Assembly (NCBI GenBank): GCA_029953675.1
Contig: JAMWBK010000005.1
Location: 992,001-1,056,000 of the forward strand
Reading direction: 5' to 3'
DNA from: Rhodosorus marinus CCMP1338
Lineage: Eukaryota > Plantae > Rhodophyta
Length of the DNA stretch: 64,000 nucleotides
The position numbers and the translations under genes were made by a program. The notes below the pieces were generated by a model that worked only from the letters and a program-made list of their open reading frames with translations, was not told the origin of the DNA and did no database searches. The stretch's first letter is position 1, and each line of letters opens with the position of its first letter. Below, one piece after another: positions 1 through 64,000 of this stretch.

Positions 1-69
1 GCGCATCCCTAGCACTGCATTCAGTAGTTGGAGTAAACGGTAAAAGGTGGAGTAAACGGTATAAGCTTG

Positions 70-108
70 CTTTACGCCCTGCATAGCGCTTAAGGCTATG
101 TTAGTGAA
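70..108 (+). mobile_element. Isolated 3' tail of non-LTR retrotransposon family A
   Basis: ctttacgccctgcatagcgcttaaggctatg matches the family A 3' UTR (tttcacgccttgcgtagcgcttcaggctatg) seen at about 8300, 9150, 10300 and 20130. Confidence 0.6.
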
Positions 109-559
109 ACGATAGTGGACCGCTATTCAGGCTTTGAATAAATGGATGACACAAATGTCCCGGAGTCAATCATGCGAAGTCGTTTTACTGGGGAGGAGAG
201 GACATTCAAGAGCAGCAGATCCCCGAGATTTCCGGGATATTTGGTGTCGGGCCGGGTTTGTCCATCTCGGCATCCCCTATCGGTCCGCGTCGTTCGTGGA
301 GGGTGAGTTGTCGCAGATTCTGAGTAAGCACCGGCGGCTGGTCTCGGAGCTCCGTCGGCTTCCTAGTGGCTTCCTCAATGCTCGTTGTTGCTTCATCGAT
401 ACTGTTTAAGTGAGCGGCTCACCTGTTGGTTCCGCTCGCTCCCAACTTACAGGGGCCGGTGGCTGACAACTCGTGCCGACGGCGGGAGCTTTGGTGAGCT
501 CGGATATTCTTAGATGAGGAACTGGGTTATCTTCCGCGCCCCACCCATTATGTCGTTCC

Positions 560-1865
560 CAAGTGGGCCTTCCCCTACGTGTGGGCGGTCTAGGCCTCTG
601 CAGCCGAGCTGCTATTCAACCAGCGGCCGTGGTCGGGTCTTGGGGCACCGCCTTCCCGACGTTGAGCGCGTTGGGCGTGTCCAGTTGCCTTGTTTTGGAG
701 GTCAGTCTTTCCACTGATGATCTACACTCTAGTGTCCCTGAAAGTACCCGTGGTTTGTTTCTCGAGCTCCAGTCGGCGGTCTCATCCTGTACCAGTCTCC
801 CTGCCGACCTGCAACCACGCCTGGCTGGCTGGTGAGCCGTTTTTTTTTGCGAGCTCGCGGCCCCCCGACCCGAGAAGCCGCCGGTCCTGTTCCTGTGGTG
901 GATGAAGAAACGGAGGTCCCTCGCGATCCTCCGGATGCTGGACTGGGCTCTGGGAGTTGCGTTTCCGCACGCACGGATGCGCTGCAAAACACTCTTTCTT
1001 GGGACTTGTACCGTGCTGCTTGTGGCCGACTCCTTTTCCAGTGCCCGCGCACGCCTGCGAAGTCTGGGGGGCTGTCTCGGCTCTCAATGGCTCACCAGAG
1101 TTCCAAATTTTCCACCCCTCACGCTAGCGTTTTTTTGACGTGCGCACTTCCCTGCGCTTGTATCTAGGATTGCATCAGCCGCCCTCGCCTTCCGAGATCG
1201 GTTCGCCCTGCACTATACGCTCTCAGAACGAATACACCGCGGATTTCGGCGCTCACCTGCTCGCCAGTTGCCCGCCTGTGAAAGGCGCCCGAACCCGCCG
1301 ATATACGCGGATCTTGAACCAATTGTACCGCGAACTTCGGCGTGTAGTACTGCAAGCCGGTCTTGAAATTGAACGTGAGAAGCCCCTGCCTGGCGCAGAC
1401 TACGACAATAACGAACCTCAAGTGGCTGGCCTCGTGGTCACCTGTGACGATAGCCGCCGTACGACGTAAGTTGATCTTGCTGTTCCTAACCCTCACTCTA
1501 GTCGTTATTTGCCGGCTACGGAAGAGCGCCTTGGATTTGCCGCTGCCATTATGAGAGGTCTCGAAGAGGTGAAATATATGGGGGCTTTATCTTCCCCAGG
1601 CATTCGTGCTTCGTCTCTAGCTCATTACCTGGTACTTCTGGTCACTGAGTGCTTTGGATGGATTCCGTTGGTTCTCGTTGGCTTCGGGAGTTGTTCCGCG
1701 GACGCCCTGACCGTCTATCCTCGTTGTTTATCCGATAACGTTTCTTGCTGTGGCGTACGAACGCTGCTTTGATGTTGGAGGTGCGCGGTCTTCGCCGCAA
1801 CATAGTCCGTTTTTCCTTTCAGGGTTTCTTCTTTCAGTCTCCGATTAAGCAGATTCATTCAATGT
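560..1865 (+). mobile_element. 5'-truncated RLE non-LTR retrotransposon, family B (thumb, CCHC knuckle, RLE, 3' UTR), frameshifted
   Basis: Reads ARLRSLGGCLGSQWLTRVP..LRLYLGL..CTIR..FGAHLLASC..RTRRYTR..VAGLVV..(Y)VDLAVPNP..VKY; ends in the family B tail cagtctccgattaagcagattcattcaat. Confidence 0.8.
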
Positions 1866-1924
1866 AACATAGGAAGAAGAAGATTGAAAATCCTATCAAT
1901 AACAGTGATTGATTGAGGAAATTA

Positions 1925-2235
1925 GTAGTTTAATCTGAAAGAAAAAACCCTGAAAGAAAAAGGGACTAGGCGCGGCAAAGACCCCTCGCCTCCAACTTCA
2001 AAGCAGCGTTCATACCCACGACAAGAAACATTATCGGGTAAAAAACGAGGAAAGGCGGTCAGCGTGTTCGCGGAACAACTCCCAAAGCCGACGAGAACCA
2101 ACGGAATCCATCAACCCATGCACCAAATGACTAGAGATGCCAGGCGATGAGCTAGAGCCGAAGCACGAGTGCCTGGGGAAGACAAAGCCCCTGCATATTT
2201 CACCTCTGCGACATGTCAAACTAGCAGCGCGCCGC
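1925..2235 (-). mobile_element. Family B 3' fragment, tail-to-tail with the copy at 560-1865
   Basis: Minus strand reads GLMDSVGSRRLWELFREHADRLSSFFTR, followed by the family B 3' UTR. Confidence 0.75.
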
Positions 2236-2493
2236 ACTCTCTGGCATTGAGGAATATCGGACGTCTCTGAGTCGTATCGGACTGAACCCGTTTTTAATTT
2301 TAAATTCAAGGCTACTACACCTATACCGGACACATGCCGGATGATAAAGCACCTAATTCTTGGGAATTTCAGGTCCAATTATCTTATATCAGACTGTCTG
2401 ATAAATATTGGACGGTTGTTTTGATATCTGACGGAGATGACAATCCTACTAGGATCCCGTGCAAGTGTACCGGAGAATCAAAGCAGAATTGTC

Positions 2494-2580
2494 GTGGAGT
2501 ACAAGTCCACCCTATCTGGGGTGGAGTACAGTCCACCTATCTGGGGTGGAGTACAGTCCACCTATCTGGGGTGGAGTACA
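2494..2580. repeat. 25-bp tandem repeat (GTGGAGTACAGTCCACCTATCTGGG), about 3.4 copies
   Basis: Units at 2494 (27-bp variant), 2521, 2546 and a partial at 2571; each can form a GGTGGA/TCCACC stem. Confidence 0.9.
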
Positions 2581-2759
2581 CTTCCGGATGTATCGAGACA
2601 TAGTCACGGCATTGGGAGCGTTTGGTGACGACGCTTTTGAAAGCTCTGATTGGGCAGGCTCTGAAAAGTGCTTAGTAAGCTCCAGTTACGTTCACACCTC
2701 TCGAACATGCACCCGATGATCCTATATCAAATTCAGAAGTTTAAAAAAAAAAAGCTCGA

Positions 2760-2980
2760 ACGGGTCTGGAGAGTACTAAGGTCCCTGACCTCGGGAACGC
2801 CAGGTGACGCACCTTCCGCGAACGCCCTGACCGTCTGTGCTCGCTGTTTACTCTTTTAAGCTTCTTACTGTGGCGTATGAACGCTGCTTTGATGTTGGAG
2901 GCGCGCCATCTTCGCCGCGCTTAGTCTTTTTTTCGCCTCGGGTTTTTTTTTCTTCGGGCCCCAATTAAATAAATTCATTC
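2760..2980 (+). mobile_element. Family B 3' fragment
   Basis: gaacgccctgaccgtc..tggcgtatgaacgctgctttgatgttggaggcgcgc..aattcattc matches the other B copies. Confidence 0.75.
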
Positions 2981-3105
2981 CGGTGGAGGGTACCAAGCTC
3001 AACCCACCGCAAGAGGGTTGAGGAGGTGTGAACTGGCAGCTGTGGGTTTGCTGACAAGACCGGGTGGTGATAGAGCGGGGAACTTGTCAACGGAGTGGCG
3101 GAGAG

Positions 3106-4488
3106 ATGGCCATGATGGTGGTAGGGCTGTTGGTTCTGGGCTTGTGCCTGGGCAGTGGGGTTGGGTCTGAGTCTACGGTTAATGAGCTGGCGGAGGGCAG
3201 GCAGGCTGTGAGGAGGTGTAAAGCGGACTATTCAGACTTTGACAGGATTGTAGACATTCCAGGACTGTCGATCGTTCCCAGCTTCCTGGGGGACGCTGAT
3301 CGGACTCTTGGGCAGATTCTGGTGCGGTCGATGTTCAACGAAGATTTCAACAAGCTCAAGTTCGAAATCAGGATTAGGGAGCGGTTTGCCGTGAAGAGAG
3401 TTCAGACCTACGCGTTCCGAAAGCCGTGCGATCAGGTGCGTGACCAAGACTACTCGCACGTCGCCAAGGAGATCTACTACGGATCAGGAAAGCAGAATGT
3501 GAAGTCGTACTTCAACCTGGACACGCTGCCTTCAAAGGGCGGACTCAGCTGTTGCAGACTGTGCTTTTACTTCCAGGCGCTGTTCTACGACTCGGACGGG
3601 AAGAGGGTGCGGATCACTGAGGAGAGCATAAGGACTGAGAATGGCTACGTGTGCAAGGTGGGAGGACGTGACCGAATCTACTGCGATCTACCCGATATCT
3701 GCGTGAACATCGTCCACGGAACTAGGGGGGACGACGTGATCCATGGAACTGAAGGTAGAGATTACATCTACGGTCTGGACGGAAACGACAAAATCTACGG
3801 GAAGGGCGGAGACGATGCTATTCACGGCGATGACGGCGATGATATGATCTTTGGTGGAGAAGGCGACGATGTGATCCACGGTGGTTACAACGATGACATG
3901 ATCTTCGGTGGAGAAGGGGACGATCGATTGGACGCCGGCTATGGCTATGATCGTCTCTATGGTGAGGGTGGCGTGGACTATCTTAGAGGGGGAATGGGGA
4001 ATGACTACCTCAAGGATGAGTCAGACGATGGACCCGAAGGCGAGTTTGACAATATATTTGTTAGCAACTACGGAGCCGATATTTTCATTGGTGGAGCGGG
4101 TGATGACTCTATGTACTCGAGACGCGGCAACCATGTTATGAGAGGGTATGGCGGAGATGACAGAATGTTTATTCTCTACGGAGGAGGCAGCTTTTACGGC
4201 GGTGATGGTGACGATGTGATCATCGGCGGGCTAGAATATGACATAATCGAAGGGGGAGCTGGAAACGATCGTCTGGAGGGCGGGGCTAGTAGAGACCATA
4301 TCCACGGCGGGCCTGGTGACGACGAACTTCACGGCAACCGCAAGGGCAGGATAAACGATGGGGATGGCGACTATCTCTACGGGGAGGAAGGAGACGACTA
4401 TCTGACCGGCGAGAAGAATCGTGACCTGCTTGACGGAGGTTCGGGCAATAATAAGTACTTGACGGAGGACGGAATGTACTATGGCTGA
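3106..4488 (+). CDS. Secreted protein: signal peptide, Cys-rich N-domain, about 25 RTX/hemolysin-type Ca-binding nonapeptide repeats
   Basis: Intronless ORF (track 3064-4488; likely ATG at 3106, MAMMVVGLLVLGLCLGSGVG). The C-terminal half is GGxGxDxL-type repeats (FGGEGDDVI, RGGMGNDYL, EGGAGNDRL, HGGPGDDEL). Confidence 0.85.
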   Translation: MAMMVVGLLVLGLCLGSGVGSESTVNELAEGRQAVRRCKADYSDFDRIVDIPGLSIVPSFLGDADRTLGQILVRSMFNEDFNKLKFEIRIRERFAVKRVQTYAFRKPCDQVRDQDYSHVAKEIYYGSGKQNVKSYFNLDTLPSKGGLSCCRLCFYFQALFYDSDGKRVRITEESIRTENGYVCKVGGRDRIYCDLPDICVNIVHGTRGDDVIHGTEGRDYIYGLDGNDKIYGKGGDDAIHGDDGDDMIFGGEGDDVIHGGYNDDMIFGGEGDDRLDAGYGYDRLYGEGGVDYLRGGMGNDYLKDESDDGPEGEFDNIFVSNYGADIFIGGAGDDSMYSRRGNHVMRGYGGDDRMFILYGGGSFYGGDGDDVIIGGLEYDIIEGGAGNDRLEGGASRDHIHGGPGDDELHGNRKGRINDGDGDYLYGEEGDDYLTGEKNRDLLDGGSGNNKYLTEDGMYYG

Positions 4489-4840
4489 GCCTTTTGCGCT
4501 GCTGGACGAGTTCGAGCTGGACGAAAAGCGCTTCCAGGGTTTCAAACCGCATCGTCGCGCTTCTGTGCGAGTGTGTATGACTGCACAAAGACAGCGGTGT
4601 ACAAGCACAGGTGAGCAGAAACATTGTGGTGGGTGTTTCGGCTACGAGGGTTCGCTGGGATGTCGATGTTCGAACAGCTGGCCGAGGCTGAATCCACCCA
4701 CCGCTATCCATCCAGCTCTTCTTCATATGCAAATAAACGAAAAATCCGATTTTCCCTTTCCTAAATTCGATGGTACTTGCTTCTTGCCCCTGCCAGCAAG
4801 CACCAGATCTCGTGCGACATGCTGCAGTATATGCGGACGA

Positions 4841-5028
4841 AGACCCTTGGAAGGATATAGAGTAGTGGGTGGTTTTATTATCATAGCCTGAAGCGCCACG
4901 CAGGGCGGGAAAGGGAACTAGGAACTAGGGAGCGCCGAGACCCTTGGAAGGATATAGAGTAGTGGATGGTTTTATTAGCATAGCTTGAAGCGCCACGCAG
5001 GGCGGGAAAGGGAACTAGGAACGAGGGA
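4841..5028 (-). repeat. 97-bp-period tandem duplication containing the family A 3' tail
   Basis: agacccttggaaggatatagagtagt..catagcctgaagcgccacgcagggcgggaaagggaactagg starts at 4841 and again at 4938. Confidence 0.85.
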
Positions 5029-5029
5029 G

Positions 5030-6500
5030 AGAAGCGTGCAAACCCAGGCGGCGATGGCGCGCCGCGGCAAGCATGCTGACTAGAATATCGCCGGAGAGCG
5101 ACGCTTCAACGGTGTAGGAATCCCAGACATTGGTGGTTTTACTAAAATGATGCGCCAGGCAAGACGTAAAAGGGAACTGAGGAGAAGAGCATGCAAGCCC
5201 AGGCGGCGGTGCGCGCCATCGGCGAGAATGTTGCTAGAATCCCGCCAGAGAGCGACACATAAACGGCGAAAGGGCACCAGATATTCTTCTCGGCGAAACG
5301 TTTGCGCAGCCACTCCAAGCTTGAATTTTCCAGATACCCAAAGCTTTCCAGAATGAAAGGCTGGAACCTGTGAGACCGGCCAACTTCCCGCGGAAGACCC
5401 GCCGTGCTCTCAGCGTACCGTCGTTCCTTCAGGCGGGCGGCGAAGTACAGAAGCTGCCGCCCCCCCTGCGGACGCGTCAGAAGGGAGATAGTTACCGGAC
5501 ACGGGGCAACTCACAGCGAGGTCCACATATGCGAGCGCCGGCGGCTGCGTCCGATACCAGGAGATCTGCGATGCAACGAGGAGGGGTGGTTGCGGAGGGC
5601 GTTCGGCGTTCGAGGCAGTGCCGATTCCACCTCGACCTTGTAGCCAGTTCTTGTCAAGTGTTTGCTCAGGATGCATTTCAGGTGCGTGTGTGTCTTCGTG
5701 CGATGACCTCGCAGCAGTCTACACGAGCCCAGAAAATGGTACCCACGTCCGTCGATACGGCTCGCATAACCTTGGCAGAAGGAAGGGCGATTGAATGCGA
5801 AGGGGTCTGTGGCAAACCCAGGTAGATCCGTGCCTCGGTCCGGAACTGGAAGGCGTCCAGTCTCTAGGCCGGTGGCCAGGGCAGAGTGGTTAGCGTAGGT
5901 GGGATGGATGAACTCCCATGCCCCGTGGAGAAGCCGCGGTGGTAGGCGCTCTAAGTGGAGAGTTGAGCAAGATTGCTTGAGCAGCACTGTGTTTGCCGTA
6001 GGAGAGATATGTTGGATCACATAGTGCCTGAGATCGACGATCTGCTCATAACCGGATAATCGGCTTTGTTTGACCAGGGGCTGCTTCCAAATCGTCGGCC
6101 ACGATTAACCGTAGATTCCACTAAAACCTCATTGTGACCCCATAGCTCTCCCTCCAGGAATTGAACTTTGATCGATTCTCTTCCGGTACAGCATTACACT
6201 GACGAAACGCCTGTTGCAGGCCGTCATGAGTAGAAGTAGGAGTGTTGGCGATGGCTATTCGTACCGAACCCGATGTTCTAGGAGTAGGGGACACTCCAAG
6301 TTGCCAAATGGCTATTCCTACCAAACTCGATGTTCTAGGAGTAGGGGACTCCAAGTTGCTTGCAAAGGTGCAGAAGAACTGTGTACGTGAGAAGGTAATT
6401 TCTTCATACATCTTGGTCCAAGATCGCTGTGGAAGAGTGTACGTTGGAGACCATAAAGGCAAGTTATCTGCTGGGCGGGTTTCGAGGTATTTCTCTTGAT
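5030..6500 (-). mobile_element. Decayed family A fragments (RLE region and thumb region)
   Basis: Minus strand reads YHFLGSCRLLRGHRTKTHTHLKCILSK..VEVESALPR and HDGLQQAFRQCNAVPEENRSKFNSWRE, homologous to the 20311-21660 protein. Confidence 0.7.
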
Positions 6501-6514
6501 TTTGACAAGCTCTT

Positions 6515-6845
6515 ATTCTCCCTTCTGCCGCTCTCCACAGGCGGCCAGGAGCTTCTGTACTTCGTCGGGTGAAGGAACGGCGGTACGCTGAGAGCATGGC
6601 CTTCCCCGGGAAGAGGGCCGCTTGCCCAGGTTCCAGCCTTTCATTGTGGAAACCTTTGGGCATCTCAAAAATTCAAGCTTGGAGTGGCTACGTAAGTGTT
6701 TTACCGAACATCCTGAAGAATATCTGGTGCTCTTCCGCAGTTTAAGTACGCACTCTGGCGGTATTCTAGCAACATGAACGCCGAGGCGCGCCACCGTCGT
6801 CTGGGCTTACATGGTCTTCTTCCTAGTCCCTAGTTTCCTTTCACG
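6515..6845 (+). mobile_element. Family A RLE C-terminal fragment
   Basis: gtgaaggaacggcggtacgctgagagcatggcc..ttccagcctttcattgtggaaacctttggg (VKERRYAESMA..FQPFIVETFG). Confidence 0.75.
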
Positions 6846-6859
6846 TCTTGAGTTAGGCG

Positions 6860-7716
6860 CCTGTCCAACCCTACGATGAAAGTCTCGAACAGCCGGCATC
6901 GTCTTTGTTCCCGTTCGTCTGACGTTGACGTGCTCCCTGAATTCGCGTCATTTTTGGACCGTCCGGAGTTGGCCAGGTTCCGTATCGACCTGACGCTCCG
7001 AGAGTCTGATTTTGAGGATTTGCTCCGGACCTCCCGTCGTGGACGATGCCCTGGACCCTCCGGGCTACGAAAGGAATAGTTACAGGCCTTAAGCAAGCCC
7101 GGCCAGAGCGCATTTGTGAAGATCCTCAATACGCTGTTCCAGGGTCCAGGGGGTGCGTCTGCCGCGTGAGACCATCTGCGACGGGCACGGCTTTGCTTGC
7201 TAACGAAACCCGACCAGCAGCCGGCACACCTTCGTCTCCGGCCGATCGGTATGGTCGAGAGCCTACGGAAGTTAGCCGGGAGGTGGCTATGCCAGCGCCT
7301 TCGCCAGCGGGTCACAGCTTTTATGGCACCTTTGCTGGTGGGGGTGGGATTTTCCGGGGGCTGCGAGCTGATCACCAATGCGATCGAGCTGGAGCGAGCC
7401 AGTAGGACGGACTGGGGAGTTTTGGTCGTTGATTTTCGGAACGCATTCAACGGCGTCTCGCGTACGCATGCGTTAGAGGTGATTCGCCGCTTTTTCCCGG
7501 AGGCGCGGGCTTTCTATCCTGTCTTTACGGAGGGGGTAGCAGAGCCTACCCTACTTGACAACGACGGGCACAGTTTTTGACGCACATACGGGAGTCCATC
7601 AAGGCGATCCTTCTGGGCCTGTCCTACACGCCTGTGCCTTGCAGCTTGTTCTCCTGCGTCTTGCGACTGAGGTGCCGGATCTTCCTATCTGCGCCTATCA
7701 CGACGACGTAACGTAG
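6860..7716 (+). mobile_element. Decayed reverse transcriptase fragment (domains about 0-5) of a CRE-like non-LTR element
   Basis: CPGPSG, LRPIGMVESLRKL, VGVGFSGGCE, VDFRNAFNGVSR, then after a frameshift GVHQGDPSGP..CAYHDDVT; contains stops and frameshifts. Confidence 0.85.
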
Positions 7717-9200
7717 CTGTGGCCACCACTTCTTTGGTTCATGCGGACTGTTGGGAGATCTTCGTACGAGGCGTCACACTCGCTTCAAGTATATCCTCAG
7801 CGAATGTTTGAATCGAGTAGGGCACACGCGTGAGGTAGAATCGGGACTGCCCAGATCGGTCCCGGACACGGCGCCGCCCAGCGATACCCCAGATCTCCTC
7901 GTCTCCGACACTGCCGCTAGACGCTCAGCATATGTGGAGCTCGCGATCACACGCCCTGTGGCAAGCGCCCATCTCACTGCTGCCGCACGCCGCCGGGGGG
8001 TCAGCCGCGTCGGCCTTTCGTCCAGTGAAGGAACGACGGCATGCTGAGAGTATGCCAGTCTGCCTCGCGCAAAGGGTCGCTCCCACCGGCTCCAGCCTTT
8101 CATTGTGGAAAGCTTTGTTCGCGTGGAGTAGTTGGGTTTTGAGTGGTTCCGGAAATGTTTCACTGAGCATCCTGTTGAATACTTGGAACTCTTACGCCGT
8201 TTAAGAGTCTCTCTCTGGCGATAGTCTAGCAGCACGCTTGCCGAGGCGCGCCATCGGCGCCTGGGTTTGCACGCTTCCCTACCTAGTTCTTAGTTCCTTT
8301 TCACGCCTTGCTTAGCGCTTTAGGCTATGCCAATAAAAACTAATCTTGCTCAACTCTCCCGTCATATCGCCTACCACCGCCGCTCGCCTCCGCGGCATCG
8401 GAGGCACATTGTCGCACTTGTGGTTAACCACGCTGCATTCGTCACTGAGTCACCGTCTCGATGCCTTTCAGTTCCGCTCTGCTGCAAAGATCTATCTGGG
8501 TTTGCCACAAGCTCCGTGGCACTCTAATCGGCCGTCTTTCTGTCAGGGATGTGAGGGTCGGATCGATGCTTGTGGTTACCGCTTCTTAGGTTCATGTGGA
8601 CTGTTGAGAGGTCTTCGTACGAGGGTTCACACTCGCTTCAAGTACATTCTCAGCGAATGTTTGACTCGGGTAGGGCATACGGTTGAGATGGAATCGGAAC
8701 TACCCAGATCGGTCTCGGATAGGGCACCGCCCCGCTGTCTCGCAGATCTCCTCGTCTCCGATGCTGCCGCCAGACGCTCAGCATATGTTGACCTCGCGAT
8801 CACATGCCCTGTGGCAAGCGCCCATCTCACGGCTGCCGCCCGCTGCCGGGGAGCAGCGGCTTCGGCCCTTCGTCGCGTGAAGGAACGACGATATGCTTAG
8901 AGTATGGCCAGTCTGCCTCGCGTTGATGGTCGCTCCCACCGGTTCCAGCCTTTCATTGTGGAAAGCTTTGGTCACGTGGAGAAGTCGGGTTTGGAGTGGT
9001 TGCGGAAATGTTTTACTGAGCATCCTGCTGAATACTTGGAACCTTTGCGGCGTTTAAGTGTCTCCCGGCGGCGATATTCGAGTACCATGCTCGCCGAGGC
9101 GCGCCATAGGCGCCTGGGTTTGAACGTTTCCCTACCTAGTTCTTAGTTCCTTTTCACGCCTTGCGTAGCGCTTCAGGCTATGCTTATAAAGCCAATAAAA
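7717..9200 (+). mobile_element. Two head-to-tail family A 3' portions (about 7717-8340 and 8345-9200)
   Basis: RTRRHTRFKYILSECL..PDLLVSD..YVELAITRP; CQGC..GYRFLGSC..ADLLVSD..YVDLAITCP..KERRYA; both end in ggctatg followed by an A-rich aataaaa stretch. Confidence 0.85.
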
Positions 9201-9942
9201 ACCGGTAAAACGACCACTTACAACTTCCCCGTTGCGCGACCGACGGGTGTCGATGGTTTCAATCAACGACACATATTGATTGATATTCAATCTTCTTCTT
9301 CTTTCTGCACGGTGTTGTTAAAAGTCAATATCCGCCAAAACTGTCATGCGCAAAACCCAACAAGTCGTTTCTTACGCTAAATCGGAAACTAGAATCTCAA
9401 CTGTTCTAGCTTCCAAAACGACACCCTACAAGCTCGACTACACCGAGATCGATTGTCTGATGAGCGCATGTTAGGACTTGTCTCAGAGTAGTAGACACAG
9501 CTTGGGAAAGAAAGGTTGCATGATGACAAAACACACCTGGCAGGCCTCTGGTCAACAATTTCGACACTAAAAAATTTGCCGCTATAAAGTGTCTCTCGCA
9601 CTGATGGGCAGATAGCCCTGATCATTCACGATGATTGTTGTTGAATATTCTCAAACACCCAAGCAATCAACAACCCTTACAGCCTGTCGTGAAACGAGTT
9701 GACTTGTCCTTTGGGGAATCGCACGAGTAAAATTTTCTGCACCTGGGGTTCTATTGGTTTTTTTCATTATCACTCAAGTCCGAAAGAGTTCTTACGTGTT
9801 TGCCTTTTTGGAAAGCCAAGTTCCCCTCCCACCCCACCCCACCGCACCCCACCCCCCGGGCCTGTCTTTCTCTGTATCTCTACAGGCGTTCCGCGCCCTC
9901 TTTCTAAACGCATGTTCCCCATTGGATTATTGCTACCAATTA

Positions 9943-10500
9943 ATTGAATGAATTTGTTTAATCGGAGACTGACAGAAAAACCCAATTATTAGTTCGGGGG
10001 GCAGCAGCTTCTGTACTTCCCCGACTGAAGGAACGACGGTATGCTGGGAATATGTTTTCCACGCGCAGAGGGCCGTTCTCATAGGTTCCAGCCTTTCATT
10101 GTGGAATGCTTTGGTCATCGGTAGAAGTCCAGCTTGGAGTAGCTGCGGAAATGGTTTACGGACCATCCAGTTGAATGTTTGGGACTCCTGCGCCGGTTAA
10201 GTGTAGATGTCAGGCGATATTCTAGCAGCATGGTCGCCGAGGCGCGCCATCGTCGCCTGGGTTTTGCACGCTTTTCTCCTTAATTTCTAGTCCCTTTCAC
10301 ACCCTGCGTAACGCTTCAGGCTATGCTAGCCAATCCATCCATCCAGTAAATCCATCCCGAAGAATGTCTGGTGCTCCTCCGCAGTTTAAGTGCCGCTCGC
10401 TGGCGTTCTTCTAGCAACATGCTTGCCGAAACCTGCCATATGCACCGCCTGGGCTTGCATGCTCTTCTCCTAGTCCCTAGTTTCGTTTACTTCTTCCGTA
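9943..10500. mobile_element. Cluster of short relics: B tail (-) at 9943-9982, A fragments (+) at about 10000-10330 and 10345-10500
   Basis: Direct nucleotide similarity to the B tail and to the A RLE and 3' UTR. Confidence 0.7.
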
Positions 10501-10617
10501 AAGCCACTAGGAAATCCATCCATTATTAATGCATTCCGTTCGTTAAAAAAAGAAGAGACGCCACCAATGAATTCTCAATACCAATGTGAATGCAATGATA
10601 TATGCCCAAATTGTTAA

Positions 10618-10920
10618 CCCAGTTCAGTTACAATGATCAAAATTTTCGGACACTGTTCTTCTAATTTGCCAACAATTCACTCTTCCCAATACGGCTCTAA
10701 GTGAAATGAAGCAAAAGACAGGTTTTTCGGATAGTTTTCAAAAAAAACGAAGGAAACGAAAAACGTTCGTTTCGTTCGTTTTTTCGTTCGAATACCCAGT
10801 TCAGTTACAATGATCAGAATTTTCGGACACTGTTCTTCTAATTTGCAAACAATTCACTCTTCCCAATACGGCTCTAAGTGAAACGAAGCAAAAGACAAGT
10901 TTTTCGGATAGTTTTCAAAG
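10618..10920. repeat. About 126-bp near-identical direct repeat (period about 177 bp) separated by an 18-bp quasi-palindrome
   Basis: cccagttcagttacaatgatca..ggatagttttcaaa at 10618 and 10795; spacer aaaaacgaaggaaacgaa-aaacg-ttcgtttcgttcgttttt. Confidence 0.9.
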
Positions 10921-11801
10921 GGCGGCCAATTTTTGTTTTTACTATCGGTTTTCCTTTCTTCCAAATATGGCAGTCTTTTTCCAAACGAACAGCGGTGGGG
11001 GTGGACTTGAAGCCCGTGAAACAATAACTCGTTGCCAGAGTACATCATGAACGATTCCCCAACACACACATCTCCCACTCCCCCCGTCCAAAAAGAGAGT
11101 GAAAGAGGAAGCTTCACACAGACCACATCAGTATCGAAGATTTGTTCTGCACGAAAGAAGATCGACTGACAGGGACTTTTTCTCTTTTTGCGTCAGGAGT
11201 TTGGAAACCACTATCACCTTGGAGACCACATTAAGGGGCTCGCCGTTGACAACGTTCCGCAAATGCGTACCAAGGGCCCGCTCCTTTCTCTTCCAACTCC
11301 CCCCATCCACGCGAAAGTTGCAGATTGTACGAATCACCGTAGAGTTACCCTTTGACTTTGGTGGCAACCATAGTGCACACAAAAACCTCTAAGATAAGTA
11401 GAGCGTGACCGCACTTAGCGTTTAGGGGTTGGTGGTGCGGGGAACTTCCTGACCGCAATCCTGTCCCAGTTCATCGTACCCTAAGTCTTTGCACAATACA
11501 AAGCTCAAGATTTATCGATCTTACAGGAGGTCTATGGTTTACCCTCCCCATCCAATACGGTCGCTTCAAGTCCGTTGTATGTGGAGGTGCTTCACGCCAA
11601 AGGGTCTCATCAGAGATAGTTGTAAGGGGGGGTAGGTTGTGGAAAGAGCAAAAGGATATGATCTGAAGCCTATCCCTGTCGGACTGTAACCGCACTGCAC
11701 GGATCGATATTCTTGCGTAGGAATGAATGGGATGGGTATATATAAACGCTGTGAAGAGGTTCAAAGGCAGTATGGGCGTACATGGAGTGACAGGCAACAG
11801 T

Positions 11802-12893
11802 ATGGATCGAAGGATTTTTTTTGCCCTTGCGGTGGCCTTGGTGGCCTGTGTTCTCGAGGTCCCTGTGCAAGGAAGTGTGTGTACAGATTTTGCTTTTCCT
11901 GAGGTTAACACGTACTTTGGGTCAGGTAAGCCGTTCAGGGAGGTGGATGGAGAGATTCGAGATAGACCGGCAGAGAGGGTTTTCTATGCGGATATTGCCA
12001 ACTGCCCAAAGCTCAGGCTGGATGATGGGACAAGGGTGGGGAGGGTATGCATCAGAACGAGGACAGACAATAAGACTGGGAAAAGATGCATTCGGTTCAA
12101 CTTTTTTATGAAGGAAGATTTCAAACTGATCAAGAGTAAGGCGGGAATCACAGAGGACTGCAGTGATCTCCCCAGTACTGGCAAATACCAGAAGGTTAAG
12201 AAAACTAAACGCGGAGCAGATCCGAGCATGATCGACATCTGTTTTGATGAGATTGACACAACTGAAAGCTGTTGTGAGCAGACAAAATGTGCTGTGGTAA
12301 AGGCCGTAGTGATTAGTCCAGACGAAAAGAACTTCGCGGCTACCATTGATGACAGGCGGTGTGGATATCCTGGAGCCCAAAATCCAGTTGGAACGTGCAG
12401 CATGGAAATCAGATGTCTAAACCTCATAGAATATCAGGAGCAAACGACCGAGGAGGGTGTAACCATGCTCGGGACAGTTGGCAGCGATTACATGAAGCTG
12501 GTCGAGGATGGTTTTAGAACGGAGCGCAACTACATGTATTCATACGAAGGTCGTGATGTCATGATAGGAACGGATAATGTAGAATTGTTCCTGGCGCTCC
12601 CTGACGCAGAGGAGGAACTCCCGGATGAAGATCGTACTGAAGATAATAGTAAACTTGTCTTCGGAAGGGGAGGGGATGATATTGTCAATTTTCTGTTCAC
12701 AAACCAGAATCCCTCGAAGATCTACCTGCAGACCGGTGATGACCGTGCAGAAGGAGCTTACGGAGATTACAACGTTTTCAGCGGGGGTAAAGGCTACGAC
12801 ATACTGTGGAATCGACCCGGCGAGGGAATTAACTACTATTTCGAATACATCGGCCCACCCCCAGAAGCTGGGGGGGATGAAGAGGGCTCGTAA
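11802..12893 (+). CDS. Secreted Cys-rich protein with degenerate RTX-like repeats; paralogue of 3106-4488
   Basis: Intronless ORF (track 11727-12893; likely ATG at 11802, MDRRIFFALAVALVACVLEVPVQG). C-terminal YSYEGRDVM, FGRGGDDIV, LQTGDDRA, SGGKGYDIL; N-domain aligns with the first protein. Confidence 0.75.
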   Translation: MDRRIFFALAVALVACVLEVPVQGSVCTDFAFPEVNTYFGSGKPFREVDGEIRDRPAERVFYADIANCPKLRLDDGTRVGRVCIRTRTDNKTGKRCIRFNFFMKEDFKLIKSKAGITEDCSDLPSTGKYQKVKKTKRGADPSMIDICFDEIDTTESCCEQTKCAVVKAVVISPDEKNFAATIDDRRCGYPGAQNPVGTCSMEIRCLNLIEYQEQTTEEGVTMLGTVGSDYMKLVEDGFRTERNYMYSYEGRDVMIGTDNVELFLALPDAEEELPDEDRTEDNSKLVFGRGGDDIVNFLFTNQNPSKIYLQTGDDRAEGAYGDYNVFSGGKGYDILWNRPGEGINYYFEYIGPPPEAGGDEEGS

Positions 12894-13047
12894 TAAACAA
12901 CTTTCTCCCAACCAAAGTCTGCCCACTACCAGCTCCTCGAGTCTACTAGCGGGCATAGCCCGTTGAGGGCGTCCTTTCGTCATAGCTTTCTTCAGCGCCC
13001 TGCACTGTGGTAGATAACACCTGTGGTGTTGTCTGAGCATCTATACG

Positions 13048-13132
13048 ATTGGATCGGATCAGATAGGATCGGATCGGACCGGACCGACCGGACCTGATCA
13101 GACCGGACATGATCAGCAGACCGGACATGTCC
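13048..13132. repeat. Low-complexity (GGATC/GGACC)n tract
   Basis: gattggatcggatcagataggatcggatcggaccggaccgaccggacctgatcagaccggacatg. Confidence 0.75.
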
Positions 13133-13254
13133 AATTGTATGGATTCGAGGAAGCAACAAATCAATGAACCCAAGCTGAAATAATCAACGCCACTAATTTG
13201 CTTGATTGGTTTGGAGATTTCGAATTTCATTCGAAAACAATAAATCCATCATTT

Positions 13255-14010
13255 CGCATCTACGTGAATGAATTTGTTCAAAAAAAACACCAAAGCACGC
13301 AATGACCAGAGGTACCAGGCGACGAGCTAGAGCCGAAGCACGAATGCCAGGGGAAGACAAAGCCCCCGCATATTTCAACTCTTTGCGACGTCTCGTACTG
13401 GCAGCGGCAAATCCACGGTGCTCTCCCGCAGCCCGGCAAATAACGACTGGACTGAGGATTAGGAGCAGCTAGATCAATGTACGTCGTACAGCGGCTATCG
13501 TCACAGGTGACCACGAGGTCAGCCACTCGGCGTTCGTTATTGTCACGTTCAATTTCAAGACCGGCTTGCCGTACTATAGGCCGAAGTCGCGGTCCAACAG
13601 GTTCAAGATCCTCGTATGTCGGCGGGTTCGGGCGGCTTTCACAGGCGGGCAGTTGGCGAGCAGGTGGGCGCCGAAACCCGCGGTTTCTTCGTTCTGAGAG
13701 CATATAGTGCAGGGCGAACCGATCTCGGAAGGCCACGGCGGCTGGTGAAATCCCAGGTACATGCACAGGGAGCGCGCACTTCAAAATCCTTGAGCGTGCG
13801 GGGCGGAAATTTTGGAACTCTGGTGAGCCATTGAGAGCTGAGGCAGACCCTCAGACTTCGCAGGCGAGCGCGGGCACGGGGAAAGGAGGCCATTTGCGCC
13901 AGAAGTCGGCCACAAGCAGCACGGTGCAAGTTCCAAGGAAAGGATGTTTGCGACGCATCCGTGCGTGCGGAGACGCGACTCCCAGGGCCCTGTCCAGCAT
14001 CAGATACGTA
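13255..14010 (-). mobile_element. Family B 3' portion (thumb, CCHC, RLE, tail)
   Basis: Minus strand reads ARLRSLRVCLSSQWLTRVP, CTICSQN..FGAHLLANC..RTRRHTR, VADLVVTCDDSRCTTYIDLAAPNP, LVPLVIACFG. Confidence 0.85.
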
Positions 14011-14139
14011 ACCCCGTAGCCTTTATTCGGCAGCTACCTACCGCAGCGCAATACCACTACTATACGTTCGCTCTAAACTCACTTGGACAATAGATGCACT
14101 CTTACTAAGCCATTTTTAGCTTGAATCTACTGGGGAGGA

Positions 14140-14420
14140 GCCCTTCCCTACATGTCTGAGCGGGGTGAAATTTTGAAGCATACACAGGGGTACAACAAGG
14201 ATCCCTGTCGGCTGGTCCTTCACGCTTGTGCCTAGCAGCTCGCTCTGTTGCAACTCGCGACCTCGATGGAGGACCTACGTATCTGTGCAAATCATGACGA
14301 TGTGACGTTGATGGGTAGCCCTACGGAATTAGATCCGGGTTTGACCTGGATCCAAGCCATTGCAAGTGAGGCGGGGTTGATAGTCGAGCCGGAGAAGTGT
14401 TGTTTTCTCCCACCACCGCT
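14140..14420 (+). mobile_element. RT domains 5-7 fragment of a CRE-like element
   Basis: GVQQG..LHACA..MEDLRICANHDDVTLMG..EAGLIVEPEKC. Confidence 0.75.
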
Positions 14421-15789
14421 AAGAGTATCTACTTGCTTAGTCCTGTTTTCTAGGAAAATGGCTCTAACCTAGAATAATAACAATCTTAATAATCCAAGTC
14501 TGGATCAATTCAGTTCATATATTATTGGCCCTGGGGTTTATTCAAAAGTCAGTAATTGGTACAACACATATTTTCGCTTACAGTTTTTGCCGTGCAAAGT
14601 ACTGAATATAAGAAATAATATGGACTAGTACAAAGTAATAATAATTCTCGGACCGGTGAATCACCTTATTTAGAATATAGTTTTAGATTATTACGCAAAA
14701 GGTCCATATTACTCTTACCTACCGAAACAAAGAGATCATATTTCAAAAATAGAAATTTTTGGAGTCTAAATCTGATATACACATTCTCATACATGATTGG
14801 CTATAGGGTTTTTTTGGAGGTAATAATTGGTACAGCACAGAAATATCTGTAACAGCTACTGAAGATAATATATTGAAAAGGAAATAGATATATCGTTATG
14901 GAGAATGTAAGCCGTAGAGCTGAATGTCGTGGATTTCAAGACTGAATGCAGGGTCGGGAGCTGGCCTGCGGGCTACCCAAGCGAACAGCCCTTTGGGCTG
15001 GGGGTTAGGGCTGTTCATTTGGGTAGAGCCAATAGCTCAGAGTTAATAGCTCGGCGGAGCGCCCTACCCGTGCAGAGGGAAAGTCCTGGAAAATTACCAA
15101 TCCTTTTTTCATGGGAGATCGGTGGCAGCGTGTGTAAGGAGAGAGACCAAACTCCGTTTGGGAATCAATAGGACCCGAAGAGCAAGGCTTCCCACTGGAA
15201 ACGGAGAGTCTAGAGGTGGTCTGTCGCGGAAGGGGCTCTACTTGACGGTTTGAGCTTATCGCGCCAAACTTCTGACTGGTCTCCAAAAGCTGCTGCACTG
15301 AGTAGTTGGCTAATAATATTCACAAACATGCGGTATACATGGCGGAGCAACCGGCTCGCCCTTGGAGGGGCGAGGAACTGTTTTGTGTCGATCAGGTTTG
15401 GTACACGCGGAGTTTGAAAAAAAAATCTCCAAAACGGATAAAGAAAACAGCAAAAGGCACGATGCTCTTCCGGTCCTGACGGAGCCATATTGCACCGTTC
15501 CTATCATTCCACCACGACAGTCTTGGCAAAACGATTCCTACACGTTCACATCAGCAGCGAGGCTGGCTGTACGATTACGATGACTGCTGAAAGTGCGGTA
15601 CGTTTCTTCTGGATTCAAGAAGGTAATTTCAACGGCGAATTTGGTGCACAGGATGCTCCGGAGTCGCAAGGGAATCCTAGTTGGAGGAGATAGTATATAT
15701 AGCCATGGACCGTCGACAGAGTACTTGCAGGCATCACCGTGTCCAACAAAAACAACTTTGGGTTGAACCCGTGAGGACTCTTAGACACA

Positions 15790-17376
15790 ATGAAAGGATC
15801 GATTCTTGCCGTGGTCTTGGTGTTTTCGGTGATTGGGTTGAGCCTTGCAGGCTCAGCAGTGAGGGACAGGTCAAAACTATGGACGAAGGGGAAGGTGAAG
15901 TATGAGATCGACGTTTCTGTCTCCGAAGATACCCGAAAGGCGATTCTGTATGCCATGAGGGCGTACGAAAGGGAGACATGCGTTTCTTTCACTGAGACAA
16001 GTTTCATCAGCGCGAGAGTGAGGTTTACCGAGAACCGGAGCAGGTGCTACAAGACTAAAGTAGGGTACAATCCTGCATCCGTCCAGGAGGTCGTGATCAG
16101 CGCAAAATGTCATGGAGGTATCGATCTGAAAGCACAGGCACTGCATGAAATTGGACACGTTCTGGGTTTGTACAACGAGTTCAACCGGCCCGACAGAAGT
16201 ACATTTGTCAACGTATTGAGTCGGAATGGTTTGCAAAACGGGAGCTCGCAGGCACAGTTCAAGAAGGACAATTGGAGAAGAGTCCAAAAGCAAGGAGTAC
16301 AGTTCGACTACACGAGCGTCATGCAGTATGGGACTCACTTCCTTTCCAGGAACGGAAAGGAAACCGTCATCAACCTGAGGGACCATCCGAGGATCAAGAT
16401 ACGAAACGTTCTGAGCCACTATGACGCTCTGACGGTCAATCGCTTATATCACTGCCCTAAGGAGAGACCCCGTGGGAAGCTTACATTGAAGCTGAGGAAG
16501 GCACAGAACCTTCCGGCACATTTCTATCTTATGGTTGAAGCGGTGAAATCAGACGGAAAATCTGTCCTCAAAGAGTTCAGCGTGGTGGACCTTCCACACG
16601 GGCCGACTGTCTCCGACCACTCCTTCGTTGTTGGAACCGATGAATGGCAATTCATGCGCGTCAAGGTGCTTGACCACCAGAGGAAGGACACAATTCTTCT
16701 CGAGAAGCTCGTTCCGTTCAACGTCTTCGTCAAACTGCGCAGCCAGAAGCTGTGCAAGAATCCCACAGACTGCTCAAAGATGTTGGAGTTCGAGTATGCG
16801 CTTCTCTCAAACCCTGATGCTTGTGAGAATGAAAATCCTTGCCGGAATGGAGGAACTTGTGTGGATCTCGTGGGAGACAACGGATATGCCTGCTCATGCC
16901 CGGATGGGTTCAGAGGTACAAACTGTGAAAAGTATTTCGGAAATTTATCTATCTCTGTATGGAAAGGCGAAGGTTTGGATGACAGAGATCCCATCTGGAA
17001 TGCGTCTGATCCTTGGGTATCTGTGAGGGCTTACCGTTACGACGGAACTAGCCAGTACAAGCGGACAAACGAAAGGGATGGAACTCATAACCCAGTTTGG
17101 CGTGACGGCAAGAACCATGATCACTTCCTATCATTCGGACTGGGTGAATGGGAAAAGTATGAGGTGAGAGTCATGGATGCAGATCAGTTCTGGCCTACGG
17201 GCGATCGAGACGATGTTCTCATTCCGACGCAGACGTTCTACCTCTCTCGACCCACGGAACCCACAGTTGGCTCCAAGGCAAAGATGATATGCAAGGATAC
17301 AACCCGCACTTGTAGCACCAATAGAGTACTCTTTGATGTTATGTACTACATCGATAGACCCGTTATCGTTGATTGA
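15790..17376 (+). CDS. Secreted astacin (M12A)-like protein with C2-like, EGF and C2 domains
   Basis: Intronless 528-aa ORF. Signal peptide MKGSILAVVLVFSVIGLSLA; LW..GKVKY, HEIGHVLGLYNEFNRPDR, Met-turn SVMQY; EGF CENENPCRNGGTCVD..YACSCPDGFRGTNCE; C2-like LSISVWKGEGLDDRD..SDPWVSV. Confidence 0.85.
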   Translation: MKGSILAVVLVFSVIGLSLAGSAVRDRSKLWTKGKVKYEIDVSVSEDTRKAILYAMRAYERETCVSFTETSFISARVRFTENRSRCYKTKVGYNPASVQEVVISAKCHGGIDLKAQALHEIGHVLGLYNEFNRPDRSTFVNVLSRNGLQNGSSQAQFKKDNWRRVQKQGVQFDYTSVMQYGTHFLSRNGKETVINLRDHPRIKIRNVLSHYDALTVNRLYHCPKERPRGKLTLKLRKAQNLPAHFYLMVEAVKSDGKSVLKEFSVVDLPHGPTVSDHSFVVGTDEWQFMRVKVLDHQRKDTILLEKLVPFNVFVKLRSQKLCKNPTDCSKMLEFEYALLSNPDACENENPCRNGGTCVDLVGDNGYACSCPDGFRGTNCEKYFGNLSISVWKGEGLDDRDPIWNASDPWVSVRAYRYDGTSQYKRTNERDGTHNPVWRDGKNHDHFLSFGLGEWEKYEVRVMDADQFWPTGDRDDVLIPTQTFYLSRPTEPTVGSKAKMICKDTTRTCSTNRVLFDVMYYIDRPVIVD

Positions 17377-17419
17377 ACAAACAAGTAAACTTGCCTATAG
17401 CACGCAGAGGAAAAACTCA

Positions 17420-18480
17420 GGCCCAAGACTAAAGCGCCTCAACGATCGTGACCAGTGCTAGGAACTAGGACCTGCACCCAACTCAACTTGTACACTCGCT
17501 GGGTCAGTTCAAGACCACAGCTGGGCCATCTTAGCTACCGTCCTACCTCTTCGCGTCTGGGCTCTGGTCAGCGCCCTTGGAAATGGGCATGTATCACCGC
17601 ATCTACGGATTTCACTCAGCAGCCACAGGTGGGATGGGGACGTCCTATACGGTGTAGACTATCCGCGGTTGTGAGCGGTATGAGTGGAGAGTTGATCAAG
17701 ATTGCGTGAGATGCACTGAGTTGGCCCCAGGTGTTGAATCAAATCAGTGCGTGGGCTTCACGTTCTGTTCATATCGGGGTAATCTGCCGTGGGTGACCCG
17801 GGACCTGGCTTCCCCATCGTCGACCAGCACTCGGTCGATCGTAGATTCAACGACGACCTCATTGCGTCCCAATAACATCTCCCTCCGGGAACTAAGGTTA
17901 GACCGATTTCCGTCCGGCACTTCATTGCATGGGCTGAACGCCTGTCCCAGGCCATCATAGATACTCAGCAGTGGGGGTGGAAGAGTGACGGGGTCCTCGG
18001 TGGTCAGTGTCGGAGTGGAAAGGCAGCCACAGCCTAACCGAAAGTTCACCAAGGCACGAAGGGCGGTGGCCCCGGATGCTACCGCCCCAGGGGAGCATAC
18101 AAGACGCCGGTCTCCAACGCCAAATCTCCCCAAGCGCGGTTGCAGCATGCCGTCAGGAAGGCGCTCAATGACATCTATCAGTTGTCAGTGCTGTGCCAAA
18201 ACTCGTTCGCGGGATGCTTGTACGAAGCTATCACGCCCCAGCCCAATGCCATGTCTGAGAGCAGCGGGCAGGCAGTCCGCCGGGGCCTCACTGGAAGAAA
18301 ACACACTTCGCCGGCTCAATGATCTACCCCACCCTGCGTGGAAAGGCTTGAATCTGGGTCAGCCCGCGATCAGGGTCGTCGGGGTTGCCCATCAAAGTGA
18401 CGTCATCGTGTAGGGGCAGATACGGAGATCCGCCATCTCAACCACGAGTCGAACGCGTTGGCAAATCTCAAATAACTTGA
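17420..18480 (-). mobile_element. Decayed family A-like segment (RT 5-7 and thumb)
   Basis: Minus strand reads MADLRICPY(T)MT.., LGRFGVGDRRLVCSPGAVASGATALRAL, TEDPVTLPPPLLSIYDGLGQAFSPCNEVPD. Confidence 0.75.
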
Positions 18481-18709
18481 CGGAGTTCCTGCGTCTCCAA
18501 GAAACAGCCCGTGTATCATGCCTATCCCATCTGCTTATCAACCAGTGATGGCTACTGCAGAAGCTTAAGAGAACGCAATCATGCCCAAATCTGCAAAACT
18601 CCGACTAAAACAACACCAAAACACAACTACAGCCAAAGAGGGGCGGGTGTAGACTACACTTCTATGTGGTTCGTGATGAGAATTTTACACGGTTTTTACA
18701 TTTATGCTC

Positions 18710-18799
18710 TCTACACTTTCTACACATTCTACACTCTCTACACTTTCTACACTTTCTACACTTTCCACACTTTCTACACTTTCTATACTTTCTACACTT
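18710..18799. repeat. 9-bp tandem repeat (TCTACACTT)x10, i.e. (AAAGTGTAG)n on the minus strand, with degenerate flanks to about 18900
   Basis: Ten consecutive units, four with a single substitution. Confidence 0.9.
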
Positions 18800-18904
18800 T
18801 CCTGCTTTCTACAGTTTTTACATTTGTCTCACGTACACTTTTTACGTTTCGCTTTTTTCTACCCGTTTTACTCTTTGTACACTTCCTCACACTTTTTCGA
18901 ACGA

Positions 18905-19940
18905 ATGGTTTAATCGGAGGCTGAAAAAAAAAAATACCCGAGGGGAAAAAAAGACTAAGCGCGGCGAAGTACTCGCGCCTCCAACATCAAAGCGGCATTC
19001 ATGCGCCACAGCAGGAAACTTAAGCGGGTAAACAACGATTGAAGACGGTCAGGGCGTTCAATACAGAGTGGAAAAGTTTTTACACTTTTCCACTCTGTAT
19101 TGAATGAATTTGTTTAATCGGAGACTGAAAGGAAAAAAACCCCGAGGGGAAAAAAAAGACTAAGCGACGAAGATCGCGCGCCTCCAACATCAAAGCAGCG
19201 TTCATACGCCACAGCAGGAAAATCAAACGGGTAGACAACGAGGACAGACGGTCAAGGCGTTCGAGGAACAATTCCCGAAGCCAAGGTCCGAGAACCAACG
19301 GAATCGAGAAACCCAAAGCACTCAGAGCCAGAGGTACCAGGCGAAGAGCTAGAGACGAAGCACGAATGCCTGGGGAAGACAAAGCTGCCGCGTATTTCAA
19401 CTCACCGTATCTAAGGTCGACTGGCCATAGAATTATCCGTTTACCGATGGACGTTATCCAAAACACTCCAAGAGCCTCTTCGGAATAGATAAGATATCAG
19501 GGGTTCTCAAAAGCGAGGAACTTCATGTAGTTTGGTGGTCATTGACCCCCCAGCTCTCCACCCTCTATACGCTGGTTTCTGAGCTTTCCTTGAATTTGCT
19601 CAACCGCAGACTGAAGAAAAACCGAAAAGGGGAAAAAAACACTTTAAGCGCGGCGAAGGTCGCGCGCCTCCAACATCAAAGCAGCGTTCATACGCCACAG
19701 CAAGAAACATTATCCGGCAAGCAACGAGGAGAGTCGGTCAGGGTGTCCACGGACAACCCCCAAAACCAACGAGAACCAACGGAATCCAGAAATCCAAAGC
19801 ACTCAATACCCCGAGGTACTAGGCCTTGGGGTTGAGTCGAAGCAAGAATGCCTGGGGAAGACAATGACCCCCCGCATATTTCAACTCTTTGCGACGTCTC
19901 ACACGGGCAGCGCCAAATCCACGGAGCTCTCCCGCCGCCG
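18905..19940 (-). mobile_element. Three head-to-tail 5'-truncated family B copies (about 18905-19056, 19100-19400, 19590-19940)
   Basis: Each ends in the B tail; 19100-19400 reads LKYAAALSSPGIRASSLALRLVPL..RLSSLSTRLIFLLWRMNAALMLEAR. Confidence 0.85.
19057..19104. repeat. Perfect 21-bp inverted repeat with a 6-nt loop at the junction of two family B copies
   Basis: ttcaatacagagtggaaaagt-ttttac-acttttccactctgtattgaa. Confidence 0.9.
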
Positions 19941-20109
19941 GTTTGCATAGCGCTTTAGGCTATGCTATTAAAGCTTAGTAAAGTACACTATTAAAGCCAG
20001 TTTATAGCGTTTTAGGGTTTACACTTTTTTGGATTTTTTTTTGCCGTTTCTTGCACTTTTATGCACTCGTACTTTTTTATGTGGTACTACTCCAACTGGG
20101 AACGCCGCC

Positions 20110-22790
20110 CCCTTTACTGGACTTTACTAGCATAGCCTGAAGCGCTGCGCAAGGCGTGAAGATGAACTAATAACTAGGGAGGGAAGCATGCAACCCCAGG
20201 CGCCGATGGCGCGCCTCGGAAAGCATGTGGCTGGAATATCGCCAAAGGGAGACACTTAAACTGGACTTTACTAGCATAGCCTGAAGCGCTACGCAAGGCG
20301 TGAAGATGAACTAATAACTAGGGAGGGAAGTATGCAACCCCAGGCGCCGATGGCGCGCCTCGGACAGCATGTCGCTGGAATATCGCCAAAGGGAGACACT
20401 TAAACGCCTCAAGAGCGCCAAATATTCAGTAGGATGCTCAGCAAAACATTTCCGCAACCACTCTAAACCCGACTTATCCACGTGACCAAAGCTTTCCACA
20501 ATGAATGGCTGGAACCGGTGAGAGCGACCCTCAGCGCAAGGCAGACTGGCCATGCTCTCAGCATACCGTCGTTCCTTAACTCTTCGAAGGGCTGAAGCCG
20601 CGGCCCCCCGGCGGCGGGCGGCTGCGGTGAGGTGGGCGCTGGCCACGGGGCAGGTAATCGCAAGGTCCACATATGTTGAGCGTCTGGCAGCAGCGTCAGA
20701 GACGAGGAGATCGGCTATACAACGGGGCGGTGCAGAGTCCGAGATGGATCTGGGCAGTTCCGACTCAACCTCAACCGTATGCCCTATTCGAGTCAAAAAT
20801 TCGCTGAGGATGTACTTGAGGCGAGTGTGACGCCTCGTACGGAGACCTCGCAACAGTCCGCAGGAACCCAGGAAGTGGTAGCCACAAGCGTCAATCCGGC
20901 TCTCACATCCCTGACAGAAAGACGGCCGATTAGAGTGCCACGGAGCCTGTGGCAAACCGAGATAGATCCGTGCGGCAGAACGGAACTGGAAAGCATCGAG
21001 ACGATGACTCAATGACGACGGTAGAGTGGTTAACCACAAGTGCGAGAGGTGGCCTCCCATGCCGCGGAGACGAGCGGCAGTGGTAGGCGGCGTGAGAGGA
21101 GAATTGAGCATGACTGTGTGAGCGGCACTGTGTTGGCCCCAGGTGAGGCTATGTTGAATCACATCAGTGCGGGAGCTCCACAATCGGCTCAAACCCGGGT
21201 AGTCTGCAACAGGGGACCCGGGGCTAGCCTCTCCGTCATCGGCAAGAACTCGGTCGAGGGGACAATCCTCAATCGCTTCAGCTCGTCCCCATAACAGCTC
21301 CCTCCAGGAACGAAAGCGGGACCGATTTGCGTCCGGCACGGCGTTGCACCTCCTGAACGCGTGTTGAAGACCATCATAAATTGTCAAAAGCGGGGGCGGC
21401 AGGCTCACTGGATCCTCGTTGGTCAAAGCTCGAGCCAAGAGGCAGGCACTTCGCATCTGGAAGGTCACCAACGTTCGCAGCGCGGTAGCCCAGGAGGCAA
21501 CCGCCGCTGGCGAGCATACCAGCCCACGGTCTGCGACGCCGAATCCCCCTAATCGCAACGGTAGAGCGATCTGTGCACGAATAAAGTCCCTGTCGGGAGC
21601 AGCTTCAAGATCGAGGGGCTCATCCAAGAGCGTTCCCCAGTGTTGCAGGGTCATTTCGTCGGCTTTAGCCGACGAAAAGCCCTGCCGTTTCTCCCGGAGA
21701 CAGGAAATTGCCCGAGCAACGGTCAAAATCGAAGTGCAAAACCACCTGCGGGTTGCAGCGCAGCCACCGGGCGCTCTCAGGCCACTGCTCGGTAGGCTTC
21801 GCCAGCAAGGCCTCCAGGTACTTGGCGGCGGTTGCGGAGACCAAAAACAGCACATCGCGGCCCTCATAGTTTGCGAAGAAGAAATCACCCCGGCTGCACC
21901 CTAACGATTCCGCAAAAGTGTCCCGGAAATCTCGCATAGACGGAACCTGTCCTCGTGTAGTCTGGGGCCGGACATTTCGCACCCACAGAAATTGGAGAGT
22001 GGTCTCCACAGGTCCATCCTGAGGCTCGCGAGATGGTATGAAACGGAGCATAGCCGCCGTACGTGTGGCAGTGGTGCCCTTCCGCAAGACTGATGCGTAC
22101 GAAGCGCCCCCCTTGCGGCCACCACGTGCCCCCGAAGTAGCCGGGAGCTGGTGACGACCTGAGGGCTGGTCCAAGAGAGGGAAGTCCACAGCTGCAGTCT
22201 CCTCCACACCGGTTGCCGCACAGTCACCACCACCATTGCCTCGAGTCCCCGAGCGCTGAAGCGCGTTTTGGCCCGGCCTGCCGCTCCCCAACGTCGTACT
22301 GTCCCGCGCAGAAGCAACAGCCCTCGCCTGTCCCGGGACAGGTTCATGTTGATTGACCGGATGTTGACTGCCTTCAGCCAACGCTGCCACTCTGGGGCAA
22401 TTCAAATTCTCGTCCGAATTTGAATTTGACCTGGCCAGCAATCCCGATTCCAGCCCACCTAGCTTCTGGGTGAGCTGAGGGAGCACTCCACGATCACTCG
22501 CAGCCGTGATCAGGCTGGTGACAGCGGAGATAAGTGAACGCGCCTGGGTGCCAGAAGCGCCTTCCAAGTCAACCTCGGAAGAAAACGTGCCGCAGCTGAG
22601 GCGAACACGGAGTCCCCCACCTGGCAGTGCCTCCTTGGGAGGAGGCTCCGTCGAGTGCGGAGATATCCCTACCATCCTGAGGGAATCCGCCAAGGAAACG
22701 TTGCACCACCAATATGAAACCGCACCGAGAGAATAATCGACCAAACCCAACCCAAATAGGAAAGGCCCCGCAACTCACCCACCCCACTTA
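20110..22790 (-). mobile_element. Internally deleted family A element: N-terminal ORF, thumb, CCHC, RLE and duplicated 3' end; RT core missing
   Basis: ORF 21665-22750 (contains SYASVLRK) stops exactly where thumb coding starts (QIALPLRLGGFG). Open frame to 20311 with CQGC..HFLGSC, RTRRHTR, ADLLV, YVD, KERRY, FQPFIVESFG. About 143-bp tandem duplication of the tail at 20118-20403. Confidence 0.9.
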
Positions 22791-23530
22791 AACGCCTCAA
22801 GAGCGCCAAATAATCAGTAGGATGCTCAGCAAAACATTTCCGCGACCACTCTAAACCCGACTTATCCACGTGACCAAAGCTTTCCACAATGAATGGCTGG
22901 AACCGGTGAGAGCGACCCTCAGCGCAAGGCAGACTGGCCATGCTCTCAGCATACCGTCGTTCCTTAACTCTTCGAAGGGCTGAAGCCGCGGCCCCCCGGC
23001 GGCGGGCGGCTGCGGTGAGGTGGGCGCTGGCCACGGGGCAGGTAATCGCAAGGTCCACATATGATGAGCGTCTGGCAGCAGCGTCGGAGACGAGGAGATC
23101 GGCTATACAACGGGGCGGTGCAGCGTCCGAGATTGATCTGGGTAGTTCCGACTCAACCTCAACCGTATGCCCTATCCGAGTCAAAAATTCGCTGAGGATG
23201 TACTTGAGGCGAGTGTGACGCCTCGTACGGAGACCTCTCAACAGTCCGCAGGAACCCAGGAAGTGGTAGCCACAAGCGTCAATCCGGCTCTCACATCGTG
23301 GACAGAAAGACGGCCGATTAGAGTGCCACGGAGCCTGTGGCAAACCGAGATAGATCCGTGCGGCAGAACGGAACTGGAAAGCATCGAGACGATGACTCAA
23401 TGACGACGGTAGAGTGGTTAACCACAAGTGCGAGAGGTGACCTCCCATGCCGCGGAGACGAGCGGCAGTGGTAGGCGGCGTGAGAGGAGAATTGAGTGTG
23501 AGCGGCACTGTGTTAGCCCCAGGTGAGGCT
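22785..23530 (-). mobile_element. Near-identical duplicate of the CCHC-RLE segment at about 20397-21130
   Basis: About 730 bp almost identical to 20397-21130; truncated at both ends. Confidence 0.9.
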
Positions 23531-23559
23531 ATGGTGACCCCCTTTACTACAACCCTAAC

Positions 23560-24125
23560 CTCTCTGGTCATTGAGTACTTTGGGTTTATGGATTCCGTTT
23601 GTTCTCGGTGGCCCCGGGAATTTGCTCCGCGAACGCCCTGACCGTCTGTCCTCGTTGTTTACCGGTTCAAGTTTCTTGCTGTGCCGTATGAACGCTGATT
23701 TGATGTTGGAGGCGCGCGAGCTATCTTCAGTCTTTTCTTTCCCCTCGGGGTTTTTTCTTTCAGTCTCCGATTGAGCAAATTCATTCAATCCCTTTTACTA
23801 TAAGGGAAAAAAAAAAAGGTAGGCGCAACGCCCTGGAGGGGTACCACACAAAAAACCACGAGTGTAAGAAAGCGTACAAAGTTTAAAACGCTAGAAACTG
23901 AACGAAGTACTTTAAGAATGGAATTACTTTAATCGGAGACTGAAGAAAAACCCCGAGGGGAAGAAAAAGACTAAGCGCGGCGGAGATCGCGCGCCTCCAA
24001 CGTCAAGGCAGCGTTCATACGCCACAGCAAGAAACTTTTACCGGTAAACAACGAGGACAGACGGTCAGGGCGTTTATGGACCACTTGACTTCGAGAACCA
24101 ACGGAATCCGGAAACCCAAAGCAAG
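23560..24125. mobile_element. Two family B 3' fragments tail-to-tail (+ 23560-23790; - 23920-24125)
   Basis: IEYFGFMDSVCSRW.. and the B tail appear on each strand. Confidence 0.8.
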
Positions 24126-24329
24126 GAGTTGATGGGATGGGCGATAAAAAAAAAGGGGGGGTAACTCCACCTCCTATATTCCACCAGCGCGGGCAAATGC
24201 GAAATATTGCCGCGATATTCCCCAGCCCGGGGTGGGCAATTCATTCGCATAAAATTGGAGCCCCCCTCCCCGCTTGGGTCCTTCCTAGGGGACCGCGCTC
24301 TACCTTCCCACATCTGTACAACGTCATGG

Positions 24330-24640
24330 TGCTGTCGCTGGTTCAATGCGATGACTGAAGGAGTCTCAGTACGCAGAGGCGATGAGGCTCATCCAACCTT
24401 GCGGGACTCGGCGCTGTCCTATCGGTTTGTACCGTGATCATCGAGTGCTTTCGTCTGTTAGACAGTTGTGCTTCTCGCTGGCTTGGACGCGTTTTTCGCA
24501 CCGCCCCGGCCGTCTTGACACGTTTGCACGGAGCAGTCTCTGACTCTGTTACGTTCGAACGCTTCTTTTTTTTTGGCCGCGCGCCATCAGGGTCTCCCCT
24601 TCCGCCTCTCCGGGTAGATAGACTGTGAAAAAGTTTGTTG
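24330..24640 (+). mobile_element. Family C RLE fragment
   Basis: KESQYAEAM..PTLRDSALSYRFVP..IIECFRLLDSCASRW, homologous to 48030-48640. Confidence 0.7.
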
Positions 24641-25039
24641 TTGTTGATTGGCGGTGGGAGGTGCTACCGCCTATCCTCTGCGAGGGCCTGTTCCATGATC
24701 TCTCCGCTCTCCGTCCGGGTGGTAACCGCCTACCAGATTGCCTCCTCGGGCGTCCTCGGTCGTACTGAACTTGTGTAAGCTCGAGTTTTTTGTTCGGAGA
24801 CCACGACCCTGAGAGGAAGAAGGTTTGACTAAACCAAGGCACACTGGCGAGGTGCAGTCCAGCAAGAATCTGTCGATGAAGAGGGCTAGCTTGCCATTGG
24901 CTGAACTTTATGCAAAAGGAAAAATGCTACCTGAAGAGATTCCTTGGAGGTCGAAAGCGCCTGGTGAGCTGGGACGGCTTCACTTTGGGATCCAGCACAA
25001 ATTGGTTTGTAGCAACGACCTCCAATGATGGTGCAACAC

Positions 25040-25290
25040 GGGCGTATATTGTGCTCAAATACAAATCGCTGAATCAATGGTTTGACTTCAAATATGCTCA
25101 GCGATAACGATAAAGTATCTGGATGTCTTCACAACAACGAAATGCTTCGTATTGTCCCTGAAGCTAATCCACATCAGCCATGATGTCCAACGGGTTTGTC
25201 CCAATTGACGGGAATTACCGGACAGCGATTTTCGATTGGGTCCGGTGGGACTATGCGAATAATTCGTATGTACCGTCCTTCCGAAGCGCG
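25040..25290 (+). repeat. Unidentified dispersed repeat (family D), decayed coding-like sequence
   Basis: ctcaaatacaaatcgctgaatcaatggtttgacttcaaatatgctcagcgata..atccacatcagc..ccaattgacg aligns with the minus strand of about 37500-37800. Confidence 0.7.
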
Positions 25291-25744
25291 AGGAGAGCTT
25301 TCTACACCTAGAGAATACGTCAGTGAATGGTGTGGGCCTCGATATGCTCCGTCATCGTTCAGCACGCTGTGGCCGTAAGTTGAGAAGGCGCTGACGCTGC
25401 ACATACTCGCCCTCTCCCGAGTGGCTGACCACATGTTCTGAAGGGCAAAATTGAGAGGGCCGACACTATCTAGTCCTACCGCGTAGGCTAGCACTGGCAG
25501 CTCTGCTTGAGGAAACGAGCGTCAAAAGTCTTACTGAATACTAGATCTCAACTCATCTTGTACGTCGTCCACACAAAGCGTTCCCTGTGGATCGTTTTGA
25601 TATTCATCTATTCGGGATTGATGATCGCGTGTTGGACCCTCCTCAAAGCGGCCGGGAAGGACTCCGAAAACCCTCTCATTGCTTACCCAGCTCCACCTCC
25701 AATGAACCCTTTAAGCCAGAGATCCAATCCCTTCCATCAATCCC

Positions 25745-26220
25745 AACGCCGCGTGGCTGATCTCGTGGTCACCTGTGACGATAGCCCTCGTACGACGTAC
25801 GTTGATCTTGCTGTTCCTAATCCTCAGGCTAGTCGTTATTTGCCGGATCTGGAGAGCGCCGTGGAGTTGCCGCTGCCAGTATGAGACGTCGCAAAGCTTT
25901 GAAATATTCGGGCGCTCTGTCTTCCCCAGGGATTCGTGCTTCGGCTCTAGCTCATCGCCAGGTACCTCTGGTCATTAAGTGCTTTGGGTTTATGGATTCC
26001 GTTGGTTCTCGGTGGCTTCGGGAACTGTTCCGCGAACGCCCTGACCGTCTATCCTCGTTGTTTACCCGTTTAAGTTTCTTGCTGTAGCGTATGAACGCCG
26101 CTTTGATGTTTGAGGAGCGCGGTCTTCGCCGCGCTTAGTCTTGTTTTTCCCCTATAACCATTCATTCAAGAAGGGGGTTTTTTTCTTGCAGTCTCCGATT
26201 AAACCAATTCATTCATTCAT
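25745..26220 (+). mobile_element. Family B 3' portion, the last element before the gene-dense zone
   Basis: RRVADLVVTCDDSPRTTYVDLAVPNP..LKYSG..IKCFGFMDSVGSRWLRELFRERPDRL; tail aattcattcattcat. Confidence 0.85.
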
Positions 26221-26989
26221 CTAAAATCTTCAGTCATTTTACAAAAAGAATCTCCTTCATTAAGAGTAATAAAATATCTCCATATTACAATCTTATCTCC
26301 ATCACTCCGATTATTTCTATTTTACTAGAAGTTCCTCAATATCCATGGGGATAGGTGATACTCAAGGTAAACAGAGTGCTTATTTATGGTACTAAGGAGA
26401 TATCCATTTTCTCCCTTTTTTTAGTAGTATTCTGTCCCACGGTGACGTGTGTCACTGGTCACAGGAAGGGGGTGAGCTGTCCTCAAGTCTGGGGACGTTT
26501 GCCCTCCATGGGAAGCGATTATACAGATTTACGAAAACTTTCTTTTTGAAAATGCGCTCATTAAGGCTATTTTGATCTAAAACTAGATTTAATGGATTTT
26601 TTTGGAGGGATAATGTTCTAGAATAGGGAACTTTTTGCCTGGATAGTGATGGTGCTGGAAGGGTTGGGGTTGCCATTTTCCTTTAAGATAGAAAGAGAGC
26701 CTATGAAGGGCAGCGACCATTTCTTTGGTTGGGGAGGATGGGAACGAAGTGTTGAATTGGTTTTGAAAGGCTTTAGAAAGGGTATATCTTGAATTGTTTC
26801 TTTGTGGTGGAGGGGCGGGATCCAGGAGCGCTGGGCAAGTTCTTTGGGAGGGAGGGCCTGTTTCGTGGCGGTGCGCCTTGGCTTGGCCGGGGACCAGGGT
26901 GGAGGGTGGACTTAAGGGGGTTATAGAGCCTTTGATTTGTTTTTTTGTTTGAGCAGCTAGTGTAGAGGGATCTTAGGGACTCGGAAAAG

Positions 26990-28741
26990 ATGGACGAAGT
27001 TAAGAAAAAGTACAACTCGATTGACTGGATGGGGCTCAAGCGCTCGGCTGGAAAGTTGAAGGCTAAAGCGGCGTCGGGATTCAAGGACATGGTGATGACT
27101 GATGTTGAAAATAACGTTCGAGCCGCGACCTCGGATACCTCATGGGGAGCTACGGGTGCGTAAAGCGAAATGGAACTCTTCGGGTCTTTGTCTAAGGACT
27201 GCTAGCGTTCTGCTTTGGCAGAACTGCTTTATTCTTAGCTTTCCAGTGTCGTAGAGCGTGGGCACCCATTCGGTGTGTGGCTGCCTACAGTATGGCTTAC
27301 TTGGTAAGATTTGCTATTTGTAAAATTGATTTCGGAAACAGGAGCGGAATTGGAGAATATTGCTCGGTCGACGTTCAATAGAGAAGAGTACCCACTCGTT
27401 ATGGGAATTGTATGGGAACGACTCAGCGCGAGGAAATGGCGAAACGTTTACAAGTCCTTGGACCTTCTTAAGTATTTATGCCTCCACGGCAGTCAAAGGT
27501 GCTATGACGAGGCAAAGGATGCTCTGCCACACATTCAGGCCCTCCAAGGGTTCCGATATGTAGACAGTGCTGGCAAGGACGAGGGGAGAAATGTACGCGA
27601 GCGTGCCAAACAGCTCGCGGAATTGCTTGGGGACCCGGAACTAATGGAAGAAGAGCGGCAGAAGTCCAAAGCGCTCAAGGCAAAGATTGGAGGTGGAGCC
27701 TCAGCCGGTGTATCGTCCGATGATTACCGTTATGGTTCCGGACCTGCAGACAGAGGCTACAGTGAGCGTGAAGGCTATGGTGAGCGTGGAGGCTATGATG
27801 AATATGATGACCAATACCAAAACAGAATAGGGGGGGGGGATGGCTATGGTGGGTATCAGAACAACTATGGCTATGGTGAAGACGAAGAATATGAGCAACG
27901 ATTCGACAACGAGCAACCCGAGGCACTTCCCCCGGCGACCTCAGTCAACCCCTTGGATGATCTCCTTGGTCTTGGTGCTCCAGGTACGCTATGATCGAAG
28001 CTCTCCCTTCCTGGCGGTTGGCTCAAAGTAGCCAATTTGCTGTCGTGTCTTCCCACAGAAGCACCACCCGCCCTTCCCCCATCCGATTCTACGTTCGGTG
28101 GGGGCTCCGCCCTTGACGATGATTTCTTTGATCCCCGAGGTGCAGTTGCGGGTCCTAGCTCCGGAACCCCAGCGGCCTCCGCAAAGCAGGATGCGTTTTC
28201 CGGCTTCAACGATGACTTCCTTGGCGCACTCCCAGCTACTACTGCAACTGCTGCTCCGGCGAAGACTTCGAACGCTAGCCTTGATATCTTCGGAGACGTA
28301 GGCTCCTCTGTCCCGGCTCAACCCGTGAAAAGCTCAAACACAGCTGCAGCTGACTCAGGGTTCGACTTCTTTGGATCAACGAGCGCTGCCCCGGCAAGCA
28401 GCACGTCCGCGGCACCTGGTACGATCTTCCAGGGAGGGTAAAATCGCAGTTCCTCGACGATTGGATTCTAATTCATCTTTTCTTAACCACTTTTTCAAGG
28501 ACCAGCTGCTTATACAAAACCACCAGCGGCCGCGCCAAATGCGCAGAAGTCTGCCGGAGTCGATATCTTTGGAGACTTGGTGAACTTGGATAATATGGGA
28601 CAGGCTTCTCGGCAGGAGAAGCACAATGTTCATTCTGGAAATACTATCAACTCGCTCTCTGGCTCTGGCTCATCGAAGCCGGCCGCCAGTGGTTCGTCAT
28701 CGAAAAACGATTTTGACCATGACCCGTTGTTCGGGCTCTAA
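26990..28741 (+). CDS. Epsin / ENTH-domain clathrin adaptor (epsinR-like), 4 exons
   Basis: VRAATSDTSWGATG|AELENIARSTF..KWRNVYKSLDLLKYLCLHGS..GKDEGRNVRERAK; GT-AG introns at about 27156-27341, 27984-28058 and 28438-28499; DFF/DIFG motifs; TAA at 28739. Confidence 0.9.
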
Positions 28742-29096
28742 GAAAATAGAGGGTCTGGAAGTCCTTAGGTTATTGTAGACTACATCTCCAAAAATTCGCA
28801 TCGGAAAAGCTTGCTCTTTGATCGTGCATTTAACACAGCGTATGGGACATAGCTAGGGGGCGGTCGACGTGGAATGGGCAACTTCTAAGGAAGCCTGTAA
28901 CGGAAGAGCTCCCCTAGAGCAGCCGCAGTTCTCCAGCTTGAGGAGAGGCTTGACAAAGCTTTCGCAACACCTAAGAAGCCGGGTGCCGAGTTTCGTACGA
29001 GAAGGGATAAGAAGCACATAGTGGGTAACCTCGAAAGTTTAGTCCTAGCTCACCCGAAGTGTCTGGCTTTCTGAGGGTTTGGTTGATACCCGTCAT

Positions 29097-29436
29097 GTAG
29101 CAGGTGACAAAGAAATATGAGTCAATTGCTGCATCATTAAAACGTGTTATACACTGTTTTCTGTCTTAACGTTTTGACTACGTCTACCGTCTAGTGAGAC
29201 TAGTTGCTAGCAGATAGTCGACAAGCAGTCCCCGCGCTCGTCAAGACAAATGACAACTAATATCCTGCAAGTAGCAGGTGACATAGAAATATGGATCAGT
29301 TGCTGCATCATTAAAACGTGGCATACACGTTTTTGTTTCTGCCCGAATGTTTAGACTGCGTTTGCCGTCTAGTGAGACTAATTACTACCAGATAGTCGAC
29401 AAGCAGCCCCACCGTTCGTCAAGGAAAAACGACAAC
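29097..29436. repeat. Diverged about 175-bp tandem duplication with conserved stem-forming blocks
   Basis: gtagcaggtgaca..ttgctgcatcattaaaacgtg..ccgtctagtgagacta..cagatagtcgacaagcag at about 29097 and 29271. Confidence 0.8.
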
Positions 29437-30604
29437 ATTCCAAACCTCGAAGTCCCGCTAGACCTCGGCAGGGGAATCGGAAAAGCTGTCAGACAGTTGG
29501 GGTGGCATCGCCTTGATGCCGACTTGAAGGACGACATAGCTCAGCCTTGACAAAAGAACCCCCACGTGATGGTAAGCATGGAAGAGCTGCTTTAAGATTC
29601 CTGGGGTAAAGGCCGTCACCAGTCCGCTTTGGCTTCCTATCCGCCCAACTACTCACTACTCCATGCGATAAGTCTTTCTCTTGGCCTAAGGCAAGGCAAA
29701 TGAAAACCTTCAGGGGAGAAGTGCGAATGATCGTCCTAGCGAGATGAGAACCAGACGCTCGATCGCTAAGGGCTAGGTGCTCTAGTGAAGGTCACCGTCA
29801 TTCCACTTGTTTGATGATACCATTCAAACTGGCACCTCGCCTGGAGAAATCTACGAGAATTCGGGTTCGGCGACTACGAGAATGCAAAAAAAAGGCGTCC
29901 TTCGTTACTGCAGGGTACCACTGAACACTATGGGCGGCGTCACTCATCCACATCCGAAGCACAATCGGATTGGCGATGTCCTGACTGACTAGATACATAC
30001 ACTTCCCACCAGTAAATGAGCTTGCTTCCTGAGCACAGAGAACCATCAGTGGTACGCTGCATGTACGGAAAGGCATGTTATGCGTTTTCGTTATCGCCAT
30101 CCCCGACGTCGATCACTTCTCCTCGCTCGCTGCCGGTCCGCTTACCCCGTATCAGGCCTGGTCTCCGTACTGAATAATAGGAGCATCGATCCTCTTGTGA
30201 CCATACTTCCTCAACCCAAGCGCCCAGAGTTATGTTTCTTGGTCGAAAGCGATCCAGATACGTCGATGATGGACGGGGAAGCAGATGCTGCCTCCATGAT
30301 CAGGAAGAGCCATACGTCCTCAAAGATATATCCGTTGCTGTTTCTAGTTGTTCATACCCCAAAAACGATACAAAACGGTAAAAAAAATACGCCTCCCTCC
30401 CTCCTAATCTCAGAGGAAACTTTCTTCTCAGCGAGAAGATTTCTTGGTCTCAAGCTAATCCCGCGGGAGTCACCATGAAAAATAGCGCTTCCTGATTTGG
30501 GACTCCGCGAGAAGATCATCACCGACTCCCGCGTCAGAATTTCTCCTTCAGCTATTCATGAAGATGTAACGCTTAATAGTCGAAACCCAATCACCTAGAA
30601 GACC

Positions 30605-31070
30605 CTCCTGCTCCTTTTGTCCAACGGAACAAACTCAAAAATCAATGTCCCCATCGGGCGCGCCGCAATGCAAATAGCGATCGTCCTCCAGGCAAAAGAC
30701 CGATGGCTCTTGCCATAGTACAACGACGAGCGGAACTGACGACCGCCATTGATCGGCTCTTAAGCTGGGATTTTGTCCCGGATCATCCAAACATGATTAT
30801 CTGTTGTGTTTGGATTAAATATCGTTATGGTGACCTACCCAGAAGGTTCCTTTGGCAAACCTCCTTTTGTCCAACGGAACAAACTCAAAGATCAACGTCG
30901 TCATCGGGCGCCCCAATGAAAAAAAAAACAACACCATCGTCTTCACGGGAGGAGACCAATGGCTTTTGCATAGTACATCGACGAGAGGAACTGATGACTG
31001 CCATTGATCGGCTCGAACCTCGGGATTTATAGTCCTGGATGTCCTGGATCATCCATATGATTATCTCATA
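30605..31070. repeat. Diverged about 250-bp tandem duplication
   Basis: ctccttttgtccaacggaacaaactcaaa..catcgggcgc..ggaactga..gccattgatcggctc..gatcatcca occurs twice (about 30610 and 30860). Confidence 0.8.
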
Positions 31071-31334
31071 TGCTTGTCGTTGTAGGTGACCGAGGCACAT
31101 TTTTGGAATTTGTGGAATTTTGGGGGCTTTGAGGCGGGTGGACGAGAATTTTGGTTTTGCAGTGGGTCGTTAAGAGCTTGTTTGACATTTCTGGTGTTGG
31201 GAGAAGTTGAGTGGGAAGTAAGAGAGTTGGAAATGGTGCATGAGATTTACTATTAGAGGAGGGTGCTTGTTTGAAAAACTTTCTTGGAGGTTGGTTTTTT
31301 TTTTCGTTGGAGGGGGTGGATAAGAAAAGGCGTG

Positions 31335-32120
31335 ATGAGTGCCGTTGAGAGCTGTTTTGTGGGTTGTGGGGTTTGGTATGGGAAGGAGAGGGGTGGATTG
31401 TCGGTGCGGAGGAGAAGGAGGGTTGCGGTGAGGAGTGAGTTGGGAGAGAGGACGGGGAAGAAGGCGAGTTTCGGCGAGGGGCGAAGAACTGAGAAGGTGA
31501 GCGGCGAGGAGGAAGATGAGAGGGAGGATTGTGGATGGGACAAGGTGGAAGAGCTCGTTGATGTTCTGGTGGAGAAGTTGAGTGGGAAGAAGATAGATGT
31601 CGTGTTAGGCATTACTAGAGGAGGGTACGGTTGTTTTGCCTCTTGTTTTTGTTCGGCAGAACTATTTAATGGTTTCACGCCGTCGATCTGAGTATGCCGA
31701 TTTGTTGAGTTCTGTGTTCTGTGCTTTTTTTTTCTTCTTAGGATGGTACCGGCAGTATTAATGTGCGAGAAAATGAAATTACGAAACCTGATGAGTGCGA
31801 CTGTGATGTTCTATACGGACTCCGGCTCCCGGTTCTACGGTCTCACCCACCCCAGCTTCCTGCACTTCCCCGAAGATCAGTTAATCGAAGGACGAAATGT
31901 CCTGATCGTGGATGACGTCTGGGACACCGGCCGGACAGCTCGGAGCGTCAGAGAGCGCGTTCTTCGTGCCGGTGGTGAACCTTCAGTTGCTGTACTACAT
32001 TTCAAGCCGTATAGAAACCAATTCGACGATATGCCCGATTTCTTCGCGGAAACGACGGACTCGTGGATTATGTATGCATGGGAGCCGAGTCCAGACGAAC
32101 CTAGTGAACAAGCTCCGTGA
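31335..32120 (+). CDS. Type I purine phosphoribosyltransferase (HPRT/XGPRT-like) with putative plastid transit peptide
   Basis: WDKVEELVDVL..VVLGITRG|GMVPA (intron 31625-31741); PRPP motif VLIVDDVWDTGRT; AVLHFKP..DSWIMYAW; basic Ser/Arg-rich N-terminal extension. Confidence 0.85.
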
Positions 32121-32634
32121 ACAAACAAGGAACACACGGAGGAGTAACGTGCGTTTTTCGAAGGATAGGAAGCGCCCAGAAAAAGGATCAACCACACGTC
32201 GTAAAAGGCGTTTGTGTGCATATTACAGAACAAAGCCAAGAAAGAATCAAAATATTCAATTCGGCCTTTGTCTTGATCGCCTTCTGTGTCTCTGGCGACT
32301 TTTCGAGGGAAAGAACATGAGGTCCGGTCCATAACAGAGCTAGTTTTTGAAGACCTTTGCCCCCTTCCTTGTGAGTGCTTTCTGACAGCCAGCCAATAAG
32401 CTCTCTCCGTTCGATGCGAGTTCTTGCGGCGGACCGGAGCCTCTGAAGCACCATCAGTGGGTGCAGCACGCTGTGCGGAATTCAAGAGCAGCGGTGCTTC
32501 ACCAACAAGTCGTGAAGTAGAAAAAAGAGTCTATGCATTGTTTAATTTAAGCTGTACAACCACCCCCCGTTCCTGGAGGCGACTTTCCGTCTATTGTATA
32601 TACACAAAATCCGGCCTGCGCGAATCCCTTCCTT

Positions 32635-33891
32635 CTAGAAGGAATGCGCTGAGAGATCAAATGTCGATATGGCAAGCTGCGCAAGTGCAACTGTCTTGAA
32701 GGTCCTAGTGGGAGAGTGATTCTGGTCCTTCGGAGGAAGGGATCTTGCCCGGCACGTCAAGTCTCCGTCAAGGGTCCTGCTGTCTTCCTCGCTAAACCAG
32801 GAGTGCTGCAGCGCTGCGATGCTGCTCAGCCTCTTTCGTGGATCCTCTCTAAGCAGGCCGCGAATCAACGATTTCGCCGAGGCTGACACTGACGACCATA
32901 CATCGCTGGTAAAGTCAGGTTCAACGAAGGAGCCATTCTCCCAACAGCCAGTTATGGGGAATGGGAAAGTTCTGCTGAGAAGCGCGTACATGATAACGCC
33001 AAGAGCAAAGGCATCAACCTGAGGCCCGTATTTCTTCTCCCTCCAGCGCTCAGGAGCTAAATACGCAGGAGTACCAACGTGAGCTGTGAAGGTGTCGGTT
33101 TTGGTCTCCGCTGGATCCGCCCCACTAAATGCCGCCGAGCCAAAGTCGGCGAGGAGCATATAGTCATCTTCGCCCTCCCGGCACAGGATGTTGTCCAGCT
33201 TGAGGTCCCTATGTGTGATGCCACGCTTATGCAACTCAGCAGTTGTACCTAACAGCTGGCCCATCACTTTTCGCGCCTCTCTCTCTGTAAAGACAACTCG
33301 TTCCTCAAGCAGATTCAGTAGCGTCCGCGTGCCCTTTTCCAGGACTAATACGTAGTCCGTCTCGGTCGCAAAAGCGTCTATTATACGCACCACGTGATCA
33401 GACTGTGCGGCACGAGTAACTCGCACTTCGTTGAGGAATTGCTTCAGCACATGGTCAGCGTGAATGCCGGAAGACCTCGACATCATCTTCAAAGCGACGT
33501 TTCCACCATTTGCTTTACTCCATGCCGCCTTCACGAGGGCGGTTTGGCCCTCACCTATGAGCTCTTCAGGGTGGAAATAGTTCCTCAGTTTCGGGCACAT
33601 AGCAGCCTCCATCGCCCTCCACCACGCGACAAACTCATGCCTATCCCCTTCCACCTTGAACAGCATCGTCCTGTGCGCATCCTTTACAACGATTTCATTC
33701 TCCCAACCCTGGAAAAACCTGCACCTCGCAGTTTCAACACTCCAAATTTCTTTCTGCCCTCCATCCACGACGGAAAGCCTCGACTTCTCGAGCAGCAGAC
33801 GAACCCGCTCCTGTCCAAACAGACCCTTCCGAATCCAAACCCATCCCTCCCTCCTCGCCGCACATCCTCGATCTAAACTCCCCACGCTCAT
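32635..33891 (-). CDS. CAMK-like Ser/Thr protein kinase with a PH-like N-terminal region
   Basis: GEGQTALV, VALK, HRDLKLDN, DFG, GTPAYLAPE, DAFALG, KRLS; intronless. Confidence 0.9.
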   Translation of the reverse strand: MSVGSLDRGCAARREGWVWIRKGLFGQERVRLLLEKSRLSVVDGGQKEIWSVETARCRFFQGWENEIVVKDAHRTMLFKVEGDRHEFVAWWRAMEAAMCPKLRNYFHPEELIGEGQTALVKAAWSKANGGNVALKMMSRSSGIHADHVLKQFLNEVRVTRAAQSDHVVRIIDAFATETDYVLVLEKGTRTLLNLLEERVVFTEREARKVMGQLLGTTAELHKRGITHRDLKLDNILCREGEDDYMLLADFGSAAFSGADPAETKTDTFTAHVGTPAYLAPERWREKKYGPQVDAFALGVIMYALLSRTFPFPITGCWENGSFVEPDFTSDVWSSVSASAKSLIRGLLREDPRKRLSSIAALQHSWFSEEDSRTLDGDLTCRARSLPPKDQNHSPTRTFKTVALAQLAISTFDLSAHSF

Positions 33892-36800
33892 TGTCCCCCC
33901 ACCCCCTCCTCCCCACTCAACGCACAGCAACGAACACAGTCATCCCCACTCCGCCCCAGCACAAAATAAAGTTCTACATATGCCCTCTCCCACCTCCGCC
34001 CCAAAGTACACAAAAACTAACGCCCTCTCCCACACTAATCTTCCAGAAACTTCCTACTACCTCCCACCTGACTTTCTCGCCTTTTTCTACCTCCTACCCC
34101 GCTCCTTTCCCCTCCCTTCACCACCACTACTCACCTCATAAAAGTCCTCCAGCACAAAGAAACCCACCAGCCCACTCTGAACAATAAAATATCCTTTAAA
34201 ACAAGCATATAGCCCCATTTCCTCCCCTTCCCACATTACCACTGTCATCCATCCAACTATGAAAACTCACATTTTCCCTTCTACCTTAAAATTTCCTTTT
34301 AGCCATGTCACTCCCCCTGTATCAATCATCATTCCAAACCGTAAACCTTATTTTCTAGTTAAAAATATACAAGAATCTGATACGACATTGTCATTCAGTT
34401 CTATCATTTTTTTTGTCGACTGCACAAACCCGTCCTTTCCCCAGACACTCCCCCCCCCCCAACTTTCCAATATTTCATCATCCCAATGATATTCACTTTT
34501 ACCAATATTATTTCTACGATCAAGGCAAAGACGGCACAAACAAAATTTACTACCAGGGGGGATAACACAGGATTTATGGATTTGGGTGTGTGTATTGAGT
34601 GAGCTTTTTCAGCTGTTTTTCTCCGTCTATAATAAATGACGAATGTTTACACCTCCCACCCCCTGATTATTGGGCTTGTACTTGTTGAGGGGTACAAAAA
34701 AGTAATGAAGAGTTGTACGGATTGAATTTTATTTTATTTTGGACCAAATTAGGAAGCCTGTTCAGGCTTTTTGAAGGGGGTTACTTTTTAGCGGATTGGT
34801 AAGGAAGCTTTGCCATGATTCGCTGACCGGACAGTCTCTATGGTTTTCGATGATCGAACCTGCTTAATTTTAATTGTTTTATTATTTTTGGTTAGACACG
34901 TGTTTGAGAAAGGTTGGGATTGGGAACCAGGATTTCGGTGATACGACCATTTTTAACGTATTTTTTGACAATTGCGAAATTTTTATCAAACTGGGATGGA
35001 ACATATCTCCGGACCAGATGATGATGTGAATGAATGGCAAATGTTACTTGGTGGTTCGAAAGGCTTACGATTATTGATCTTCTGTCCCACAAAATTATGA
35101 TAAACGAGCCGCCCCCCCCCCCCACGGAGAAGGGGGAAAGCCGCCTAATAGTTATTCCTTGGGCTCTTTTCTCTCCGAACTTTTTTCGCTGACTTACATT
35201 TACCTGCTCAGGTTGGTCCCAAAAAAAGCAAACTATATTTTCTGCTGGTCTTTTGCCTGTTGGGTTCCCAGTCCAGCCGAGGCCGTAAAGAACCATGCAA
35301 GTCGAATACCCCCCCCCCCCCCACCCTTTTCTAGATGTGCCACGCGAAACCTTTCTCTAGAATGGAATTGTATTTTAGTCGAAAACCGGGAACCTTGGAG
35401 ACGAGACCGTCCTACCCCTTATTCATAAACTTCACAGGCTTCCTTCTTTCAGTGCACTTAGCTTCTAGATGTTGGGTGATGAGCACAGATCTAGATATTG
35501 ACCGCGAACATAAAGCATTCCTGAAAAATTATAATTTTCAGCTTTATGACAGATGAAGCTAAAAGAAAGAAGTTTTAGTCTTCGCCTAGAAAAATTATGA
35601 TACCCGATCACCTGATTGATTTTCAAAACTATTGCTATGTACCATCCAAAAACTATTGGTAATAGTAAACTGGAGATGGAGCCCTGACGTTATCTGTTTT
35701 GGATAAAAAACGAATAGAAAAAATTGCTCGAATATTTATTTGTTTTTCCAGAGTCGACCTGACCAAGAGTTTCCATCTAACTCTTTGTCTTAGTAGAAAC
35801 AGTGTCAATATTATGACCGGACAAGAATCTAGAAGCGAGAAATTCTTGTATTCGATCTTGATCATGGTGATGAATCCATTTATTAGAAACATGTTCCATA
35901 ATCATTGTTGCTTTGCACTCTTGAGGTGTAAAACTTCTTCACAGCCAATTACAGACTCGAATCAGTGTAATCCTATACCGTTCGGAGCAGTCATTGGCGC
36001 TCGATAAAATAATGACCTAAAATTAAGTGATTTCTTAACGCGTCCCCCCCTTTTTGCACATACCACCACCTCAACGGAAATTGGAAACTGGGACAAGAGT
36101 TCGTATCCGAATCACAGGGACGGTGAGGCGTGGCAGCTCCAAGTAGCTAGAATTGGCTGTGAACAAATTCGCGGACACGAACGCAGATTCTCCTTTTGTC
36201 CCACTACGTTCAGTTGTTCGTTTTCTACCTTGAAACTTTGATGGGAGAATATACATCGTGGCTAGACTCTAAGAGAGAAGTTTGCAAGCAGTTATACACT
36301 CCTCAGCTTACATTTTTTTCAGTGCACAGCTTCTCATTAGCTCCCCTTCCCCCCCCCGCGCTCGCAAAGGGGACCCTTTTTGAGGGGTCCCACGGCCGTA
36401 TTGGAAGTCGGAGGCGAACAGGTCGGGAACGGAGGAGAGGGACTTGCGATACTCTGGCTTTTGGCCGTTTCAGTCAAAATAACAAATCACTTGAGGAGAT
36501 TGAATCTGGCTGCTGCACGCCTGGGCGGGTTTACTGAGCTCTTGCTGAATCAAATGCGGATTTTTGTTCCGCTCTTCAGTCAAAATCGCCCTTCGAAAGC
36601 CCAAACAAGTCTAGGCTTGCCTCCATACATTCCCCACACAAGGTTTGTACGTGGACTTAGCCTTCCTGGCTCCCAATAGATGTGATGCGGCAGTAGTTTA
36701 TCACAAGAAAAAATGGCGGCTCCTGTTGAAAGGGAAATCTACTCATGTCGAAACGGTCTGGGCTGTGCCTTCTGTTCTTAAGAATATGTCGAAACGAATA

Positions 36801-37130
36801 GACCTAGAGCTCAAGACGTGGTCAGCCTGGCGATTGTTGATATAATCAGTCTTGGGCGTCTACTAAGGGAAGGCGTCCAGTCACACCGGCCAGTCCGATT
36901 CTCCCTAAGCCGTGTCTGGGACCAATCAACTTTGCCCGCGGCTTGTCATCTGAGGAAAGGGACAAGCAGATCGAAATAATTTCGATTCCTCCTCCCAAGA
37001 GTGCTCCTCTATGCATCGGGCAAGCGGACGCGCGGTACGAGTGCGAGGAATATTCTATAGCACCGGTGCGCCCCAGTGGCTTTCGGCCTAGTAAGATCCA
37101 TGAAGACGATGGGCGTAGATGATGGACGGT

Positions 37131-37167
37131 GGGCGCTGTTCGGGCGCTGTTCGGGCGCTGTTCGGGC
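37131..37167. repeat. 11-bp tandem repeat (GGGCGCTGTTC)x3
   Basis: Directly visible in the sequence. Confidence 0.85.
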
Positions 37168-37499
37168 TACTTGTGTACATGACACCCGATCGTGTGGTGT
37201 CCGGAGATCAGCTGAACTTCCCCGCAGGCTAACGACGGGGCTCGTCCAACCTCAAAATTGAACATTCCTCCAAGGCAACGCATGGAGGAGCTTTTTTGAC
37301 GTTTCTCTCCCGGCTACAGTTTGTCGCACCAAGAAGAAGCCCCAACCTGCCCAAATCGGGTAGCTTTTCTAGCGACTCTCCAACCATGGAAATCTAGTAG
37401 TAGTACGTCCAGATATGGCATCCTGCGTTATGGCGACAGGACTCGCTCCGGATAAGTTCGGCAAGGCCAGGTCCACCATGTCGAGCTCTGCTCGCCTCC

Positions 37500-37800
37500 T
37501 TCCCAGCTTCCGATGGACAGCAGAAACGAACTATTCGAAATGTCCTACGGCACTGAATCGGAAATCAGGGTCCCATAATCCGCTTCAGTTGGCGTCAATT
37601 GGATCAGACCGGTAGTGACATCATAGTATTCAGTTGGTGCTTTAGAAACTCCACCAAGCTGATGTGGATGAGTTTTGGGGACAACACGAAGCAGTTTGTT
37701 CTTGTGAAGAGACCCACATACTCTATTGGTATCGCTGCGTACATTTGAAGTCAAGCCATTCATTCAGTGACTTGCATTTGAACCCGATTTACGTCTGCGT
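37500..37800 (-). repeat. Second copy of unidentified family D
   Basis: Minus strand ttcaaatgcaagtcactgaatgaatggcttgacttcaaatgtacgcagcgata..atccacatcagc..ccaattgacg aligns with 25040-25290. Confidence 0.7.
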
Positions 37801-38300
37801 CGCAGCAGCATGGATGCCCTCCCGAGGGGGGATGACTGCACCACCCGGCCAGATGTCAGTTACCCTCTTCCCATCCGGATTTTGAAGCCTGAGCTCGTTG
37901 CCAACTCTTCCCAAACGAAATTTCCCTCCTGACTCAACCTTGCATGCATCGAATCTGTGGGTGCTTGCTGGTACTCCATCACAACGTCTTCAGCGGGGTC
38001 AGGGAAGGGGGCAGTCAAAAAAGACCAAAGATTGCTAACTTCCCCCTCACAGCTTCAGAAAACTGTAGAAACATTAGCTGAATTCGAGCGCATAACTCTA
38101 AGAGATCAGCGCGGAATGTGAGAATGTCCGGCTTTTGTTGTACCATGAACTTCATCTCGCGATCGATTGCAAATGGACTAGAGGGAGGTGTGGGGATATC
38201 AGGAAGGTTGACAAGCAAGGTTTTGAGAGACAGAATTGCCTTGAGCAAGGGCCTAACCAGCCGCTACAGAAGCTAGTCTTCCGCATATAATGGTTCTTGT

Positions 38301-40635
38301 ATGATGGCTGGAGGCGGAGGTTTAGATTTGGACTTTGATCGTGAGGAGTGGGATGATATAGACGAGGATAGGGAGGAGCTCACCCTACAGAGCTTGTTCC
38401 ACTCGACGAACAACAAACTTGGGTCGACGCAAGGATCGCAGACGAGTGAGGGGTCGGAGCCTTTCTTCCTTCCAGATGAGCTCATCTTCCTAGTTGACTT
38501 TCGGGAGTCCATGGCAACCTCTGTGGACGAGGACGGAAACGGCCTGTTGTCCTCCTGCCTTCGATGCGCAGCAGAGGTGGGGCCTCGCAAACTATTATTT
38601 CGTTTATTCAGTCATCGAAGTCTAGACGTTACGAAGATTCTCAGAAAACACCTTCTTCACTTTGTGGACTACACGACATCTTCTTGACTTGAAACCAAAT
38701 TCGTCAGGTTCTGAAGGATAAGATCATCTCGAGGGAGTATGATCTGGTGGGAGTGTTAGGGTTTGGTACGGAAAAAACCGACAATTCCAACAGTTTTTCC
38801 AACATTTGCGTTGTCAGGAGCCTGGACATCCCGGACGCTGTTGGTATCCTGGACCTTGAAAACTTGTCGAAGAACCCAATGCTCGTGCACGAGAGGTACG
38901 GGCACGGGGCCTCGGACTCAATGTTCAGCTTTCACCAGGCGCTTTGGACGTGCCGCTCCATGTTCGCTCAGAGCAAGGTTTCCCGCGGCACAAAGTCACG
39001 GAGGAGAGTGTTCATCTTCACGAACGACGACGATCCGGCAAAGGGAGACGAATCCCAGAGGACTCAAAGCGCGGTCCAGGCCCGAGACCTCCTGGATGCT
39101 GGTGCTTCCGTTGAGCTGTTCTGTCTAAGCACTGCTGACGCGTCGAAGAAGTTCGATGCTGAGAAGTTCTTCAACGACATCATTCTCCGGACTGACACCG
39201 ACGATGGGAACCTTGTCAACATACCCGTATCCCGATTCCCCGAGATCAAGCGTCGGCTAAAGAAGAAGCAGCACAGAAAACGTATCGAATCTACGTGCTA
39301 CATCCATCTAGCAGACGACAAGGTTATTACCCTTGCTGGTTTCTACCTCATCCGAAAGGCCACGAGATCCAGAACAGTCGTTCTAGATGCCAAGAACAAC
39401 AAGCCGGTGAGGAGACACACTAGCACTTGGTCCTCCGAGACTGCTGAGATCCTCTACCCCCGCGATATCGGGTACGGCTACAGCTTTGCCAGCACGATCG
39501 CGTGCCTCGACGATGGTGAACGGAGGAGCTTGAAGATGGCCTGTTCTTCAGACAGGTTCAGATGCCTTGGATTTATCAAAGTGGAAACCGTCCCGTGGGA
39601 TCTTCAGAACTCACACCCACTGTTCTTGCATCCTCTGTTCCCTGAGGAGCATTCATGGACAGAGTCGCTCAAGGCTCAGTCCGCGTTGTTCGCATCTGTC
39701 AACGGGGAAATGGACCAGAAGGATCTGGCGATGCTGGTCTATGGCTCCTCGTCTAGATCTGGATCCGTAAATCGCTTTGCCGCCGTTCTACCGCAGCGGG
39801 AGGAGGTCGTGGATGACGTCCAGGTTGTGCCGAGTGGTTGGCTGTTGATTTACCTTCCCTACGCTGAGGACATAAGACAGGACTACATTACACCGTCGCT
39901 TTCGAAAGATGCAGTTCTCGGCAATGTAGACCTGTCTGTCCAACAACAGCGCGTAGCATCGGATCTCCTTGAAAAGTTTCGGGTCCCCGAGTTTGACGCA
40001 GAGAGGTAGTTGATGCTGCTGGCTCTAGTTCACTTTGGCTAGGTTGTTCTTCACAGGAGCGTTGACGTCTTTTTTTGGTTGCCTGTGCCGTTTCCTTAGA
40101 TATACAAATCCTGACCTTCAGCAATACTACAATGGGCTTCAGGCGTTGGCGTTGGGTCAGCAGACGGAAAGTACGGAGAAGACCGTAGATAGTATGTTAC
40201 CCGACGATGAGGGGATGGAGGACGAGGCGCTAGAGGAAATAGCACGATTCCAGCTTGTAAGAGCAGCCAGTAGTCGCACGCCGTTGCAGAAGAAGAGTGT
40301 GCAAAGCTTGAGAATTGAAACGTTTGTCTTTCGCTTGTGGCTAGGCTTTCGGACTTGCCGCTGGTGGCAACATTGAGTTCTCCACCGAGAGACACGTACA
40401 GTCAGAGGCGAATTCGGCCAGGAAGCGGGCAAGGATTGAAGCTGTTGAGGCTGCTCGCGAGTTTCTCGCGAGGGAGAAGGTCGATTGGGAATCCAAAGCA
40501 AATGACGACTCACTTGCTGAGCTCCCCGTGGTTGTCCTGAAGCAGTACTGCCTGGTAAACGGGCTCAAGGTCACCGGAAAGAATAAGTCGGAGCTGTTGG
40601 AGCTTGTCAGGGAGCGCATCTTGCACCCGGGATAG
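38301..40635 (+). CDS. KU70: Ku70 (vWA, Ku core, SAP), 4 exons
   Basis: LIFLVDF..M, VLGFGTEKTDN, ALWTC, RRVFIFTNDDDP, IYLPYAEDIR, YTNPDLQQYYNGLQALAL, SAP VVVLKQYCLVNGLKVTGKNKSEL; introns 38577-38707, 40006-40099, 40257-40344. Confidence 0.93.
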
Positions 40636-41041
40636 GTTCCAACATCGACGGGATGTCCAAACTATGCTTGATTGGGACCGCGCAAAGCGTGGCTGCTAAG
40701 ACTATTTGTTTTCCGAGCTCTTGATGAGAAGGTTGTGAAGCCCACTCGAGTGCTCGGGGCGTCCTCGACAGACTGGCAACGTCCGCAACACGTTTCAGCG
40801 TGCCTGAGTTACGCAAGGGTGAGTTCGAGAGTTCTGGCGGATAGAGGGATGAAAAGACCTGCCACTTCGTACTTGCTCGTACTTGCTCGGTCTCTGAATG
40901 GTTTACGGGGCAAGTACTTGCGCTTCCGGAGCTGCACTGGCGCGGGAAGCCGAAAATTTGGTCGGTTTTTATAGCTGAGTGAACAGTTGATGGTTCTTTT
41001 CTTTTCGAAAGGAAGGTTTGAGTTACTTGCGTACTTGAGAA

Positions 41042-41629
41042 TTACAATAAGGAAAGTGAGGGGTGGAAATCAAAAACATTCTCGGAAGATTTTTCTTCCT
41101 CTACTGAGAAATCGGAGGCATCCAACGCCAGACTGCTGGAATCCACAAAGCTCGAGAGCATTTGGTCCAGTCCATCTCCATCGGGAATGTAAGGAAGGCC
41201 CTCCACCACTTCCACGATAGGATCATGACCAGGTAGCATTGGATATATTCCCTCCATGCGAACCTCGCCCAAGGTCGCGGGATCCTGCTCAAAATTGGCC
41301 CCTTCGGCAGGTTCTGTTGAGGTCTGGAACCCAGAAACCTCGCCCACACTCTCGGTGGAAATGGTGGACCCCTGAGGAATGGGTTTGGTTTCAGCATCTT
41401 GGAGATCAGGATTTTGCTCTGATGCTTCCTTCTCCATCCGAATAAAATATTTCTGCGCATGGGAGCGCACTTGAACTCTTGTCTTACTCCATACGTGCTC
41501 CGTCACGGATTTCCAGTCCCGGCCATATAATTCCAAAGCTTCGACAAATCGTGCATGCTCTTCTGCGGTCCATTTCTCCCTGCTCTTCCTGACAATGTAT
41601 GGCCTACGCAGCTTACTATCGTGCCACAT
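41042..41629 (-). CDS. Single-repeat MYB transcription factor, SHAQKYF class (CCA1/LHY/RVE-like)
   Basis: [47 protein letters not shown]. Confidence 0.88.
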
Positions 41630-44604
41630 TCTTCTTTAACCAGCTCGTCTTCTAGCAAAAGAAAATCTCTCTTCTCCTGTGCCTTAATAAATACGGTGAT
41701 CTCCAACCAGAGGGCGTAAACGGACTGGCTCCTCCTAACCTCCACAGGAACCCAAATGAACAAAACCTCTTACGCGAAGTATTGACCAGCTCAAACGGTG
41801 GTTTCGTCGCCTGCAAGACCAAGCAGCCCCCTACACCCTCCCCCACCCCCAACCCCTCCCCCCCGGCCCAACGAGAACTCAAGACAGGGTGGTGTTTTTT
41901 TTTTTTTTCGTCTCTCTTCCCTGTCGAGAGTGTCCTACAATCGACTTTCCTCACCCGACACTGTGAAACAGTCACCACCCCGATCCCCACTCCACTTAAT
42001 AGACCCCAATCCCCGTCCCAAGCCGCCACCAACAGAGGCGGGATCTCAAAATCTGAGATTCAACAAAACTGAAAGAAAAAATAACCTATAACCACATCTC
42101 CTATATATATCCAATAACGATACTTTCGAAGTGGATATTTTCGGACTATCTACTATTTTTCAAGGATATTATATGAATCGGTTATCGAATCATTGCGTTC
42201 AATACCAATCTGGAACCGCCTCTAGCCAGAGCAACCCCCTTCTTTCCCCTACCCCCTCCCCCTCCCCCAACAAGAGAATTACAATCTTTTCAAAAATCTC
42301 ACCGGTTCAAAAAAATCATACGGTTTTGAAAATCCTTCCTCCATAACCTCTCACTTCCCCCTTCCGTCAGCCCCTTGACACAAATCTGTTTGCGCTGCCT
42401 TGCTGAATAGTCCGTTCCGTTTCTCTACACCCTCCTCCCCTCCCCCCAATCCAATCTCCGATCACCCGGCTCTTGTTGTCACATTGGTGAGTTCAAAGCA
42501 GTAGATAAATTTATTCAAAACAAATAATGAGCGAGATATATATTTTGGGGGGTTGGTTCAACCAGTAGAAAATTGATTAGTTTTTTGTTTGTTCTGGACA
42601 TATCTGTGAAAAGGGTATGTTCGGGCCCGGGGAGGGGGGAAGGGGGAGAGGGGGAAGGATCGGTGTTGAAGAGGTTAGGAAAGAACAATTGTTGTTGGGC
42701 GAGCAGAAAATATTAGGCTTTTCATGATTTTTTCACTATGAAACAAATAAATTCCCTTCATACAAGTTTTAAAAATAGTGCTCTGTTTTTCACTATTAAC
42801 AATAAATATTCATCATCCCAATCATAATAAAGAATTCTAACAACCCCAAATAAACAACAATATATTTGTATAAAGGTTATTTCCAACACTATATACTTGT
42901 TATAGATGAAATACAGTCTTTATATAGAGAAAATTCCTCCATAATATTTAATAAGTGTATAAAATAGATAAATATGCAGATATATATATATTTCTATATT
43001 TCAAAAACAACTCCTTGGGGGCTTTCTAAGTTTTCGCCCCCATTTTCCATATAGTTTTTTCTTCAATAAAACAGGGAAATTAATCTGGGCTTTCAATGAA
43101 ATGTAGAACCGCTTCTGTTTTACAGGGAAGAAAACAAAACGAGCGATGGATCAGGAGGGGTGTGGCGGTGACCTGCTTGTTGGCCACGTCCAATGCACTA
43201 CATTATTTGAAAGCAAAATGATAAAAAAGTGTGAAAACCATTTGTTTGCGAAAGAGGTGAATTCCTCCAGGGGAGGAAGGAAACAAAAGATGTTGTCAAA
43301 AGTACTTCCAAGTACTTCGCATGGAAACTTCCATGATTATGGGGCGATATATCGTATGAGTATTATTTCTTTGAGGACAACTCAATCTGGAGCAAACCGG
43401 ACCCAAAATATTCTATGAGGACAAATGCTTGGGGGGGAGGAAACCAATTTTCTTCGAAAAACGAATACCTCAACGCACCGGTCCTTTGAAGGAAAAAGTA
43501 ACGCCCTTCTGTCTTGTTCTTCTCCACCCTACTTACCCACCGTTAGAACTGTTTATTCGAGACATTTGGCCTTGTATTTTCTTCTTTTAAAGGAATTAAT
43601 TTTGCGCTTATACTGTTGTTACGATAATAGTGATTGATAAATCATCTCCAAAACAAACCCTCGTGACCCTTCGCTTCACCATTTATTTGACGTCTGGAAA
43701 GCTCCTTTTCGGATCGCATCGGAACTGTCATCCCATCCATTGTTTACTAGGGGTTAATATATGGGACGGGAAGATTTTATGTTTTGCTTGAATTTTCTTG
43801 ACGGCCTTCCTATATTAGTACCGATATGTAGTACTATTTTGTACAATAGAAAACTAGACTTTTCCAACTTCGGTTGTATCGTCCGTTACAAAGATGCGGA
43901 ACAGCACCCAGTGAATCTTACTGGGTTTAGCACGTACTGCAGTGCTGCGATGGGGGCCACCGATGAGGGTTTGTAGTTTCGACGTATCTCCTCGGCTTGG
44001 CCTGGGCGTTTTAAGCTCTTCCGCATGAAATATGGTTCAATTGGCGGCTAGAGATCGAAAGTGCTTGACGGATTCAACGCCGCGGATCGGAATCTGCTAA
44101 CCCAACCATCCAAGCTTACCAGACAATTCCTTCTCCGCTTAGGCGGGGCCGTTTTTTGAAATCGTGATCCATGGACTGGATCAACATGGATTGTGGAGAG
44201 GAAGATGACTCCTAACCTCGTCACGTCAGATCTGCCTAATAACCACAGCACGTGGGACTGAACTACTGTTCAAGATCCAAATGACAGCGTCGTAGGCATG
44301 AGACATGTTAAAGAAGACGACTCCTGAAGACCCAATTGCTTATGGTTCTCCGAGATCTCAAGGCGTTTCACTGCACGAGAATTGAAAGGCTTTCGTGTCG
44401 AATTTCCTCAAGGCCGGTCATTCCACGGGGCTCACCGTCGTGGAATTAGGCCCCAAGCTCGGAATCCATCTAGCCGACTCGTTGGACAAGTGCGCATGTG
44501 GATGAGGGAGTAGAGCCGGGCGACTGATTTAGCAAATGATGAGAACAGGGTTCATAAGTGGGTCTATCATACATTGGCGACGTAGAATACTTCAGAAAAC
44601 AGCG

Positions 44605-47081
44605 ATGGACAATCGGGCGATGATCGCGACAGGCGCCGCGGTCGGGATTGCCGCGGTGATCACGGCACGCGCGCTGACCGGAGCTGGATCGCAATTTGAG
44701 CCCCCAATTCTGGACAAGCGGGAGCATCAAGTCGCTTTTGGTTACGTGGAAGATGAGAACAGAGGAGAAAACCCAATGAATCCACCCATCTTTAGGGAAG
44801 ATCCTTACTTCTGGGTTCGAGATGATACGAGAAAGAACAAGGAGGTCATCAAGCATCTCGAGAAAGAGAACGCTTATACAGACTTTAAAATGAAACCTCT
44901 GAAGAAGTATACGGAGTCGTTGTACAAGGAGTTGCTATCGCACGTCCAGGAGACGGATTCATCGGTACCTTACAAGCACGGCCCTTACGAGTACTACACG
45001 AAGACAGTGGAAGGATCGAGCTACAAAATTCACTGCCGGAGAGAGCTCGGCTCCGAAAAGGAGGAGATTATTCTCGACGAAAACGTACTGGCGAAAGGAA
45101 AGAAGCACTGCGACGTTGGCGCGGTCGAGGTCTCCCCAAGCCATCAACTCCTAGCTTACTCTGTGGATTCGACCGGGTACGAAACGTACGAGGTCTTGAT
45201 CGTTAACATCGGGACTGGAAAAGTCGTGGACCAAGCCCTGACTGAAACTGCCGGAGGATTGACCTGGGGAAGAGATGACAAGCACCTTTACTACTCCACC
45301 TTCGACCAGGCTCATCGAGTTGATAAAGTCTGGAGACATACTCAAGGGGATACGAAGGATAACGACATACTGTTGTTCGAGGAGGATGATGAACTGTTTT
45401 CCGCTGGGTTTCAGAAGACACGCTCAGAAAGGTATGCGTGTTTCACGGACTACCTGTCTTATAAAAACCCTCATCAATGAGAACCCAAGCCCCGATGTTT
45501 ACTCTTATGTGCGTGCTTGTTGTGCATCAAAAACCTTTCCGTTTCGATAGGTTTATGCTCATCGGAAGTCAGTCAAGCGAGACATCGGAAGGATATATAC
45601 TTGATCTGACTAAGGAAAGCACAGAGGCAGAGCTTATCGCTAAGAGGGAGAAGGGAGTGCTCTACGACATGAACGAGTATCGAGGGAAATTGTACATTAT
45701 TACGAACAAGGATGATGCTAAGAATTTCAAGCTAATGTCCACCAACGTGGATCAGCCAGGACCAGAAAATTGGAAGGAAGTCATGCCCTACGACAAGGAC
45801 ATTAAGCTCGACCTGTTGTCATCGTTCAAGGATTTTGCCGTCCTCTACGGCCGACAGGGAGGCTTCACTCAGATGTGGATCGTACGGGGTGATGATGACG
45901 CTCTTACAAGGGTAGAGTTCGAGGAGAAGGCATACACTGTGGCCCCTGGAATCAATGAAGAGTTCGAGACAACTACCTACCGGTTTTCGTACTCATCACT
46001 CACAACACCAATGCAAACCATTGAGATGAATGTCGACTCCGGTGAAAGGAAGGTCCTGAAGGAACAGCCCGTCCCGAACTTTGATCGCTCATCTTACGAA
46101 TCGGATCGAATCGAAGTGACAGCCGAGGACGGTACAAAAGTGCCGATGTCGCTTGTGTACAAGAAGGATCTACTCAACGGCAATGATCCGAAACCGTGTT
46201 ATCTGTATGGCTACGGTTCTTATGAAATCAGCATCGACCCGTTCTTCAACAGCAAGCTACTTCCATTCCTGGACAGAGACGTTGTGGTGGCGATCGCACA
46301 CATTCGAGGCGGAGGGGAGATGGGGCGTATGCACTATGAGAATGCCAAGTACCTGAAGAAGAAGAACACGTTCACCGATTTCATTGCATGTGCAGACGAG
46401 TTGGTCGCGAAGAAAATCACCGCCCCAGACAGGCTGGTGATCGAAGGAAGAAGCGCAGGGGGCCTTCTCATTGGTGCAGTGATTAACATGCGGCCGGATC
46501 TTTTCCATGCAGCTCACGCCGGAGTCCCGTTTGTGGATGTGATGAACACAATGAGCGGTAGGAGCAATGGCTTTCCATGGAAGCGTGCTTAAGGCTTTCT
46601 TGTCTTTCAGGACTCTGCATTGTGCCTTTTTGCAGTAGTCGTCCTCAACCCGTGCACGTTTAGTCATGCTGACGCTCGCTGTTTTTCTTTCTTTGCCTCC
46701 CCGAATCTAATTGGTACATTGGTTCTCATAGACGCTACGATTCCACTAACGACTGGAGAATGGGAGGAATGGGGAAATCCGAACGAGGAGAAGTATTTTG
46801 ACTATATGTTGTCCTATTCGCCCTACGACAATGTTCAAAAAGCCAACTATCCTGCGCTGCTGGCTACTTCCGGTCTTTGGGATCCACGCGTTGCTTACTG
46901 GGAGCCGACAAAGTGGCTGGCAAAGCTGAGAGAAAACAACCTCAGCGATGGAGACATACTCCTGAAAATGGATTTGGCTTCGGGTCATTTTTCAGCGTCA
47001 GATCGTTACAAGCTGTACCGCGAACGAGCTTTCGAGCTCACCTTCCTGCTCGATCAGCTCAAGGTCTTGCGGACGGACTGA
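44605..47081 (+). CDS. Oligopeptidase B (protease II, S9A), 3 exons
   Basis: EDPYFWVRD, YLYGYGSY, AHIRGGGEMG, catalytic GRSAGG / DPRV / GHF; introns 45432-45550 and 46558-46731; alternative upstream ATG at 44536. Confidence 0.93.
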
Positions 47082-48029
47082 ACGAAAATAACAGAGCAGC
47101 GCAGAGAGGACAACTTTCATTAGCTCTCGTCTGAAGCTGTTCAGACGACTCAGTACACTACAACTAGCCGAAGTAGACATGGCCCAATCCGGATGTAAAC
47201 GTATACTTGAAGATGATTGCACCGCGCCAGGATCCACCACTACAACTGTTTGAGCTAGCCAGGCCGTGGTCTGCAGTTGCAGTTGTTCGATTTCTGGACG
47301 TACCGCAGCTACAGCTACTTGCCAGCAGGCCTTCGCTACAGGGATGATCCCCAATCCCGCCAAGTGACTTTCTACAAGACAACAGACGAGGACCGATGCC
47401 GAGCTCTGTGAACGGTGACTCACGTCGACCAAGCCGCCAAAGTCTCAAAGGGGCATTGTCTCTGTGTTCATCAACAAAAGATTGCAAGTGGCTGTGGGAT
47501 TGGGTTGCTTCGCAAGGCGCGAAGAGATCGATATGGTTTCTTTTTCGCAAATCATCAGTCGTACCCCCTAGTTGATGAAAATCTTAATCTCTTCAGCAAC
47601 CCCCTGAACACGGTATTCGACCTACAGCGGGATACAACCACTCTAAAAGGTCTCCAATGACACAGATCGCGGGGATGAAACCCACTGACTCTATGTCAAA
47701 GGTAGTCCAAATCAGATGCTGGGATGAAGCCCGCTATCTTAACCAAACCCCAAGAAACTCTGTTCTTTCATTCAGGTTCCTTTCTTCTCTCCCTTTTCTA
47801 CCGCTTCCCAGTGAACTCTAAGCCCTTCAGTTCACTAATATATCCCTGATACTCTCTGTGGAGAAGATCTGCTTCTAACGTCGGCAGATCTACTGTACCA
47901 TCGATGATCCGTTTATTCAGAGCCTAACTACCCTGAGAAGCGAGAGACAAGACGCCGATGACGCGCGTCTACAAACAAAGAAGCATCTGGGCGCCACAGG
48001 GTCAAAGAAAGCTCCGTGAGCAGACCATC

Positions 48030-48640
48030 TAGACGCCCTGGGTCGATGCGAAAGATACCTCGCACCAGCGAGAACCTACACTATCTATCAAGCCAAAGCT
48101 TTCAATAATGAGGGGGACAAACCGGTATGTCACCGCCGAATCGAGAAAGGTAGGGTTTGACATCGCTGCCGCATACTGCGATTCTTTCACATGCCGCATG
48201 GACCGATCTGCAGCTCCTCGACGCCGAGCGGACGCGGGCAGGTACCTGGTCGCCTGAGGACAAGGGATGGAGAGGTCAATGTACTCACTACGACGCGCAT
48301 TTAGGTCAGACACAACGAGATCCGCCACCCGCTGGACCGCTGGGGCGTCACTCTCATCAGCAATTTCCGATGCCACCTCCAGAGGGACCTCATACTCCAC
48401 GTCTCGGTCCGTACCGAGCGATTGAGAACGAAGGTAGCGGAAAAGCAAGCTGTTCAGGTGCGTATGGCGTCTGGTCCGGGCCCCTTGAACCTCCGCACAA
48501 GACGCCGCAACAAGTGCGCCCCATAATCACCCCGCGGCACATTGGCCCCGCACAATGCACATCTAGAATCCTGCTCAACAGGCCAAGGGGGTTGCGGCAA
48601 CCCCAGGTACAGTCGTAAGCTTGCACGAAGTCCTATAGTG
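48030..48640 (-). mobile_element. Isolated 5'-truncated family C RLE retrotransposon in the gene-dense zone
   Basis: LRLYLGLPQPPWP..CALC..YGAHLL, RVADLVVSD..YIDLSIPCP..KESQY..FVPLIIESFG. Confidence 0.85.
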
Positions 48641-50987
48641 ATTGATTCCGTAGGGATTGATACTATCGACGATACTATCGTTACTGTTGTCGTCGTGTGT
48701 TCTCGTGGATCTTCACAGTTGCGAGGCAGCACAGCGCCCTCAGAAGCGCATGCTGCCTCGCAGGCACCCTAGCAACTACTACCCAAGAACGCAGACCAAT
48801 CTGCTATCTCGGTCTCTTTTGGGAGTGAAAGATAGACGTTGAGCCGTATTGTCGTGAACGTCTCCAAAACACCTATTGTGATTGCTGGTCGTTCCCGCAC
48901 ATGGGGTTGCTCATGTGTTTGTACCCAATCCGCCCACCCCGGAAATGAGGTTTTTTTGTCCGCTCCTGAAAACGAGGGCGAACAGGGCGAGCATGCCCAC
49001 CCCAAAGAAAAGCCGTGATCGGAAATCTTTTCACAGACCAAAACAAAAACCCGGTTTCACATTCGATCAACTGGAAACAAAAAAATGAAGAAAAAACTCT
49101 ACCACTCTGTTCAATCAAGACGACGAGAACAAATGCTATTCTCTCCCAGACGACCAAAAACACAAACAAAAAAAAACTAGAAACCAGGGCTCTATCCCTC
49201 TCTTGCCCAAACTCATATGACTCCTACCCCAATTCATATATATGTACTCTTCCAAAAATTGTCCTTGCCCATGTGTCCTCTCCACCATCTCCAAACTCCT
49301 CCAACCCTCTGCAACTGCGGAGGCCGCTCACCCTAATTGAGTCTTCTTCATACACAAACAATACAAACAAAAAGGCGTATGATATGACGGGAAAAATCCC
49401 TTTCCACATAAAAACAAATGAAAATAAAGATTCCGTCTCCTCTTATGTCAGAATGTGTATTATTTTAAGAAAAACATATATTTGTGATAATTGTTTAATT
49501 TACCAAATTTTAATTTCTGCTCGTCCCTATGCGAGAAAAGTTCTACGGTTCAAACACTAAAATAAAGAATTAGAGAAGAAAATAGATAGAGGTCAGGGAA
49601 GCAAGACATTTTGAGGACATGTATTTTGGAAACTACTTGGGCGTGGATTGAGGGATATCGTAAACATCATTCCATCATACCCCTGCCCTTCCCCCCCCCC
49701 TTCAGCTTTCCTGGCTCTCGTTGAGGTCAACGGAGTTTGTAGATTTTAGTATGAAATTACATTGTCAAAGACTTAAACGGGATTTGGTTAGGGGTTTGCG
49801 TTCTTCTGGTGCTCGTCTGACGTGCGGATTGGAAAAGGAGAAGAAATTGGAATGCTGCACTTTTAAACGATAAAACTAAACTGGTGGAGGCGACGTTTTT
49901 AGCTGCGGTTGTGGGAGCGGCTCGGTGACGTCTCTCCTCACCGGACGCAGTGTGCGGCCCGTTTGAGGACTTGGTTGTCAGGACGAAGAGAAGACTACTG
50001 CTCGCGTGAAGGAGAAGACCTCCTCATCTGTTGTTCTCGATCTCCTCGATATTGAGGAACGAAGGATACCTAATTCTTCCCCAGAGGACTGCGCAATATA
50101 AGGGAAAGAATACAAATATTGGGCTGCGCTTCGCAGACAAGAGAGGGTCTGAGCTATTGGTTTGCTTGTCGTAAGTAGAACATACACTTGTGGCTCTCCA
50201 TTCTCAATATCGTAGGACACCCTTCCCCGGGCTGGTTCACCTTCCAGTAAAAGATGCAGAGTGAACACAAGATAGTCAACCCCCTCACCGTTCAGCACCG
50301 GCCATCCCTCTCACCTCCCCTCACCGTCCACCAAAAAAAAACATCCAGTTCCACATCCCTCAACACTTTTCCCCCCCCCTTATCAATTTCTATATGTCCC
50401 AAATTGGACGTTCTCCATAAAACAAAAGGGTAAAATCCATCCACCCGAAACAACTACACACCACGGACTCAGAAACTCGTTACCCAATATAACCATAAAA
50501 GACCGTGATTGACTATAGTCCCATATCGATATCAAAATATTAAAAACAAATACATGTTGACCGATTAGGTACATTTTCTCACCGTAGCGTACGAAAGCAG
50601 GAGAAGGTGGAGGCGGCAGGGGTGGTAGAATCATCTTTATTATAATATTTTAGTTATTTTTATACAATGTTGTGGAGAAAACTAGGGGGTATAAATTTCC
50701 GGAGAAATTGAAAGATTAAGATTCCCGATGGGAATGGAATTTTGGAGTGCGTGCACAGTCTGATGTTAAACTCACAACGGTTTACACCCTTTGGGGGGTT
50801 TTGGGTAGTTGGAATCTACTGTCTGATGTCAAAAGAAGCTTTTGGAGGTTGTTTTGGATTCATTTTGGGGGGGTTTTCCTTTTGGAGGCTTTCTTGATGG
50901 ATGACGTTCCTACGTGCGTTGGAAGGATCGAGAGAATTCAAGTTATGATGGGAGAGGGAAGGTTGGGAACGCGGGTCTGCCGAGGAA

Positions 50988-51050
50988 GGAAGGTGAGGTA
51001 GGAAGGTGAGGTAGGAAGGTAAGGTGGGAAGGTGAGGTAGGAAGGTGGGG
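50988..51050. repeat. 13-bp purine-rich tandem repeat (GGAAGGTGAGGTA), about 5 copies
   Basis: Directly visible; lies about 510 bp upstream of the ATG at 51563. Confidence 0.85.
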
Positions 51051-51562
51051 AGGGAAAGTGAGGTGGTTAAGGACGAAGAGGAAGGAAGAAGGTTTAGTTA
51101 AAGAGTAGTTGATGTAAATGTGTTGGGGGAGAATAGAGGTTGACGTCGGGTTTTGGGGGAAGGGGTTTTTAAAGGAGCTGGGCGAGGGGGTTGGGGAGGA
51201 AGAGTTGGAAGGTGGAGTGCTGGTTCAAGTGAGAAGTGTGGTACTGGCGCTGCTGAACGAGGAGGGAGGAAGAAACTGAGAGTTGGGGAATTGAGGGAGT
51301 AGGAAGAGGAGTGGTTGTGCTGTTTGGAAGAGAGGTGTTGAGGGAGAGATTTGGGTTTGTTTTTTTGACGGTGGAGGGTTGTGAGAGTGCGTATGGTGCT
51401 AGTGAAACGATTGGGTCTGTGAAATTTGTTTTGGCTTGGCTGTTTAAGTGGTGATGGGTTGCACGTGAGAGTTCTTTCGGGGCTTTTTTTTTTTTTGTTG
51501 CTGCTGTGACGCGGGATCGGTTTGTTGGCGGTGGGTGGGTTGGGTAGATGAGGGGGAACGCG

Positions 51563-52409
51563 ATGGATGGGGAGAATGAGGAAGGGCAGCAATTGCCCCA
51601 GAAGGAAAATTTGAGGGAGAGCTTCACCATTGCTGCAAATGCTTTAACCAGTTTGTACAAGAAGAGCATTCGACTGGAGCAGGAGGGTAGAATGATAGGA
51701 GGGAGAGATGCCATTTCTGGAATGTATGAGTGGGTAAGGACTTTGCTCTGGGGTTCACTGCCGCTGTCGGTTGTGTTTCAGTTTTCTAAGACCTGGCGTA
51801 TGTTTGTCCGTCCTTGGTTGACAGATTTTGAAGCGAGGTACCCAGTCCGGGACTATACCTACAGAAGAGTTGCTTGAGATATGTCGTGCCATGTACTTGA
51901 GCTTTGGAGGTGATGCTGGTGAGCTGAGGGAAGATTTTCCGGCGATCAAGGCTCCCGAGAAGACTTCTGCAGGGAGCTTTCGAAATGAGGAGCGGCAAAT
52001 GTCCGTTGAGAGCGCCAAGGGCCAGAAGGACAATGTTGGAAAGGATTCAGCGGTAAGTGGCTGTCGCGCTGCACTTCAAAGTGGTCATCATGCATGGTCT
52101 GATATTGAAACGCGCTCGGGTTGTCAATTTGTGCATTTCTTCCAGAGCAAACTAGCGAAGTGCCATAACTGCGGTACTCCTGCTGGAGCCAATTTGAGCA
52201 TGATAGGACGGAAAAGGCACAGGTACGCTACAGATCATGACATTGAAGGTGATTCAGAGCTGTCGCAGTTGTTTTTGAGCAAGATCGGCTCCCCGTGGGC
52301 TCCACGAGAGAAGAATTGGCTGCTGATCAATCGTGACAAGGACGAGGAGGAGGACAATGGGAAGGATGATGATAGCGAGACCGAGGAAAAGTGGAATGCG
52401 GATGAGTGA
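51563..52409 (+). CDS. Small conserved protein, HAPSTR1/C16orf72-like (tentative), with at least 2 introns
   Basis: LRESFTIAANALTSLYKKS..GGRDAISGMYEW|ILKRG resembles the F..AA..V..LY signature; introns about 51734-51825 and 52053-52144; 3' end uncertain. Confidence 0.55.
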
Positions 52410-52847
52410 GATTCTCCCAGTAGTCGTTGGGACTCTTTGCCCAGAAGAGAAGGTTGTGAATATGTTTAAAACCTGTTGCGAAATCTTCGAACTCTGCCGC
52501 TGGGTCGGCCGCGAACGCTGCTGTTCCCATGACGAAACTCAACCACTCTGTGGTCGATAGAACGTCGGCCGTTGACTCGCTTGGAAATGATTCCGAACGT
52601 GAGCAAGAAAAGCTTGCCCACGTTGCTGCTGCTGCGGTTGCTGCTTAGAAACTTTGATGGTTTTCCGCACGGATGCCGTCGATGGGTTTCGCCGAAAGCT
52701 GGGAAGCCCTGTGTTTCGTTTTGCCAGCAGACCTGCGCTTTCGGAGAACTAGAAGACCCAAAGACACAGACTATATAGATATAACTTTATACTCAATTCC
52801 CTATTAAAATTACTTAAGTTAAATTTTTCAGGGGGGGGGGGCGAGGT

Positions 52848-55187
52848 CTATTCTGGAATAATTTTGCCCGGGTTCATTATGCCCTTTGGATCCAACGTCT
52901 TCTTCAAAGTCCTCATCAGCTCTAGTGACGTTGCATCACATTCAGCCTGTGGTATTTTTTAAAAAAGCGACCATGTTCAGTTTGTCGGACCGTCAAGGGG
53001 ACTAGGCTACTTGCGTCGATCCAGACCGGAAACTGTGCTTAACACACCTTCAGATACGGGATTTTGCCCATCCCAACGCCGTGCTCTCCAGTGCAAGTTC
53101 CGCCCATCCGAATAGCTCGATGACTTAACCGGCTTGTGATTTCCTTCGCCGTCCTGATCTCGTCCAGGTTGTTGAGGTCCACCTGGGATGACCATAGAAG
53201 CGAGATGAGCCCAGTTGCCGTTTACGCAAAGAAAAAAGATCGAGGAAGACCTACAACAAAGATAACGTGAAAGTTCCCATCCCCAACATGCCCGATCATC
53301 GCCGAGAATATGTTAGTGTCCGCAATATCTTCCTTGGTCTCCCTAATGCATTCTGCCAGTCGGCTTATTGGCACACAGCTGGGGACACACAATAGAAACA
53401 TACAGTGTCAATTCCCAAACTATTCACTTGGGGATGTAGACGGCAACCCTCCATCCAATCTCGCTCCCAGAGCACGAACTCGGCTAATATGGTCAAATTT
53501 CCAATTTTGAGCGTCTCGGAGGTATGGGTTGCAGACTTACGCATCGCTGATAACACCTTTTCCGCCCTTTCTCAATGCTAAGATCGCGTAATAGCTGTTG
53601 TGCCTAGCATGCCAGAGCTTCTTCTGATCTTCAAGCTCCTGTGAGAGGGAGAGCAGAGCGAATTCTCAGACCACAACGGCATTCAAAATATTTGGTTCTT
53701 TCTTCCATGTGTTCGTGTTCTGTGGGTTCAGTACTGCACATACCGTTGCAGTTTTCACATCGATCACGTCGTTCTTGTTAGCAATCGCTTTCACCTGAAG
53801 ACACATCACGACGTGTGCTAGTGCGTTGAGATATTCTGAGGCGAAGCAGCCGGGAGTTTGCTTGACCGTTTCGACTTTGGCTAGCTTACAGTTTCGGCTT
53901 CGTCTTTCGTGGACGTCTCCGAGCCCTGAAACTCCAAGAACAGAGAAGGTTTCTCTTCGTGCCAGGACTGGTAAGCCCTGTTCACCGCCTGAATCGACGT
54001 CTCATCGACGAACTCGAGTCTGGAGACTCCCACGCCTTGCTGTAGAATCTTCACCGATGTTCTAATGGCGTCTTCCATGCTCTGAAAGGTACAAACCGTA
54101 GATCTCGAGAATTCCGGTCTGGGATATAGCTTGAGCGTAGCCTCAGTTACCACTCCTAGAGTACCTTCAGCTCCGATAAACATGCTGTGACGCAGATGCA
54201 GATACCGCCTAAGATGGTGCCGCTTTGTTCATGCGCTACGTGAACTTGACTAAGAGACTTCTAACTCCGTACCTCGTTAAATCTACTGCAGATGAACACC
54301 CACGACGTTCCTTCCCAGTTTGTATCTTTTTTCCTCCGGGAAGAACGACTTTGAGACCCAGGACGTTATCTCTCATTCTTCCGTACCGAACCTATCGAAA
54401 TAGGAATGGTGATGTTCAGTTGCTGGAAGCAGAAGAAGTCTTCGATGGCAAAGACAAGATACGGAGAAGGTCGCCTTCCGGAAAAACAATGCCATCAGTC
54501 CCTCGTAAGGCGGATGGAAGTCAATAGTCAATGGACGTACAACCACGACGTCTTGCTTGAGATATCTTGTTCTACGCTAGCGTGGTGTTTGAACCAGTTT
54601 ACTTACCGTAGTCGTACCTGATGCGCTAGTAGATATCATACCCCCTAGTGTAGCATCAGCACCGGGATCGACTGGGAAGAACAGTCCAGTATCTCTGAGG
54701 TAGTTGTCTAGTTGACTTCTTAGGATACCACACTGAACGGTTGCCGTCATCTCGTCCGGGTCTACGGACAAGACTGAGTTCATGTCCGCAACGTCGAGAC
54801 TGAGACCTCCTCTAAGAGCATGAATATGTCCTTCCAAGCTTGTTCCAGCTCCATAGGGAATGACCGGAAACCCATGGTCTGCGGATAAGCAAATGAGAAC
54901 CAAGAGGTCAGCAACGCGTTCTTATTTTTTCAAACCAAACCCACGAGCAAGTGCACTAGCAAATCCAAAACAAAGCCAAATTCTGTACCACTACAGGTCC
55001 TCAGCACAGCTTGTACATCCCCTTCACAAGAAGCCACCGCTACAGCGTCAGGAATACGCGCGGCGTGGTACGACTCATCCGTCCCGTGCCTTTCCAGAAC
55101 ACTCGCAGATGTCAGCAGAGACCCGCGAAACAGAGGCGATTTCAGCTGAGATAAACTCTGATATACTCTGCTTGTCACAGGCTCCAT
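52848..55187 (-). CDS. FAD-linked D-lactate dehydrogenase (cytochrome), multi-exon
   Basis: HGTDESYH..PDAV, VIPYGAGTSLEGH, FFPVDPGADATLGGM, FIGAEGTLGVVTEATLKL, C-terminal LKKTLDPKGIMNPGKII. Confidence 0.92.
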
Positions 55188-55656
55188 TCTTCGTCTTTAA
55201 ATTCCTTATCAAATGATTTTATACGCCAAATTCCTCCCCAGGGAAAGAAGAAAGGTCGCCGCTGAACCACCTCCTTCCCATCTCAACATATCCCTTTTCA
55301 ATCCCTTACCCACAAGTCGGCGAGATCCATCCCGTTGCGAGTAGGGGCTTGGACAGTGGGACAGAACCCTTGTTGTCCCACTCCCAACGTGGTGAGGAAT
55401 ATGAAAGTTGGATGACCAATGCCGGGAGTCATGGTATTGCTCGCTGAAGGTGATGGTGACGATAGGTTGCGGAGAGGTTGGAAGTCCTGAGGGTGGATGT
55501 GGGATTGGGTTTTAAGATGAGCGACAGCTCGTTCGTCTTGGTGTTGCGGTTTGGGTTTGCCAGTTCACGATGGAGTTGTTCTTTTTACTTAAGATTGGAT
55601 GGGGTGGCTGCGTCAAGACCCGTTGAAACGCAGGAAAAAGTACGTTAGTAATCAAG

Positions 55657-58231
55657 TTAGAAAGGAATGGCCTTCTTGAACTCCTCAAGGTTGCGCTGTT
55701 CGACGAAAGGTAGAAGGTCCAGCCTCGCATCTGCTACGAGCACTGTCCGCACATAGCTCCACACATGTGACGCGTCCGGGTTGAGTTCAAGGCCCCGTAG
55801 GTAGAATCTGACGGCGTGCTGCAGCTTTCCCTGGGATTCGTCCGAACGTTTCGTAAGAAGATTGTTGAGTGAGAATGTGCATGAGAAGCACGAGATTACA
55901 ACTGCGGTTCTGCAAAGTCAAGACGATACGAACCTGATTCGCATAGGACGTTCCGACATTCACCCATGCTCGTACATAACCAGGCTTCAGATCAACCGCT
56001 GTGCGATAGGCTTTCAAGGCCTCCTCATGATTCTCCCCGTTCGCAAATGTAGCTCCGAGGCGATTCCACAGTTTATAGTCGTTCCCGCTGAACTCAATAG
56101 CTTTCATGAAAGCATTCTGGCCTTCCTCGTACTCTCTGGACAAGTTGTATAGTACCCCAACAATCTAGAGGGAGGTTCACAAGGAACAACAGTTAACACG
56201 GCGGAAACCGGTGATACCAAGCACCGCACAAGAACTTGGATGACGGGTAAGCCTACTGAGTGCAATTCCGGGCTTTCTGGGTGGGCTCGCAGTGCTGCAA
56301 ACACCCTTTGCAGGAGTTCTCCGTGAGCTGAGAACTGATCGCTTGGATCCGACGCCGGGATTGAGGGTTGGAACCGCTGGTACTGCAACATAGATAGTGA
56401 CAACAAGAAATCTCAAAGGGTGAGCAAGACTGCGTCAATGCATTCCTAAATCGCACATCTTAGGTCGTCATGCAAAAAGAACTTACATCTGGGTGTAGAT
56501 CCAGCCACTGCTTAAGGTAGTCCAAAGCTCGGGACTGGTTCAACTCGTTTGCGTATGAAACTCCTAGTGAGAGAAGCGCGTCCATATGGCTCTCTCCGGT
56601 TTGTCCTATCTGCAAGCACCTGAAAGTACAAAACAGCCGTTCCCTGCTGAGTACTAGGGCACTTCTCTCATTGGCAGTTCGATAAGATTTAACGAAAACC
56701 CTTACCTCTTGAGGGCAGCGATGGCCTTCACGTCGTCGTCGCACTCCGCCTGGGCCTCGCCAAGAAGGTACCAGCCGCGCGAGTTCTCAGGCTCACTCTG
56801 GACGACAGCCTCCAAAGCAAGACTGGCCTCGACCATCTTCCCTTCCTCCAGCAGCCTCTCTGCCTCCACCATGGGATTTGGATGATTTTTGTACGGGTTG
56901 TTCTCGGCAAACTCGTACTCTGGCACTTCCGGGTCCTTTCAAGGATTCAACGAAGCATCTGTCAGCGGAGCTATCTCCAAGCTAGTGTAGCGACAAAGCG
57001 CGCATGGCCTACTCTTCCAAGGTGATGAAACAGAGCTTCCTCGTAGGATTCCTCCGCTCCCTCTAGCGAGGCAAACTCGTCTCCCCAGCTCTTCTCGTCA
57101 CCCAGTTCCTGAGCCCAATTCTGTTCCTTCTGATTCTTCTCCTGCGTAAACTGTGCAGCCAAATCGTTCTGGTTGGTCTTCTCCTCCTGCGCGAACTCAC
57201 TCGCCATGTCCCCTCCGCTTTCCTTCCAAAGACCTTCAGCATGGTTTGAGAAATTGTCGGTGGTGTTCGCAGCGTTTGCCGTTCTGGCTCGAGTCGCGGA
57301 AGCTGCAGAAGAACCCTATAGTAGAAAGACGAAGCGGCGCATGAGACCACAGCGACACACAAAAGCAAGGAGGAACAGGCGAATTGACTTACTCCAACTT
57401 GCATTCGGGAAAAGTGGCTAACCCAGTCGCCTCCTTCGCGTTGAAAGTCATCCGCCATTTGGGGCGGCGGAGCTCTGTGCACAGCAGTCCTTCCGGGCTG
57501 GTTAAAAGCTGACTCGAAGTCGCCCTCAAAATGAGGCGGCATCATTTGCCCTGCTGGTCTCGCCCTCATCATTGGCCCTGGTCCCGGCGCCATAACCGGC
57601 ACTGGCGGAGGTACCATACCCGACTGAATCTCATGGAGAAACTGGCCGACCTGAAGTATGGGATCGCATTAAAACATAGCAGCAGACTCAGTTGCTACCC
57701 CGTCAACTGGTTCCTTGCTTGCCCGTACGTAGGAACAGGAGAAACGCACCTCCCGCTCAACTAGTTCAGGATTGTTTCCATGCATTTCTACCGCAGCAGC
57801 ATACGCTCTTTGCTCAAGATTTCTCATTTCCGCAGGCGGCACCCCCGCAGAGTTGAAGGCGTTCTCAAAGTCCCGTTCAGCGGGATGAAGCCCGGGAGGA
57901 GGCATCATCTGACCAAGAGAAGGTCCCGGCGGTCCAGCGAATCTCCCAAGACGGCCTGGCGCCACCGGGGGCGGCATCGGTCTCGATGGCCCTGAACCGT
58001 CGCCTGGAAGTCCTGCAACGCAACAAATCGTTGAGAAGGCGAAGCCACACTGAAGAGAACACTACCAGGCAAGTCTACTTTACCTCGCTCATACTGTGCG
58101 CGTTCTTCAGGCTCATACAGAATAGAATTCGCGAGCCTCGCTAACGGGTTCACAGCCTGCGAGGACGATGAGCCCTCTGCGCCTTCCGGGGCGCACGCCG
58201 CGCCGCCAGTTACGAGCTCCCGCATCGACAT
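55657..58231 (-). CDS. PEX5: Peroxisomal targeting signal 1 receptor (TPR), multi-exon
   Basis: MSMRELVTGGAAC..NPLARLAN N-terminus, WxxxF motifs (WVSHF, WGDEF), YEFAENNPY, WYLLGEAQAECDDD, LWNRLGATFANG..YVRAWVNVGTSYAN. Confidence 0.92.
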
Positions 58232-59584
58232 CTGACCAACACTATTGAAGTAACAACCAAAACCGAGTGAAGCGCTCAAAGCCCCTCCCAAAACCTCAGC
58301 AACCCTAAAAGCAAACCAACTCAATCCACAAAACCCTCACCCAAATGCCCACTCCGGCAAATTCATTGATCTCGACACCTCTCAGAACCGCTTAAACAAG
58401 ACAAAGGCGGTACCCGGAAAGACCCAACAGACAGCCTCGCGACACAAATATTCCAATAGAGACCAATTCAGCAAAACACGCCTTCCTAAATCCCTCCACC
58501 CCCACCCTCTTCTTCTATATCAAGCCCAGAAGAAAAAAAGAAAAACCAAGCTCGCCACGTAGAAACAAAAACTAATATTCCTTTTCAAACCAGTTCAGTC
58601 AATCACGCAAACAATATATGTCTCATTCATACCTTCTAAATCCTATGCCTTTCATCCTGGCGCTTCCTCACCTCCCATCCACTTCCACAACGCATACCAA
58701 CCCTCACCTTCACCGTTTGCACTTCCACTCCTCGCGCAGAGCACACACAACAACTCCATTTCCATATTAAGAAAAACGATTAAAAAATCCCCCAACCGAA
58801 CTGCCGACCAAGAAAATCCAAAAACAAGGACATAGCAATGCAATGTATCCAAATTAAGGTACATATCATAAGCAAAACTCCAAAAAGTCAGATATCTTCA
58901 TAATTAAGAAGTATATTCTCCAAATTTAGGTATTGCTTAAGTGACGCGTGTTATTTATTAATTGGATCTACCTTCTCTAAATTTAGATACCTCAAAACAT
59001 ATAATATTTTGAGGACTGCGTTCTGAATCCTGTATTTTTTAATTGAAATGATATCTACGTTATAAACTTTTCATAAAACTTGTGCGTGTTTTCTGTGATT
59101 TTTTGTGTTCATCATGTTTTAGTGAACACCTGAGCAACCTCGGTTTTGGACAAGATAGGATCAGAATAAGAACAACCGTATCCATATCAGGAAACGGATA
59201 TCGAATTATGTTTTATTTCCTGTAATATAGTCGATGCCCATGCAAAATCTGGTAGCTATTAGTTGCAGATCGGTTTTGGATGTTTTATCGTTTCCAATGT
59301 TTGTTAAAAAAAACAGAGAAGAAAAGAGGATGCAGTGGGACACCATCCAGGGTGGGACAGAACCACAGAATACACCGCGACATGTGGGAGAAGGCAGAAT
59401 CACACGGCTTATCAGCGAGGATGGATGGAAAGCTTTCCGGTTCATAATTAAATTTTAAAACAAAACTGTTCAGGATCTATATAGCCTGTTAGGAAACGGG
59501 TTCACTAATGCTTCCTTTGCGATTTTGTCCCAAAAGTTGTTCATCCACCGTAACCGTTGTATAGAGCTTGCTGCGAGCACCCCT

Positions 59585-60967
59585 TCAAAGCACTTCCTTA
59601 ACGGCACTTATTACTGCTTCGTGAAATACTCCATTTGTTGCGACAATTCCTCTTTGATTTTTCATCTTTCTCCCCAGACCAAAGTCAAGCGGATGTCCGA
59701 TTCCATCTGTAACAGTTCCTCCAGCCTCCTCGATGACAACGCTCCTGTAGCAGATCACATGGACGTAGACACGAATGTTGAGCTGAAAATTCATCGAGAA
59801 CTGAGCACTTGTGTGTCACCTCACCCAGCGGCGTGATCCCAGATATTCTCTTCGTACCCCGCGCGTGGGAACCTCATGTATATTTGCCCATCTCCACGAG
59901 CAAGAGCGCCGTACTTGCACTGGGAATCCATCCGAAGTGGGGGTTCTTTCACTCCTAAAATAGAAGCAATCTTTGCCGATTGCTCAAAAGAGGAATGCGC
60001 AGATTCTACCGACTCCATGAACCTTGTTTGCAGACACACTCATCAGCCTCGAACTGTTTGAACTATCTTCTTTACGAGGTTCCATCGCGCAGCTCACCTG
60101 CAATCTGAGACGTCCTCCGTGGGCGACACCTTGATCTGTCTTGGTGCATGCGTTCCGTCCACCGGTACGCAAAATGCTCCGCTGCCGCGTTTAGCGTAGA
60201 ATACGCATCCAGTCCTAGTGGCATCGAAGGGAAGATTCGGGCATCCGAGAACTCCGAGCACAACCTGATTGTAAGAAGCTGGTTCAGCTGTCCTTATACT
60301 GCACTGGATGGTAGGGGTGCTCTATCACCTTGCCGCGGTCAAGAAGGCCTAGTGCTATACAATACTGCTGCATTCGCATGAATCCCTTGGTTCCATCGAC
60401 AGGATCAAGCACCCAGGTAAGTAGTGAGTCGCCTCCTCCGTAGCTGCCGAGGTCGATTGCACCGCAAATCTGGATGAAGTGGGTGCTACTTAGACGATAC
60501 GATCAATCAAATTCTGTGTTATTTCACTGTCCATTTTTCACCTGATTTTCACTCAGCTGGGGTCTACCGGGTAGAGCTGAGTTTACTGTATCCGTAACGT
60601 CCTTCAGTAGATCCGAGTTTTCCTTCAGTTGCGCAGACGTTTCCTCAGCAATGAACTTGAAGGTGCCATCATCAAGCTCTGACAAGATGAGAGCCTGAAC
60701 AGCAAAGTCAGCAACGGTAACCGGCGATGTGTCCATCTTCGAGAGCGTTCCTGTCTCCTGACGGAAACGCTTCTGAACCGTTTTGGACATCGAGCTTGCA
60801 ACTCGGACCACTGTTTGGAGTTTCAATAAGAGATGATCTATTACCACTTTACCAACTCAATATGCAGCCATGGATTGAGAGAATCCTCCCGACCTTCCCA
60901 AGGCATCGAAGAACTCTGCGCAGATCCTACCTGAGATAGCACTTTGGAGGAAATCCTCGTAGTTCAT
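59585..60967 (-). CDS. 3'(2'),5'-bisphosphate nucleotidase (SAL1/HAL2/MET22 family), multi-exon
   Basis: MNYEDFLQSAIS|VVRVAS, KMDTSPVTVADFAVQA, WVLDPVDGTKGF, ESVESAHS, MDSQCKY, ENIWDHAAG, EEAGGTVTD. Confidence 0.92.
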
Positions 60968-61131
60968 CGTTCAAAGAAACTTCACAACGAACTAGCAACG
61001 CTCGAGAGGCACGAAGGATCAAGCCAAGGGTATACACAACATGAAGAACAAACCTAACCGCTCCTGATTGACCCGCTCCCGGCAGTGCCGATACGGGCAA
61101 TAGGCTTTCCCAGCGCTATCGTCAATCCTGA

Positions 61132-62500
61132 ATGGATCTGGATGAAAAGTTCTTCGACATCTTCGGGAGGTCGCTACCGAGACTTGACTCCTCCATGCTA
61201 CAGAAAATTCGTAGAGCCACAACCAGCCTCTTTTGGAAGTTTCAAGAGCTGGTGCTGGACATTCCAAAATATCCTCGTCCGCTCCGCGCGTACAAGAGCT
61301 CCTTTCAGCTTCGCGAGACAGGGGAGGTTCGGAAGGTGGTTGCCTGCAAGCGGGGTCAATGCCAAGCGCCGCGAGCTGGACTGGGAGTCATCGTTAGCAA
61401 CTTATCAATGCGTTCGTATGCTCATTGTCCGTTAAGAATAGTGCTCGACAAGTTTTTGGCGTGTGCTCAGCCCACTACACGTCACGTCCAGGCAAGAACT
61501 GGTCGTGATTTCGCGAGAGCTACGGCGGTCCGGTTGATCTTTCGGGAAGCAGAAGGAGTCAAAGAGGCACATGCCTTTTAGACCATCGCGTTTACTGAAA
61601 GCACCGGGAGCCTCTTACCTGAGAATGAAAGGCCACTCCCAGACTTGAAGAATGTTGGTCTTGGGGAGATTCCCGGTAAGCACATTCGTATTCATGCATG
61701 CTTTCTGTGTTGAGCTTAGCTCAAAACTCCCCGACTGAGGGCGTTTAGTCCAGCATTGGAGGTGCCATGACCCGAAACCGTCCAACTCCATGCTGGAGTA
61801 CCTCGGAGTTGTTGGGTGGTGGGAAGCGCACAGCCCCCGTTCTCCACATAGACTAGAAGAACTGAAGGTGGAGAAGTCCTACTTTCCGGACTCGGTTCAA
61901 CCTTTTCCAAGTTGCGACATCGTGGTCAGATTCAAAGCGGGAACGCGGAAGACTCTGCAAGTGGCGCTAGCAGGCGGATTGGAGCTGGAGGAGGCGTACC
62001 TCGACCGCGTCGTCCAACTCCTTTCGCCCCACAAACGCTGCTTTTCCCTCGCAGCCTTTGGTCTTCCGGGTTGCTGTTTTGCATCTGGAGCGCGATGTCG
62101 CCTGCGCCTGGAATTGTGGTCATCAAAAAAATTCCATGGATAGCAGGTAGCATTCTCTGAGTGATCCTTGGTCAACCCAGTTCTTCGGTTCTCCTCGTGC
62201 TCAGTTCACTGTTTTTTCGTCGTCACCAGGAGAATTCCGAGGTAGTTTTCGTCATCGTGAAGCGGGTGAATAACCCGCTTCCCTGTGGCCGGCTGTCTAC
62301 CCAGCGGAACCAGAAAGAGGACGTACAACTGCTTGCCTCTCTTGGGAGGGCCGGCTTTGTAGTGAAATACTATCCTCGCAATGCAAATGTTCTGAATGTG
62401 GTGCAGGAAATGACCTCGCCCACAGCGAATCCTACGTCTTTCCAAGGTTTCTTAGCTGTATTAAATGGACTCTCGCGGAGAATCTTCACTAGCAGTCAGC
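61132..62500 (+). CDS. Hypothetical spliced protein, family not recognised
   Basis: Successive open frames joined by plausible GT-AG introns (e.g. 61676-61748 joins EIP|VQHWRCHDP..MLEYLG); divergent from SAL1; 3' end uncertain. Confidence 0.4.
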
Positions 62501-62930
62501 AACTCAGCGCCCACTAGACACCAGGAGATTAAATGAGATTGGGTCTCACGAATTCAACCCGCTTCGACAGTGAGATCCACTCTGCGAGGCAGTAAAGGAG
62601 TAAAACGCTATGGCGGTTAACATAGTGGCAGGTTCCTAGTCTCTCGGTCAAAATGTAACTCCAAACCAACGCGTTCTTGGGCGTAGCGTTTTCAACTAAA
62701 TCTCTTCACAGCATCTGAAACCGTTCTTAGCGCACCGATCTGGAAATGCGAATTTTCAAGAGAGAGCGACCGGGTCGTGTCATTGGATCCCAACGTAGCC
62801 AACAGACGCGAAAAAAGGATGCCAGGCATCGAGCGGTCGAAACAAAAATGCGGTTAATAGGAATTATATTCAAATTGTAGGCGCGGACCTAAACATCCAG
62901 TGAACGCCGTCCAACCGTTTCAAGGATCTA

Positions 62931-63419
62931 TTAGTCATCAACCTGCTGAACGACGTCAGACATCCACTTGTACTTTTTTCTGATTTCCGCCTTCTCAGCT
63001 TCAGTGAAGTCGTTCACGATTCCGAAAAGCTCTTGAATTTCTTCAGTACTCTTGCCCCTGATAAGCCCAGCAATTGCTTTGCATGCAAGATCAAACAGGT
63101 CCTGGATCAACAACTGATGCGCAATCTCCGCAAGCGGGAGAAGCACTTCCTTGTCAATCTTCACGAAGTCCTTGTCCCATTTCTTGATATCCTCTTCCGG
63201 GTAATCTCTCCGAAGCGCGTCGTAGTGGTACTGGCAATACTTGACCACCAACGCAAGAATCGCCGATTCGACGCGATTGAGAGGAACCACCTTCGCGTCC
63301 TCAGTCAAATCAGCAAGGGTATCGGCAACAATTTGAGATTTGATAGCCACACCGTAATCCACTTCAAACGCATCCCCTTCTTTGCTCACCAGCACTATCC
63401 TCCGCCCCGTCGTTGCCAT
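62931..63419 (-). CDS. Divergent SKP1-like protein
   Basis: IVLVSKEGDAFEVD..VPLNRVESAILALVVKYCQYH..WDKDFVKIDKEVL..LFDLACKAIAGLIRGKSTEEI..FGIVNDFT; intronless. Confidence 0.9.
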   Translation of the reverse strand: MATTGRRIVLVSKEGDAFEVDYGVAIKSQIVADTLADLTEDAKVVPLNRVESAILALVVKYCQYHYDALRRDYPEEDIKKWDKDFVKIDKEVLLPLAEIAHQLLIQDLFDLACKAIAGLIRGKSTEEIQELFGIVNDFTEAEKAEIRKKYKWMSDVVQQVDD

Positions 63420-63549
63420 CTGTTTAACTCCCAACTGACACAACACACAGAAACACTAGTCAAATTTTAAAAAAATACAAAGCCTACTCTTCTCCTACCA
63501 TGACGCAATCCCTCCGTCACCTCCCCACATCCATCTAAAGCTTCCCACC

Positions 63550-63586
63550 AGCGGGTAGGACAGTTATATACCCTGTCCTACCCGCT
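63550..63586. promoter_or_regulatory. Perfect 14-bp inverted repeat with a TATA-like loop upstream of the SKP1-like gene
   Basis: agcgggtaggacag-ttatatacc-ctgtcctacccgct; the loop reads TATATAA on the SKP1 strand. Confidence 0.45.
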
Positions 63587-64000
63587 CGGTGCTCATTCGA
63601 TTCGATATCTCAAAACGTTTTAGGTAATGAAAATCCACACAAGACGTTTTTATTAGCAAAGTTCATAATAGAGGCTATGGATAAGTTTTATGGATAAATT
63701 ATAGGTTGTCTATGAATAATCGAACTATTTTGGTAACGTAGTAATTATTTAGGGAATTCAATCTATTTGTTTTTTCCGAAATTAGTAAGATGAAGAGTTA
63801 ATAATTGGCTGAGTTGAATATATCTTTTGGAAATAAATTAGGCTATTGTGTGAGGACGCGGTTGGGGAGGGGTTCTTCAGTTGGCGTACAAGGTATCTTC
63901 CTGTGTCCGCTAGGCGTCGCGGTGCTACGGCTAGCTCACCAGGGGGGGACCTGAAAGAGAGCAAATCATTACGCTTGCTCGATGACGTACTCTATATTTG

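Follow-up and report, generated by a model that had tools for sequence, protein, structure and literature searches.

Why should three intact genes for predicted secreted proteins lie within DNA that consists largely of retrotransposon remnants? The window analysed here, 64,000 nucleotides of a nuclear contig of Rhodosorus marinus CCMP1338 (JAMWBK010000005.1, positions 992,001-1,056,000 of 3,187,197 bp), raises this question in its first 26 kb, where broken retrotransposon copies are piled up in the middle of a chromosome with three intact secreted-protein genes between them. The first-pass annotation correctly assumed a free-living alga as the host and compared the region with the repeat-rich subtelomeric compartments in which pathogens and protists keep surface and effector genes. 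However, the island is interstitial, lying 0.99 Mb from the nearest end of the chromosome-scale 3.19 Mb contig, about 31% along its length. The annotation itself had named such a position as speaking against its proposal. At this single locus, with one side of the island examined, the pattern is real but fairly ordinary.

Retroelement-derived DNA accounts for at least 57% of positions 1-26,300 and approximately 5% of the remaining window. DNA self-similarity covers 41% of positions 1-26,300 and 2.4% of positions 26,301-64,000; the values rise to 49% and 4.3% when tblastn hits obtained with 150 relatives of the element protein are added, and to 57.4% and 4.7% when protein-level self-similarity is also included. 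The matches merge into 20 intervals spanning 104-26,218. All 17 LINE 3' termini of the window (family A, 9; family B, 6 by motif; diverged, 2) fall within 86-26,211, the shuffled expectation being at most 0.04. Thus the more than 20 retroelement fragments reported before do form a dense cluster. According to the published figures, repeats make up 15.2% of the genome on average, and its 31.2 Mb contain 4,036 CRE-type LINE fragments, a density at which about 3.4 would be expected in 26.3 kb.

The island occupies positions 1-26,218 of the window, its fragments lying on either strand, and extends a further 5 kb or more leftward, to about -5,050; its left border lies beyond the DNA examined, and the total length is at least 31 kb. 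Several element subfamilies and one unrelated ORF are found upstream of the window start. On the right the island ends at about 26.2 kb, with the 3' terminus of its last LINE copy, a family-B fragment (25729-26218, plus strand, 3' terminus at 26187-26211). This border is as sharp as originally described: less than 0.8 kb separates it from a gene-dense, repeat-poor housekeeping block, the first gene of which is ENTH/epsin-like and contains introns (26990-28741, plus strand, 469 aa in 1,752 bp). The single clear retroelement copy noted in this block is a LINE fragment with the endonuclease domain (47922-48630, minus strand), accompanied by a small fragment at 37.45-37.8 kb. The genes of the block are indeed housekeeping-like and for the most part intron-containing, yet of the 10 complete annotated neighbours, 4 have no introns.

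The elements belong to the R2/CRE-like LINEs, which encode a restriction-like endonuclease (RLE). This class has already been published for the genome, where LINE/CRE is the dominant repeat class (9.04% of the genome in the RepeatMasker table). Searching 1.84 billion representative proteins with a 525-aa element ORF gave 502 relatives. In the long relatives RVT_1 is central and the domain of the ORF is at the C-terminus. The eight long relatives that were scanned matched no other Pfam families, and thus have no AP-endonuclease domain. A 25-sequence profile of this domain matches solved R2 proteins in their C-terminal endonuclease region (E 3e-11); its conserved positions are CxxC...HxxxxC, RH, E, D, D and K..KY. 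The reverse transcriptase (RT) of one relative is closest to R2.

Most of the 3' termini are attached to short 5'-truncated bodies, and no full-length copy was observed within the window. Tblastn and the 3'-end motif identify a family-B fragment with the RLE region and the 3' end (518-1864, plus strand, terminus 1857). Family-A pieces at 6918-9199 (plus strand) comprise an RT fragment (6918-7734) and two successive copies of the C-terminal RLE region with the 3' end (termini at about 8337 and 9190), and a 5'-truncated family-A 3' end lies at 9989-10495 (plus strand, terminus about 10333). Between the second and the third gene, self-similarity and tblastn reveal a family-B fragment (13250-14016, minus strand) beside an RT-like fragment (14140-14412). 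Three consecutive family-B 3'-terminal fragments are arranged head-to-tail at 18864-19971 (minus strand), with a family-A 3' end on the plus strand at 19950-19967. A family-A copy at 20113-21888 (minus strand) retains the open 525-aa ORF (20311-21888), which has the thumb, CCHC and RLE regions and lacks the RT, and bears a 144-nt 3' tandem duplication (20116-20405). A 361-aa ORF upstream of it (21665-22750, minus strand), without a family match, probably represents the 5'/N-terminal portion of this RT-deleted element. A second young family-A copy of the RLE domain contains a 300-aa ORF (22669-23571, minus strand), and 300 nt of it match the copy at 20397-20696 with 99% identity. Identity between copies ranges from 65% to 99%, indicating that insertion lasted long. 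About 70% of the LINE 3' termini adjoin another element fragment; 57% coverage predicts about this proportion, which thus gives no evidence either way on a preference for existing copies.

LINE clusters (Zepp-type) have been proposed as centromere markers in some green algae. The position of the island along the contig, its mixed element subfamilies, its few genes and the head-to-tail arrays of truncated 3' ends are all compatible with a comparable cluster forming part of a centromere or pericentromere. However, this is very improbable, as three intact genes lie inside, at least one of them transcribed in a related strain, and the window contains no satellite or AT-rich core. Moreover, with 4.7 Mb of repeats distributed over approximately 13 chromosomes, such islands must far outnumber centromeres.

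Seven ORFs in the island reach 200 aa or more: the three retroelement ORFs described above, one case of antisense noise, and three non-element ORFs. From at least -6.9 kb to 26,989 GenBank annotates these three genes and no others, so that the count of exactly three long intact ORFs stands. They correspond to the three largest non-repeat gaps (2982-4807, 10922-13249, 14413-17621), and element fragments occur 125-360 bp from their coding regions. As had been noted, all three are intronless and begin with signal-peptide-like segments; the 12-residue hydrophobic cores have Kyte-Doolittle means of 2.9-3.1, compared to 0.3-1.0 in cytosolic neighbours. The absence of introns is weak evidence, given the intronless neighbours. 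The GC3 of the three genes is inside the range of the neighbours.

Two of the genes had been described as encoding RTX-repeat proteins, and this holds for the first one (3106-4488, plus strand, 460 aa). Its product combines a predicted signal peptide with an orphan N-terminal domain (about 180 aa) and approximately 17 RTX nonapeptide repeats (Pfam HemolysinCabind, 8e-42). The structure model is rich in beta-strands, with pLDDT about 70 in the repeats, which are predicted to form a beta-roll. The second gene (11727-12893, plus strand, annotated as 388 aa) has the orphan domain and degenerate repeats, and no RTX match in Pfam even at E<=10. The two genes are distant paralogues (E 1e-6, 22% identity), so the duplication is ancient rather than ongoing. 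M26 (position 11802) is the more likely start of the second gene's signal peptide. The third gene (15790-17376, plus strand, 528 aa) encodes a predicted signal peptide, a full-length astacin domain (E 1e-37) and an EGF domain, as had been proposed, whereas the C2 domain is borderline, its score of 22.0 bits coinciding with the Pfam threshold. The third zinc-ligand histidine of the astacin domain is replaced by asparagine (HEIGHVLGLYN).

One possibility is that these genes were acquired horizontally, as bacterial RTX and astacin genes, and sit in a repeat-rich landing zone. Among the best 120 matches of the RTX protein, all those with a named source are bacterial or labelled RTX/calcium-binding, and all three genes lack introns. 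There are precedents in other red algae: 251 of 286 transferred genes of Pyropia haitanensis are reported to carry transposable elements (TEs; PMC11317521), and in Cyanidiophyceae transferred genes have been amplified in subtelomeres (PMC9812998). However, these 120 matches cover the repeat region only, at 31-46% identity, and similarity confined to repeats is poor evidence for transfer. The genes have native GC and GC3 values and eukaryotic-type signal peptides, no bacterial relative of the N-terminal domain was found among 5.8 billion proteins, and the best matches of the EGF module and the astacin domain among solved structures are animal proteins. Since, in addition, 4 of 10 neighbours are intronless as well, transfer seems improbable.

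Another explanation, which keeps the two-speed idea of the annotation and drops the subtelomere, is that CRE-LINE islands preferentially house environment-facing secreted-protein genes throughout the genome, with repeats promoting the turnover, duplication and altered regulation of these genes. In favour of this, the region has few genes and many repeats, and its three genes are lineage-restricted with predicted signal peptides; the two paralogues may represent a local duplication since separated by elements, and the elements approach the coding regions closely. A preprint reports that, across eukaryotes and whatever the chromosomal position, TEs co-locate with gene families for defence and for interaction with the environment (PMC10996525). 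On the other hand, the genes represent only two independent lineages, and thus the local pattern alone is insufficient to establish a compartment. The paralogues diverged long ago and their family has not expanded: among 5.8 billion proteins, the N-terminal domain common to both has one further match, the orthologue of the second gene in another Rhodosorus strain, and no other members were detected. This orthologue is colinear, expressed, and 87% identical at the amino acid level; dS is 0.50 and dN/dS is 0.13. Hence the one testable gene is under purifying selection, and is neither diversifying nor fast-evolving. Its transcript in the other strain has a family-A fragment in the 5' UTR, differing in place and orientation from CCMP1338, which is element turnover around a stable gene. 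We consider an adaptive compartment unlikely. Of the original reading, the accumulation of repeats, the scarcity of genes and the lineage-restricted secreted-protein genes remain, and the data lend little support to a subtelomere-like contingency compartment.

On balance, the region is probably an interstitial island of retroelement accumulation around a few dispensable, lineage-specific secreted-protein genes. It would have been built by many separate insertions of 5'-truncated LINEs of the dominant class, which carry a reverse transcriptase, a C-terminal CCHC motif and the RLE and multiply by target-primed reverse transcription. Insertions may have landed in the intergenic DNA that surrounds a small group of clustered, Rhodosorus-specific genes, and selection would have removed those hitting the three genes, which, together with 0.1-1.4 kb of flanking sequence, would thereby remain the only unique DNA of the island. 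The insertions could persist because the genes involved are small in number, dispensable or needed only conditionally, and tolerant of altered surroundings, whereas the dense housekeeping genes next door would leave no neutral space, creating the abrupt border. Insertion tolerance, rather than an adaptive compartment, would then account for the co-location. Against this accumulation scenario, signal peptides in all three genes exceed casual expectation, though two of the genes are paralogues. It predicts that secreted-protein genes are not enriched in such islands genome-wide beyond the effect of dispensability. The proteins may act in a calcium-rich extracellular matrix or mucilage.

The juxtaposition of a repeat-rich, gene-sparse block of secreted-protein genes and a repeat-poor housekeeping block is similar to the two-speed architecture of filamentous pathogens, proposed to be general (PMC10996525). 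Here, however, the host is a free-living alga, and the block holds three genes from two lineages, an unexpanded family and one tested gene under purifying selection. The subtelomeric gene-duplication regions of Cyanidiophyceae, also red algae, contain retroelement-related genes (in Galdieria) and duplicated genes for signal-peptide proteins, in that case of the kelch, trefoil and hint families; they lie no more than 20-30 kb from telomeres, are conserved between chromosome ends and carry many near-identical copies (PMC9812998), whereas the Rhodosorus island is far from the contig end and has two strongly diverged paralogues.

The elements resemble R2/CRE-type non-LTR retrotransposons in the central RT of their relatives, the C-terminal CCHC knuckle and PD-(D/E)xK-like endonuclease matching solved R2, the lack of AP endonuclease in the eight long relatives, the 5'-truncated copies and the RepeatMasker label LINE/CRE. 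Classical R2 and CRE/SLACS target one specific gene (28S rDNA and spliced-leader genes, respectively), whereas no common flanking target is seen at the LINE insertions of the island, and the window contains no rRNA, tRNA or other Rfam RNA genes.

Bacterial RTX proteins are exported through a type I system. The first gene shares with the bacterial beta-roll proteins the GGxGxD-type nonapeptides, the strong Pfam match and the predicted strand-rich repeats. It differs from them in the N-terminal eukaryotic-type signal peptide, the orphan N-terminal domain, the native codon composition and the location in a eukaryotic chromosome, and nothing indicates a toxin function. Compared to astacins (M12A) with EGF modules, such as tolloid/BMP1 and meprins, the third protein has the substituted zinc ligand, no propeptide separating the signal peptide from the mature start, and C-terminal C2-like modules that are unusual in the family. 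At the same time it retains the full-length domain, HExxH with its glutamate, the Met-turn with tyrosine (SVMQY), and the EGF module following the astacin domain.

The retroelement island at this locus is real, well delimited and of a known kind, and the three secreted-protein genes inside it are unusual but conserved. In a DNA self-comparison, repeats constitute 41% of window positions 1-26,300 and 2.4% of the rest; once protein-level self-similarity is added, the repeat-derived fraction is 57.4% on the left and 4.7% on the right. No repeat was seen at the protein level in 48.7-73.4 kb, that is, to 9.4 kb past the window end. A tblastn search with the best 150 of the 502 protein relatives of a 525-aa ORF, the open reading frame of one LINE copy (20113-21888, minus strand), produced 20 retroelement intervals between 376 and 26,129 and one more at 47,922-48,630. 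The 3'-terminal motifs of two LINE groups, family A (nine copies) and family B (six copies), and of two diverged copies all lie within 86-26,211, where at most 0.04 would be expected in shuffled sequence. In the published RepeatMasker table for Rhodosorus marinus, LINE/CRE is the dominant class, with 4,036 elements and 9.04% of the genome (PMC10250338). The genome average computed from this table predicts approximately 3.4 CRE-type fragments per 26.3 kb, and thus the left part of the window is about six-fold enriched and the right part is depleted.

On the right, the island ends at 26,211-26,218 with the 3' terminus of the last copy of family B, and the ENTH gene begins at 26,990. Upstream, the island reaches at least to -5,050 (negative positions denote DNA preceding the window). 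GenBank lists exactly three genes from -6,894 to 26,989, and these correspond to the three longest unique stretches between the repeats. This corresponds to three genes in 26.3 kb and none in a further 6.9 kb upstream, as compared to approximately one gene per 3-4 kb in the right-hand block; no gene is annotated in the 10 kb upstream of the first of the three, an RTX gene, back to -6,894. Locally, therefore, a repeat-rich, gene-sparse block adjoins a repeat-poor, gene-dense one, as in a two-speed layout. The first-pass annotation had proposed a TE-dense region of about 26 kb carrying three intronless genes with signal peptides, and a sharp border to housekeeping DNA with mostly intron-containing genes and one clear retroelement copy. 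As a description this stands: the single clear copy to the right is that at 47,922-48,630, and the remaining points agree with the repeat fractions, the 3' termini and the gene annotation.

The right-hand block contains genes encoding, by Pfam and annotation, an ENTH/epsin protein, a phosphoribosyltransferase, a protein kinase, Ku, a Myb protein, oligopeptidase B, an FAD-linked oxidase, a TPR protein, inositol monophosphatase and Skp1. Comparison of gene span with product length revealed introns in six of the ten complete annotated genes. The other four are the kinase, Skp1 and two small genes; since the intronless state is this common among the neighbours, it carries little weight. The Myb ORF is probably one exon of a spliced gene. 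A second, minor repeat trace in this block was observed just upstream of the Ku gene, where 37451-37811 contains a small fragment similar to island positions 25025-25178 (79% identity, opposite strand). Between the ENTH and phosphoribosyltransferase genes, a gene-free spacer of 2.6 kb contains two-copy tandem duplications at 29086-29436 and 30611-31066, with units of about 175 and 255 bp that are 76-81% identical; they are unrelated to the LINEs. Two stretches, 34001-36000 and 42001-44000, are AT-rich (GC 0.40-0.41 versus about 0.50 elsewhere). The former lies in a spacer with no called gene, and the latter is only partly covered by the annotation examined.

The 525-aa element ORF has 502 relatives among 1.84 billion representative proteins according to an exhaustive HMMER search; a word-indexed homologue search with the same query gave no match. 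In eight long relatives (844-1331 aa) the RVT_1 domain is central and the homologous region is C-terminal. No other Pfam domain was found in these eight proteins, which are relatives rather than a full-length copy from R. marinus, and an apurinic/apyrimidinic endonuclease is absent from them. An alignment of 25 C-terminal regions has the conserved pattern CxxC...HxxxxC, RH, E, D, D, K..KY, that is, a CCHC motif followed by a PD-(D/E)xK restriction-like endonuclease at the C-terminus. The profile of these regions matches the C-terminal endonuclease region of the R2 proteins 9nl2, 9nl3, 9dou and 8gh6 (E-values from 3e-11 to 1e-7), and R2 is also the nearest solved structure for the reverse transcriptase of a relative. 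The elements are thus LINEs with a restriction-like endonuclease (RLE). On sequence grounds they are R2/CRE-like non-LTR retrotransposons of the RLE type, a class already catalogued for R. marinus.

Almost all copies are 5'-truncated 3' parts, present in both orientations and with pairwise identity from 65% to 99%. Positions 6918-7734 are a fragment matching the reverse transcriptase of the relatives (tblastn, E-values down to 8e-17). The ORF at 7197-7580 has a weak RVT_1 match (E-value 0.0045, below the Pfam cut-off), the only sign of a reverse transcriptase by Pfam in the window, and no intact reverse transcriptase is present there. Full-length elements, RNA genes (rRNA, tRNA, snRNA and spliced-leader genes), satellites and telomere-like arrays are likewise absent from the window. 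Hence insertion into RNA genes was rejected. The 3' termini form head-to-tail runs (8337, 9190, 10333; and 19759, 19273, 19070), and their flanks have no obvious common sequence, although clean junctions are few. Self-targeted nesting as a demonstrated mechanism was rejected as well: approximately 12 of the 17 3' termini adjoin a further fragment, near the expectation from 57% coverage.

Several further features of the repeats were observed. The 3' ends of family A are tandemly duplicated in two places, involving the last 144 nt (97% identical, 20116-20405) and the last 97 nt (95% identical, 4841-5029), which points to slippage on the template, or to priming more than once, at the element 3' end. 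At 19950-20145 and 23759-23944, 3' termini of the same family lie tail-to-tail on opposite strands, 137-160 bp apart. The microsatellite (TCTACACTT)x10, with a 9-bp unit, occupies 18710-18801 inside the island and yields spurious plus-strand ORFs with 'FYT' repeats. In the DNA upstream of the window (L002), positions 4188-5225, or approximately -2,708 to -1,671 in window coordinates, contain an open 345-aa ORF with the motifs CxxC...HHC, RRHD, EQEPE, RPD, LDVTV and K..HYK. As this ORF belongs to a further, more divergent RLE-domain subfamily, several LINE lineages share the island. Another upstream ORF of 160 aa (L002 1211-1693, approximately -5,685 to -5,203) contains '...STTEAEYQSLGD...ADVLSKAL...'. 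It is reminiscent of the RNase H tail found in Ty1/copia elements but has no Pfam match, and LTR-element debris in the island is only a lead.

The three island genes lie on the plus strand at 3106-4488 (gene 1), 11727-12893 (gene 2) and 15790-17376 (gene 3). All are annotated without introns, and their predicted N-termini have the hydrophobic core typical of signal peptides, which is absent from the cytosolic neighbours. Their GC3 is 0.52-0.63, compared with 0.49-0.66 in the neighbours, and thus recent foreign DNA was rejected as their origin. This native composition bears on one possible reading, that the island is a landing zone for transferred genes such as those described for other red algae (PMC11317521, PMC9812998); we assign it a low probability. 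Two scans of metagenome_contigs found no orthologous transcripts of the astacin-like or RTX genes, but the peptide INYYFEYI of the known orthologue was also absent; the collection therefore does not contain the MMETSP sample, and these negatives carry no information. Clusters at 90% identity have no second-strain members for the astacin-like gene or gene 1, but none for the kinase or Skp1 either, and this negative is equally without weight.

Gene 1 encodes an RTX protein, with a Pfam match of 8e-42 over seven stretches and approximately 17 nonapeptides of the GGxGxDxUx type. Gene 2 had also been described as an RTX-repeat protein, and this did not hold, as it has no Pfam RTX match at E<=10. 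It is a paralogue of gene 1 (22% identity), with degenerate repeats and a common N-terminal cysteine-containing domain. The best database matches of gene 1 cover the repeats only, and every match with a named source is bacterial or labelled RTX/calcium-binding; the search with the full protein was swamped by bacterial repeat proteins and says nothing on paralogues. The common domain (about 180 aa; 3106-3720 and 11802-12470) has a conserved SCC..C and further cysteines. In the structure model of the RTX protein its pLDDT is about 50-68, too low for a fold search. Its profile has one match among 5.8 billion proteins, the orthologue of gene 2 in the product of an MMETSP Rhodosorus transcript, and no relative outside Rhodosorus was found in this set. 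The sequences thus define a candidate orphan extracellular domain, fused to a beta-roll. No large family of similar exchangeable copies of this domain was seen among the same proteins, and the local pair is divergent. A retrogene origin was rejected, as the RTX pair has no parent paralogue.

Gene 2 is colinear with the transcript of its orthologue from the other strain (L005), with no intron, 85% identity in DNA and 87% in protein. The orthologues have dS 0.50 and dN/dS 0.13. In this one gene and one other strain, neither faster evolution, nor positive selection, nor presence/absence variation was seen. In the 5' UTR of the transcript, nt 56-105 are a fragment of the family-A 3' region (86% over 51 nt relative to window 5029-5078, E-value 8e-9), in a place and orientation that differ from those in CCMP1338. 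Elements have apparently turned over around a conserved gene, and the fragment hints that they supply transcribed or promoter sequence. Within the signal-peptide region, the same MMETSP/JGI transcript is shifted by one base in a T-run. These data bear on the possibility that the architecture is adaptive and TE-compartmentalised, along the lines put forward as general in PMC10996525. The juxtaposition of a repeat-rich, gene-sparse block and a repeat-poor, gene-dense block is what such an architecture would look like, but gene 2, under the constraint described, is retained and transcribed in the other strain, and we consider this explanation improbable.

Gene 3 had been described as an astacin-EGF-C2 protein. 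The astacin domain (E-value 1e-37) and EGF are present, whereas C2 is seen only at the level of the Pfam threshold. At residues 119-136, HEIGHVLGLYNEFNRPDR, the third zinc-ligand histidine is replaced by asparagine in the alignment with tolloid-like 1 and another astacin, and so the signature HExxHxxGxxHxxxRxDR with three histidine ligands (MEROPS M12A) is absent. The catalytic glutamate is retained, as are Met and Tyr of the Met-turn (SVMQY; SxMHY in astacin). No propeptide separates the signal peptide from the mature start. Gene 3 is a member of the astacin family by homology, with its catalytic competence in doubt; its product could be a pseudo-protease or have altered metal binding.

R. 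marinus is a free-living unicellular marine red alga; the nuclear assembly of CCMP1338 (GCA_029953675.1) comprises 31.2 Mb with 15% repeats, 8,392 genes and 24,821 introns, in 13 large contigs, 12 of which have at least one telomere (PMC10250338). Contig JAMWBK010000005.1 is 3,187,197 bp long, and the coordinates of four genes give a single offset, with window position 1 at record position 992,001 in the same orientation. Thus 992 kb of the contig precede the window and 2.13 Mb follow it. Since the nearer end is 0.99 Mb away, the window is interstitial, and no telomere-like array was found among its tandem repeats. The analogy with the repeat-rich subtelomeres of other organisms, drawn in the first-pass annotation and open to exactly this check of contig position, does not hold. 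The proposed contingency compartment is left without its hallmarks: the shared N-terminal domain has not expanded into a family, and the single gene that could be tested does not evolve fast. A pericentromeric island, that is, a Zepp-like centromeric LINE cluster, is another way to read an interstitial concentration of LINEs, and we consider it to have little probability.

Passive accumulation is the most economical account of the island. The LINEs that dominate the genome would insert widely; insertions would be purged from the tightly packed housekeeping block, and would persist around a few lineage-specific secreted-protein genes with tolerant surroundings, the coding regions of these genes being kept intact by purifying selection. 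The locus is a clear and well-delimited example of the dominant CRE/R2-like LINEs of Rhodosorus piling up between genes, and it points to an unusual eukaryotic RTX-repeat protein pair and to an astacin-like protein whose zinc site is altered. We think it unlikely that R. marinus has genome-wide compartments in which islands of CRE-like LINEs are the specific home of orphan secreted matrix proteins encoded without introns (RTX beta-roll proteins with eukaryotic signal peptides, a zinc-site-altered astacin), with the elements supplying promoters or 5' UTRs and driving turnover of gene regulation. If the association of LINE islands with secreted-protein genes held genome-wide, this compact, 31-Mb genome would be a tractable system for asking whether repeats shape extracellular-matrix genes. 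Such an association would also show that TE compartmentalisation, described in pathogens, occurs in a free-living red alga.
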